Assembly (NCBI GenBank): GCA_951406725.2
Contig: OX597830.1
Coordinates: 67,642,001 to 67,706,000, forward strand
DNA length: 64,000 bases
Reading direction: 5' to 3'
DNA from: Octopus vulgaris
Taxonomy: Eukaryota
Shown here: piece by piece, positions 1 to 64,000 of the stretch
How positions within the stretch are numbered: the first letter of the stretch is position 1
Layout of the letters: every line of letters starts with the position of its first letter
Translations under genes and position numbers: made by a program
The notes under the pieces: generated by a model
What the model saw: the letters and a program-made list of their open reading frames with translations, nothing else
Databases searched by the model: none
Told to the model about the DNA's origin: nothing

Positions 1-250
1 ATACTTGCTGCATCCCTTTCAAGTCTTCATGCGTCATCTGCATTTAGGGCCCATGTCTCACTATTCTGTTGTACTGATCTTTGTACACTAGCATCATACA
101 ATCTTCCTTTCACTCAGTGAGAAAGCCTCCTTTGTTTGCCAACAGAGGTAAAAGCTCTCTGAACTTTTTTACCATTCTATTCTTATTCTAGCAATTACAC
201 TTTCAGAACTTCCTCCTCCACTGCTAATTAGGCCATACAGGTAACAAAAA
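1..250 (-). mobile_element. RTE-clade LINE fragment
   Basis: SSGGGSSESVIARIRIEW, same family as the copies at 8.1-9.8 kb and 18.4-19.9 kb. Confidence 0.8.
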
Positions 251-313
251 TCATCTGCAAACTCTTCAACAACAATAACAACAATTATTAATTGATAAAA
301 ATGAAAAACAAAC

Positions 314-393
314 CCCAAATCCATAAATTCCTTTAGTTTTCCAAATCCTCTTTCATAAGCATATGCCATAATATCTGCTGCTTGACCAGTTCC
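314..393 (-). CDS. TRPM: TRPM exon ([26 protein letters not shown])
   Basis: ttatcag acceptor; G-x-G-x-AAD motif of TRPM; likely donor gtttgt at 313 (donor less certain). Confidence 0.85.
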
Positions 394-3300
394 CTGATAA
401 TTAAAAGAAGAAATTTAAAGTGTTTCTATTAATTAATCTAAGAACAAAGAAGTATTTTGAAAAAAATCCTTTAAAATACACTGCTGAATGCCATAATGTC
501 ACCCTGTTGTTAGAGTCACTATACATGAGGAATTTCATGTAAACTTAGCCATAAAACATCCAGGCATGATATACAGAGGCATTATTAGAACTAGACTTTG
601 GAGACAATAGTAAAGTAGATAGAGTCAACTGCTGTTCTTGTATGAGACTGAACCAAATTGTTCTGGTACCAATTCCTTAGAGTTGAGTTGTGACAATTTA
701 AAATAAAGACATCGGCAAAGAAACAGAATAGTGGATTTGAACTCTTAATCCTCTGGTTCATCTGTGCACCTGGATAATTTGATTGAAACAGAGAAATGGA
801 TAGATAGATTGATTTCTTCCACTGTTCTATCTATTTCTAGCTACGAACAGAAGTTGACAGCAATCCTTCTTGGAGTGTGACAATTACTGTGCTTCTGTAC
901 TTGTCTCTATCGATTTGTTTCTCAGCACAGAGCTTGAGATTAAATAAGCTAATGTGTTTGAGGGTTTTAGCTTCATTGAATAGATAACAGCAAAGATTGA
1001 GTGGAGTTTTAATAAACTCTGCCTATGCATATTCAGGTGGAATTTTCATTTCAAACATTTTGGTTTTATTGTATAGGCTGTTGTTGCTGCTTAAATCAAC
1101 ATTAGCCTTGATCAAGTTGACTTTTGATCAAAGGGCATTCAAGCCATGATCATCTCATTCTTTAGCATATTAACAACTATAACATCTAATGTGTCCTTTC
1201 ATTTTGTTAGCTGCTCATGGTGGGTTGCTGCTGCTGATGTCCATTGTCTTTGTGTTGTGACAGTGTTATGGTCTGCCTTTGGTTTTGCTACTGTCTGCTG
1301 AGTGCTGTGTCCAGTTTATTGTCTACCATTTGTCTGTAGTGGCTAAAATGCAATGAATGTATAACTATGGTCTTGGTCAGAAAATGTGCGCTAAAAATAA
1401 AATTGTGGTTAGACCTGATTCCACACAAAGCTTTGAATGGTCAGTATTTTAGTAAATCACTATCATATTCTTGAGTTGTTTCTTTATACCAGACATAATG
1501 ATCCATGTTTGATTTCCAAGTTTTGAAGATGCTAAACATCTCCTGCAACAATTTTATTATGAAAATGGTTTATATATCTTTGAAAATGGTTTATATATAG
1601 TTTGTAAGAATGAGAAATGGACTATTTTGTGATCTTTGTAGATTGTCAAGAGATTAGGGGTTCAGATAGGGCTAATATGATGTAGGATGGATCTTTGTGT
1701 TGGTCAAATTATAGTACCTTTCACTGTTTATAGTTTGCTCCAACTTAACTCTTGCCTTCTTTTAGGATGTCTTGTAAATGTAGTGAAGGTATTGTTGGTA
1801 GTTTTTAGTAGGAAGGACAAGTTCTTTGTTTCCTTTAAAACAGAAGCTATTAGAGTTCTTTGATTACTTCATGTCTTTCAACATGTTAGAACTACAGTGT
1901 CTATGATAACATTTTCCCTTAAGTCGTTAATATCAAGAAAATAAATTATTATTCATGGTTCAATTCAGAGACAGATTTTTTAAAGAACATTTGTTATAAA
2001 ATATTCAGAATTAAATACACATAAAATCATTCATCCAATACAAATAGTCATAAGAAAACCAGAAAACCAACAACCAGGTAAATCATTAAATAAAATATTG
2101 ATATAAAATTCTGCACCAACGAAATACTCATAGAGTCCTTCCTTTTAGGTTTCCTAACTATAGACTTCATCTGATATGCAATCATTAAAGACTGAATGAA
2201 CATCTAATAATCTTATCCAAAGAATAGTCTATTTACTGACCTTTACTATTACAACTGGGATGTTGCGTGATATTGAGTCAGAGACTGACTTCAGAGTTTC
2301 CAGTTCACCTCCAACCAATACTACAACAGCTGGAACCTTGAATCCAGTCCCTAAAATTACAAGAGAAAATATAACATATATAAGATACAAAATATATTTG
2401 ATTAGTCCATAAACTATATCTGATTAAAAGTAAAACATTCCTGATGAATTCTTTTATTCTTTAATTTGTTTCAGTCATTTGACTGCAGCCATGCTGGAGC
2501 ACTATCTTAAATGGTTTTTAGTTGAAGAAATCAATCCCAGGACTTATTCTTTGTAAGCTTAGTACTTATTCTATCAGTGTCTTTACCAAACTACTAAGTT
2601 ATGGGGATATAAACACACCAGCATTGGTTGTCAAGTGATGGCAGGGGGACAAACACAGGCACATAAATATATACATACATATAAATATATATATATATTT
2701 ATATCTAACAGCACTTGAACATCTTCTTGGTGGGGCCAGAATATGAAGGTGTCATCAACATATCACAGCCATAGGGTTGGTTTTAGTGGTGTTGATCCTA
2801 AATGTTATATTCTAAAGGTGGATTGACAAGTAACATTACATTTCATAAGAAAAGCATAAAAGCTAATGTTTTCTGTTAAATAATACAAAAAACTCCTTTG
2901 GAACTGATTGGATGAAATTGTTTAATTTATGGGAGCATCCCATAAATCATCATCATCATCATCATCATCATCGTTTAACATCTATTTTCCATGCTAGTAT
3001 GGGTTGGACGGTTCGACCGGGGGTCTGGAAAGCCAGGAGGCTGCACTAGGCTCCAGTCTGATCTGGCAGTGTTTCTACAGCTGGATTCGCTTCACAATGC
3101 CAACCACTCCGAGAGTGTATTGAGTGCTTTTTATGTGCCATTGGCACAGGTACCAAGGCAGGCTGGCAGCGGCCATGATCGGTTGGTCCTTTTTATGTGC
3201 CACCGGCACAGAAGCCAGTCAAGGCAGCGCTGGCATCAGCCACATTCGGATGGTGCTTTTTACGTGCCACCGGCACAGGTATCACAATTACAATTTCCAT

Positions 3301-6300
3301 TTGATATTTTATTTTGACGGTTGATGTACTTGACTCAATAGGTCTCCTCAAGCACAGCAGGTTGCCCTACGATCCAAGGTAAGTGCAGCAGGCCATTCTG
3401 CGATCCAAGGTACTTTGGATGGGCTGGGGCTGCTATGTGAAACTGGTGCAGGAAACATGAACTCACGTTATTTGTCGCGTCTTTGCAATCACAGCATATC
3501 TCCAGAGATCTCAGTCTTCCGTCATTGCCTCTGTGAGGCCCAACGTCCGAAGGTCATGCTTGACCACCATATCCCATGTCTTCCTGGGTCTATCTCTACC
3601 CCAGATTCCTTCAACTGTTTGGGAGTGGTACTTCTTCACACATCTCTCCTCATCCATCCGTAGTACATGACCATACCCGCGCAAACGTCTCTCTTGCATG
3701 CCACATCCGATGCTTATGTACAGCATTTCTCTCAGGGCACTTACACTCAGTCGTATGTGCGCACTGACATTATACATCCAGCGGATCATGCTAGCTTCAT
3801 TTCTTTCAAGCCTACGCATGTCCTTTGCAGTCACAGCCCATGTTTCACTACCGTTAGGCATGGTAGTTCGCACACATGTGTCGTACAATCTAACTTTCAC
3901 TCTGAGCGAGAGAACCTTTGTCACCAGTAGGAGTAAAAGCCATACCAACATTTAAAGAAAAATGAACGGTACCATTCACAGTATTAGAGTTAGAGAGACT
4001 AGAGAAAATTGGAGTTTATCCAGAGAGCGGAATACTCTGAATGGGTATCTCCAACTGTGTACATTAAGAAAAAGAATAATAAAATCAGAGTGTGCCGATG
4101 TTTCTTTCACTGGAATTGAACCCTAAGCGCAAGAGATATTAAAACTCAGAGTGATGTTCAATTCTCAAGAGGGGAGAATATAGGGGAGATTGATTCTAAA
4201 ATGGGGTGATGTTGTGGAAGGATTCTAACTACCCCGAAGTAACTAAAGGTGGACTGACTCATTGTAATAAATTAAAGAACAGTGAGCGATTGGAAGTTCA
4301 AGTTGATAACTTGTTTGAGTTGAGTTGAAATTCTACCGTTGTGGATAGTCATCCTTTGTTGAGGGTCTTCCCTAGCGGGGTGCCTGTTGTTACTGATTGT
4401 TTGAATTGTTGTATTGTTTGCTTTTGTTTTTGTTTTTTCTCCCCTGGTGGGGGCAAAAATTGCAACAAGTAGTGGAGAAAGTGCAGGAGCGTGCTGGCAG
4501 CTGTGTTGCGGTGGTGGGCCGCGAAAGTGTTGCGGAAGCCGTCAAACAGTTGGAAGTTGAAGAGGTGGCTATGGACTTGGAGGCAATGGGGAACTGTGGA
4601 AATTTGTTAGAGAAAGAAGGGACAAGGTTGAGGCTGGTTTTGCCGTGGGTGGTGGGATGCAGAAGAGTTGAATTGCTGGGGAAGTGGCCTAGAGTTCGTA
4701 ATCCAGGCCACCGAGTGCGATCTCCAAGAAATGACAGAGGAGGTCAGGCTCCCAGACGATGTGAGGCTATGTGTGGTGGTGGAGGGAGGACCCCCACATA
4801 TTGTCACTGTGGGGAGAGTGGTCACATTGGGGTAAGCTTTTCCCTTCTCGATAGGCAAACATCAGCGGAGGTGGGACACAAGGGAGCCAGTAGCCGCGAG
4901 AAGCCGAAGGAAGATACAAAGGAGGTAGACACAGACAAAGACACAAAATAGGAAGAGGAAAGAAATCAAGAACTCCGCGCCCCCTAAAGATTCTAAAAAA
5001 GAGAGGAAAAGAGAACTGAGTGGTGCACAGACGTCCACAACGCAACTAACACACCAAACAGTTCAGAATCCCCCACTAAACATACACCCACATGTGGATA
5101 CAGTCCAGTAACCCCAACAAAAGCACTCACAGACACTCCGCATACACGAAAAAATTCAGACAGTACAGATTCACTAATCCATTACACACAAACAAGCACA
5201 CAAGGAACAAAAATGTTTAAAATAGCATATGTAACACATTAGTGGACACATGTAGCTATTGAAGGGAAAATATAGAAAATGAAGAGTTATTAGAATGAGA
5301 GAGGAAGAAAACATCAAAGTTCCAGGTATAGAATGTATTGATAGAAAAAAATTTATAAAGAATAATTGATAGAAAAAAAATTATAAAAAATTAAAAGCCA
5401 ATTTTGGTAATGAAATAAACACATTGGAGATGGAAGTAAAATATCAGGAACGTTTGCCACCTGTGGTGGATTTTAAAATACTAAAGCTGTATCATTACTA
5501 TTCAGTAAAATATTTCGTTTTTGGATTTGGTTTGCAAGATACTTTATATGAGTTCGTGTGTTGAAGCATATTCTGTTGTGTCTGGGGAGAGTCATTTTCT
5601 TGTTGTGCCTTATTATGTAACACACTCACTGGTAAAATTTCCACTTATTTCTTATTTTTATTTTCTTAAATTTTTTGTTGCGTCTTGCAACCTTTTCAAT
5701 AGTCTTGAGAGTCTATTGTTGCAAGACGCAACAAAAATTTTAAGAAAATAAAAATAAGAAATAAGTGGAAATTTTATCGGTGAGTGTGTTACATAATAAG
5801 GCACAAAAAGAAAATGACTCTCCCCAGACAACAGAATATTCAGTAAAAGTTGGATAAAAAAAAACAGATTTCAATGATACTACTCAGAAGTGGGCTCAGG
5901 TAGTAGCTATTACATCTTCATTATATTATTTCATATCATTCATCCGTTTATGTTTTTGTCCCCACTTGTGCTGCCTTGTCTGCCTTTGTTCGTCCCTCTC
6001 TGTGTATGCTTTTTATAGACAAATAAAGAGAAAAGTTTCTGTTGGTAAGCAGGTCACTGTTAGCCATGACAGAGCACTGAGTCTCGCATAAGAGTAATAG
6101 TAATGTGTCGTGTATAGACTTTCTTTCCACTGCTTCGTTATATTATATGTCCAATAGAATGATATGAAAATATTAAATTTATTTACAATAGACTATAACC
6201 TATAAAAGACTGGTTCCCAATTAAAAATAAATATTTAAAATGTTGTATGCATAAAATTAACAAGGTATTCTGAATATTTCGTTTAAGCCAGCAAGTTGGT

Positions 6301-6872
6301 AGAAACTTTAGCATGCTGAGCAAAGTGCTTATTTGTATTTCATCTGTCGTTACATCCTGAGTTCAAATTCTGCCGAGGTTGACTTTGCCTTTCATCCTTT
6401 CGGAGTCAAAAAATTAAGTACCAGTTGCATACTGAGGTTGATATAATTGACTGCCCCACCACTCCCCAACAATTTCGGGCCTTGTGCCTAGAGTAGAAAA
6501 GAATATTTCGTTTCAGCTCTGCATGTTATGTTAAGATTTTTCTGTAATAACAACCTACCTGGGATATTTAAATCAGTGATAGTATTTTCAAACATTTTTC
6601 TGAACTCCATTTCTACTCCAGAAGTTTCTTGGGTGCCATTATCAACAAGGATAAAATGTGAATGATTAGGATCCAAAGCAGATGTTGAGTCAGTGTCATC
6701 TTTTATCTCATACTTTGCAGGCCACGATCCCTAGAAACCAAATTAATATCTTAGTTGTTACATATATTATGAACATCATTTTCATCTAAGTATAATATGT
6801 GATGTATTTGTTCTGACACAAAAAATATGCAGCAAAGAGGAAGGAGGGAAAGAGAGACAAAGAGAGAGGGGC

Positions 6873-6906
<34 letters not shown>

Positions 6907-9900
6907 CAGTATACGGTTGCACTGGTAGAAGGGGAAAACTGTGAAATTTGGTTTGATGTTACTTGCACATTTCTCTTTGTGTTCATTTAGAGGAATTTGT
7001 ATTCTGGGAACTGGATCTGCTCTTTATGTAGAATGGTTATGGTCTCACTTGGTTTGCCGGGTTTTCTCAAGCACAGCATATCTCCAAACGTCTTGGTCAC
7101 TAGTCATTGCCTCGGTCATCATACAATCTGTTCTTCACTGTAACGGAAAGTTCCTATTACCAACAAAGTAGTTCTCTGAACTTTGTCCATAGCATTTTTA
7201 TTCAAGTAGCTACACTCTCAGAGTTTCTTCCTTTACTGCTAACTTGGTCACCTATCTATTACTTCTAAGGACTCCACCAGACATCTGAGGAAATCTATTC
7301 TCTGTGTATTCTTGTTGCTTAATATACCTGCAAATCTACCACATATAAAGACTAGCTTCTCTGTTAGCTTTCTGTGATACCGCTGCTCCTGTTATGTGAC
7401 CATATCTTGCACTCAGTATACCACATGAAGTTCTATCAGCATCTTTTCTATGCATCAAAACGTTCAGATAGTAATTCAGCTGTAGGGACAAGTTTAAAGG
7501 AGTTTCCAAATTTTCCGGTTATGGCCTGGAGGACTATGATAAACAAGAGGGCACCAAAAACTTATCATTGGTGAACTCCTACCTGTACACTAACTTTCAT
7601 CCTATGCTCATTGCCAACATTAACTTTATTGAAAGCATCCCTGTACATGACTGCCACAGCACTCACTAACCACTCATCTACCCCTAGCTCCTGTACTGAC
7701 CACCAGATGTGGGCACAAAGGATCCTGTCAAAGCTATGGAAATTATATGGGTCTTTTCGTGATTCGTTGATGTAATCTAATGTTTAAACACTTCAATTAA
7801 TATCAGAATTAAAAAAGAAAATTATAATGTTATAAATCAATTCTTAATATTAATATAGGGAAAAAAAAAAAAGATTGAATAGAAATTTACTTTATTCACT
7901 AGGGATTCCTTGTTTTGTACACAGTTCCATGGTGCAATACCAATTGTTACAATTTTATTCTTGACATCATCATTTATAGTTTTCCCAATATGTTTTTCAA
8001 TTCCAGTATGTAAACCTGTACTTATGATCCAGGCACCTGCAAGACAAGACATCAAGGATTATATTCAAATATTGATTTCTTATTCTAAAATGACAGATAT
8101 TTGGACAAAGTATCTTCTGGCCACCACCACCACCACCATCATCATCATTTAACATCTGCTTTCGATGCTGGCATAGGTTGGGCACTGATCTGGCAAGGTT
8201 TCTACGGCTGGATACCCTTCCTAATGCCAACCACTCTGAGAGTGTAGTGGGTGCTTTTTACATGCCACTGGCAAGGGGGCCATGCGGCACTGGCATTGAC
8301 AACACTCAAAGTACTTTTTATGTGCCACTGGCACAGGAGCCAGTCAGGCAACACTAGCATTGACCATGCTCAAATGGTGTTTTTACGTGCAATCAGCAGG
8401 CGGCACTGGCATCAGCCACGACTATAATTTCACTTGACCCAACAGGTATTCTGAAGCACAGTATATTGTCTGACGATTGGAGGGTACTTTTAATGAGACC
8501 GGTTATGCGACACTGTCATTGACCATGGGTACAATCACACTTTGACTTGCCGGTCCTTCTCAATCACAGCATATCTCTAAAAGTCTCGGTCGCTTGTCAT
8601 TGCCTCGGTGAGACCCAATGTTCAAAGGTCATGCTTCACCACTTCAGCTCATGTCTTCCTGGGTTTACCTTTTCCACAGGTTCCTTCCACTGTTAGGGTA
8701 TGACACTCCTTCACACAGTTGTCCTTGTCCATACACAACACATGACCATACCAGAGCAGTCGCCACTCTTGCACAGCATATCTGATGCTTCTTATATCTA
8801 AATTTTCTCTCAGGGCACTTACACTGTGTCATATATGCACACTGATATTACACATCGAAGCGAAGCATACTAGCTTCATTTCTTTAAAGCCTACGCATGT
8901 CCGCTGAAGTAACAGCCCATGTTTCACTGCCATGTAGCATAGCTGTTTGACACATACATCATACAGTCTACCTTTCACTCTAAGTGAGAGTTCCTTTGTT
9001 GCCAGCAGAGGTAGGGGCTCACTGAAATTTTCCCAAGCTATTCTTATTCTAGCAGCTACGCTCTCAGAGCATCCATCCCAGCTACTGACTTGGTTACCGA
9101 GGTAACAGAAGCTATCAACTACTACTTTTTCCCTCTGGCATATGATGGAATCTGTGTTTTTGTACATCTTTGGTGTTAATGCCCTTGTGCATCTGCCTCA
9201 CAGCAAAAACTATTTTCCCAGTTAACCTTCCTTTGATATTGTTTCACTGCTTATGCATCCACAGCTTACACTGGGTATATCTTATGGAGTTCCTACCAAT
9301 GCCTTTTCTACAGATTGAGCAGGGCCATCTACTTGAATGGGTTTGTGATTTGTCTGCTTTTCTACTTACTAAGACTTTGGTTTTTGCTTGACTGACTCTA
9401 AGGACCTTTGATTCTAGACCTTGCTTCTGCAACTGGAACTTTTCTTCTAGTTCTGGTAGTGTCTCAGCTATTAGAGCAAGGTCATCAGCATAGAGGAGCT
9501 CCCAGGGGCAGCTTGTCTTGAATTCTTCTGTCATTGCTTGGTGGACTATGATGAATAAGAGGGGGCTGAGAACTGGTCCTTGGTGAATCCCTACTTCTAC
9601 AAGGAATTCTTCACTATACTTGTTGCCAACCCTCACCTTGCCAACAGCATCCCTGTACAGGGTTTGAACAACTCTCACTAATCACTCGTCTATCCCTAGT
9701 TTACACATTGACCATCAGATAACTGATCAGGAAACCTGTCTAGGGCTTTCTCAATGTCAACTGGAGTCCTGGAATCAACCCAGGCTCAAGTCTAGTAATG
9801 TTCTGGAATAATACATAAATGTCACTCTTTCCATTTCCCAAGACCTCAGATAACCTTTACATGGTCATTTGACCTTTAAAAAATAGCAGTTATATCTCCT

Positions 9901-10234
9901 CTTTTTTTCCCTTACCATCTTTGAAAAAGGGAGAACATATTGGATAAAGTAGTCTAACAAGCACTTTCTAAGAAATTTAAACGTAAAGTATGAATGAGAG
10001 CAACTAGCGTCCACACGTTGATGGAATATCTTAAAAACTGATGATGTCATTCCATCAATGTGTAGACGCTGGTTGATCTCATTCATACTTTACGTTTAAA
10101 TTTCTGTAATTTTGAATTTTTATCACTTCTTATTTTGAACTTGACACAGACAGACATACTGTTGAAATATCGTTCAACTAATAAAATATCTTACAATCAA
10201 ATCGCACTCTTCGTCTTGACTATTATCATTATTA

Positions 10235-10291
<57 letters not shown>

Positions 10292-13200
10292 CGGTGAGCT
10301 GGCAGAGTCGTTTGCACACTGAGTATCTCAACAGGTATGATACAGCTGCACAATATATTCACTGGGTAATTTGCAAAAACCTTGACTTGCCCCATTATAA
10401 AAACTGGTGGGAACACAAACCACCTCCAGTGCTTGAAAATGATCACATCTCACTCCCCTGGAACTTCACCATTCAAACTGACGGAAAGATAGATTCAAAT
10501 AGGCCAGAACATCACATTGAAAGACTTCAGACAAAAACTGAGCAAGTATAAAGATCTTGAAATTGAAATTAGAAAAATGTGGAACCTGAAGACTAAAACA
10601 AAACCTGTTGTCATAGGTGCCCTAGGAATGATAGCAAAAGGCGTTGATTACTACCTAGCTCAGATACCAGGAAACCCGAAAATGGCAGAAATTCAAAAGA
10701 GAGTGCTCATGGGAACTGCCCATATCCTATGCAAAATACTTTCTATGTAATCTCAAATTTTAAAACAAACACATAATTTTCTTATGTTTTCTTAAACATT
10801 CTCTAGAACAACACTATGAACAAGACCAAATATATGGCACCCTAGGCATAACACCAACATGAACTTCTAACTTGTTGTCTCTTGAGGTCTCTGGGTGAGA
10901 CTTGGATCCAACTTGTACAAATACAAAGCAAAAGTCAAACATGTAATAATAATAATAATAGGAGTGACAAAAGAAAATATCCATGGTGGAAAAAAAGAAT
11001 ACAGGCGGGGTTAGATAAGCTCTCGAAGGACATTTCTATGTTAGACTGAAAAGAAAAGGAGCCACTTAAAAGTGAACAAAAATACAGGGTACTGAACAGG
11101 AAGTATTATTGAAAGAAAGGGCCTAGAAGTGGAAATGGAGGAACTGAAACAGCGTCACATTGCAAAGAAAGCAAAAATGGTAAAATAGGACCAAAAAATG
11201 AAAGGATGCCAGCAGAATAGGTTATTCAGCGTAGATCAGAAGAGATTCTACAAAGAAATAAATGGAGAGTGTACAGATGAAAAGTTGATACCAGATAACA
11301 TTGAAAGTCAAAGATTTTGGAGTGACATTTGGAGCAAAGACAAGGAGCACAAGAAGGATGCTGAACGGTTGCAAGAACTGAAACAAATAGTAGTCTGTCC
11401 AAAACATGCAGAACTAGGCATTTCATTTAGAGAAGTGAAGGAAATCAGCAAAAACATGGGCAACTGGAAGGCCCCAGGAACAGATGGAGTTCAAGGCTAC
11501 TGGATCAAAAGATTTGGTAAATGTCATGCACGAACAGCTGCACAAATCAACACCTTGTTAAATTATTACCTAGTAATACCTAGTAATACCTAGTAATACC
11601 AGAGTGGTTGACAATGGGTAGGACAGTGCTGTGCTTGAAAAACATTGAAAAAGGCCATACAGTAGACACTTACAGGCCAGGATATCCTGCTTGCCACTTA
11701 TGTGGAAATTATTGACTGTAATTGTCACAGAGTCAATGTATGGACATCTGGAAAAAATGGAGTCCTGCCACATGAGCAGAAGGGGTGCAAGCATAAGTAC
11801 AGAGGTACCAAGGATCAATTCCCAGTAGACAAAATTGTACTTAGAGACTGCAAGAGGAGGAAAACTAACTTAACTCTGGCATGGATCAATTATCAATTTG
11901 TTACTCATAGATGACCTCAAATTTTATGGTAAAGAGGAATCCTAAGTCAGTTCCCTCGTTGATACTTTTAGTGCTGATATCAGAATGGAGTTCGGATTGA
12001 AAAAGTGTGTTGTGTTAGTCTTGAAGACAGGAAAAATCAAATGTATGCATGAACTAGCAATACCGTTGGTTAATGTTATGAATCAGATAAAAGAGACGGG
12101 CTATAAGTATTTGGGGATATTGGAAATGGATAAATTGATAGAGAAAGAAATGACAGAACAATTTAAGGTGGAGTACTTGTGCAAATTGAGACTAATCCTT
12201 AAGTTGAAATTAAATGGACGGAATAAAATTGAAGCTATCAACATCTGGGTGGTTTCATTCGTTAGATATGGAGCAGGGATAATCGCATGGACAGTAGACG
12301 AACTAAACAGCATAGACAGAAAGACAAGGAAGTTGCTGACTAGATATAGGACATTCTACCATAAAAGTGGCACGAACTGTATGTACCAAGAAAAAGGGGG
12401 AAAGAGGATTGTTTGGATGCAAACACAGCATTAGAGCAGAAGAAAACAACATAGCATGGTATGTAAAAAATACCACTGAACCACTATTATCAGAAGTGAG
12501 AAGGCCAGGCTTGTGTAGGGTGGAAGATTGTAAAGTTAAAGCACTGTACAAGGACTTGAGAATAAATGAAACTGAAAATAGGTGAATAAAGAAAAGAATG
12601 CATAGATGTTGAAAATAAGTCAGAGTAAAAAAGATATCTATGGATGACTAAAAGTGATTTAAACCTGAAATGGAGGCTATGCTGCCCAAGGGCAAGCATT
12701 AAGAATCAATTACATCAAACAGAGAATAGACAACACATCAGAAAATGATAAGTGTAGAATTTGTGGACAAAATGGTGAAGCCATATGGAATATTACCAGT
12801 CAATGTATGCCACTAGCCCAGAAAAAATATAAGAGGTGTCATGACAATATTGCAAAGTATAGACTTGACAGAGCAAAAAAGTGGTACGAACATAAACCCG
12901 AAGGCATCATCGAAAATGTTAATGCAAAGATCCTATGGGATTTTATGATTCAGTGCGACCATCAGACAGAGAATAGGAAACCAGACATAGTGTTAATTGA
13001 GAAAGAAAGCAAACGATGCTGGATCATAGATATAGCATACCCAACTGATAACAAGGTATGCGATAAAGAAAAAAGAAAAGTCGATAGATATGAGATTAAC
13101 TTGGGAGGTTAAGCAGTTGTGGTCACTGAAAAAAATGTGGCAGTAGTATCATTAATTGTCAGAGCCCCAGGAACAGTGAGTAAAAATCTTGAGAAGTATA

Positions 13201-16200
13201 TGGAACAAATAGGAGCACTTGCAGAAAACAGCACTGCATGGAATCACTCGAATACTCCGGATGGTGATTGAAAAATAAGGAGTGTTACCTTAGTTTACTG
13301 GTAGTGAACAGCTGATACCATAGTACATCTCCAGCATTAGAAGCTGCGTAAAGACAATAAATAATAATAATAAGTATTATTATTATTACTATTAAGACGG
13401 TGAGCTAGCAGAATCAATAGCATGACGAGCAAAAGCTTAGCAGTATTTCGTCTGCTGCTGAGTTAAAATTCTGCCCATGTTGACTTTGCCTTTCATCTTT
13501 TCAGGGTCGATAAATTAAGTACCAGTTATGTACTGAGCTCGATGTAATCAACTAGTCCCCCCACCCAAGTTTGAGTTATTGTGCCTCCAGTAGAAAGGAT
13601 TATAATTAATTATATTTACATTTCAATTAAAAAAAATCATACCTTTAGTTTTTACAGCTTTGACCAAACGACGCACAAAAGTTTCAATTTTTGGAGTCAA
13701 CTGGAAATCTTTTATTTCTCCGATCATCGAAATGAGAAGGTTTGGCAATGCCAAATTCCATAGAAATGCTATAAAATACATCATCATTCCCATTGGGGTC
13801 TTGTGATCCACACGGAGAAACTGTATGTGAGATGAAAAAATTTGATTTATATAACCTGCGGTTTGATATTATGGAAAAGATAGTCAAATAGTAACAATTT
13901 GGAAATTGGATTTCATTGTGATGGTATATTGCCGGCATTCATATTAACGAGAATTGTGGTATTGAAAATGAAATACTTGAGAAGTTATGGGTTGTCCTGT
14001 TACAGATAAAATCAGGGAAATTTGCACAACAATTTCAATGGTTATAGGCCATTGATATTATTGTAATGATTATTTATTATATGCCTATTACGCTCTATGT
14101 TGCAACAAATTTGAATTTCCCCCTTATACATACAGCTTAGCCATGAATATAAATTTAGAATTAGTCATTTCTTTAAACAATTATTTACTACTAAACATTA
14201 TGTTACCCAGATCCTATTTTGTGACACTTATTTCCATCATTACACACACACGCATAAACTTACTGCTGACAAAGGTTGCGTGACGTTTAATTATAAATAA
14301 TTAAAAATATGCATTAAGTACAGGACATCACCAGCGAGTGAAAAATATGTAAACACACGACAGATAAGTACAGAGTAAGTATTAAAAGTATGCATTAAGT
14401 ACAGGATATTATAAACGAGGGAAAAATTTGTAAACACACAGAGATAAGTACAGGAAAAAACACCAAAGGAAGTTTAACTCCTCCTCAGTTGTCGGCTGTT
14501 TATATCTACCTGTTTTGAGCTTTCAATAAGACAATAAAAATTCATAATACAGCAGCATCCAGAAATTTTTAAAATACAAAATTTATGGAGAGTTGTGGCT
14601 TTGAAAGAACAAACGATACCAGAGTGGACATAAACAATCAAAGTGTGTTTATGTATTTTTCACTCGTTGGTAATAATCCTGTAATTAATGCGTATTTCTA
14701 ATTATTTTCGATTATTTATAAATGAACACCATGCAGCATTTCTCAGCAATAAGTTTTTATATTCATACATAATTTCTGTGACTCCACACTCTGTTCTCTG
14801 CTTATTTTCTTTCTTTCTCCCTATCCGTCTATAATCCTCTATATTTCTTTTTCTCCCCTCCTTCTTTGCGGTCCCCCATCTATCTTTCTTTGCTTCTCCC
14901 TTCTCCCCACTCCCTCTGTTTCTTTTCCTCTCCTCTTTCTTGTCCCCCTTCCCCCTCTGCCTGTTGGTCATACATGACTACAAGCCATTTTCCTCATCTT
15001 TCTGTCTTTTTTAAATGAGGTGTCTAGCCAGCTGGACATTAGTTTCTCTCGCAGCACGATATTTTTTCTTTTCTATTTTTTCTCTTCTATTCATTTTATA
15101 TCCTTTCAAAATTTCTCCCAGACATTACCAATTACAATCTGTTTTGGTCTAACAGCCCATAATATAATTCTTCATCAGTTGTTTACTCTGTACATCTGCT
15201 CTGGTGTTGTTTGTTTATTCGAAGCCCCAACTCTCTATAAATATTATATTTTAAAAATTTCTGGATGCTGCTATGAAGTTTTCCTGTCTTGTCATTGAAA
15301 GCTCGAAACAGGCAGTAATAAACGGTTGATAACTGAGGAGTTTGACTTTCTTTGGTATTTTGTCCTGTACTTATCTCTGTGTGTTTACATAGTTTTCACT
15401 TGCTTGTGATGTCCTGTACTTATTGTGTGCTTTTAATTATTTATAATTGAACACCATGCAGCCTTTGTCACTTTGTCAGCAGTAAGTTTTTACATTCATA
15501 TATTATTTCTGCGATTCCACACTCTTGATGTACATATATAATTATATATATATATATATAATAGAGATAGGTTGCAACGAAGAAAGACTACACATGGTAT
15601 AAATAGGGGGAAAGTAAAAAGAAAACAGAGAAAATGCACATTAGATTAGGAAGGTTGGTTTAAGGTTCCTAGCACATCTTTCTATGTGCTCATTGACCGG
15701 CATCTATCTATATGGTGGGTAGCAGATTTGTTCATTGTGAAGAGTTGTTCTTTGTTGGAGTGACATGCCTGTTTGGCCTATATAGTAATTTTTGCCCCTT
15801 TAGCCGGTAATAGCATAGATTAAGTTTTCAGAGCAACAGGTGAAATTTGATTTAATCTTAAATAGTTCACTTTATTTGAAGTGAAACTCTGTACCCTCCA
15901 AAAGGTGGGGGCATGTTCCACAGTTAGTCCGCCCACATTTTTTCACTTGTGGTTCCGTTGTTGATTGATATAGACTTGTGCTTGTTAATAGTTTTTCAAT
16001 GATTTCGGTTGCATTTTGCTCAAGTGTGAGCTTAAAATTTTGTTCATTGTTTTACCTCCAGTGAGAATGGGTAGATTTTGGGTGATGATGTTGAAGGCCT
16101 CATTGTTTCTAGGCTTGTATGTGGAGATGTATGGGAGTATTTTTTAGATCTGGAGTAGTATTTTGGTTACCTTCCTTTAATGCTTGTATGTCTATTTTTT

Positions 16201-16805
16201 CGCTCGTTTAATCTCATCATTTATTCATGATGGTAGGTAATGTCTCCTGATTAGTGTTGATTTAAGTTCAAGGTGTTTTCGTTTACGAGTATTGGTATCC
16301 CAAAATATAGTACAGATTCTTTTCGCTAGATTATAAGGTACGTTAATTTTTATGTGTTTGGAGTAGCATGAGTTGAATAATAGGTATTGTTTTGAATTTG
16401 TGGGTTTGTAGATGTCCATTTCGATGTGGCTATTGACTATTTTAATTAGGATGTCAAGAAAAGGAAGTTGTTTATTGCTGTATTTCATAGTGAATTGTAT
16501 GCTGCTATTGATATTGTTGAGCATTATTTTGAAATCAAGGAGTTTGTCCATGCTATCGTTCCTGAGTATAAAGCAATCATCTAAGTACCTCTTCCAGTTT
16601 TCCTTTAAATAGCAATGAAATGAGGTACCATATTTTTGTAGCGATGATTAGTAAATTTCAAGTTCTAGATGATCCATTACAAGATTCGCAATCACTGGTG
16701 CAGCTGGAGTTCCTATTGCAATTCCACATTTTGTCAATAGTAAACCTATATCGAACATGAAATAGTTGTTCTGTAGGATAAATTTCAGTGTTTTCTTTTT
16801 ACTTT

Positions 16806-16847
<42 letters not shown>

Positions 16848-19800
16848 TTGTAGTTTCAGCTCATAGCTGCGGCCATGCTGGGGCATTGGCGTTTTTTACT
16901 GAGAGCCTCTTCTAACATGTGGCACTTGGTGAAGAATAAAGTTTGATGTAGCTACCCTCATTTGCACCTCTTGCCACGAGATAGGTTCATCTGGGGCTCT
17001 CGACAGGAAGAGGTTCACCCTTGATTTAAAAATGTCTACATCTACTTTGTGCAGGTTCCTCAGGCTCTTTGGGAGAATATTAAAAAGCTGTGGGCTTCTG
17101 AAACCCAGGCTGTTAGAGTAAGGGGTCCTGAAGCATGATAGCACTGCTGGGATCTTTGGCACTGTACAGTATTGACTCATTCTAGCATTGGTGTAGCTTT
17201 CAATGTCAAAATTTGGCACATTTACTTCCAGGGGCTTCCAGATGTATATTACTGCATGCCTCTCCTGCCTTCACTGCAAGGCATAGAGTCTTAGCTGTTT
17301 CAGACTTTCCCAGTAGCTGAGCTGTTACAAAGAGACAATCTTCATTGTGAAGCTTTGCTGGATTGCTTCAAGGTGTGTCGTTAATTTCACACTGTTGGGT
17401 GACCACAGCTGTGAGCAGTTATCCAGACAGCTGAGGATGAATGTCCTCCAGAGGACCATCATGGTTTTCCTTATCTCTGGTTCTGAATGTTCTCAGGATC
17501 CATTCAGCCGCCAGTTGTCTGCACTTTGGTGCCATCCTGGTAATATGCACTTGGAAAGAGGTATCATCACTCATGTCAATACCCAGGTCCTTCACTGATT
17601 TAGGCTCTGGGATTGTAATTCCCTGTGGACCAGTGTACCCTATAAGTTTCATGTTCAGTTTTGGATGCTGGTAGTGCAGGGCCTGGAAGTTTTGAGCATT
17701 AAACTGCATGTTATTATCCTCAGCACATCTGTAAATTGAGTCCAACTCCTGCTGCATATGTGCAACATCACTGGGGTTCTGTATTTTCTGTGAGACTTTC
17801 ATATCGTCTGCGTAGCTAGCAAGGGTGGCTATCCGGGCAGTTGAGGGCATATCTGATCGGGCCACTATGAAAAGCAGTGGTCCCAAGACAGTACCCCGTG
17901 GAACACTGCTCACTATTTGAGTTTTCATTGAGTTGGCTCCATTGACCATGACTGCCGGACTTCTATCTTTCAGAAAGACATGTAACCACTCTCCAAGTTT
18001 TCCAGCTATGCTAAGATCACGCAGTTTGTGTCATATCATACCATGATCCATTTTATCAAATTGAGGGAATAATGGAATGGGTATTTATTCACACACACAC
18101 ACACACATATATGTCCCAGTTTGTATGATTCTGTATAGAGCAATATATTAATGAAATTCCAACGTAGTCTGATTTTCACCTTTTATTACTTGGAATTTTT
18201 ACAATTTAAAAATTTTACAATTTCATATTATGGAAATGAACTTTCAAGTATTATGCAATCATCAGGTATATGTAGTGACAGTCGTGTTCCACAATTGACA
18301 TCTGGTTGGCTTTAATCTCTAAATATCCTCCGACGTTCTCTAGCAGGCTGAATCTTATGAATTATATTTTCACCAATCAGCATATATCTATATATATCTG
18401 CCCCTGGGAGCTCCTCTATGCTGATGACCTTGCTCTAATTGCTGAGTCACAATCAGAACTAGAGGAGAAGTTTCAGGTGTGGAAGCAAGGATTAGAATCG
18501 AAGGGCCTTAGAGTCAACCTAGCTGAAACCAAAGTAGGAAGGCAGGCAAACCACAAATCCCTTAAGGTAGATGGCCCTGATCGATCTGTAGAAAAGGCGT
18601 AGGTAGAAACTCTATAAGATGTATCCAGTGTAAGTTATGGACACATAAGAGGTGCAGCAATATCAAAGGAAGGCTAACTAGGAGGATAGATTTTGTATGT
18701 GGCAGATACTCAGGAGCAATAAACACTGAAAATATGCAGAGAACAACTCCTGCCACATTCCAGGGAGACAAATTGCAAGAGGTTGATAGCTTCCATTATC
18801 TAGGTGACCAAGTCAGTAGTGGGGAAAGGTGTTCTGAAAGTGTAGCTGCTAGAATAAGAATAGCCTGGGCAAAGTTCAGGGAGCTCCTACCTCTGCTAGT
18901 GACAAAGCGCCTCTCACTCAGAGTAAAAGGTAGTCTGTATGATGCATGTGTATGAACAGCCATGCTACATGGCCTGGAAATATGGGCTGTGACTGCTGAG
19001 GACATGCGTAAGCTTGCAAGGAACGAAGTCAGTATGCTTCAGTGGATGTGTAATGTCAGTGTGCATAGTCGACAGAGTGCCTTGAGTGAAAGTTGGACCT
19101 AAGAAGCATCAGATGTGGTGTGCAAGAGAGACAACTGCGCTGATATGGTCATGTGGTGCAAATGGATGAGGATAGCTGTGTGAAAAAGTTCCACACTCTA
19201 GCGGTTGAGGGAACCTGTGGAAGAGGTAGACCTAGGAAGACCTGGGGTGAGATGGTGAAGCATGACCTTCAAACATTGGGCCTCACCAAGGCAATGACTA
19301 GTGACCGGGACCTTTGGAAATATACTGTGCTTGAGAAGACCCGACAAGCTCAAATGAGACAATAAACTTGTGACCTATGCCATGGGTGTAACCAGTTCAC
19401 TTATGCATACCTTTCCTTCATTGGACACAAAACTCTGCTTGCGAAGACCTGTTGAGGCAAGTGAGATCGAAATCAAAATCAAATTCGATGACTGGCATCC
19501 GTGGTACCATATGAGCGTGACCGTTACCAGAGCAACTACCGGCCTCTTTGCCGATGGCACATAAAATGCACCATTCGAGTGTGATTGTTACCTGCGTCAC
19601 CTTACTGGCACTTGTGCTGTTGGCACGTGAAAAAACGTTCGAGCAAGGTCATTGCCAGAGCTGCTGGACTGGCTCTTGTGCAGATGGCACATAAAAAGTA
19701 CCATTTGAGCATGGCCGTTGTCAGTGCTGCCTGACTGGCCCTCATGCTGGTGGCACATAAAAGCACCCACTACACACTCGAAGTAGTTGGAGTTAGGAAG

Positions 19801-21616
19801 GGTATCCAGCTTTAGAAAGTCTGTCATATCAGATTGGAGCCTAGTGCAGCCACCTGGTTTGCCAGACCTCAGTATGGGAAGCGGATGTTAAACGATGATG
19901 ATGATGATGATATATATATATATACATGAGGAGTTCAGTTCACTGGTAATCTAAATGAATAGGTACACTTAACTACTATAATTGGTCATCCGTTAGGTTT
20001 TAAGTTCACAGTGAAGGCTGGAGCTAGGGATCAGTATTAAGGTTCTGTGTTAGCAGGTATATATTGAAGGAAAAGGACAATAAAAATCAAGGCAGGACGA
20101 CTATCTCAAGTCATTTATAATAATTTAATTAGAGTAAGGTGAAATTAAAGTCTTACAGCAGTTTCTAAGATATCCCAAGTGATAAGCTAGCATGTCTGTA
20201 CACTGGGTACTCCCTTAAGGCGAGTATGTATGAAAGTTCTAGGCAGGAAAATTCACAGTTCATAAGGAATAAAAATAGAGAAATAAAGAGTAGAAGTAGA
20301 TAGAAGAATACAGATAGGAGAAAAAAATTGAACACATCTTTTAAAATACTGCCTGGATCTACCTGGGATCATACCTAAGGGACTATTCAATCCCAGAAGT
20401 ACGGACCAACCTCCATACCTTCTGGAAAAAAATGAACTGTGAACTTTTTTCTTTGATACACACCAATATGAAAAATAATTGCCAGTTTACAAAAGAATGA
20501 AAGTGTATGTAAATATATTCACAAAAGATGTAAAATGTTGTTGCCATACAAATCCATTGGCAAAATCATGAATCTATTGAATACAATTTTTACAAACAGA
20601 TATCAATAAAGATTAAAAAAAAACATTAAAAAAACAATTACCTTTGCAGTTTTCTTACATCCTACAAAATTTACTGTACCGAATGCATCACAGGGTTTTG
20701 ATGGTTCCTCATCTAAAGTATTTCTATCAAAAGAGAAATAGAAACCAAATCAATAGTTGAAGTGAAGTTGTGATGGGGAAGATAGAAATTGATTAATAGC
20801 AAAATCAAGTAATAAAGAACTTCCCCAATGAAAAATACAAATTTTCACAGATATAGATACTTAAATCCCTACACAGAAATAGGTAAATGTCTTTTAATTT
20901 AGTTTAATCAAATAATGATTAATTTTAAGCAATAATAACACCCTTAGTGGTTAGCCATATTGAGATGGCTAGTATACTTTATGATTAATTTTAAATAAAC
21001 TGAAAAGGAATAACAAGAAATATTTTACCATCAGAAGTAAATGTAGAAAATGGGATACATAGTGGAATAATGATTCAGCATCTGGGATGGTGCTGATATC
21101 ATAAGATATCATAAGACCAATTCCAGAAAGGTACTCATGTGACTGGCATGAAGTCACCAATACAAGCCAAATTCTTACCCATAGATGTGCTGTGTCCTCT
21201 CTTTACCTTTTCTATCACTAATACAATACCCTCTACTCCTCAGAGCTGGTTGCTCTCTTGCTACTTTATCTAGATACCACTGATGCACACATCTCTTGTA
21301 TCCATTAGACTAGAACCCACACTAACAGTAATGCCTGTTTTCCTGGAGGTATAGTTGAAGTGAGTGGGAAAGCAAGTGAGGGGGAGAGACAGAGAGGAAG
21401 TGAAAGAGAAAGACAGAAAGTGAGTGAGACAGTGAGTGTTGACAGCAAGGAAGGTGGCGTTCCTTTTATTGCTTTTAAATGTTTATCAGTTTTATCAGAG
21501 TAGGACTGCTGCATATATCGAAAGAAAAATAGATACATACGTACATGGATACATACACAGATTGTTAAATTAAAAGTGTGAGAGAGGAGGGACAGAGAGG
21601 AAATGAGATAGATAGA

Positions 21617-21651
<35 letters not shown>

Positions 21652-24600
21652 AGAGACAGTGAGTGGTAACTGAAAGGAAGGTGGTGTTTGTTTTGTGTTT
21701 TTAAATGTTTATCAGTATTTTTAGAGTAGACTGATACATACATCGAAAGAAAAGTAGATACATAAATACACAGACACATTGTTAAATCAGAGACAAATAA
21801 CTACAGAAAATATTGGATGTCACTTTCATGTTTCATTACCACACAAAGATAAAAATTAACGTGCAAGTGGATGAATACTCCACAGATTACACACCATTAA
21901 CATACTTGTCAGAGATATTCAGCCTCACACAGAATGTGACAAGGCTAGCCACTTTCTATTACAGCTACAACTCATTTTGGCCAGCTGAGTGGACTGGAGC
22001 AAGATAAACCTTCAAATGGTTGGAAGAAAATGAAAAAGATCTTATATAGGGGTAGGAAAATCTTTTTAATCATTCGGGTCACAATGGATGTAAATTCGGT
22101 CCTAACAGTGACATTTGTAGGTCTCACAGATTTGGAGGCCAAGCTCTCATATAAACATTGACGCACAGGCAGTTTTTATCAAACTGAGCAGGAGTCCAGG
22201 GGGGAGTCACTACACAACGGAATAGAAATTATTTCGTCTTAGCTTTCACTGCTTATACTGAACACACAATATTTTTGCCTTACAATATGGAACATTTCCT
22301 GTTCTTTCACTCTTTTAAAAACAGCACTCTATCGGTTATGACAATGAGATTGCTATTTATCTATTCAACAGAACAGTCTGCTCATAAAATTAACATGCAA
22401 GTGGCTGAGTACTTCAGCTGAGTGGACAGCAGCAAGGTGAAGTAGAGTGCCTTGTCCAAGAACACAGCACACCGCTGGGAATCGTACTCATGACCTTACA
22501 ATCGTGGGCCAAATACCCCTAACCACTGAGCCACACACCTTCACTCTCTTAACCACAGAGAAAAGGAGAGAAAAGATAGAGACAGGGAAAGGAAAGCTTC
22601 AGTCATTTAAAATGGTAATTAGATTGAAATACGATTGATTTTTTCTAGCTTCTTTACTTTTAACAATGAAGAAGAGAGAAAGACATTTAGTTATGAATAT
22701 AGGGAAAGTCTTTCAGGTGTTTAGGTTTTCCTTCTGGGAGTTCTAGAAGGATTGAGTGTTAGCTCTCTCTTCTTGCTCCAATCCCTGGTATTTATTCACC
22801 TAGTTTGATAGTTCTTCATGTCTTTTAGTTGGGGGTGGGGACCATGTAATTTTTAGAGATGTTTAACGTTTTCTGTATAAACTACAAAGAAGCCACCCCA
22901 TGTCTTTGGTTGTTTCTTTCTCATACAAAAATTAATGCAAATTACTGCATCTTTCCTTACCAATAAACCTTGGATGAAAGTTAAGCATTTAAACATATCT
23001 GGTGTTAATTTGTTGATTTTAAATCTCTCACTTTCCTTATTAATGATTCCACTGTATGTAGTAAAATCTTCGTCCTTTTTTTCTATAAAACTCATGCATT
23101 GCTAGCATATGTTACATAAAGAGTGTTTTCCACTGAAAATCTTTGATTCACCGTTTCTTCAGAACAGATTTCACCCAGTTTCTTTGGTTATATGAAATTG
23201 CTTTATTTCTCATGCTCGGCAGTTGTCATCTTTCTCAAAACAAGTTGAGTTATTTTTTCGTCTTGCCAGTTACAGCATTCTTCTCTAAGAACTTCCTCAT
23301 ACCTTCTAAAGTAAGCAGAGAAGGTGGTACCCTCCTCTGGGTTACATGCGAACTCTTAGATTGAGTTTGTGACAGTGTCAGGGTTGAATGAACTAGATGT
23401 ATTTTCTGTTTTCTTCTGTATTAGTTGTACTAACAGTTGCTGTTGCTTCTGAAATTCTGTTGTTATTGTAGCTGCTGTCGTAACTGAATTACGGAAGCTA
23501 GTAAACCTTCTATGTTCAAACAAATATCAGTCCAGCAAGAGCTTCAAATAATCCTGTCACCAAAAATGTCATGGCATGGGGGTACACATCAAGTGTAAAA
23601 TGGTATGACTCATTATTAAACAGTTGGTTGTGGTCATCTAAAAATAAGCTATTGCAGAAATATATGTTAACACAGAACGCACACACACTACTCCAATGTA
23701 GGTACGATACTCAGCATTCACTATTCAACTACTGACTGTTAAACAAAACCATGTCAAATTAACACGTTAAAACAACATGGTTGAACTGACACCGTCAACT
23801 ACCTGATAGTTCAATAATCAGATCTTATTTATAGTAATCGGTTAGTCCAATTTTAGTCACTTCGGGGGTGTTCGGGATTCTTCCATAAAAATATGTTATA
23901 AGAAAATAAGAGGGAAATCTGGCAGAGGTATCATTAATACGCTGGGCAAAATGCTAGCAGCATTTTGCTCATCTTTACTTCTTGATTTCTAGTTCAGCTT
24001 AGGTTGTCTTTCTGAGTTGATAAATTAAGTACCAGTTGAATACTGGGGTTGATGTATCTATATACCCCTTCCCTGAAATTGCTGTCCTTGAGTCAACCTT
24101 TGAAATCAATATTTTATAAGAAAATATAATAAAGCGATTATAAAAATATAAATATGTTGTGGTGGTTATCACTCATCCTCCATGAGGAAGTCATTTTAGT
24201 TTCAACACACAAAATTAGAACAAATCTCTCATTAAAAACATAGAATTCGATATTCAGTGAAAGAATACAAGCAGCCTTTGTGCATCAGTTTCATCGACTA
24301 TGTAAAGACTTTGAAGAACATCAAGATGAATGCAGTGCCAAAATCACTTGAAATTCAAAGAGTCAAAATGTAATACATCAAACTGCTTAGGGCTGTGAAA
24401 GCCAGACACACACACACACCCATCTATATATATATGGGGATATAATTCAAGCTGTGTTCTCATGAAGCACATCTCTCTCTCTCTCTCTTTCTCTCTATCT
24501 ATCTATTTATCTCTCCTGGTAGTCCATGAATATAATTAGGATCATCATTAGCAGATATTATGGATTTCCCATTGAGTTTACAAACCAGTTTAAAGTTTTG

Positions 24601-27600
24601 TTTAATTTACATCAATCTGTTCCTTATACAATAGAGAAAGGAATCAATATCACAAAATGTAAATTCTTTCACCAATAAAAGGTGTGTGATTGTTAAAATT
24701 ACTCTTCCAGGCAATAACAGAAGAATTTAAGATGGGCTGCCCCTGGGAGCTCCTCTATGCTGATAACCTTGTTCTTACAGCCGAATCACTACCTGAACTA
24801 GAGAAGAAATTTCAGATGTGGAAGGAACGTCTAGAATCAGAGACCTTAGAGATAATCTAGCAAAAACAACCAAAGTTTTAGTAATTAGGAAAGCAGACAA
24901 ATCCTAGATCCTTTCTAGTAGATGTTCCTGCCTGGTCCGTAGGAAAAGTATAAGTAGAAACTTCATAAGATGTACCTGGTGTAAGCTATGGATACATAAG
25001 AGGTGCAGCAATATCAGAGGAAGGTTAACAGGGAAATAGTTTTGTGTGTAGTAGGTGCACAGGTACAATAAACACTAAAAATGTACAGAAAATAGATTCC
25101 ATCAAATGCCAGGGTGAAAAGCTAGAAGTAGTTGATAGGTTCCATTATCTAAGTGACCAAATCAGTAGTGGAGGTGGATGCTCTGAGTGCATAGCTACAA
25201 AAATAAGAATAGGCTGGGCTCAGTTTAGAGAGCTCTTACCTTTGATGGCAACAAAGAGAGCCTCTCCCTTAGAGTGAAAGGTAGATTGTATGATGCCTGT
25301 GTGCGAACAGTCATGCTACATGACAGTGAAACATAGACTGTAACAGCCAAGGACATGTGTAGGCTTGAAAGAAATGAAGCTAGTATGCTTTGCTGGACGT
25401 ACAAGGTCATTGTGAATGTAGGGTAGAGAGTGTCATGAGAAAAAAGTTGGGCATAAGAGATATCCGATGTGGTGTGCAAGAGAGACAACTGTGCTAGTGT
25501 GATTATGTGATGCATATGGATGTAGACAGCTGTGTAAATGTGCTGATTTCTAAGGATAGATTTAACCTGTGGAAGAAGTAAACCCCAGAAGACATGGGAC
25601 GAGGTGGTGAAGCATGATCTTCGAATGTTGGACCTCATGGAGGCAATGACTAGTGACTAAGACCTTTGGAGATATGCTGTGCTTGAGAAGACCAGTCAAG
25701 CCAAGTGTCAAATCATAGTTGTGGCTGAGCTGGTGCCATGTAATAGGTGTTCCATGCCAGTGGCATTCAAATAGCACATTTCGAGCACAGGGCCTCATGA
25801 GGTAATGATGCTGATAAAAAGGACCTTTAAAGCTTTGGGCCTCACAAACAATCGAGACATTTGGTACTTGTACTTGTGATGGCGTTCACCCAGGGCAAGT
25901 TGAGCCAGCTTCTTCTCTGGTCCTAACGGCATCACGAACCATGGCAGCTCACACTCGACGGTTCTGTGCGAGGTCACTGGAGATAGTGAGCCATTCGCGG
26001 TTCCATCTGCGCAGACCAACCACCTGCAGACCTGACACACAACTGACACTGGAACCAGTAGCACATTAAAGCACCCTTAATTCTCTTCGAGTGGTTGGCA
26101 TTGGGAAGGGCATCCAATGGTAGAAACCATGCCAAATCAGACTAGTGTCTGGTGCAGCCCCTCAGCTCACCAACTGTCCAACCCATGCTAGCAGATGTTA
26201 AAAGATGATGTTGATGATTAATGGTATAGCTATCTTAAGAGAGATAAATGTAGAGAAACGTTAGATTGCTATATTAAAGGCCAATCATTTGCTTTTTGTG
26301 AGCCATCTGTTATTTTTCCATCTGTATGCCATTCATAAATAATACTAGTGATCTAATGGAGTAAGATTTAGAAGAGTAGCAATTTAGTATGCTATTTAGT
26401 ACCTCAATTTTATGTCTTCCTGTACCAATTCCTGAACATCATCCTGCAAATAAAAGAAATGATATTGAATATGAGAAAAAATGTTGGGGATTCAACTATT
26501 GACAATCTTATAGCATCAATTTTTGCCAACGATTATAGAAAAGGTATATTTCTTTTAAAACGTTTTTAAAACCAACATTCTTAACAGCCCTTCTCTAAAA
26601 CTTCTAATCTTTGGAACTGCAAAAAAAATTTCTATAGAATTTCTGAATGATCCCCACAAGAATATAATGGTGATTCCATATGACATATTCATACTTAGAA
26701 ACTGTAAGATCTGAGTTTCCAATGACAAGCCAAATTTATGTCTATCTCAGTTTGTTAAATCAGGGGTTTTAATTTAGATGGCTATATTTTTTTAAGTCAC
26801 TTTGGTGTATCAGTTAGCATGGCTAAATAATTTACTGGAGAGATAGTGTTCTATTTCCATAAATATTCTTAGCACATTTTTTCTGTCTTCTTGTTTATAA
26901 GATATACCATCCCTTGATTGTCTTACAACATCTGGGGAAATTAGGAACTGGCTCTACTGATATGAAAAATAGTAAGTTAGCCTCCATCTTATCTAAAATA
27001 ATTTTCCACCACTAATGATATGTAAACTAGCAGCTTACTCAACAAATTTCAAAACAATACTAGTCTGGTTTACCAATATGATACATTGTAGCTCATTCTT
27101 CTAATACGAAAAACAGCATCCAATAATTCTAAACTGAAAACTACTACACTGGCCATAATAGTATGACATAAAGAAGCCTGCTGTAAATGTATTGCATATA
27201 GTTGCTGGATCTACCTGTTGGAAAACTGGTAGATGGCTCCACTAGTTTGAAGAATAATAGCTTGGTCTACAGGTATAAAAAATAGTAGCCTGTTGTACCA
27301 ATATTGGAAAATATATAAATATATTTCAAAACATTATATACAGCATTCTTTTATACAAAAAAAAAAATGAAATTCTCAACAAACCATTCGTTATAGTTTA
27401 TGCAAATAGAACTAATCAAAGAATTATACAAAATTAAAAATAATTACTTATCTGCTTTTCTGAACACTTACCAATATAGGTATTTTTAGTGGAAAGTTTG
27501 GAATACAGCATGAGATAGTTCTTTGAAACGGTAAACTATTCGTATTGCTGTAAAATAAGTAAATGAGAAAATTCCTGATTAGTAAAGTGAATTTGACATG

Positions 27601-30600
27601 AGTGTAGAGTCTAATATTTCAGTCTTTATCATTGAAAAGAAAGTGAAAAACAGAAGAAAAGTTGCATCGTTGCTTGGAATGGAATCAAGGAAATGGAAAT
27701 GGAAGTAAAATTTAAGGAATTGTGTAGCAGGTGGAAAGTTATAAACCAGAGAGAGTGATTCAGTCAGAGATGAATGGTGAGAGGGAAAGAAAGAGTAAAG
27801 GAGTCTAAGAAATTAAGGCAAAAATTAGAAAGAGGCAATTTCTTAAAGGAAGACAAGTAAAAATATACTGAAAATTCTAAGTCACAGAAAGGTGGAGAAA
27901 GTATTTGTGACAGGGACATGTGACAAAGAAGAGGAATCATACCTTAAAACTAGATCAATTTACAGATATATAAATATTTGCAACAGTACCGGTATAACAT
28001 GGGTCATTATTTAATAATTATATCAAATAATATCCATATATATTTAGTGTTTCTTTGCAATTATGTCAGATGAGGTCTCAGCCATTTAGGATAAGAATCA
28101 AAGTGACCAGGTTTATTGTTTCTTTGTGATTCACCAAGAGCCAAAGAATTCATATGGCTATTATCTCATATATGGGAAGGTGCATAGCTTGGTGGTTGGG
28201 CTATTTGCCCCATGATCATAAGGGCTTCAGTCCAATATCTGGCAGTGCCTTTGTGCTTGAGCAAGATACTTTATTTCATGTTGCTTCAGTCCATTCAGCT
28301 GACAAAAATGAGTTGTCCCTGTATTGCAAAGGGCCAGCCTTGTCACATTCAGTGTCTCATGCTGACTCTCTGTGAGAACTGCAATAAGGGTACGCATGTC
28401 TAAGGAATGCTCAGCCACTTGGATGTTAAATTTCACAACAGAGTTGATCCATTGATTCATAATTTCTTTATTCTAACCCATAGTATAGTAATTGTTATCC
28501 AGCCATCAATCTTTTGCTATTATGCAAATCAGTTATAACTAGACACATGCAGTTAACATTTTAACAAATAACAATCAAATATTTGATTAAAAAAAACAAA
28601 AAAACTTCAGTATATTAAGTTGTTTGGAAAATGAACAAGTCATCAATGATTCAAATATCAGCCCTTCTTTTTTAGGTAAAGAAGAGGGAAATACTGTGTG
28701 CTATTTCAGAGCATGATGGTAACAGACACAGGAAGTGTGTAGACAATACATATGGGTTTTAGTAGAAGAAAGAGAAGAACTATTATTATTGTTGTTTTCT
28801 GCATAGGTCATCCCTGATTATGCAGTCATACAACAGACAAATAGGTTAGCAAACAACAAGGTATGAGCCAGAGATTCATCTTGCCAGTTCTACTATGTCT
28901 CCATCTGAGACCTCAGTACACATGCACACTAAGACATTCAATTATGAAATGTATGGTATGTAGCATAGTGGTCTGGAAATATTGCAACCTCTCTACTCTC
29001 TCTCCAGTGAACAATACAAAATGCTGGGGAGCAAACAGTCTATCAAGCTGCCATGTCTATGTAGTGTACAAGAAAAACACATTGAGAATATAATTTTCCA
29101 AATCGAATTTGTTGGGCATCTCCATCGTGTTTTCAATCTCTTCCCACACAACCTTTCCTTACCTCCTTAATACACTTAGACAGCTTCATTAGCAGACACA
29201 TAAATATTCACATCCTCCCAACAAATTACTGATAGTGCTGCACAAATAATCCAATCCAACATAAATTGCTAAGAAACCTGGTCCCAAAACAAGCTTTTGA
29301 GAAACACTTAGGGCTTTTCTGGGTCTGCAAGTCAGTCTTTGATAGAGTGAAGTAAATGAAGTGAAAACCTTTAACCAGGATCAAATGGTCAGTATTGAAA
29401 AGTGGTAGGTCATGGGGTCGAGTCACTAACACATGTAAAATTGAGACAGGTGTGAAGATGATTAGTCAACATGCTGGTGGAGGTTACAGATTTCTCCAAT
29501 ACCAGACTTCATCCATCAACCAAATTTTTTGTGAATACTGATTGATTTTCGTTTTAGATACACCCATCGACAGCTAGAATTAGTCATTAATTAGTTTTAT
29601 CCTAATTGTTTCCTTTCTCTTTTCACCCCTCCCCCACCACTTCTACATCTGATTAACTGTCCCTTTATAGGTATTATCCCCCACTGGAATTAACTTCTGT
29701 TTCTGTAAGTCCTTCCATCATTTGCCATCCACCACATGTACATACACACATATTCACACTACTTGAATCTTACACTTACCCTCTCACATATACATACTGT
29801 GTAGTGACACACCCCTGTCACTCTTTAGTTTTTCCTTATTTCATTTTCACCTATTTTTTCTTATTTCATTTGCACTTACCCTCTCACACATACATACTGT
29901 GTAGGGACACACTTTTTATTCTTTCCTTATTTCTTTTTACCTGAGTTCCACATGTACATCACCAACCCATTTCCACTCTCCTCTTCTAGAACTCACATAC
30001 CTGCTACCACTTCCTGTATCCATTACTATGATGACCATCTGAAATAAAACATGGACAATCCATTTCTCCTTTGCTTAATATTCTCTCTTTTCTCTCTTAA
30101 TAGAAATAGACTTTTGCTTCAATCGTTGTTGTCTTTTCCATTTCCTCTTGGTTATTAATTCGCTGTCTTTATTTTATACTTCTCATAATTTTGTATCTTT
30201 TAATTATTTTTGTTAAGGAACACAAAGACCTGGATTTCTCATAAACTGAATTTCATGCTTTAATTGCAGCTTACCCTTAGCATATGATATGAAACTGTAT
30301 TCTGTAGAATCGTTAAGTAACTGTTCATTTTGATCTTCATCCCAAGCTGCCACAAATCATGGGTTTGGTGTAACCTTTTATGACTTACTCATATTTAATA
30401 TTTATAAGAAAATATAATGGAGTGAATATAATAATATATGTTGTGTTTGGCTCTCATTCATCTTCCATGATTAAATCATTTCATATTAAACACACAAACA
30501 TTACTCAAATCTCCTGCCAGAAAATAATAGAATTCCCAAATCAGTAAATCTCTCTCTCTGTCTCTCTCTCTCTCTCTCTGTCTCTCTCTCCTCTTCTATG

Positions 30601-33217
30601 CACGAATATAATTAAAATTATAATTATCAGATTTCCCACTGAGTTCACAAATCAGTTTCAATTTCGGTTTAATTTGCATAAATCTGTTTCTTATATGATA
30701 AGAGAAAGAAATCAATATCATAGAATCTGAATTGTTTCACCAATAATAATGTGTTTGATTGTTGAAATCATTAATGCTATACTTGTCTTAGAGAAATGAT
30801 GGATTGCTATATTAAATGCCAACCAAATTTTGAATTATTTGAGCATTCTGTTGATTTCTGTCTTTCTGATTTTGTAAATAATGCCAGTGATAGAATTGAG
30901 TAAGATTTGAGAGTGTATTTCCAACATATTATGAGAAAAGACTTATATGGAAATTCGATAGTAAACTGATTTTAAGAGAAGTTTTTGTTTAGCATTTACT
31001 GGGATAATCTCAGCTGAGTGAAGTTTTTAAATTCACTATACACCATAGCTGAAATTCTAACATATATATACATATATATTATTAAATTTTACTAGTTCCT
31101 TGCATTACCTCTCTTCTTCTCTGCTGTATTTAACAATGTTCTGAAAACAAAAGAAATGATATATATAATAGAACTATGCAACAATGTGTTAGCACAAAAA
31201 TAGGGGTTTAAATAATAATGAGGATGTTTGATAGTATCTATCATATTAATTGTTTTATACGAAGCACATGTCAACAATTTTATGGGAAGAAAAATACAAA
31301 GCTATGATAACTTCTTATTTCTCTTCAAACAGAAATTGAAACTAAGAATTGAAACTGAAAATTAAAACCAAGTGAATGTCTCTGATCACTTGGTATTTAT
31401 CTTCCAATGTAAGAAGCTTAGGAAGGTCCAACTAGTGACTATATCCTTCAAAATCTTTCTTCCTCTGTATATGAAGCCAGTACCATTCAACTTATATATT
31501 ATACTCTCTAATTATTATTTTTCTCTCTTTGTCAATAAATAGAAACCGAATCAGACATTGAAGCTAAACACAGTCCTTTAACTCATTGGATGCTATTGAA
31601 TTGTCAAGGAAAATGGAAGTTACTTAATGATAATGATGATGATGATGATGTGATGGAGACAAACACCAACGTTCCATATGGTAGACTTGAATAATTGTTG
31701 AGATATTTCTCTCCCTCCATGAAACTAATGGTAGTCAAGATAACCCAAATGTAAAGAATATTTATCCACCAATATGATGTTGAGAGCACTCATTCTCCCT
31801 GATTGATACTAATGCATGCAGCATGTATGTATGTACGTATGTAATTGTTTTAAGAATAAAACAATTAAAAATTAAAACTAAAAATACAAGACATAAATAG
31901 AATAAAAATTAAAATTAAGGTATAAGCTGTATTGTTAATGAATATATATTCCATTTGAGAATCTAAGGATGTGATTAAGTAATTAAGACGATAAACTCAA
32001 AGTTAATTAAAGGTAAATGTAGATAGATACTTAAATGAAATTGTTTAAATGTATAGTACCAATGGATAGTATTAGTTGTACCAATGTGCAATGATATGGA
32101 GACGTATTGGGTCACCCCATAAATAATGCAGTTTTATCAATTGACTGAACTAAAAGTCGGAGGGGGATGGGATAAACTACCTGCATCAACTTGCTATAAA
32201 AGCAGGTAGTAATTTAACCATGTACATATCTTTAGTGCAAGTTTTGAAGAGTGTAATTCGCTTTTAACAGTTATTTTTTCAAACCTATAATGGAAGTAAC
32301 AAAGGAGCATCTTTGGTGTATTTTACTTTATGTGTTCAATAAAGACAACAATGCAATGGAAAGTGTGAGGAATATTTATGCAGAGTATGATATGGAGATC
32401 AGACAATAAATATAATCCAGAGTCAACAGTGGTTCCAGAAATTCTGAGGACGTCCTACAAACCCTAGTAGAATGAAATCACATCATAACTGTTAAGGAAC
32501 CTGCAGAGAAGCCTGGATTTAGCAGGGAAACTTGGATTCAACCATTCATTGACACCTGTGTGCCATTGGAAAAGTCAGAAAATTGGGTCAATGAGTTCCT
32601 CATAAACTTTCCAAATGTTAAACCCAAACCAAATTATAACAAAGGAGATCTACTATGAGCAACTTGAGTGGCTTATGTTAGCACTAGAAGAAAAACGACC
32701 ATCTTTGGTTTCTAGATGAAAGGTGTTCTTCCATGAGGATAATTCTCAGCTACATACAGTGGGGATAGCATTCTGAAAGCTGAACAGTTTGAATGGGAAA
32801 CGATGTCCCACCCACCATTGCTCCATCTTATTATCATTTATTCCACAGTCTTCAAAAACATTTGGACAGAAAAAATATGAATTCTGTAGATGAGGTTGGA
32901 AAAGTACTAGAGAAGTATTTTTCATCATGGACAAATGAATTTTGGAAGAGGGATCTTACGATTCTACTAGTTAGATGGAAGAGCATTGTAGGAAATGAAG
33001 GAGAGTATATTTTAGATAAAAAAGAACTTTGTTCATCTTAATTATGAAAGATAAAAGAAGTATAAAAACTGCATTATTTATGGGATGACCCAATACATAC
33101 ACATGTGCATATGCATGTGTGAATTTGTGTGCATGCATGCATGAGATCAACGAAATCTGTAAAATGTTTTATTCTTGGAGAAAGAAATAATGTTTTGAAT
33201 ACAATTCAGTTTGATAT

Positions 33218-33265
<48 letters not shown>

Positions 33266-34906
33266 ATGTGTGTGTGGGTGAAACTAAAAATCTAAATTTA
33301 ATTTACTTTGAAAGTTTGCAGTTTTACTTCGATTAAAACAGCAACGAGTCTTTAACTGACATTCCATTGATTGTTTTAGACTTCTCTTCTCGGCGTAACA
33401 AAAGACAAAGGAGTCCATAAAATTTTTACAGCATCCACACATCCGAACTTCAGATTGTAAAGATAATTTATTCCTCTCCATCAACTCGTTTTCAGTAAAA
33501 AGAAGTTCATTGTGAGTAGGACGGAGGTCAGATTAGTTGAAAGCCCCCCTCCCCCTCCACACACTCACACAAATAATTTATTATCAATTTTATTTATTGA
33601 CAATAACTGTCTACATAGAAACAAGCTTTGCCAACTCCAGAAAGAGCAAATGTGGAATCACTTGAATTCATGAGCGAATTTATCCTGCTCCAACCTGTGC
33701 CCATGCCAATGAGATTCAACAAAAGCACGTTAGTAGCAACACTAACACTCTCCGTAATTATAATGTTACTATCAGTCCGAATATGCTTGATGCACATTTG
33801 AACTGGGAAACAAGCTACTAACTGCATTTAGTCATGCAGCGCCACCTACCTAGACTGTGAGATGCTAGTATTTTGGAGTAGTTATCTCCTCTTTGGTCAC
33901 AGATCCTAGGCAGATGATGCTATGAACTGATACTCTTACACTTTTCCAGTCACCATACAGTGACTGGTAGGGCTATACAGCATTTTCAATTATTAACAGT
34001 CCCCAAACCATTTTTGCTATTAATACAAATATACCATTTCATTACTGTAATTTTGCAAACATAGGATGTTTTTTCCTTTTCAGGATTTCAGTTAGTTACA
34101 AACATTTGCTAATTTTAAAATAAAAAAACAAGCCCTATGTAGTGGAGTTTATCACAGAAAGCACACAAGCACACCTTATTAAATGGATTTTATTATTAAT
34201 TTCAAAATGGAAAAGATGTGGTGAATTGTCATGCATGAAATTGTCAGTGCTGAACTGTCATGTGAAGAATTGTTGGGTGCCATTGAAAATACTAGTTGGT
34301 CTAGTACTATAAACAGTATACATCCATACTAAAATAAAAACTATTACACTTGTTATAAAACATGAAAGCCTGCTGTAAATATATGAAATATAGTTATTAT
34401 ATCTACCAATAAGAAATAGCATAGACAGTTCTATCTTTTGGAAAATAGTAGATGGTTCTACCAGGCTTATTCTACCAGTGTAAAATTAGTAGCCTGTTGT
34501 ACCAATGTGCGAAAATATATAAAAATATTCATAAACAGAACATACAACATTCCTTTTAGGCAAATCCATTGATGAAATTCTCAACAAACCATTTGTTACA
34601 ATCTATGCAAAAAAGAACTCATCTATAAAATATAAAATTTATAAAGAATTACTGTTCTTCTTTTCTGAGAACTTACCTTTATATCCATATTTATATCCTG
34701 AATGACCAGATGAGATAATATTCGTAAATCTGTAAAATCAGTAAATGAAAAAATTCCAGATTGGTAAAGTGAATCTGACATAAGTCTAGAGTTTCAAATT
34801 TCAGTCTTTATCTTTTAACTGGGAGTGCAGAATAGAAGAAAAGTTGTGTTTTGGCATGAAATGGAAATAGAATTAAAGTTTAAGGAATTATGTGACAGGT
34901 AAAAAG

Positions 34907-34969
<63 letters not shown>

Positions 34970-37900
34970 AGAGAGAGAGAGAGAGAGAGAGACTGGGCCA
35001 GAGTAGTATGGTGAAAAGTAAACAAGGAGTAAAGGAAACTAAGAAAATAAGACAGAAATTAGAAAGAGGAAATTTCTCAAAGAAAGGCAAATAGAAACAT
35101 GTTGAAAATTGTAAGAGAAGCTAAAAAGATGGAGAAATCTCTATGTAACAGAGGCAAGTAACAAAGAATAGGAATCATATGTTAAAAATAAATCTATTCA
35201 CAGATATATTAGGTTGTCTCACATGAAATTTTGTATTTTAAATGGATTTCTTATGAGTCATCTATAAATGGATTTTTAATGAGTTTCTATGTACATGCTT
35301 GTGTTTACTCTTACTCTTTTTCTTTCTAGACAATTCTGTTATTCAAAATTGCTACCCACAGCTCTTATGACAACGTTGACAACAGAATAATACCAAGTGA
35401 TATTCTTGTATGAATACAAGTTGGGTCACTCTACCACCAAAGCTCTACAAAATATCAAGTGCACTTTTGGTAATGAATCTGTTGACATTAGAACTGTTCA
35501 GAAATGGTTCCAAAGATTTTGTTCAGGAAATGAAAGCATTAAAAATAAATCAAGAGGGAGACTAAAATCTGATATCTGGCATGATGAATTGAATGCTTTG
35601 ATTAAATGGAATCTGAGAACAACAGTCCAGAAAATTAGATCAGAGCTCCAGACATCTGCAACTGCTTCTTGACACTTGAAGAAAATTGGAAAAGTAAAAA
35701 AGATGGATAGATTTGTTCTGTGTTCCATGTTGATTTCTCGGTTGGAAAGAAAACCATTTTTGAATCGACTCATTATGTATGATGAGAAATGGAAACTCTT
35801 TGATAATAATAATGGACAGGAGGTGGATGCAGGTGAGACACTACTCAAAACCACCACTGCATCCTAAAAAGTTGGTCACTGTATGGTCAACAAAGAGGTA
35901 GTTCATTTTTCATTTTTGCAACAAAGAGAAACTTTAACAACAACAACCTATTGTCAGGAAATTTTATGCATGGAAAATTAAAAAAGAAGCAACCTAAATT
36001 AGTGAATAGTGATGGCCCAATTTTGCTTCATGATAATGCATGACCTCACACTTCTCATGCTACAGTCCACAAGTTGCAATGCCTGAATTATGAAATTTTG
36101 GCACATCCTCCTTATTCTTCTGATATCTCTCCTACTGGTTATCACATATTTCAACACTTCAAGCTTGCTATATGCAATAAAACATTCTTAAATAAAGAAG
36201 AGGTAATTGAAGCATCTCAACAATTTATCAGTGATAATTTATCAGATGATAAATATATGCCTTAGAGGGAACGTTGGATGAAGGGCATAAATTAACAACG
36301 ATCATATTTTGATTAAATAAATAAATATTCTAAAACTTAAAAAACAAATTTTAATGTTTCCTTTTTCAAATGTGACATTTCATGTGAGACAACCTCATAT
36401 AAATATTTACAACAGTACCAATATAACATGGGTTATTATTAAATAAATATATCAAATAATATCCATATATTCTTTTATTCGTTATCTTGTTTCAATCATC
36501 TGCCTGTGGCTATGCTGGAGCACTGCCTTTTAGTCAAGCAAATCACCCCCCCGCTCCAGGACTTGTTCCTTGTAAGCCTAGTACTTATTCTATTGGTCTC
36601 TTTTTGCTGACACACACACACACATATATATACATATATACGACAAGCTTCTTTCAGTTTCCGTCTACCAAATCCACTCACAAGGCTTTGGTCGGCCCAA
36701 GACTATAGTAGAAGACACTTGCTCACGGTGCTACACAATGGGACTGAACCTGGAACCATGCAGTTGGCAAGCAAGCTACATACCACACAGCCACTCCTGC
36801 GCCTATATATTTAGTGTTTCTTTGCAATTATGTCAGATGAGGTCTCAGCCATTTAGGATAAGAATCAAAGTGACTAGTTTTATTGTTTTTTTGCAATTCA
36901 TCAAAATTCATAGAATCCATTTGGCTATCATCGCATATATGTGAAGATGTGTGGCTTAGTGGTTGGGGTATTTGGCCCACGATCATAAGGTCTTCAGTCT
37001 GATATCTAACAGTGCACTGTGTGCTTGGGCAAGACACTTTATTTCGTGTTGCTTCAGTCAATGCAGCTGGAAAAAATGAGTTGTCCCCATATTGCAAAAG
37101 GCCAGCCTTGTGACATTCAGTGTGTCATGCTGAATCTCCGTGAGAACTGCAACAAAGGTACATGTGTCTAAGGAATGCTCAGCCACTTGCAGTGTTAATT
37201 TTCTGAGCAAGCTGATCCATTGATCGGATCAACTGGAACCCAAATCATTGTAACTGACAGGGTACCAATATATATATTACATATATAGTGTAGTATCATC
37301 TAGTCATCAACCTTTTACTGTTATGCAAATCAGTTATTACTAGATGCAAGTATGTTTACATTTTAACAAATAACAAACATTTGATAAAAAATATAATGAA
37401 GTCAGTATATTAAGTTAATTCAAAAGGGAATAAATCATCAATGCTTCAAGTATCAGCCCTTCTATTTAGGTAAAGAAGAGAGAAATTAAAGAAAATACTG
37501 TTATTTCAGGCTAAGATGGTAACAGACACAGGAAGTGGGTTGCTGGTATATATGAATTTTAGTAGAAGGTAGTGGAGAATTATTATTGTTCATAGTAGAG
37601 AAAGAAATCAGTATCACAAAAATCTAACTTCTTTCACCAATAAAAAAACATGTCTGATTTTTAAAATCAATAAATCTATAGCTGTGTTAAGACAGGTAAG
37701 CGTAGAGAAATGATGGATTGTTATCTTAAACACCAACCAAATTTTGCTTTTCTGACCTCTCTGCTTTATTTTAATTCTTCTACTATTCAAAAATAATACC
37801 TGTGTCCTAATGGGATCAGGTTTGAAAGTTGAGCAGTTTATTGCATTTCCAACACATGAAAAAATGTTTTAAGGAAATTAACAATCAACTGATCATAAGA

Positions 37901-38708
37901 GTAATCTCCGCTGTTCATTTCTTTCTTTTTTCTTTGCATTATCGACATCCCCAAAAGTTTTTTGTTTAGTATTTACTGGGATAATCTGAGCTAAGCAAAG
38001 TTCTTAAATTCACTATACACCATAGTTGAAATCATAACATATATATATATACTTATTTATTATCAAATATAAGGACATATTTATTGCATTACATTTTTGT
38101 GAATAGTTGGTCTATTTCAGGTTCCTGAAAATAAGCGAAAGAATAGCAAACGTTAGAAGGAATGATGGAGTTCAAACTTCTGACATTAATGAAATAATAC
38201 ATAGATTAAATTTTTACAACAAATTATGCAGAGAAACATAATTAAATACAAAGTGTACACGTTTAAGACATAAATGTAGCCAAGATTATCTGGTGGAGAT
38301 AATCCAATAGCTATTAACAGAGATATACGATTTCTTTTTTCCTATTTACAGTTTTTAGTGTGGTACACTGGTTTTGATATGAGATTTGAATGGATGAAAT
38401 CGTCTGGATCAAAATAGTTTCCCATGATGATAACAGTATTTTATTTAATCATTTTAAACATTTGTGTAAGACTTGACAGAAAATTGCACCTCCAGTCGTG
38501 GTAAATATTTTACAATCAATATTTTAAACAACCTCACAGAAAACCAGCCATCCACCTAATCACTAATCAGTCTGGTGGGCACATAAGCCAGATCGACTAT
38601 TCTTTGTAAGCCTAGTACCTATTCTATTGGTTCTTTTTGCTGAACCGCTAACTTACAGGGACATAAACACACCAACATCGGTTATGCAATGGTAGGGTAC
38701 AAACACAG

Positions 38709-38752
<44 letters not shown>

Positions 38753-41700
38753 GCATGTATTTATCTACAGATTATGATATTCTCTTCTCATTGGATCGTA
38801 GGAAAACATTAAGTGATAGGAAAGAGTAATTTTGATATTTCAAATGACCACCACAAACATTCTATGAAGTAACATAAAATTATCAAAACAGTTTTCAGAA
38901 ACTTTGCTTTCAAAGACCTGTATAATGTAAAAACTAGCAACTTATTCAAATATCAAAAATACTAGCCTGATCTAACAATATGGTATACAGTAGCTGGTTC
39001 TTCTAATATTATAAATAGTATCCAGCCATATTAAAATGGAAACTAATACACTGACCATAATAATATTTAAAAACATAGAAGACTGCTGTAAATATATGAA
39101 ATATAGTTGCTGGATCTACCAATAGGAGATAACGCAAACAGTTCTACTTATTGGAAAATAGTAGTTAGGTCTTCCCGTCTGAAGAATCATAGCTTGGGCT
39201 ACCAGTATCAGAAATAGTAGCTTGTACCAAGATGAGAAAATATATAAAAATATTCATAAACAGGATATACAAAATTCCTTTTATACAAATGCATTGATGA
39301 AATTCTCAACAAAAATTTCATCATAATTTATACAAACAGAACTAATTAAGCATACATAAAAGTTTTAAAAGACTTACATTTTCTAGCCATGAATCGTCAG
39401 CTGATCTGCAAAATCAGAAAATGAGAAAATTCCAGATTAGTAAAATGAGCCTGTCGTAATGAGTGAAGCATCTTATAGTTCAGGCTTTATGAAATGTAAT
39501 GTGTCTTGAATGGCTCAACAATGCAGAGTGGACTGTAATAACTGTGAAATAATTTAATTATTTATAGTCTAATATAATATTTAGGAATATAAAAATTCCT
39601 TCTTCAGATATTGCTTGGAATGAATCGAGTCACTGTTATAATCGGTTACTGATTTTTTTTTGATTTTTTTGGAAGTGTCTCTGCAGTGGTCTCATGAAGC
39701 TCCTTCTGAAATTCCTCATGAGGAGTGCTTGAGGGTGGCCATGTCTCAAGCTTATGTGTGTTGGCATATCCACAATGTTGCTTCTAAGTTATGTATTATA
39801 CGTGCATTTTTTTATACATAAGCATGTTACTATTGTGCGTGCAGGATGTCAATGTAAAATAATATAGTGATTGCTAATTTCCAACCTGTTGTTAATTTGG
39901 GGCCCTAATCTGTCTGTGAGGATAGCTTCTTTAATTCTGAAATTTCTGTCATTGGCTTCAGTTGTGATTGTTATGTTTTCCTCGGTGTTCTGGCATCTGT
40001 CCAGATGTTTTCTGAAGGAGGAGGCTCACGTGTTTAAATATTCTTTGATGCGAATGTGTGACAGTCTGGTTGTGCCACCCACTTAAAAATTGTTGCATTT
40101 GTTACATTGGATTCTATACACAGCATTTACTCGTTGGCATAAATCTGTGTCGCGGATAGTTTGTGGTTGGGTTCTTGGTTTGTGGGGGGGGGGGAGTGGG
40201 TGGTCTAGTTGGTACGTTGGAAATTTGCTGAGTGTGTTGTTGCTGTTTTTCTTTATTACCAATTGCCATTTGAGTTGATCGGCTGTTCAGGAAAAGGTAG
40301 GCTTCCAGGTTGAGTAAGATTTTCTCGTTCGGCTGTTGGCTCAAGATAAATTTAGGGCCCAGACTGATGAGTTCTAGCTCTTCATGGGAGAGTGACCCAC
40401 TCAAGTGTGTGACTAGGGGTTTCATTGTTGATGGTATGCTGGTGCCCCTGATGTTAGGGTTATCTTGATCAGTGGATGTCCCATTCATCTGTGTCAGTGT
40501 AATAGACTGAGTTGTGGCAGTATTTGGTACAAAGCTACAAGAATTTAAGTTTGAGGCGTTTCTTCTCTTGGTTAACACAGTGCTGGAAGCATTGGTCAAT
40601 AGCTGTGGAGGTTTTTCGGTGTGTAGATTACACATTCGCACCAAAGAACATCTAAACGTGAGTCTCCTCTTTGAGAAAACTTCCAGACAAAAGCATAACA
40701 GTCACAATTGAAGCCAATGACAGAAATTTAGGAAATTTAAGAATTAAAGAAGCTATCCTCATAGACAGACTAGGGGCCTCAAATTAACAACAGATTGGAA
40801 ATTAACAATCACTATTATTTAACTACATTGACATCCTGCACGTACAATGGTAACATGCTTATGTATAAAAAAAATGCATGTATAATACATAACTTAGAAG
40901 CAGCGCTACGGAAATGCCAACACACATAAACTCAAGACAGGGCTGCCCTTGTGCACTTCTCAAAATAAATTTTAGAAGGGATTTCGGGAGACCACAACAG
41001 ACACACTTCCGAAAAAAAAATTCAGTAACCGTTGGAAAACTGATTATAACAGTGACTCGATTAATTCCGAGCAATATCTGAAGAATGAATTTTTATATTC
41101 CGAAATATTATATTAGACTATGAATAATTAAATTATTTAACAGCTATTATTGTCCACTCTGGCCTGTTGTGTCATTCAAGACACATTACATTTCAAAAAC
41201 AATATACAATGCTTCCAGCGAACAACAGTAACCATTTTCAGTCTTTACCTTTAAACTTAGCATGAGGAATAGACAAAAGGTGTTTCAACCAGAGATAAAA
41301 GGTGAGAGGCGAAGAAAGAGATAAAGGAAGAGAAGAAATTAAGACAGAAGTTGGGAAGAGGTAACTGGCAAAAAGAAATTATACCGTAATATAGATCAGT
41401 TCACACATGCGTATGCACTCACACACATGCACACAAGTATATATATCCTGCGTTTCAAATTATTAATGGCGTAACATTTAAGTTTTATTCAAAAGTGGCG
41501 ATCGTTCGTTACGAGAACAAGATAGCCTATATGGATGGATGGATATATATATAAATATATATATATAAACAGATAGACAGATAGATATCTATAATAATGG
41601 TATTTTTATATAAGCTTAAAGCTTATGGCGATCACCGTGCAATGACTAGGGAAAATAGTCTAATAAAGGGGCATATAAGCCCTCGACAGAAAAAAAGAAG

Positions 41701-43048
41701 GCATTGATTAATTTTAATTTTAATCCTTCAGCTATTTAATGCTTTTCTTGGGCATGCAATCGCCTATATATTAAATCTGTTGTCATTTTTTAAAATAGTC
41801 ATTCCAGATAATAACAATATTAATAATATCTTAGCAAATTTCGAGAATTATATTTTCTTGTGAATTGTTTGCCCTTGTATCGAGAGTATTTCCTCACTGG
41901 TAGCTGTAATTTGATTTCAGTGCAAAACGAAACAGGGGTAACACAAACTTCAATACAATAGTTTGGGGGTGCTTTCTGTCTGAATCATAATGTCTGTATT
42001 TTTCCGCATATTTAGAAAATAAAAAAATTCTTAATAAGAGTTTTACAAAAAGTTTTGGAAATTTTTTCAGAATCATAATCTCTGTATTTTTTCACATATT
42101 TTTGGGGAAAAAAATTCTGAAAAAAGTGAAAAAATGAAGGAAATGGGGGTGGGGGTAATTTAAAAATGCCGATTTTTGCCAATTTTTTTGCAGATTCGTA
42201 TTTCCCATAGCCGAAAAGGGGCAGGTTTGTGTCAAAAAAAATTTTTTTTTGAAGGGTGGTTTTTGGAAGGGGACGGGTGGAAGTCTTGCCAACAAATATA
42301 TAAATGAACTAGCTTAAGGTGACCCACTCTACGCATGGGTGAGGGTGTGGTTGCTACTTTCTGTTGCTTCCTTTCTGTTTCTTATCACCACATTCTCCCT
42401 CTTTGTTTCTCTCTCCTTTCTCTCTCACTTTCCCACTCTCTTACTCTTCCTTTCTCTCAGACTCTCCCTTGCTTTCTCTTACTCTCTATCTTTATCTATC
42501 TCTCTCCCATTTATAAAAAAATTAGATTTCCACGCTTAAATTACAAATCCACTTCCACTTTACCATGTTGAAAATTTAATTGAAATCGGGCAAAAGGTGT
42601 CCAATCTAGACCCCCAAGTGTCCCCCAGAATCAATAAAATCCCCGTTTTCACACCAAAGCAACCACTGAAGCGCCCCAAAATGTCTTCCAATCAATTTCT
42701 TACCTCAAGTTACCCCCTCCTGTAAATTTTAATCCCCATCCAGCCCCATTAGACCCCTTTTACATAAAAATCTAATTTGTATCACTGTTCGCCTTCTTCA
42801 TTTTATAGATTAGACAGATATACCCGGCCTTACTCGGGATTAAAATAGTTTATTATTGTTTTGCTTGTTTCGGTATTATAACCCGATTTCATTTGGGTCT
42901 ATGCGGGTCACATTTTAAAAGATGAGGAATTTTGTCCCAGAGGCCATGCCTTTCAATTGAGCAAACTCAAAGGTGCCATGCAAACTCGCTAGCACTTTTA
43001 ACATAGGTGTGCATATTTTCAGCTCAGTCAGACCACATATGCACACAT

Positions 43049-43094
<46 letters not shown>

Positions 43095-46000
43095 CGCATT
43101 AAATATGTACATATATACTCATTATATATACATGTCTACACACAACTTTCAATAGGAACATGCTCAGCATTGGTAGTATAAATGTACATGGCTTGGGGTC
43201 ACCTTGGAAACAAGGCTACCTGTTAAACGACATCAAGTCACAAAATCTGCAGACCAGACTCTATCAGCGAAACCAGACTCCACAGCCTGCGGGCATTCCA
43301 GCACATGTTCGGCAGATATTTCAACATTTTTCTACATGTCTACCGAGAATGGGCAGAGGTGGCACCACGGTGCTTCTTCGGAAGTGTCTGGACCTCAAAA
43401 TAAGAGCAATTTTCCTAGACCCGGAGGGTAGGCTGGTTGTTTGGATGTCAATGGCAGCAATGGGTGTGCTTTTTGACCGATTACAGTTTATGCACCATTC
43501 TTAACAGGCCGGCCAGATTTCTTTTGACGTCTAGAGGTTTTCCTGGGTACGTCTCAACCTTTACTTTTACTGAGGGATTGGAACACTGCTTCAAAGACCC
43601 GCTCAGATGTTTTCAACTGTTTGGGAGGTACTGACTGGACCACCCGAATGTGCCGATGTGGACATGGAACAAACACATTGGGTCATCCAGATTGTACTTA
43701 GAATATTCTGCAGGACAGTGGATAAAGATAGTGTAGGTTGTCCACAATTCCATATAGTCAGCTACACAGACCACAAACTTGTGACTTGTACACTTGACTT
43801 AGTTAAGACATATAGGGAAGGTCCCAGTTACTGGAAGCTGAACATGTCATTCACAGCACACCAGGCTTACAGGAACTGGATTAGCACATTAGTTAACTGG
43901 TGCCATCATCAACAACAGATGGTGGTATGCCCTAAAGAAAGCAATTAAAGCAAAATCAGTGAGGTACAATAAGGCCCTAGCATTAGACTGAAATAGAATA
44001 GAGGGAGAGAGAGTTAGTTAAGAAAATAGAAGAGGCACTTAGATCTGGCATCACATCCAATGTACTGGCAGTGAGGTTGGTCCCCAACCAACACTTCAAC
44101 ACCAAACACGAAGGATACATTGTTAGAGCTAGGATGCATGCTTTGAGGAATAAAGGAGTTGGAGCCACCCAAGAGGCCCAAGTGGCGGAGGTGCAACAAG
44201 GCAACAGAGCCACCATTAGGTCACTTACAGATGAAGAGGGGCGTGAATTACTTGAGCCTGAAAAGATGTGTGAGGCCTTTCAACAACACTTTGCCCGACT
44301 GTTCAGGACAACTGGTGGGTCAGAATGCAGAGTGTTCCGTAGTACCTACCTTCGTGGCCTGCCACGACTCTCAGCAAGAGAGGCAGAGTGTTGTAAAAGA
44401 CCCATCACAGCCGCAGATGTATGGGATGTGATGGTAGGCTGCGCGAGAGACAAGTCACCAGGCTTGGATGGTCTGCCCTATGAACTTTATTGCCATATGC
44501 CAGACTTGTTTGGAGGCATCTTGGTAGCTGTCTACTGCAACTGGCAGCAAAATGGGAATATCCCAGTCTTTATAAAGCAAGGAGTGGTGATCCAAACAAG
44601 GGAAACGACGTAGATAACTTCAGGTCCATCACTCTGCTCAATGCAGATTTGAAAATTTTGGCCAAGGTGTTAGCCAAGAGGTTGGCGCCTGTCATCAAGA
44701 AACTAGTCGACAAGGCACAAACGTGCGCCATGCCGGTATCCATGACAACCTCCATCTTATTTCTTTATTGCCCACAAGGGGCTAAACATAGAGAGGACAA
44801 ACAAGAGGGGTCAACCTCCATCTGATGCACTACATCATAGACAGGGTAGTTAAGGAACCTGGCATGGGTGGGGTGATGATCAATTTAGATCAATCAAAAG
44901 CTTTTGATAGGGTAGACCATCACTACTTGGAGGCTGTCCTCAAAGCGGCTGGTTTCAGTCCCGTCTTCTGTGGTTGGATCGCTACCTTATACAGCGGCAT
45001 CTGCTCGGTATTTCACATAAATGGTCATCTATCCAGATCATTTAACATCATGCGTTTGGTTCATCAAGGTAGCCCCCTCTCATTGTTGCTGAATATTTTG
45101 ACTCTTCAGCCACTACCATGGAAGCTGGTAATGCCGAGGGGCATGCTATGAGAGCTGGGATGTGAGAAGAGCGTGTCTGCATATGTGGACGACGTCACCA
45201 TCATAATGTCAAGCCACAAGGATATCGACCTGTACGGAGAGACACTAAAAGAACATGAAGCGGTAATGGGAGCAAAAATTAATCGAGAAAAGTCAGTGGG
45301 CTTGCGGCTCGGCACCTGGAGAAGCAAGCCCAAGGCATCCAACAGTGTCTCCATCGTTGGACGCTTGACCAACAGACCGGTTCAATTTCTCAGGGTCTGA
45401 TTCGGTCCAGATTTTCAAATGGAGAAGAACTGGGGCGAAATAATGACTAGAGTGGCCTAAAAGGTCGCATACATCACATCCGTCATCGATTACCATCTGA
45501 CCATCGTGTCTTGTCCCAACCCTACCATCACCAAACTGGAACGCATACTCTTCCATTTTTTGTGGAAGGGAAGCGTTCCAATGGTTAGGCAGTCCATTGC
45601 TGTCAACACCCGCTAAATGGAGGCCTAGGCATGAGGTAGTTGATAATGCGCTGAGACTGTGTCATCTCCGGCCCTTCATAGACGACGGTAAACAGGTGTG
45701 GTCGCCGTTTGTGTGGTGTGCTTTCCTGCAGCTCATTTCCTTGGCTGAACTGCAGTTGTGGAATAGACAGAGACCGAGGCTAGGTGAATGGGACTGCGAG
45801 TGTCGCGTTGCTGTCAAGCAACTCTGCCGTCCGGGACCAAACTTGTGTGACTTCATTACAACAAAGGCATTCTATAGAGGATTAGTGGAGGGAGATGCAA
45901 TGACATTCTCAGGCAGAATCTGGGTGTTGATAAGGAACACCTGACCTGCCTGTTCAGGACAACTTTCGGGCCAGGACCTATGGATTATCACCAAAGATCC

Positions 46001-46516
46001 CTGGCCTGGCAGTGCTATCGAAAAGCATTACCTGTTCGGGATAAGCTCTACAGGCACGGTTCGAGACACACTGGACCGACTTGCCCGAGATGCAGTCAGA
46101 GTGATGAAACCATTCTGCACGCACTCATGCAGTCTCTAACCATTTTGGACCTGTGGGCTTATGCCAAATGGCTGTTTTCGTGTGTGAGACGAGTCCACCT
46201 GTCGGCCGAGTCTATCGTAATAACTGCTCCACCATCTTCCCTCAACTTGGAAGGCAAGACAGTCTTCATCATACTGGTGGCCATGGTGAAAGAAAGTGTG
46301 TGGCAGACTCGAGCGAAAGGATTAGAGACAAACACTTACCTCTCTGGCCAATCGCTCATCAACTTTTTCAAGTACCACTTGAAAAGGAAGGTGAGAATGG
46401 AGAGGCAGGTTTTGTCTTGTGAAAGTTTCAAAAAGAAGGTGGGTGAACGTAGCAAAGATGGTGCATGTGAGTGACGAAACCACTTTGAGCATGATCCTGT
46501 AAATCGAAAACAGAGA

Positions 46517-46566
<50 letters not shown>

Positions 46567-49376
46567 ACTTTGCTCTCATTTGTTTATTCCCTCCCTGCCT
46601 GAGGATACCGTGGTCTTTTCCATAGGCTTTTCTTTCCACTGATAAACATAATCTTGCTTTTCAGATTTTTAAAATTCTTCTGTGATACACGATCACTTTT
46701 GACCGTCTTTATCTCCCACCGATGCCTTTTGATCAGAATTTTACATTTTTTCTCAATTTTTCCATTTTTCTTTTCCATTTTCAAAAAGAAAAGCTTTACA
46801 TTTGTATTTGTCCCCTCTCCGTTCAGCCCTGTGGGGCCAAAAAAGAAAGTTATCTATCTATCTATCTGTCTGTCTTTCTGGCTGTCTGCCTGCCTGCCTG
46901 TCTGTATGTATGTCTATCAGTCAATCAATCAATCTATCTATTTTCTCTCTCTCTTCTCTGACTCTATCTCTCTCTTCCTCCCTCTTTCTCCCTCCATCAT
47001 TCTTTCATGTCCTCACTCTCTCTGCCCTTCTCACACTGTTTATGAATATAATTAAAATCATTATTAGTAGAAATTATGAATTTCCCACAGAGTTCACAAA
47101 CCAGTTCGAACTTCTGTTAATTTGCATAAGTCTTTTCTTCATATAATAGAGAAAGAACTCAACATCACAGAATCTAATTTCTTTCACCAATAAAATTGTG
47201 TGTGATTGTTAAAATTGTTAATAGCTGTGTTAAGAGAAATAAGTGTAGAGAGATGATGGATATTAAAGGATAACCAAATTTTGGATTTTTTAAATGTTTT
47301 ATTAATTTTTTTCTGCTATTTGCAAACAGTACCAGTGAGCTAATCGGGTAGAATTTGGAAGAGTAGCAATTTAGTATATTTCAAACATATATAAAATGAG
47401 GTATATAGAAATCAATAAAAAAAACTGATATTCTTTGTTATCTCCCTTACTTATAGTTTTTGGGGTGCCACTGTCTACTAAAGAAATTTTTGTCTACTAA
47501 TTACTTGGATAATCGCAGCTTACAATATACCATAACTGAAACCCTGCTATATATATATGTACTTATATATTATCAAATTTAGGGACATATATCATGCATT
47601 ACCTGTCTTCCTCCGAGCTGTCCTTATCGTCTTTCTGAAATTAAAAGAAATGATATTGAATGTTAGAAGGAATGACAGAATTCCAACTTGTTACAACAGA
47701 TTATACTGAGAGAAGACCTTACTGAATATAAATAGTACAAGAGGTGAGAGTAGTGACAATTATCTGATGGAGACTATGTAATCCATATTATCACAGATAC
47801 ACATGATTTTTTTTTTCTTATTTATAGTTTTAGCATGGTACACTGGTTTTGACATAGGATTTGAATGGAAGAAATCTTTTAACTAAAAACAGTGTCAAAT
47901 GATGATATGAGAATTTTTATTTAATCAATTTAAACTTTTGTGTAAAATTCAACGTCATATGAGACTTAGAAATGTATACAATACCCCACAACTAGCTTTA
48001 AATTGACTAAAAAGAAGAGACGAAAGTGTGTAAATAGAGAACAATTAAAAGGTCATGTTACTGAATAGACATTTAATTTGCATGTATTGGACGATCTTTT
48101 ATTTGACGTACCTTGAAAGAAAATTGCACCTACAGCCCTGATTAACATTTTAAAATCAAAATTCCAAACAACCTCTCTCTCACATTGATAATAATTGCAA
48201 CTGGAACAAATCATTCGATAAGGCATCTGAATGATTCCCAGAAGAACAGAATCATGATTCTATATAATATATTCCTGACAGAATATAGCTGAAACAAATA
48301 TTGAGCAGTCAAAGTCCTTGTTTGGTAACTTTGCTCTGTATCTGATTCCTTTCATGCATTGGCAGATCTTGATGAGATACTAGAGATATATAGAGATATA
48401 CATTTCACCTTAATTTACATAAAATTTAGATCTCTATACAGATAACATGAATTATTTAGTCATATTCCAATGAAAAGCACAAAGAAACATTCAGTAAACC
48501 TATCAAGAAAATATTCCAAGACTGATGGTTACTAAAGCAACGTTAAAGCTTCACCATCTCTGACGACCTCTCGTAACAAACAGAAATGTATTTCTGCCAT
48601 TATTGGTGCAGCTTTATAATACTCATTATGAAGCAGTATAACACAGAAAATAATAATCACCGAATTTCTACGATGTGGTAGAGGCCTACAATACAGGAGT
48701 TATGAAAAGTATTATACACTAGCATACCTATGTCCTCAAAAATGCAGGCAACTTTATTAATGATACAAAATGGCACATGAGTGCAGGGGGAGAAAACATA
48801 TAAGTGTATATATATATATATATATATAAAGAGGTATGTTATAAGGTATTTCTCCAAATGTTTACTGTTTTCCTTATAATTTTTGAAAACCTGATTAAAT
48901 TTGATGATTAGTATATAAATTCTGTTATGATTCTTATTAGATAAGAATTTAGAGATATATTCCATTGGTTTATTTCAAATAGATAACCCTTAAGCATGTA
49001 GGTTTCCTGGAGTTTTAACATAAATTAATAATTAAAATAATAATGATAATAATATAAGCAAAAATAAAAGATGAGTACCATTGTTATCAAGTGAACGATA
49101 GTTTGACATCTCGTGAGACTTCAACAGGTCCAAATAATAATTTTGTCAATCTACTTCATTTTGGTGAATATATAAAGGATTGAGGTACCTCCCCCAGATA
49201 TAGAAACAAAATAAAAGAAGAGTGTCATTGTCATCAAGTCACAAGATGTCGAAATATCCTTCACTTGATGACAATGGCACTCTTTTATTTTTGCTTCTAT
49301 ATCTAAAGGAGTTACCTCAATCCTTTCATCATCATCATCATCATCATCGTTAATAATAATAATAATAATAATAATA

Positions 49377-49424
<48 letters not shown>

Positions 49425-50740
49425 AAGGAGTATGAAGTAGCATTTCATGAATTTTAAGTTTCGTTTTGATTTAAATGCAACTGAATATTGACCTACACAA
49501 GTTTCCATTACATTGGTTAGTAACCATTGTAATTGTAACTTTACTGTAATACTGGTGCAGTTTCTTGAAGGTCTTCATTGTGATATCCTTTCTGATCGAA
49601 CTGGTGAAAGTTTCATGTTAATTTTAGTATTACATAAAATAAAGTGGTGTTAAACGTTAATTCAGATGTAAACTTTATTTTGAATTCAAAGAATTGATTG
49701 GATAAATTCTCGTTTGTTTCTTAGAGTCAGTTATTTCAAAATATATCATTCGATTGATTATATTACGATTGATTATTTAGCACTTATTTATATTGTGTAA
49801 AATTAATTTCCCTTCTTATGTAAACATCTTAATTTTTGTTCGTGTCTAAAATTTATTACATTATACTTTTTGATAAAATTCTTCTATGCACAGGTTTTAT
49901 TTATTTGTCCCTGGTCTATAAGCAGTACTAATTACTTCTCTAGATTGCTAGGCCTTTACAGTTCCAGGCTTGACAAGCTACCACTAAAATGGAAAAAGTG
50001 TATTGACAATATAGGTGCATACCTTGATGAATAAAACTATTCCTTGTATTTATAAAACATGAGCAAACTTTTTTCTTTTCTACAAATTTCATCCTTTATG
50101 ACCTAATAGAAGCATTTTGTACCAACGTGAGGAAATATATGAAAATATTCACAAAGAGGATATGCAAAGTTCATTTTACACAATCCAGTGATGAAATTCT
50201 CAACAATTCAATTATCACAATTTATGAAAGCAACAAAAATAAATCATAATTTAAAAGTTAAAAAAAGACTTACTCTTTTTAGTAGCTCAAAATATTCATC
50301 AAGTAAGTCACTGCAAAATATGTAAATGTGAAAATTTCAGATTAGTAAAGTGAATCTGTCATTATGAGGCTAGAGTCTAATATTTCAGTCTTTATCTTTT
50401 AACTGAAAGAAAGAATGAAATGGAATCAAGAAAATGGAAGTGAAACTAAAATTTAAGGAATTGTATGGCAGCTGAAAAGTTATACCCAGTGAGAGTGATT
50501 GGATCAGAGAAGAAAGGTGAGAGGTGAACAAGGAGTAAAGGAAACTAAGAAATTAAGGCAGTAGTTTGAAAAAAGCAATTTCTCAAAGAAAGATAAGTAG
50601 GAATATACTGAAAATTGTAAGAGTGGGAGAAAAGATGGAGAAACTATTTGTGAGAGAGGCTAGTAACAAATAAGAGGAACCATACTTTAAAAATAGATTT
50701 ATTCACACACACACACACACACATTAAAATTAGATTTATT

Positions 50741-50778
<38 letters not shown>

Positions 50779-53042
50779 TACACACATGGGAAGGTAATAG
50801 TGATGGAGTTGGTGGTGTGGGCATACTCCTAACCGAGAAATGGGTGGATAAGATCGTAGAAGTAGTTAGAGTATGTGATACAGTACTTATGCTCAGGCTA
50901 GTCTTGCAGAATAGTATAGCTACAATTATATCTGTCTGCACCCAACAAGTGGGCCTACCAAATGAACAGAAGGACCACTTTTATGATATTCTTCTGCAGG
51001 CTACTTCCAAGATGAGTGACACTGATCTCATATTCATGACTGGGGATTTCAATGGGCATGTTGGACGGCAGCCCAGCATCTACCATCGTGTTCATGGGGG
51101 CCATGGAATTGGTCCCTGAAGCGAAGAGGGAGCAAGGCGACTGGAGTTCTGTGATGCAAATAACTTTTTGATCTCCAACACCAACTTCAGGAAGCCAGCC
51201 AGCCACCTGATAACCTATTACTTAGGTGACTCTGTTAGGCAGATAGATTTCATTCTCACCAGACTGTATGATGCATGACTGCTCTGAAATGCAAAGCCCC
51301 TCCCTGGTGAAAAATGTAGCCCCAGCATAGACTAGTCATTAGTGACTTTAGACTCCAGGCCAGAAAGATTCTAAGAAGCAGCCAGTCTGGAAAAGAAGGA
51401 TCTGGCAGCTTGAGAACCATTTGTTTGGTCGGAGTTAAACTTCACTTTCTTTAGTGCATAGGTCAGCAAAACATTTGAATTTTGTTGATCAGTATTATTA
51501 ATGAAAATGCTGCCTTAACCCTTTCGTTACCAAACCGCCCAAAGCCGCCCGAAAAAAATTTTGGTTTATGAAACCAAACCGCCCAAAGCCGCCCGAATTT
51601 ACCTATTCATATTTAAATGAGAATATCAGAGCAAATCTCTTCAGTACATTCGTGAAAACTCGTATTATACTTCGTAAACAGTTCAGCTACAGTTTTGTAC
51701 AATAATCGAAGTGTAATTTTAATTTCGTGAATTTTGGGAGATTTTGTTCCGAAATTTGTTCCTATTGTGTTTTCAAAATTTGTAATTCTGACAAAAAATG
51801 GATACGAATTTCATTATATCAAGCAGCGAGTCAGAATTCGAAGGATTTTCTACTGAAGACCTTCATAAATCTAACTCTATGACTGAAAAAAAAAGCACAT
51901 GGTATTTGATAATGAATTTGATGTTTCATTTTCCGAAAGTGAAAACAGTGAATCTGAGATCTCCGATAGCGATAAAGAAAACGAATTGGCACCTGAATGG
52001 ATTGAAAATTTAAAAACTGTTTCTTTCGGTGATTTTTCTGCAGAAACTGGACCAAGCCACAGACTTTCCCAGAAGGGTAAAGCCTTAGGCTATTTCTATT
52101 TACTTTTTCGAATGAGCCTATTTGAAATCATTACAGCGAAAACGAACTGTTTCGCTAAACGTAAACAAAGCGAAAGAAAGGATAGTTTGTTATTTCCCAC
52201 AACCTTAAATGAAGTTAAGGCCTATTTTGTCATAAATATTATTATGGGTATCAGAAAGTTACCCAGAATAACAAATTCTATCGTAAAATTTTGTTGTATA
52301 CCCAATTGAATATTAGCTAATAACTCATTTTCTATAGCGATGTTTGAACAAAATTTTGATAATTTTATATTTTGTGGAATTTACCTGTATCTACCTGCAA
52401 ATAGAGTCACTTTGTGACAAAAATTATAGTATAGAATTGGTTGAAAATATTTCCTTAAATTATCTTCCAAAAATCAGATTGATATATCGATAAATAAAAA
52501 AATTATAGTTGTTTCATGAAACCAGACTAAATTTATGATTACGTTAGAAATTAATTGAAACACATAAGGGGTGTAATTTGGTCAGAAATATAGTAACGAA
52601 AGCCTTAAGAGATATGAACATAGAGAAATGATGGATTTTTATATTAAATGCCAAACAAATATTCTTTTATGCCTTCTGTTGATTTCCATCCTTCTACTAT
52701 TCATCAATAATACCAATATTCTAATGGAGTAAGATTTGGAAGTATAGCAATTTAGTATACATATCCATCATATTATGAGATAATAATTTACAAGGAAATC
52801 AACAATCTCCCTTGCTCATTGCTTTAAAATTATCAACATTTCCGGGAGAGGTTTTTGTTTGCTAATAACTGAAATAATCTCAACTGATCAGATATCTCTA
52901 ATTACTGGGATAATCTCAGCTGATCCATCTATACACCATAATTGGAACCCTGCTATATATATATATGTACTTATATATTAACAGATTTAGGCATATGTCT
53001 CTTGCAGTACCTCTTTTCATCTGAGCTGTCCATTTCATCTTC
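314..53042 (-). CDS. TRPM: TRPM-family (TRPM2-like) cation channel gene, partial: N-terminal microexons plus MHR1/2 (SLOG) domain exons; continues beyond the window to the left
   Basis: Six core exons with AG/GT boundaries and matching phases give [87 protein letters not shown], the motif order of the TRPM N-terminal region. Extension to 53042 depends on the microexon model. Confidence 0.9.
2241..2350 (-). CDS. TRPM: TRPM exon ([36 protein letters not shown])
   Basis: ttttag acceptor, gtcagt donor, 110 nt, phase 1->0; matches the TRPM VPVV..GG..TL..PVVVV motif; absent from the ORF track. Confidence 0.92.
2453..2663 (-). mobile_element. SINE family 1 (3' part)
   Basis: tgtttcagtcatttgactgc.gccatgctggagcac...tagtacttattctat repeated at about 36487 and, in part, 38590. 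Confidence 0.75.
2949..3948 (-). mobile_element. RTE LINE, 5'-truncated, with long 3' UTR and (GAT)n tail
   Basis: [28 protein letters not shown]-terminus; (cat)n at 2949-2972. Confidence 0.9.
3985..4120 (+). mobile_element. Ty3/Gypsy reverse transcriptase fragment
   Basis: Hand translation [31 protein letters not shown], the start of a Gypsy RT. Confidence 0.75.
4440..6030 (+). mobile_element. Degenerate LINE ORF1-like (zinc knuckle) element
   Basis: LCVVVEG / [12 protein letters not shown] knuckle-like motif; tail at 5975-6030 resembles the Tx1 3' end at 46800-46850. Confidence 0.45.
5568..5839. repeat. Long inverted repeat (arms of about 120 bp, 26-nt loop), probable Penelope pLTR remnant
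   Basis: 5568-5691 is the near reverse complement of 5718-5839. Confidence 0.85.
6285..6508 (+). mobile_element. tRNA-derived SINE family 2
   Basis: gagttcaaattc B-box-like motif plus gactttgcctttcatc..aattaagtaccagtt; further copies at 13393-13603 and 23918-24112. Confidence 0.75.
6559..6730 (-). CDS. TRPM: TRPM exon ([32 protein letters not shown]...NIP)
   Basis: ttctag acceptor, gtaggt donor, 172 nt, phase 0->1; hallmark [12 protein letters not shown] motif. Confidence 0.95.
7050..7735 (-). mobile_element. Old RTE LINE fragment
   Basis: Degenerate similarity to the 8.1-9.8 kb copy (agcacagcatatctcc; cactaaccactcatctacccctag). Confidence 0.6.
7891..8036 (-). CDS. TRPM: TRPM exon ([17 protein letters not shown]...[18 protein letters not shown])
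   Basis: ttgcag acceptor, gtaaat donor, 146 nt, phase 1->0; GAWII and IGIAPW motifs. Confidence 0.95.
8137..9760 (-). mobile_element. RTE LINE (RT domain to 3' UTR), decayed
   Basis: [31 protein letters not shown]; (cat)n tail. Confidence 0.92.
9971..10105. repeat. Inverted repeat with arms of about 56 bp, probable Penelope pLTR remnant
   Basis: agaaatttaaacgtaaagtatgaatgag...gatggaat / attccatc...ctcattcatactttacgtttaaatttct. Confidence 0.85.
10310..10960 (+). mobile_element. Dong/R4-like non-LTR retrotransposon, 3' end
   Basis: [37 protein letters not shown] (restriction-like endonuclease C-terminus); (TAA)n tail. Confidence 0.85.
10961..13372 (+). mobile_element. Dong/R4-like non-LTR retrotransposon, decayed and internally deleted
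   Basis: [61 protein letters not shown]; (TAA)n at both ends. Confidence 0.9.
13643..13820 (-). CDS. TRPM: TRPM exon (FLRVDHKTP...[19 protein letters not shown]...LVKAVKTK)
   Basis: catacag acceptor, gtatga donor, 178 nt, phase 0->1; W.L..PNLLIS motif. Confidence 0.93.
14257..15490. repeat. Inverted repeat (arms about 14257-14640 and 15178-15490), probable Penelope pLTR pair
   Basis: cttactgctgacaaag...cagcagcatccagaaattttt mirrored by aaaaatttctggatgctgct...ctttgtcagcagtaag; Penelope RT lies next to it. Confidence 0.8.
15650..16790 (-). mobile_element. Penelope-like element fragment (RT C-terminal part and endonuclease region)
   Basis: [26 protein letters not shown]; same family as 53.5-55.7 kb. 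Confidence 0.85.
16845..18062 (-). mobile_element. CR1-group LINE, 5'-truncated
   Basis: [24 protein letters not shown]; homologous to 58.1-60.0 kb. Confidence 0.9.
18398..19910 (+). mobile_element. RTE LINE, 5'-truncated
   Basis: [13 protein letters not shown]...GRGRPRKTW; (gat)n tail at about 19895. Confidence 0.92.
20642..20723 (-). CDS. TRPM: TRPM exon ([27 protein letters not shown])
   Basis: ttgatag acceptor, gtaatt donor, 82 nt, phase 2->0; P-x-DAFG-x-x-x-F motif that opens MHR1. Confidence 0.9.
21390..21790. repeat. Local tandem duplication (two copies of about 200 bp)
   Basis: ggaaggtgg...ttttaaatgtttatcagt...atcgaaagaaaa.tagatacat...attgttaaat occurs twice. Confidence 0.75.
21805..22545 (-). 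mobile_element. SINE family 3 fragments
   Basis: aaattaac.tgcaagtgg.tga.tact at about 21855 and 22387; reverse complement of the copies at 28175-28460 and 36944-37268. Confidence 0.6.
22853..23890 (-). mobile_element. Ty3/Gypsy LTR retrotransposon remnant (LTR, PBS, decayed gag)
   Basis: [32 protein letters not shown] gag-like; minus strand ...gaca-tttt-tggtgacagg (PBS-like) at about 23552-23570. Confidence 0.65.
24713..26217 (+). mobile_element. RTE LINE inserted in array copy 1
   Basis: [15 protein letters not shown], (gat)n tail; flanks join up in the paralogous copies. Confidence 0.88.
25862..26040 (-). mobile_element. Short 3' fragment of a second RTE family nested in the RTE 3' UTR
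   Basis: Minus frame [41 protein letters not shown], then a (caagta)n-type tail. Confidence 0.6.
26403..26443 (-). CDS. microexon A1 ([14 protein letters not shown])
   Basis: tttcttttatttgcag acceptor, gtacta donor, 41 nt, phase 0->2; joins the 20723 exon in frame. Confidence 0.75.
27472..27547 (-). CDS. small exon B1 ([25 protein letters not shown])
   Basis: attttacag acceptor, gtaagt donor, 76 nt, phase 2->0, open frame. Confidence 0.7.
28175..28460 (+). mobile_element. SINE family 3 (duplicated with the array; paralog at 36944-37268)
   Basis: tRNA-like head, then agcaagatactttatttc..gggccagccttgtcacattc; the same flanks surround both copies. Confidence 0.7.
31109..31140 (-). CDS. microexon A2 ([11 protein letters not shown])
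   Basis: tttcttttgttttcag acceptor, gtaatg donor, 32 nt, phase 0->2. Confidence 0.7.
32107..33093 (+). mobile_element. Tc1/mariner DNA transposon, decayed
   Basis: TIRs ttgggtcaccccataaataatgcagtttt / aaaactgcattatttatgggatgacccaa, TA TSDs, [23 protein letters not shown]. Confidence 0.92.
34677..34729 (-). CDS. exon B2, 53 nt, frame-discordant ([17 protein letters not shown] in the incoming frame; ...MDIK in the outgoing frame)
   Basis: gattttacag acceptor, gtaagt donor; positional paralog of the other B exons but 1 nt longer than 3n+1. Confidence 0.5.
35209..36397 (+). mobile_element. Tc1/mariner DNA transposon, decayed
   Basis: TIRs ttaggttgtctcacatgaaat / atttcatgtgagacaacctca, TA TSD; [27 protein letters not shown]; empty site at about 27965 in copy 1. 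Confidence 0.93.
36475..36803 (-). mobile_element. SINE family 1 with tRNA-like head
   Basis: Minus strand begins ggcgcaggagtggctgtgtgg...ggttcagtccc; absent from the paralogous site at about 28040. Confidence 0.8.
38093..38124 (-). CDS. microexon A3 ([11 protein letters not shown])
   Basis: cttattttcag acceptor, gtaatg donor, 32 nt, phase 0->2. Confidence 0.65.
39378..39405 (-). CDS. microexon B3 (SADDSWLEN)
   Basis: gattttgcag acceptor, gtaagt donor, 28 nt, phase 2->0. Confidence 0.68.
39490..41236 (-). mobile_element. Internally deleted Penelope-like element with inverted pLTRs
   Basis: Arms 39491-39960 and 40710-41194; [16 protein letters not shown]-terminal motif; GIY-YIG-like [27 protein letters not shown]; probable TSD ttcag(g/t)cttta. 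Confidence 0.88.
41073..41114 (+). ncRNA. Candidate minimal hammerhead ribozyme (mirror copy 39571-39612)
   Basis: AATAT-CTGAAGA-a-tgaat..attcc-GAAA-ta-TT-ATATT inside a Penelope pLTR. Confidence 0.5.
42309..42809 (-). mobile_element. Non-autonomous Helitron-like element
   Basis: Minus strand starts A|TC and ends with hairpin acccatgcgtagagtgggt, 9 nt, CTAG|T; a second hairpin end follows at about 42811-42840. Confidence 0.6.
43159..46853 (+). mobile_element. Tx1/L1-clade LINE ORF2, near full length, decayed
   Basis: APE start [39 protein letters not shown]-terminal CPRC..ETILH zinc finger. Confidence 0.92.
44758..44811 (-). mobile_element. 54-bp retroposed 3' tail with a 12-bp TSD
   Basis: CAACCTCCATCT at 44746-44757 and 44812-44823 flanks the insert. 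Confidence 0.8.
47603..47634 (-). CDS. microexon A4 ([11 protein letters not shown])
   Basis: tttcttttaatttcag acceptor, gtaatg donor, 32 nt, phase 0->2. Confidence 0.7.
49060..49326. repeat. Inverted plus direct repeat, probable Penelope pLTR remnant
   Basis: aaaggattgaggta...gtcatcaagt / acttgatgac...tacctcaatccttt. Confidence 0.75.
50274..50310 (-). CDS. microexon B4 ([12 protein letters not shown])
   Basis: attttgcag acceptor, gtaagt donor, 37 nt, phase 2->0. Confidence 0.7.
50786..51430 (+). mobile_element. RTE LINE AP-endonuclease fragment
   Basis: [33 protein letters not shown]. Confidence 0.85.
51519..52604 (+). mobile_element. piggyBac-family internal-deletion derivative
   Basis: TTAA TSDs, TIR ccctttcgttac / gtaacgaaagcc, piggyBac transposase N-terminal part ([27 protein letters not shown]); empty ttaa site in paralogs (about 47229). 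Confidence 0.88.
53011..53042 (-). CDS. microexon A5 ([11 protein letters not shown])
   Basis: tttcttttaatttcag acceptor, gtactg donor, 32 nt, phase 0->2. Confidence 0.7.
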
Positions 53043-53402
53043 CTGAAATTAAAAGAAATGATATTGAACGTTTGAAGGAATGACAGAATTCCAATTTGTT
53101 ACAACGGATTATACTGAGAGAAGACCTTACTGAATATAAATAGTACAAGAGGTGAGAGTAGTGACAATTATCTGATGGAGACTATGCAATCCATATTATC
53201 ACAGATACACATGATTTCTTTTTTCTTAGTTATAGTTTTAGCATGGTACACTGGTTTTGACATAGGATTTGAATGGAAGAAATATTTTAACTAAAAACAG
53301 TGTCAAATGATGATATGAGAATTTCTATTTAATCAATTTAAACTTTTGTGTAAAATTCAACGTCATATGAGACTTAGAAATGTATACAATACCCCACAAC
53401 TA

Positions 53403-53502
53403 NNNNNNNNNNNNNNNNNNNNNNNNNNNNNNNNNNNNNNNNNNNNNNNNNNNNNNNNNNNNNNNNNNNNNNNNNNNNNNNNNNNNNNNNNNNNNNNNNN
53501 NN
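53403..53502. other. Assembly gap (100 N)
   Basis: N run. Confidence 1.
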
Positions 53503-55696
53503 CAAGAGGACTAAAATTCACCCCAACTCCGCAATACTCTAACCTGAGGGAAATACAGGATGACATCTCGCACTTTTGCAGAAAATTACGCCTCACAGAG
53601 GAATTTTTTGACAGGAAAACTAATAATAACGACGAATCAATGGTCTGTAACAAAAGCAACTATAATCCCATAAAAGGCAAAAACAAAACCTTACACAAAT
53701 TTTGCGATTACATCTCCAACTTCCCTTATGGTGAACTCCCACAACCTAAACTCAAACCCAACACCAGTAAAAGAGAATGAGAAATCATCCATACGCTACG
53801 AGACAATCATGACGTCACAGTAAAGGAAGCTGATAAGGGTAGTACGGTCGTTGTTATGAATACTGAGCAATATAAAAACTCTGTATCTCTCCTTTTAGAG
53901 GATACCACATACTATGAAAGAGTAGTCGACTACCAGCAATCCAAAACAATGACCAATCTGAAGGCACTCATTTACCAACACCGGAATGACTTGACAGCAA
54001 AGGAATGCGACTACATTACTAAATTTAATTGCAAAACCAGCACACTCTATGGGCTTCCAAAAATACACAAGAGTCAAATTATCACAGAAGCTTGCAAAAA
54101 GTCCACTTCAACCTGCATCACTATACCACATCCCACTGATCTGAAACTGAGACCAATAGTGGCAGGCCCAAGTTGTGAAACACACAGACTTAGCAACTTT
54201 ATAGATATCATCTTAAAGCCAATACTGAAACACATTCCAAGTATTGTAAGAGATGACCTGGACCTATTAAACCATCTCCCCAAACATGCCGATAAAGACA
54301 CCTTAATCGTTTCTTTTGATGTTATTAATCTTTACACCACAATCCCACATGAATATGGACTGGAAGCCATTAAATTCTGGCTGGATAAATATCCCAATGA
54401 GATCCCGGAAAGAATTAAAAAAGAATTCATAATTGAGGGCCTCAAATTTATTCTGCAAAACAACTTCATGTATTTCCACAACAACACTTACAGACAGGTC
54501 TCAGGAACTGCAATGGGTACGAAAGTTGCACCTACCTATGCAAACCTGGTGATGGCCTACCTGGAATCACATATCTATGAAAAATCCAAATATAAGTACG
54601 GCCAGTCTTTCCACAAATACCTGTTGGAGAACTGGAAACGCTACTTAGATGATTGCCTCATCCTATGGTCCCACACACTCGACCAACTTATAGACTTCAA
54701 AAACCTTATCAACAGTGTAAATAACAACATTCAATTCACAATGGAATATAGTCAGGACCAACTCCCTTTTCTTGACATCCTAATCATTAAAAAAGGCGTC
54801 AACATTGAAACTGACATCCATTACAAACCCACTGACTCTAAACAATACCTTCTATTCACCTCCAATCACCCAAAACACAGAAAGACAAATATCCCCTTCA
54901 ACCTAGCGAGAAGAATCTGTACTATTGTCTCAAATGACACAACACGAAATAGAAGACTCCGGGAACTAAGGGCAATTCTTCTCGAAAGACATTACCCGGC
55001 ATCACTAGTAGACAACGGAATAGAACGGGCCAAATCAATCAACATTCAAGACCTTCGAAAACCCAAACACATCCACAGTACAGTAAATAGCCTCCCCTAT
55101 CTCTCAACACACAACCCAAGGAATGCAGAAGCTTACACTATTATATACAACAACATTCCACAACTAAATCAAAACCCACGCCTGAAAAAAATACTGGCAG
55201 CTCATAAAATAATAAAAAGTAAGAGACAACCTAAATCCCTAAAAACCTCCTCACCAACGCAAATTTACACAACACAAACCCACCGCCCACCATCAAAAAA
55301 TGTGGTCGCCCCAACTGCAAGACCTGCATCCACCTCATTGAGGGATCGTCGTACAAGTTCCACTCGGGACACACATTCATCATAAAAAATAATTTCACGT
55401 GCGCATCAAAAAATTTACTCTACGTCATAAGGTGTGAAGGATGCCACGAAGACTACATAGGGCAAACGAGCCTTACCCTCAGAGAAAGAATGACAGTTCA
55501 CCGACAACAACTGAGGGACCCCTCCACAAGACAGATACCACTAAGTGGACACTTAGACCTTTGTGCACACAATAAGTCCCCCAAGTTCTTAGTCTTCCCA
55601 CTATACCAATGCTCGGACAACACCACAGACCAAACACGAATAAATAAGGAAAGTAATCTTATTCAAAAATACAGACCACAACTAAACATACTCTAA
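53503..55696 (+). mobile_element. Penelope-like retroelement (RT plus GIY-YIG), nearly intact
   Basis: RGLKFTP, KEADKG, YGLPKIHK, LRPIV, SFDV.NLYT, GTAMG, RYLDD, LPFLD; after a frameshift near 55245: CGRPNCKTC..LLYVIRC..YIGQT..R.R..H. Confidence 0.95.
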
Positions 55697-55839
55697 CATA
55701 CCCCCTGGAAACACATCCAGAGCAAGCACACAGGGACGCGCGCACGCTCACAGCATATCGTGCGGGCGGGCACATGCGCGCATCGGCACGCATAGGACAC
55801 ACTAGCGGGCATTGACCGCACACATACGTGGCATGCACA

Positions 55840-56001
55840 CGCATGCATTATATATATGTAGGTGATGTATGTGTGTGAGTGTTGTGTGTGTGTGTGTGTG
55901 TGTGTGTGTGCACGTTGTGTGTGTGTGCGCGGGTATATATATATATGTGTGTGTGTGTGTGTGCACTGTGTGCGTGTGTGTGTATATGTGTGTGTGCGCG
56001 C

Positions 56002-56035
<34 letters not shown>

Positions 56036-56128
56036 GTGTGTGTGTGCACTGTGTGCGGGTGTGTGTGTATGTGTGTGTGTGTGTGTGAGCATTGTGTACG
56101 TGTGTATGTATTTACATGTGTATTTGTT

Positions 56129-56163
<35 letters not shown>

Positions 56164-56370
56164 TGTGTGTGTATATGCATGGTATGTGTGTATATGTTAG
56201 TACTTTGTTTGTGTGTGTGTGCGGCATGTAGAGATATATTTGAGTGTGTACGCTATAGGTTTGTAATTTGTGTGTGTGGGGGGGGGGGGTGAATTTTTTA
56301 TATATATATATGTGTGTGTATGTGTGTGAAAAAATATATGTATGTGCATGTATGTATGTATGTATGTGTG

Positions 56371-56403
<33 letters not shown>

Positions 56404-57141
56404 GTGTGTGTGTATGTGTGTGTGTGTATATTTATTTGCATGTTTATGTGTGTATAAACATGTACATTATTTGCATGCGCATTGTGTATATGTATATTGT
56501 ATGTATGTGTATTGTATATGTATGTGTACAATTAAGTGTATATATGTGTGTGTATGTGTGCATTGTATATATGTATATTGTAGGTGTGCTATATATGCAT
56601 GAATACATGTATATGCATTGCGTGTATATATATGTATGCATTGTGTATGTATGTTATGTGTGTGTGTGTGTATATATATATTATATGTATGCGTACGTGT
56701 ATGTGTATGCATTGTATGTATGTATATTGTGTGTATATGTGGTACATCTATGTATGTGTATGTAAACACTATTTATATGTATATATGTATATATGTATAT
56801 GCATTGTCTATATATATATATATTCTATGTATGTATTGCGTATGTATTTGGCATGCATATATTGTGTATGTGTATTATTTACATGCTGTATGTGTGTATT
56901 GTATGTGTGTATATATATGCTAGGTGTATTTGTGTGATATTTATATTATGTATGTATGTGTGTGTGTGTTGTGTGTGTATGTGTGTTATATATCTGTGTA
57001 TGTTATATATAGATACATGTTATATTTGTGTGCTGTGTGTATATGTGATATATGTGGGTGCGTTGTGTGTGGGTGTGTGTGTTCTGTGTGTGTGTGTTCT
57101 GTGTGTGTGTGTGTTGTTTGTATGTGGTGTGTGTTTGTATA

Positions 57142-57184
<43 letters not shown>

Positions 57185-57190
57185 TGTGTG
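55840..57190. repeat. Compound (TG)n/(TA)n microsatellite tract
   Basis: Seen directly. Confidence 0.95.
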
Positions 57191-57888
57191 ACAAACAGAC
57201 GCTGTCTGACCAGCAGGCACGGACACATCTATTCACACCCGCATACTAACCTCCTGATAACCCCAAAATCATTCATGCATAAAGGGGAAGTATACACCAC
57301 ATTGGCTACTTCTTCTTTTCTCTCAGTTCAGCCTTTCTGCTAATACCGACAGGTCAGTAAAAACATATTCTCGCCTTGAACTTAAAATATTCTGAGATGT
57401 ATAAAAAATCCATTTTAATTTTTGCTGTCAAAAGGCTGTATATATATACCAAAGACTGTATATATATACATGTAATGTGACAATTTGCGACAACCAATAA
57501 TTAACGCAACCAATTCCCAATAATATATTTGTTTTATCCTTTTCTGCCAAATTTTCCAAAATATTCTCATCACACTATTGAACTTCTCTGTTACCAAACA
57601 CTATATTTATACATGTAATGTGACAATTATGTATAAAAAAACATTTTTGAATTCATAATATCCAATGTGACAATTATGTAAAAAAACTTTTTTGAATGCA
57701 TAATATTCAATGTGACAATTATCTAAAAAACTTTCTTGAACCCATATTATTCAATGTTTCCTTAAATGTTACTTTTGACAATCTTTTACCAAAGAGTGAA
57801 ACCGGTTAAGTAAATAAACATCGTTTAAATTGCATTTTCAAACCTTTTTTCTTATATAATCCCACTCGTGCGATACCCCACAACTCAA

Positions 57889-60032
<2,144 letters not shown>

Positions 60033-60036
60033 TATA

Positions 60037-60087
<51 letters not shown>

Positions 60088-60098
60088 TTATATATATA

Positions 60099-60139
<41 letters not shown>

Positions 60140-60143
<4 letters not shown>

Positions 60144-61690
60144 GAAGGAGCTTCTACAGGACTAGAACTGTTTCATTCAAAAGAAATCATCAGGAAGCTA
60201 GTAGACAAGAGTTGTTTTGGCATTTATACATTTAGGCAGGTATAAATGGGTTCCTACAATTAGATATCGAAGACTACTACGCCTCCATATCGGAGAGCTT
60301 GCTGATCGACGCGATTAACTTCGCTAGGAAGTCCTCCACCATCACCGAGGCCGAGCAAGATGTGATCCTCCACGCACTTAAGACTTTTCTTTTCCACGAC
60401 GGATCTGTGACCCCCTTCGACGTCAGCATGGGTGCTAGCAACTCGGCTGAAATAAGTGACCTTGTGGGCCTTTTCATCCTCCATAGGCTGAAGACCCTAT
60501 TCACAGGCCTCTCCGGTGGTCTTTACCGCGATGATTGCCTTTTTGCCCTCTGCAAAATAAACCCCAGGACCACGGATGGGTTCCGGAAAAATCTTTACAC
60601 TTTTTTTAAAAACTTAGGCCTTAGGATTACCTTAGAATCCAACTTAACCAAAGACGTTACCCTCGACTTAAAAACCTCACTTTATTACCCGTACCACAAA
60701 CCAAATGAATCCCTTAGATATATAGACATTAATTCCAACCACCCCAAAAATATATTAGACAACCTAGTAAAAAGTGTCTCAATTAGAATATCTAGCCTGT
60801 CCGCTACTGAAGATATCTTTAATGCCGCAGCCCTTTATTACAACGAGGCCCTGGCCCGCAGTGGCTTTAAAGATAAGATCACCTATACTAGTATAGCCCC
60901 ACGCCAACCCAGGAAAAATAGGCGAAGACACATTAGCTGGTACAACCCCCCTTCAACCGTGAGGTCGCTACACCTGTAGCTAAAATCTTCTTCACTCTCC
61001 TACAGAAACACTTCCCCACCCAACATAAGTACTATACTATCCTAAATAAGAACACCATTAGACTCTCCTACTCTACCACGCTCAATCTAGCCAGGAACCT
61101 AGCCAACAACAACGTGAAAAAACTTAATATATCTACTTTTTCCGAGGCCCATCCAACATCCGATAGCAATTGCAACTGCCCTGATAAAACCACTTGCCCC
61201 CTCAACAACAACTGCCTACAGAGGGACCTCGTCTACATGCGAGGTACGATCAGGCCCCGATGATAAAAGAAAATCGTACATCGGAATGACGTCAAACAGC
61301 TTTAAGACCCGCTGGTACGCCCACACACACTCGTTCCGGCGACCTGATAAATCCAACCAAACTACCCTCGCCGCCCACATCTGGTACCTTAAAAGGAACT
61401 CCATCCCCTTTAAGATCAAGTGGAGACTACTACAGAAGGCGCGTTCGTACACAGGAGTCCAAACCTGCTGTGACCTTTGCATTTCCGAGAGCCTAGAGAT
61501 CTTGTTCGCCAAAGGCCATCTCCTCAACAAGATCTCAGAACACTCCCCAAATTGCATGCATAAAATTTATGCAAACTACAAGAACTATAGACCCACCCGG
61601 CAAACCGATTGACGACACCCCACCCACAAAAACCCCCCAACACCACCGTTCCCCCAGCACCCCCGATTAACATTCCTCCTAAGACTATTC
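60140..61690 (+). mobile_element. Penelope-like element of a second family, with deletions
   Basis: FDVSMGA..AEISDLVG, GLYRDD, YIDINSNHP, WYNPP, CNC..CPL...CL, YIGMT..FKTRW. Confidence 0.9.
60161..60202 (-). ncRNA. Candidate minimal hammerhead ribozyme
   Basis: ACTAG-cttc-CTGATGA-tttcttttgaat-GAAA-cagt-TC-TAGT; intact core at the end of a Penelope element. Confidence 0.55.
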
Positions 61691-61844
61691 ACATATTGTA
61701 TATGCACACTTGTATATATGTATTGTATATATGTATAGAAATGAATGGGTGTTAGCAGGAATATACGCATGTATGTGAGGGCGTGTATATGTATGTGTAT
61801 ATGTGTATGTACATGTGTATGTGTATGTGTGGGTTTTATTAATA

Positions 61845-61905
<61 letters not shown>

Positions 61906-62343
61906 GTATGTGTATGTATGTGTATGTATGTATATGTATATATATATGTGTATATATGCGTGTATGTATGTGTATGTATGTATATATATGTGTATATATA
62001 TACATATGTATATATATATATATATGTGTGTACGCTCGTGTGTTTATGTATATGTAAGTATGTAGAGTTATGTGTATGTGCATGTATGTATGTATATATA
62101 CATATGTGTAAATAGGTATATACGTGTATGTTTATATGTATGTTTCCGTCTGTATAAAGGGTAACTGCATGTGTATATATATCTATTATTTATTATTCAT
62201 TATTTATTACTTGAGTATGCGTTTGTATGCATGTATGTATTTATGTATATAAGGAGGCGCGTGAGTGTGCGTATGTGTATGCATTCGTATAGACATATGT
62301 ATACATTTATGCATGTATGTGCTTGTGTGTATATATATATGTA

Positions 62344-62386
<43 letters not shown>

Positions 62387-62481
62387 GTATATGTAGATGT
62401 ATGTGTATATATATGTGTAAAAATGTGCGTGTAAATGTATATATGTGTGTGTATGTGTGTGTATATATGTATGTATGTGTA

Positions 62482-62544
<63 letters not shown>

Positions 62545-62890
62545 ACGCTTGTGTGTTTATGTATATGTAGGTATGTAGAGTTATGTGTGTATGTATGTAT
62601 GTATGTATGTATATATATACATATGTGTAAATAGGTATATATGGGTATGTTTATATGTATGTATCCGTCTGTATAATGGGTAACTGCACGTATATATATT
62701 TATTATTATTACTTGAGTATGCATGTATGTATGTATGTATACGCCTGTATGCATGTATGTATTTATGAACATAAGGAGGCGCGTGTGTGTGTGGATGTGT
62801 ATGCATATGTATAGACATATGTATACATTTATGCATGTATGTACTTACGTGTATATATAGATGCGCGTGTGTGTGTGTGTATGTGTACGA

Positions 62891-62928
<38 letters not shown>

Positions 62929-63025
62929 ATGTGTATATATGTATGAAAGTATATGTGTATGTATATGTATATGTATATGTATATATATGTATATATATAT
63001 GTATATATATACATGTATATATATA
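61690..63025. repeat. Compound TA/TG microsatellite region with an internal duplication (about 62020-62340 vs 62540-62870)
   Basis: gtacgct.gtgtgtttatg...gggtaactgca...aaggaggcgcgtg occurs twice. Confidence 0.85.
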
Positions 63026-64000
63026 CCAGGAAGAAGCTGCTTAACTCAGCTCCTGCAGCACTATGACTGGGTGCTGAAACAACTGCTCAACCACTCAAAT
63101 GTGGAAGTCATATATCTCGACTTCGCAAAGGCCTTCGATAAAGTCGATCATGGAATGATATGTCACAAACTGCGTGATCTTGGCATAGTTGGAAAACTAG
63201 GAGAATGGCTTCACGACTTTCTGAAGAATAGAAGTCAGGTGGTAGTAGCCAATGGGACCACTTCCATTAGCACGCAAATAGTGAGCGGTGTTCCACAGGG
63301 CACTGTTTTGGGACCACTACTGTTCATAATGGCCCTCTCAGACATGCCCTCAGCCACGCGGAGAGCCACGATCACAAGTTATGCAGATGATACAAAAGTT
63401 TCACAGGCAATACAGAACCCTGAAGACACTAGGCACCTGCAATATGAGCTGGACGAAATATACAAGTGGGCTGAAAAGAATAGCATGCAGTTCAATGCTG
63501 AAAAGTTTCAAGCTTTATACTATCAGCATGCAAAACTGAATGCAATACCCAAGGAATACACTGGACCCGGAGGGATTGCAATCCCAGAGGCACAATCAGT
63601 GCGTGACCTGGGTATTCACATGAGTGATGACGCGACCTTTCATGTACATGTTGCTAAACTGACAGTGAAATGCAGACGGCTGGCTGGATGGATTCTTAGA
63701 ACCTTTAGAACAAGAGAACAAGAAACCATGATGGTCCTCTGGAAGACACTTGTCCTAAGTCACTTTGACTATTGCTCTCAGCTATGGTCACCATCCAGTG
63801 TCAAGTTGATCACAGAACTTGAGGCGATCCAACGAAGCTACACGAAGAAGATAGCCTCTATGCAGAATGTAAGCTACTGGGAAAGACTCAAGAGATTAAA
63901 ATTATATTCCCTGGAGCGTAGGCGGGAAAGATATGCCATAATATACATCTGGAAGATCCTGGAGGGAAGTGTCCTGAACTTTGGCATCGAGAGTTACGCA
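63026..64000 (+). mobile_element. CR1-group LINE, 5'-truncated, close relative of the 58 kb copy
   Basis: Aligns by eye to 58663-59640 with few differences; keeps YADD. Confidence 0.93.

Follow-up and report, generated by a model that had tools for sequence, protein, structure and literature searches.

Dscam-type exon clusters and the schistosome micro-exon genes are arrays of small duplicated exons that are used alternatively, and the coding sequence of the schistosome genes consists mostly of individually symmetric micro-exons. Dscam-like cassettes are further characterised by alternative or mutually exclusive exon choice and by docking/selector RNA elements. Neural microexons are 3-27 nt long and frame-preserving. 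According to the principle of exon shuffling, a phase-symmetric exon pair duplicates without frameshift and varies in copy number.

TRPM channels conduct cations as tetramers. Their melastatin region is drawn as one per subunit in the accessible part of PMC13143021, and surveys, as far as their accessible text goes, regard it as single and invariant. In human TRPM2, the MHR1/2 residues Y295, R302 and R358 bind ADP-ribose (PMC6759353, accessible in part). For Octopus vulgaris, one betaTRPM is listed in Table 1 of PMC13402157 and two TRPMs in all are given by PMC12919962, in the portions of these papers that were accessible. Our literature search, which covered listings and main texts, found no account of a multi-SLOG octopus TRPM or of the exon array described below. 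Neither such an architecture nor such an array appears in the accessible portions of PMC13402157, PMC13143021, 10.1101/2024.05.23.594666, PMC6759353 and PMC12919962, and that of PMC13402157 contains no mention of SLOG, tandem, exon or LSDAT.

The window, i.e. the whole stretch of 64,000 nucleotides analysed here, corresponds to positions 67642001-67706000 of the O. vulgaris sequence OX597830.1 (C17), and the closest named proteins of its gene are from Octopus. The worthwhile finding at this locus is an Octopus family of multi-SLOG, TRPM2-like genes that annotation has fragmented.

Structure and splicing of the exon array

Nine small exons on the minus strand of the window alternate strictly between two types, A and B, and all nine have AG/GT ends (Table 1). 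The five A exons are all of phase 0→2 (four of 32 nt, one of 41 nt), and three of the four B exons, of 28, 37 and 76 nt, are of phase 2→0. Duplicated intronic units surround the array exons, as found by self-BLAST and by flank similarity. In all these respects the original prediction was borne out, as it was in taking the exons for coding exons of a TRPM gene: the TRPM SLOG family PF18139, which represents the N-terminal SLOG/MHR1-2 region, matches 4 of the 6 pieces of downstream window exons. Between A2 and the TRP box, 24 of the 24 exons read in the window gene have an open frame; one small exon was not located and one donor was adjusted by eye. The phases also agree with the proposal that any A exon can join any downstream B exon, or the DAFG exon, without a frameshift. 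The peptide encoded by A1 has a homologue in modules 1, 3 and 4, namely DVKKWIQENIKLR (modules are numbered from the 5' end, M1 to M5). Since the array stops at an assembly gap, the window lacks its 5' end.

Table 1. Exons of the window gene and assembly features, in window positions
Feature	Position	Length and phase	Strand	Remark
A5	53042-53011	32 nt, phase 0→2	-	also in O. sinensis and O. bimaculoides gene models
B4	50310-50274	37 nt, phase 2→0	-	40 nt in three other copies
A4	47634-47603	32 nt, phase 0→2	-	AG/GT ends
B3	39405-39378	28 nt, phase 2→0	-	B3→A3 joint in runs X1 and X2
A3	38124-38093	32 nt, phase 0→2	-	A3→B2 joint in runs X1 and X2
A3 extension	38053..38092	40 nt, intronic, to cryptic GT	-	stop in upstream frame; ATG (38078) in frame with B2
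B2	34729-34677	53 nt, phase 2→1 as assembled	-	B2→A2 joint in run X2
A2	31140-31109	32 nt, phase 0→2	-	A2→B1 joint in run X2
B1	27547-27472	76 nt, phase 2→0	-	B1→A1 joint in runs X1 and X2
A1, first exon of SLOG module 5	26443-26403	41 nt, phase 0→2	-	A1→DAFG joint in run X2
DAFG exon of module 5	20723-20642	82 nt, phase 2→0	-	
FLRVDH exon, module 5 SLOG	13820-13643	178 nt	-	next after DAFG; the "13820 exon" of the original prediction
AWIISTG exon, module 5 SLOG	7891..8036	146 nt	-	
GSWPAKY exon, module 5 SLOG	6559..6730	172 nt	-	
TGFKVPA exon, module 5 SLOG	2241..2350	110 nt	-	
GTGQAAD exon, module 5	314..393	80 nt	-	
Assembly gap (N)	53403-53502		.	cuts array on its 5' side
Start of next contig	53503..64000		+	repeat-rich; long module-4 intron of plus-strand copy

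Contig joints were examined over positions 20550-40500, which cover six of the nine array exons and the DAFG exon. Runs X1, X2 and X7 were taken as RNA by guess, X18 is of DNA type, and X2 is labelled as another organism; the contigs may come from any of five genomic copies that are 96-97% identical. Among the 15 joints listed out of 529, the consecutive GT-AG joints from B3 to the DAFG exon were found 6/6 in X2 and 3/6 in X1, and 0/6 both in X7 and in the DNA-type X18. The five array joints of X2 all have a depth of 253.3 and its A1→DAFG joint has a depth of 331.5; from the equal depth we deduced that one X2 contig runs from B3 to A1. Neither a skip junction nor the extended A3 donor (+40 nt) was present among these 15 of 529 joints, contigs being prone to drop rare forms. 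The array exons are in use, and the form observed includes them consecutively. The junctions M4→A6→B5→A5→B4→A4 are known from predicted gene models only. Of the junctions that were to be counted according to the original prediction, the six consecutive ones from B3 to the DAFG exon were recovered in X2, and no skipping ones were among those listed. The combinatorial set of N-termini that it had proposed is unsupported, all joints listed being consecutive and five of them coming from one contig.

The window also contains repeats and other elements. Positions 58663-59639 and 63025-64000 form a 93% direct repeat, located in the long intron of module 4, at which the O. bimaculoides models split, and belong to a tandem repeat family also found at C17:79.428 and 69.478 Mb. 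Two different SLOG exons are each closely followed by an intron segment (6251-6506 and 13361-13603), and these segments are 72% identical. Palindromic elements at 5568-5839, 9971-10105 and 49052-49300 are 89%, 84% and 67-79% self-complementary, respectively, and MITE-like by appearance. Families of degraded fragments with reverse-transcriptase-like ORF pieces, which we take to be retrotransposon-like, occur at 8537-9541, 18398-19349 and 24707-25708, at 16307-16603 with 54626-54925, and at 16810-18060 with 58772-60063 and 63134-63997.

Position of the array among modules and gene copies

The original prediction had placed the array at the N-terminus of the channel. This is probably wrong: in complete copies of the gene, as in the gene models of two other species, the array is preceded by the terminal part of a SLOG/MHR3 module. 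One copy, at C17:79.26-79.66 Mb, covers 400 kb without a gap and comprises, on a single strand throughout, N-terminal small exons, a chimera of M1 and M2, M3, M4, an array of 11 exons, M5, MHR4 and the pore, and the phases match at M4→A6. The O. bimaculoides models XP_052830018-20 begin in the tail of M4, include all 11 array exons and continue into M5, and their neighbour XP_052830016 has four SLOG domains and ends at an intron run-off; O. sinensis XP_036366207 carries three SLOG domains and half of the array. These predictions presumably have RNA support, since exons of 28-52 nt are hard to find otherwise. Next to the window, an unbroken M1-M2-M3-M4 on the plus strand adjoins the window contig on the left, and an M4 end with another array lies on the right. 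The 130-kb contig of the window is reversed relative to both neighbour contigs, so that it is either misplaced or a further copy. The window gene extends past the window to the pore (C17:67577678) and the TRP box.

We consider with a probability of about 70% that the array, whose exons are spliced consecutively, encodes a likely flexible, acidic internal linker of ~140 residues. This linker would connect modules 4 and 5 in a TRPM2-like channel that is specific to Octopus and has likely up to five SLOG/MHR3 modules before one MHR4-pore unit. Asp and Glu make up 25% of the linker (40% of its first half). AlphaFold gave a pLDDT below 50 over residues 80-232, which a shallow alignment may explain, and mostly 80-95 for M5; for the two-module protein P0009, module 1 was folded and module 2 had a pLDDT below 50 with few aligned rows. 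The full protein is estimated at 2,700–2,800 aa by adding fragments, the array amounting to ~5% of it. Among the records examined, none, whether transcript, contig or gene model, reaches from M1 to the pore, all database models being fragments; we infer that all modules are joined to the pore in one mRNA.

Related arrays were found on C17 at 67.76-67.80, 68.04-68.08, 79.37-79.41, 56.94-56.97 and 69.46 Mb, and long-block comparisons of four of them gave about 96-97% identity with the window. Complete copies have 11 array exons, with A6 and B5 added. The number of units, for which a comparison of orthologous loci had been suggested, differs among genomic copies (11 exons in two copies, one additional A/B pair in another and a triple unit at 69.46 Mb), and the 11-exon order is kept in O. 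bimaculoides. Together with one small contig, C17 holds at least 30 DAFG exons (by type 7 M1, 3 M2, 7 M3, 7 M4, 4 M5 and 2 single-module) and at least 26 FLRVDH exons, against 8 pore exons of this group. The module order is co-linear in all clusters: M1-(M2)-M3-M4-array-M5-pore.

Some loci depart from the complete form. At C17:44.47-44.61 and 68.50-68.63 Mb, the pore exon comes after M1-M2-M3 or M1-M3 DAFG exons only, and in O. sinensis XP_036366250 M1 is joined to the channel; the module number may range from 1 to 5. Three A5/B4 units, repeated every 4.3 kb, lie isolated at C17:69458935-69468893, with no DAFG exon found nearby. In the neighbouring copy, at C17:67763712-67772958, A6 and the B5 donor are lost and an additional A/B pair is gained, a sign of recent array turnover. 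A second set of small exons (B type of 49 nt, C type of 56 nt, and others) precedes module 1 at C17:79641212-79649128 and 67810723-67831078, and its repeat number differs among the models P0003, P0007 and P0157; these exons are a better candidate for a length-tuned N-terminus. The same intronic element precedes the helical exons of M4 and M5 (C17:67635359-67635517 and 79415589-79415783), and model P0001 wrongly takes it as an exon (residues 304-358). P0001 was not retained as independent proof, because it uses this intronic repeat as an exon and because several of its exons are 100% identical to the 79.35-Mb copy.

Origin of the phase lock and alternative readings

In the 79.4-Mb copy, the acceptor flanks are similar among the array B exons (z 6.7-13.3) and among the A exons (z 4.0-19.7) except A2, whose acceptor flank has diverged and whose donor flank matches (z 3.1-6.3). 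The flank pairs between A and B exons have z values of at most about 3. The likeness within the array is not due to chance. The acceptor flanks of A6, A5, A4, A3 and A1 resemble those of the first exon of modules 1, 3 and 4 (z 4.1-11.2), the donor flanks being likewise common, and the B acceptor flanks resemble that of an N-terminal 49-nt 2→0 exon (z 7.0-10.9). Three B exons have donor flanks matching a 28-nt exon located between M3 and M4 (z 7.0-8.3). The first exon of module 2 (32 nt, EDDMDTSEEAR) is the likely template of A4 and A5. A derivation of the B exons from decayed DAFG exons was discarded, the flank z values being mostly below 3, with a maximum of 4.0, vs 6.7-13.3 among B acceptors. 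The phase lock is inherited, A from the first exon of the modules (0→2) and B from the N-terminal exon (2→0). As a 2→0 and 0→2 pair duplicates frame-neutrally, alternation and phase need no selection for skipping, and since exon lengths changed by multiples of three only, the frame was kept.

A possible history would begin with the duplication of the block running from the module first exon (A, 0→2) through MHR3, at whose end the phase is 0, giving modules 1-5. A 2→0 exon from the 5' end of the gene (B), brought beside an A exon, would have formed a frame-neutral pair that unequal crossing-over then multiplied. The frame would have been retained while the amino-acid sequence drifted; between species, the linker is 70% identical vs 82% for M5. 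Linker length and module number vary by gene copy, so that tuning would be mainly genomic, with minor splice variants.

According to another reading, the gene would encode a multi-SLOG antenna, with up to five diverged modules in an expanded family of giant TRPMs, and the array would be its splice switch: in-frame skips would set the tether length, and the cryptic donor of A3 would split the gene, giving a multi-SLOG protein that is soluble and a channel with one module. We regard this as unlikely.

A regulated cassette, in which the A exons join different downstream B exons to produce many linker or N-terminal isoforms, is rather less probable. All A→B or A→DAFG skips would be in frame, and two automated models (P0155 and P0005) have a predicted skip from B3 to A1 or A2; however, the phase lock is inherited, the joints listed (15 of 529) include 0 skips, and one X2 contig spans B3 to A1. 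The O. bimaculoides isoforms X1 and X2 differ by 13 aa directly after A6, but neither of the two copies scanned contains a counterpart of this insert between A6 and B5 (best scores of 17-22 in a search from M4 to B5), and isoforms X1-X3 of this species retain all 11 exons. In O. sinensis, a 70-aa in-frame skip in related N-terminal exons distinguishes isoform X1 from X4. A search for shorter array-variant proteins in the database gave 2 matches among 98 candidates, neither of them transcriptome-derived. Alternative use of the array is possible, its hints being at the annotation level only; the clearest indication of genuine skipping comes from the true N-terminus, which lies beyond the window.

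It is also quite improbable that the locus encodes two products, whether as a soluble gene with SLOG modules alone (M1-M4) and, after it, a channel of one module starting in the array, or as one gene split by the extended A3. All database models are indeed split, but the splits fall at run-offs into introns (VKVSK and EVNFCLSYFPYF, each followed by a stop), beside gaps, repeats or frameshifts, and XP_052830018-20 connect the M4 tail via the array to M5. In-frame ATGs occur within B5 and A5. The O. bimaculoides isoform X4 (MSLYLII..) starts at the ATG of the A3 extension, which is conserved in the window, and O. sinensis XP_036366207 terminates at the stop of this extension; yet runs X1 and X2 contain the normal A3→B2 joint, and the extended form is absent among the joints listed.

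B2, the fourth B exon, was left aside in the original prediction. It breaks the frame as assembled (53 nt) but is in frame, at 52 nt, in 4/4 other genomic copies, and the B2→A2 joint of run X2 (31141/34679) fits the 52-nt form. The additional base falls within a run of A, and similar single-base errors are found in other copies; no B2 indel is present among the 12 of 84 indels listed for the runs on 20550-40500. In the gap-free 79.4-Mb copy, at least 3 exons contain single-base frameshifts, as does B2 of the window copy; in view of these frameshifts, there may be pseudogenes or haplotype duplicates among the gene copies. That the window copy is itself a frameshifted pseudogene or redundant haplotype, its array drifting without function, is very improbable: in spite of the 53-nt B2, of the overlap with the neighbour contig from A5 to A2 at ~96% and of an exon divergence equal to that of introns among five copies (85/2522 vs 369/12797 differences; N:S 59:12, the pairs not being independent), the downstream exons are all open, the additional base lies in an A run with comparable errors elsewhere, the 11-exon order is retained in O. 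bimaculoides at 70% identity, and the lengths of the B exons (28, 37, 40, 49, 52 and 76) and of the A exons (32, 38 and 41) differ by multiples of 3 only, for which a hand estimate gives ~(1/3)^7 if indels were free.

Channel features and comparison with known systems

MHR3-MHR4, the six-helix channel and the TRP box are present in exons past the window, and PF25508 and PF00520 were found on proteins P0001 and P0128. Among solved structures, the best match is human TRPM2 (6mix, E 2.8e-94). The modules group by number across three Octopus species, in one clade apart from the single-module octopus TRPMs (100/99), and P0121 and P0003 each contain 4 PF18139 stretches, against the single melastatin region usually drawn.

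At the positions of Y295, R302 and R358, the single-module octopus TRPM has F/R/R. The counterparts are S/R/Q in M5, which keeps R302 only, S or P/R/G in M4 and F or S/K/Q or K in M3; M1 has F/R/R or P, its GGAK and GGPG loops being altered, and M2 is devoid of the Y295 stretch. No module retains the complete set of three residues as well as the GGAK and GGPG loops. NUDT9-H (PF25969), the C-terminal domain of TRPM2, was not found on P0001 or P0128, and the 3' end of the window gene itself runs into a gap. With an ADP-ribose site that is incomplete in every module and no NUDT9-H, gating by ADP-ribose in the TRPM2 manner appears unlikely from the sequence. Module 5 would occupy the usual place under the pore, in a standard M5-MHR4-pore core, and modules 1-4 would hang on the linker as additional cytosolic domains, nucleotide-sensor-like or scaffold. 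The predicted protein is a standard-core channel with a tethered chain of diverged sensor-like modules, probably not gated as TRPM2 is.

Against the counts given by surveys, one chromosome carries 8 pore exons and about seven copies of the multi-module form. A TRPM with stacked MHR1-3 regions would test how far the MHR1/2 sensor is separable from the gate and what SLOG domains bind after the ADP-ribose site has drifted. The array also illustrates how a disordered linker can arise out of exons of the same gene with the frame intact, and how genes of this kind get lost from annotation.

Four or five modules were found in Octopus only, among the best 150 matches, and the named multi-module matches at 57% identity or more are all from Octopus. 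Module doubling is not unique to octopus, since models of TRPM with two SLOG domains exist in the jellyfish Sanderia (P0161) and in one other animal (P0162, XP_072049892). In both, two PF18139 stretches precede the MHR4/channel part; these unverified models have two modules, 32-34% identical to an octopus module, and possibly represent independent doublings. The candidates from sturgeon (P0158) and oyster (P0160) were set aside, as they look like assembly or model fusions.

TRPM2 and betaTRPM have the same usual succession as the octopus gene, from SLOG (MHR1/2) through MHR3 and MHR4 to the six-helix channel and the TRP box. They differ in having one MHR1-3 module, whereas the octopus gene likely has up to five in tandem, with a linker built from microexons; compared with TRPM2, the octopus models scanned also lack NUDT9-H and have a degenerate ADP-ribose site. 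The array differs from neural microexons in that its exons are 28-76 nt long and none is a multiple of 3; TGC occurs within the last 20 intron bases at 3/10 acceptors. With the Dscam-type and schistosome arrays it has in common the small duplicated exons within one gene. Their exons are used alternatively, in contrast to the consecutive inclusion in octopus RNA-type contigs, and the octopus exons are not symmetric singly but only as A+B pairs. Another likeness is to the duplication of a frame-symmetric exon pair: a 0→2 exon plus a 2→0 exon, varying in copy number here too, with the difference that the octopus pair derives from the module-start and 5' exons of its own gene and that the exon bodies have diverged beyond recognition.

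What the first reader, a model, noticed from the sequence alone, without database searches (positions are those of the whole stretch)
47480..53402. Exons A4 and A5 diverge far more than their near-identical upstream intron
By hand count A4 and A5 differ at 8 of 32 nt (6 amino-acid-changing, 2 silent). The adjoining intron (47635-47994 vs 53043-53402) differs at only about 10 of 360 positions. High identity starts right at the splice acceptor, and the intron flank on the other side is clearly more diverged. This fits either diversifying selection on the microexon peptide or a gene-conversion or unequal-crossover tract that stops at the exon.
Basis: partly seen in the sequence, partly recalled or inferred. 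Interest (0 to 1): 0.7.

Follow-up and report, generated by a model that had tools for sequence, protein, structure and literature searches.

The report
Recombination seam in octopus TRPM microexons
Two tiny repeated exons of an octopus ion-channel gene look oddly different next to a nearly identical intron only because a recent copy-and-paste event ended at the exon's edge; there is no sign that selection drove these two exons apart.

Summary
The counts are right: exons A4 (47603-47634) and A5 (53011-53042, minus strand) differ at 8 of 32 nt, the upstream introns at 9 of 360. The exon is not specially diverged, though. The downstream intron differs at 8 of its first 32 and 90 of 350 aligned columns (25.7%); one change point at the acceptor explains the pattern; pN 0.23 is below pS 0.52. 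The exons belong to a spliced A/B microexon array that encodes an acidic linker ahead of a SLOG domain in an Octopus TRPM-beta gene. Contigs of three other DNA runs carry the shared intron block and run it past the window's gap edge, so an assembly artefact is unlikely. In two of the three, A5-B4-intron lies at several times the depth of A4's downstream flank, and RNA-like contigs join a B4 exon to an A5-type exon. Best reading: unequal crossover amplified the frame-preserving A5+B4 module (69 nt, 5.4 kb of DNA); gene conversion is the main rival. An ordinary mechanism in an array I found no description of. A weaker array-wide hint remains that older exons diverge more than their introns.

The parts
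53011..53042 (-). Microexon A5, 32 nt, phase 0 to 2
   Evidence: AG/GT ends; peptide in annotated Octopus TRPM proteins; junctions to B5-type and B4-type exons in X16 contigs
53043..53402 (-). U5: intron upstream of A5, 97.5% identical to U4, cut by the assembly gap
   Evidence: 9 of 360 differences
53403..53502 (.). 100-N assembly gap; hides the far end of the shared block
50274..50310 (-). Microexon B4, 37 nt, phase 2 to 0; with A5 it makes a 69-nt frame-preserving pair
   Evidence: joints in X16
47635..53042 (-). Inferred amplified module A5 - intron - B4 - intron U4, 5,408 bp
   Evidence: offset between A4 and A5; depth step in X3 and X10, not X1; B4-to-A5-type joint in X16. Inference
47635..47994 (-). 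U4: intron upstream of A4; in other runs the shared contigs continue to 48243-48369
47603..47634 (-). Microexon A4, 32 nt
   Evidence: junctions to B4-type exon and B3 in X16
47203..47602 (-). Intron downstream of A4, about 26% diverged from its A5 counterpart (52571-53010)
   Evidence: 90 of 350 aligned columns
51512..52601 (+). piggyBac-like transposon fragment with TTAA at both ends, inside the module; absent from copies in X3 and X10
   Evidence: Pfam DDE_Tnp_1_7; joint skipping 1,090 bp; ends
39378..39405 (-). Microexon B3, 28 nt
   Evidence: A4-B3 junction
38093..38124 (-). Microexon A3, 32 nt, the most diverged A exon
34677..34729 (-). Exon B2, 53 nt; in this sequence it breaks the frame into A2, whereas the annotated orthologues read through
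31109..31140 (-). Microexon A2, 32 nt
27472..27547 (-). Exon B1, 76 nt
26403..26443 (-). Microexon A1, 41 nt; resembles the short motif that opens other SLOG repeats of the neighbouring proteins
313..20723 (-). Six core exons of the TRPM SLOG (MHR1/2) domain: 20641-20723, about 13643-13820, 7891-8036, 6559-6730, 2241-2350, about 313-393; the gene runs off the window's left end
   Evidence: Pfam LSDAT_euk in 2 of 2 core ORFs scanned; tblastn; 244 of 255 residues identical to P0002

Best explanation
A4 and A5 are old paralogues in a tandem array of exon pairs, about 25% diverged along exon and downstream intron alike. A recent non-allelic exchange between the A5 and A4 units, resolved in or near the conserved 3' splice-site region, put an A4-type upstream intron in front of an A5-type exon. 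Most likely this was unequal crossing over that duplicated the module A5-intron-B4-intron (5.4 kb). Because A5 (32 nt) plus B4 (37 nt) is 69 nt, each extra copy adds 23 residues in frame to an acidic linker before a SLOG domain of a TRPM-beta protein, so copy number can drift. Shown: the divergence step, the exon-equals-downstream rate, splicing, the block in other runs. Inferred: crossover rather than conversion, extra copies behind the gap, tolerance of linker length.
For: Exon 8 of 32 vs downstream 8 of 32 and 90 of 350. One change point at the acceptor; exon needs no own rate. X10's shared-intron contig begins exactly at 47635; those of X1 and X3 begin at 47662 and X3's A5 contig ends at 53068, either side of the first U4/U5 difference (47661/53069), as expected if both exons feed into one intron. 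The contigs of all 3 DNA runs continue to 48243-48369. Contig depths over the module are 252-316 in X3 (one piece 137) against 38-64 in the bins below A4, and 40-63 in X10 against 16.5. X16 has a joint from the 3' end of B4 into an A5-type exon, which duplication predicts. Joints 52926-47525 (X1) and 52888-47519 (X3) show other mosaic copies. An O. vulgaris protein (P0006) holds a second A5-B4-A4-B3 block.
Against: X1 shows no depth step (179 below A4, 169 and 95-137 within the module); the tool warns depth is no copy number and single-copy depth was not measured. The B4-to-A5-type joint rests on one run whose RNA status is a guess and, by equal depth, probably one contig. No contig bridges A5 and U5 by the tool's 31-letter rule (26 on the intron side). 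No run is the window's own individual as far as can be told (best share 0.76), and the gap hides the decisive junction. Annotated proteins P0002, P0003 and P0008 each show one A5-B4 pair before A4.
Confidence: 0.6

Rival explanations
1. Non-reciprocal gene conversion copied at least 360 bp of intron between the A4 and A5 units without changing copy number; the tract happened to end at the acceptor.
For: Gives the same step in divergence. X16 also has a B5-type exon joined to A5. X1 shows no depth step. The window's U4 and U5 share letters at 47710 and 47741 where the laid contigs of all 3 DNA runs differ.
Against: Does not predict the B4-to-A5-type splice joint or the depth step in X3 and X10; the shared block is at least 600-730 bp in other runs.
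Confidence: 0.22
2. Recombination is the cause, but its end at the exon is not chance: exchanges that homogenise exons are purged, so introns homogenise while exon peptides stay distinct across the array.
For: Change point within -7 to +5 nt of the acceptor. A3 matches A4 and A2 at only 11 of 32 nt, below the worst 32-column window (15-20) in either flank. B exons are 28-76 nt long while their 120-nt flanks are 66-86% identical. Silent differences among the 10 A pairs sum to about 25 of 46 sites, above flank divergence (pairs not independent).
Against: The 26 nt before the acceptor are conserved anyway, a natural place for exchange to resolve. Other copies have breakpoints in the downstream intron. 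Flank identities leave out gaps and are biased upward. Exon below both flanks is clear only for pairs with A3; 4 of 10 A pairs have p<0.05, one being A4/A5 itself. Part of the B length spread is donor-site shift.
Confidence: 0.1
3. Diversifying selection drove A4 and A5 apart after a recent duplication.
For: 6 of 8 changes alter amino acids. Against O. bimaculoides P0008 the microexons differ at 35 of 116 residues and the core at 47 of 255 (p=0.015); A4 differs at 4 of 10.
Against: Downstream intron equally diverged; pN 0.23 below pS 0.52. A4 identical in the window, P0002 and P0003; microexons 8 of 116 vs core 11 of 255 against P0002, p=0.31. A faster linker than folded domain is expected from relaxed constraint (established knowledge).
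Confidence: 0.04
4. Assembly artefact: A4's intron (or its other allele) was attached to the A5 contig end.
For: The block ends at a 100-N gap and its last 77 nt are identical; no 31-letter bridge was seen.
Against: 9 fixed differences between the two copies; contig ends in 3 of 3 independent DNA runs branch at the acceptor or at the first U4/U5 difference.
Confidence: 0.04

Closest known systems
Argiope MaSp2 spidroin genes with repeated, homogenised introns (PMC9779670, passages read)
   Same: Intragenic tandem units of two exons and two alternating intron types; homogenisation attributed to unequal crossing over through repeated introns.
   Different: There introns average 97.6% identity and coding units are homogenised too. 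Here only 1 of 10 A-unit pairs has a near-identical intron, exons stay diverged, units are 5-9 kb with transposon insertions, and the product is a linker in an ion-channel protein.
Schistosome micro-exon genes, MEGs (PMC4350168, passages read)
   Same: Runs of very small coding exons; fast protein change.
   Different: MEG exons are symmetrical, make up most of a secreted protein and some reach dN/dS above 1. Here single exons are asymmetric (only pairs keep frame), form a linker of about 120-130 residues in a channel protein, and A4/A5 has pN below pS.
Dscam duplicated exon arrays (PMC3236188, passages read)
   Same: Tandemly duplicated, diverged exons within one gene; selection against conversion proposed there.
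   Different: Dscam exons are mutually exclusive and showed no gene conversion; these are spliced in series and show a clear exchange tract.
Octopus TRPM-beta gene XP_052830018 (P0025) and relatives P0002, P0003, P0008
   Same: Same exon-encoded peptides in the same order before the SLOG domain; XP_052830018 is listed as TRPM-beta in Table S1 of PMC13143021.
   Different: The passages read do not mention the microexon array, its recombination, or the multi-SLOG neighbours. The window's B2 breaks frame.

Membership tests
TRPM channel gene (TRPM-beta) | SLOG/LSDAT (MHR1/2) domain | tested here: met
   Pfam PF18139 above cut-off in 2 of 2 core ORFs scanned
TRPM channel gene (TRPM-beta) | MHR3/4 and ion-channel domain downstream | not testable with these tools
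   Gene leaves the window; no genome held. P0002 carries PF00520
TRPM channel gene (TRPM-beta) | Phylogenetic placement in TRPM-beta | not tested
   No tree built; taken from Table S1 of PMC13143021 for the O. bimaculoides relative
TRPM channel gene (TRPM-beta) | Intact reading frame through the array | tested here: inconclusive
   B2 is 53 nt and breaks frame in the window; skipping B2+A2 keeps it; error or real variant not resolved
Non-allelic recombination tract (unequal crossover or conversion) | Abrupt step from old to near-zero divergence between paralogues | tested here: met
   2.5% to about 26%, single change point
Non-allelic recombination tract (unequal crossover or conversion) | Present in independent data, not only the assembly | tested here: met
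   Contig ends and extent in 3 of 3 DNA runs laid; indirect, other individuals
Non-allelic recombination tract (unequal crossover or conversion) | Copy-number gain (separates crossover from conversion) | tested here: inconclusive
   Depth step in 2 of 3 DNA runs, one B4-to-A5-type joint in X16; gap not spanned
Exon under diversifying selection | Exon more diverged than neutral flanks of the same age | tested here: not met
   8 of 32 vs 90 of 350, p=1.0
Exon under diversifying selection | dN/dS above 1 | tested here: not met
   pN 0.23, pS 0.52 for A4/A5, low power; orthologous DNA not available
Schistosome-type micro-exon gene | Symmetrical micro-exons forming most of the coding region | tested here: not met
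   0 of 9 A/B exons is a multiple of 3; linker is a small part of 924-1283 aa relatives
Schistosome-type micro-exon gene | Signal peptide, secreted product | not tested
   N-terminus lies outside the window; relatives are channel-type proteins
Dscam-type mutually exclusive array | One exon of the array per mRNA | tested here: not met
   Serial junctions in X16; O. bimaculoides isoforms X1-X3 include all exons in series
MaSp2-type homogenised alternating introns | Two exon and two intron types alternating in tandem units | tested here: met
   A and B exons with homologous flanks alternate
MaSp2-type homogenised alternating introns | Introns 94% or more identical throughout the gene | tested here: not met
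   1 of 10 A pairs (97% upstream); other A flanks 56-83%, B flanks 66-86%

The most novel reading that the evidence does not exclude
Octopus carries a TRPM-beta locus with tandem SLOG domains joined by a modular microexon linker whose length varies in 23-residue steps between individuals by unequal crossover, and in which selection keeps exon peptides distinct while introns are repeatedly homogenised, so that breakpoints cluster at exon edges. That would be a tunable, copy-number-variable N-terminus on a candidate sensory channel.
Probability: 0.15. Interest if true: 0.6.

Novelty: new member of a known kind. Interest (0 to 1): 0.3.

Why it matters
As stated, it matters little: it is a clean example of a recombination seam mimicking accelerated exon evolution. 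The surroundings are of more value. The array is spliced, seems to vary in module number, and sits in an Octopus TRPM cluster with multi-SLOG proteins that I did not find described, in a group reported to have few TRP expansions (bioRxiv 10.1101/2021.11.14.466824, passages). If copy number and exon identity proved functional, it would give a testable handle on how a cephalopod TRPM channel's ligand-binding N-terminus is tuned.

Tried and rejected
Whole-genome search: no genome is held for this window, so the far side of the gap and paralogous loci could not be read. Search of the window for exon B5 or further A exons beyond the gap: only chance-level short matches in the part of the output shown; masked self-BLAST shows no further unit in 53503-64000. 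Run search: no RNA holder listed on record; X16 is RNA by guess only. 4 of 24 listed runs were laid, on 47040-53402 only, so the B2 frame break and A3-A1 junctions were not checked in reads; long parts of its tables were cut (249 more letter rows, 73 joints, 1,160 loose ends, 9,346 pieces). Depth was used only as a hint. A possible extra exon near 47450-47475 seen by eye was dropped: it has no counterpart in the annotated proteins. Gapped exon identities involving A1 are inflated; ungapped counts were preferred. No orthologous DNA could be fetched, so no interspecies dN/dS. Earlier scan findings: none in 3 of 3 look-ups. Literature: searches listed no paper on this array (20 of 33, 15 of 84 and 7 of 7 hits listed); 'microexon', 'SLOG' and 'tandem' have 0 occurrences in PMC13402157. 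The wtf preprint was read in passages and not used. Supplements of bioRxiv preprints were not seen and could list this cluster.

Full report
Setting. The window is AT-rich animal DNA with one 100-N gap at 53403-53502. Two minus-strand ORFs match Pfam LSDAT_euk, the SLOG domain of TRPM channels. A search with the exon at 6560-6730 returned 22 proteins among 32 candidates, 19 of them from Octopus, up to 97% identical. Six core exons map between 20723 and 313. Upstream lie nine small exons with AG/GT ends, alternating between type A (A5, A4, A3, A2 of 32 nt; A1 of 41 nt) and type B (37, 28, 53, 76 nt). Their peptides stand in the same order in annotated proteins of O. vulgaris (P0002), O. bimaculoides (P0008, P0023, P0025) and, up to A3, O. 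sinensis (P0003). The O. bimaculoides protein XP_052830018 is listed as TRPM-beta in Table S1 of PMC13143021 (supplement rows seen). The window's species was not determined.

Checking the observation. A4 and A5 differ at 8 of 32 nt, 6 nonsynonymous and 2 silent; the upstream introns differ at 9 of 360 (Fisher p=1.2e-5). That contrast is real. The downstream intron, however, differs at 8 of its first 32 aligned columns, 50 of 200 and 90 of 350 (25.7%), the same as the exon (p=1.0). The nearest 80 and 106 columns, which hold a conserved TA-rich stretch, are more alike (12 of 80; 15 of 106), but not significantly (p=0.27, 0.18). A two-rate model puts the change point at the acceptor (support -7 to +5), and a separate exon rate adds nothing (2dL=0.008). 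pN is 0.23 and pS 0.52, on only 3.8 silent sites. So the exon belongs to the old, diverged side of a seam. The exact end of the tract is softer than the likelihood suggests, since the last 26 nt before the acceptor match the old paralogue A1 at 24 of 26.

Is it an artefact? I laid 4 of the 24 runs listed on 47040-53402; all are contigs, and none holds more than 0.76 of the query's words. In X10 the contig of the shared intron begins exactly at 47635. In X1 and X3 it begins at 47662, and X3's contig over A5 ends at 53068; these flank the first U4/U5 difference at 47661/53069. I infer that in these runs several exons feed into one intron sequence. The intron contigs go on to 48243-48369, past the point where the window's gap cuts U5. 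No single contig bridges A5 and U5 by 31 letters (26 at most in the pieces shown), so the evidence is indirect.

Crossover or conversion? Unequal crossover between the A5 and A4 acceptor regions would duplicate A5-intron-B4-intron (5,408 bp) and place a B4 exon before an A5-type exon. One search shows both predicted signs, with limits. Contig depths across the module are 252, 308, 296, 313 and 316 in X3 (one piece 137) against 38 and 64 in the two bins below A4; in X10 they are 40-63 against 16.5. X1 shows no step (179 below A4; 169, 95, 137, 118, 116 within). The tool warns that depth is not copy number. In X16, RNA by guess, contigs join B5-type to A5, A5 to B4, B4-type to A4 and A4 to B3, which supports serial splicing, and one joint leads from the end of B4 into an A5-type exon. 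Joints 52926-47525 (X1) and 52888-47519 (X3) point to further mosaic copies with breakpoints in the downstream intron. O. vulgaris P0006 holds a second block whose A5 equals the window's at 10 of 10 residues. Against this, P0002, P0003 and P0008 each show only one A5-B4 pair. U4-U5 divergence (2.5%) is close to that between U4 and the other runs' contigs (17 of 708, 16 of 609), so the event is recent on that scale.

Mechanism. A exons run from phase 0 to 2 and B exons from 2 to 0, so A5+B4 (69 nt) is a frame-preserving unit. Exchange between homologous introns adds or removes 23 residues of an acidic linker without breaking frame. That the linker tolerates this is inferred. A1 resembles the motif that opens other SLOG repeats in the neighbouring proteins, so the A series probably arose from that exon; this is read from the alignment, not tested by a tree.

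Selection. A4 is identical at 10 of 10 residues in the window, P0002 and P0003. Against P0002 the microexons differ at 8 of 116 residues and the core at 11 of 255 (p=0.31). Against P0008 the figures are 35 of 116 and 47 of 255 (p=0.015), as expected for a linker under weaker constraint, though positive selection is not excluded without DNA. At array level a hint survives: A3 matches A4 and A2 at 11 of 32 nt, below any 32-column window of their flanks (minima 15-20), and B exons vary from 28 to 76 nt between flanks 66-86% alike, partly through donor shifts. Silent sites are about as diverged as replacement sites over the 10 A pairs, which fits old exons between younger, homogenised introns better than selection for amino-acid change. 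Flank identities exclude gaps and are biased upward, and the pairs are not independent.

Known parallels. Repeated alternating introns homogenised by unequal crossing over are described in Argiope MaSp2 genes (PMC9779670, passages). Schistosome MEGs (PMC4350168, passages) and Dscam arrays (PMC3236188, passages) resemble it in form but fail on defining features. Papers on cephalopod and metazoan TRPM (PMC13402157, PMC13143021, bioRxiv 10.1101/2024.05.23.594666 and 10.1101/2021.11.14.466824; passages only) do not mention this array in what I saw; searches listed nothing on it.

Verdict. The numbers hold; the exon-selection reading fails; a recent recombination seam is the cause, most likely unequal crossover (0.6) rather than conversion (0.22). 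The mechanism is ordinary. The array and its multi-SLOG neighbours deserve a look with long reads. Interest 0.3.

Noticed in passing
P0001, P0003, P0005, P0006, P0028: Annotated Octopus proteins of 989-1474 aa made of several tandem TRPM SLOG domains with no channel domain listed; in each species they share a longest-contig length with the array-bearing gene. P0002 has two SLOG domains either side of the microexon linker. Not found described in the papers read.
   Followed up: partly
window 34677-34729 (-): Exon B2 is 53 nt and shifts the frame into A2, while P0002 and P0008 read through; O. sinensis model P0003 stops just before B2. Assembly error, null allele or skipped exon pair not resolved.
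   Followed up: partly
window 38093-38124 (-) and B exons: A3 is far more diverged than its flanks; B4 and B3 use a donor aligned about 24 nt downstream of that of B2 and B1, so exon ends have shifted into intron.
   Followed up: partly
window 51512-52601: piggyBac-like element with TTAA ends, absent from module copies in runs X3 and X10 (polymorphic or copy-specific insertion).
   Followed up: partly
P0002 vs P0008; P0013 vs P0017: The array-bearing TRPM paralogue is 78% identical between species over 404 columns of its core, while another TRPM pair is 94% identical over 419: the whole derived gene evolves fast.
   Followed up: no
window 53503-55696 (+): Retroelement right after the gap with a 534-aa reverse-transcriptase ORF (Pfam RVT_1) followed by an ORF that looks by eye like a GIY-YIG nuclease (Penelope-like; label recalled, not tested).
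   Followed up: no
window 47599-47615 and 50284: Runs X1 and X10 hold an A4-like copy with several substitutions in and next to the exon; all 4 runs differ from the window at 50284 in B4, pointing to more paralogous copies.
   Followed up: no
P0023, P0025 vs P0008: O. bimaculoides isoforms differ by a 13-residue segment upstream of B5, so the array probably has more, partly alternative, microexons beyond this window.
   Followed up: no
window 58664-59639 vs 63026-64000; 35391-35672: A LINE segment repeated at 93% identity, and a mariner-type transposase fragment (Pfam HTH_48).
   Followed up: no
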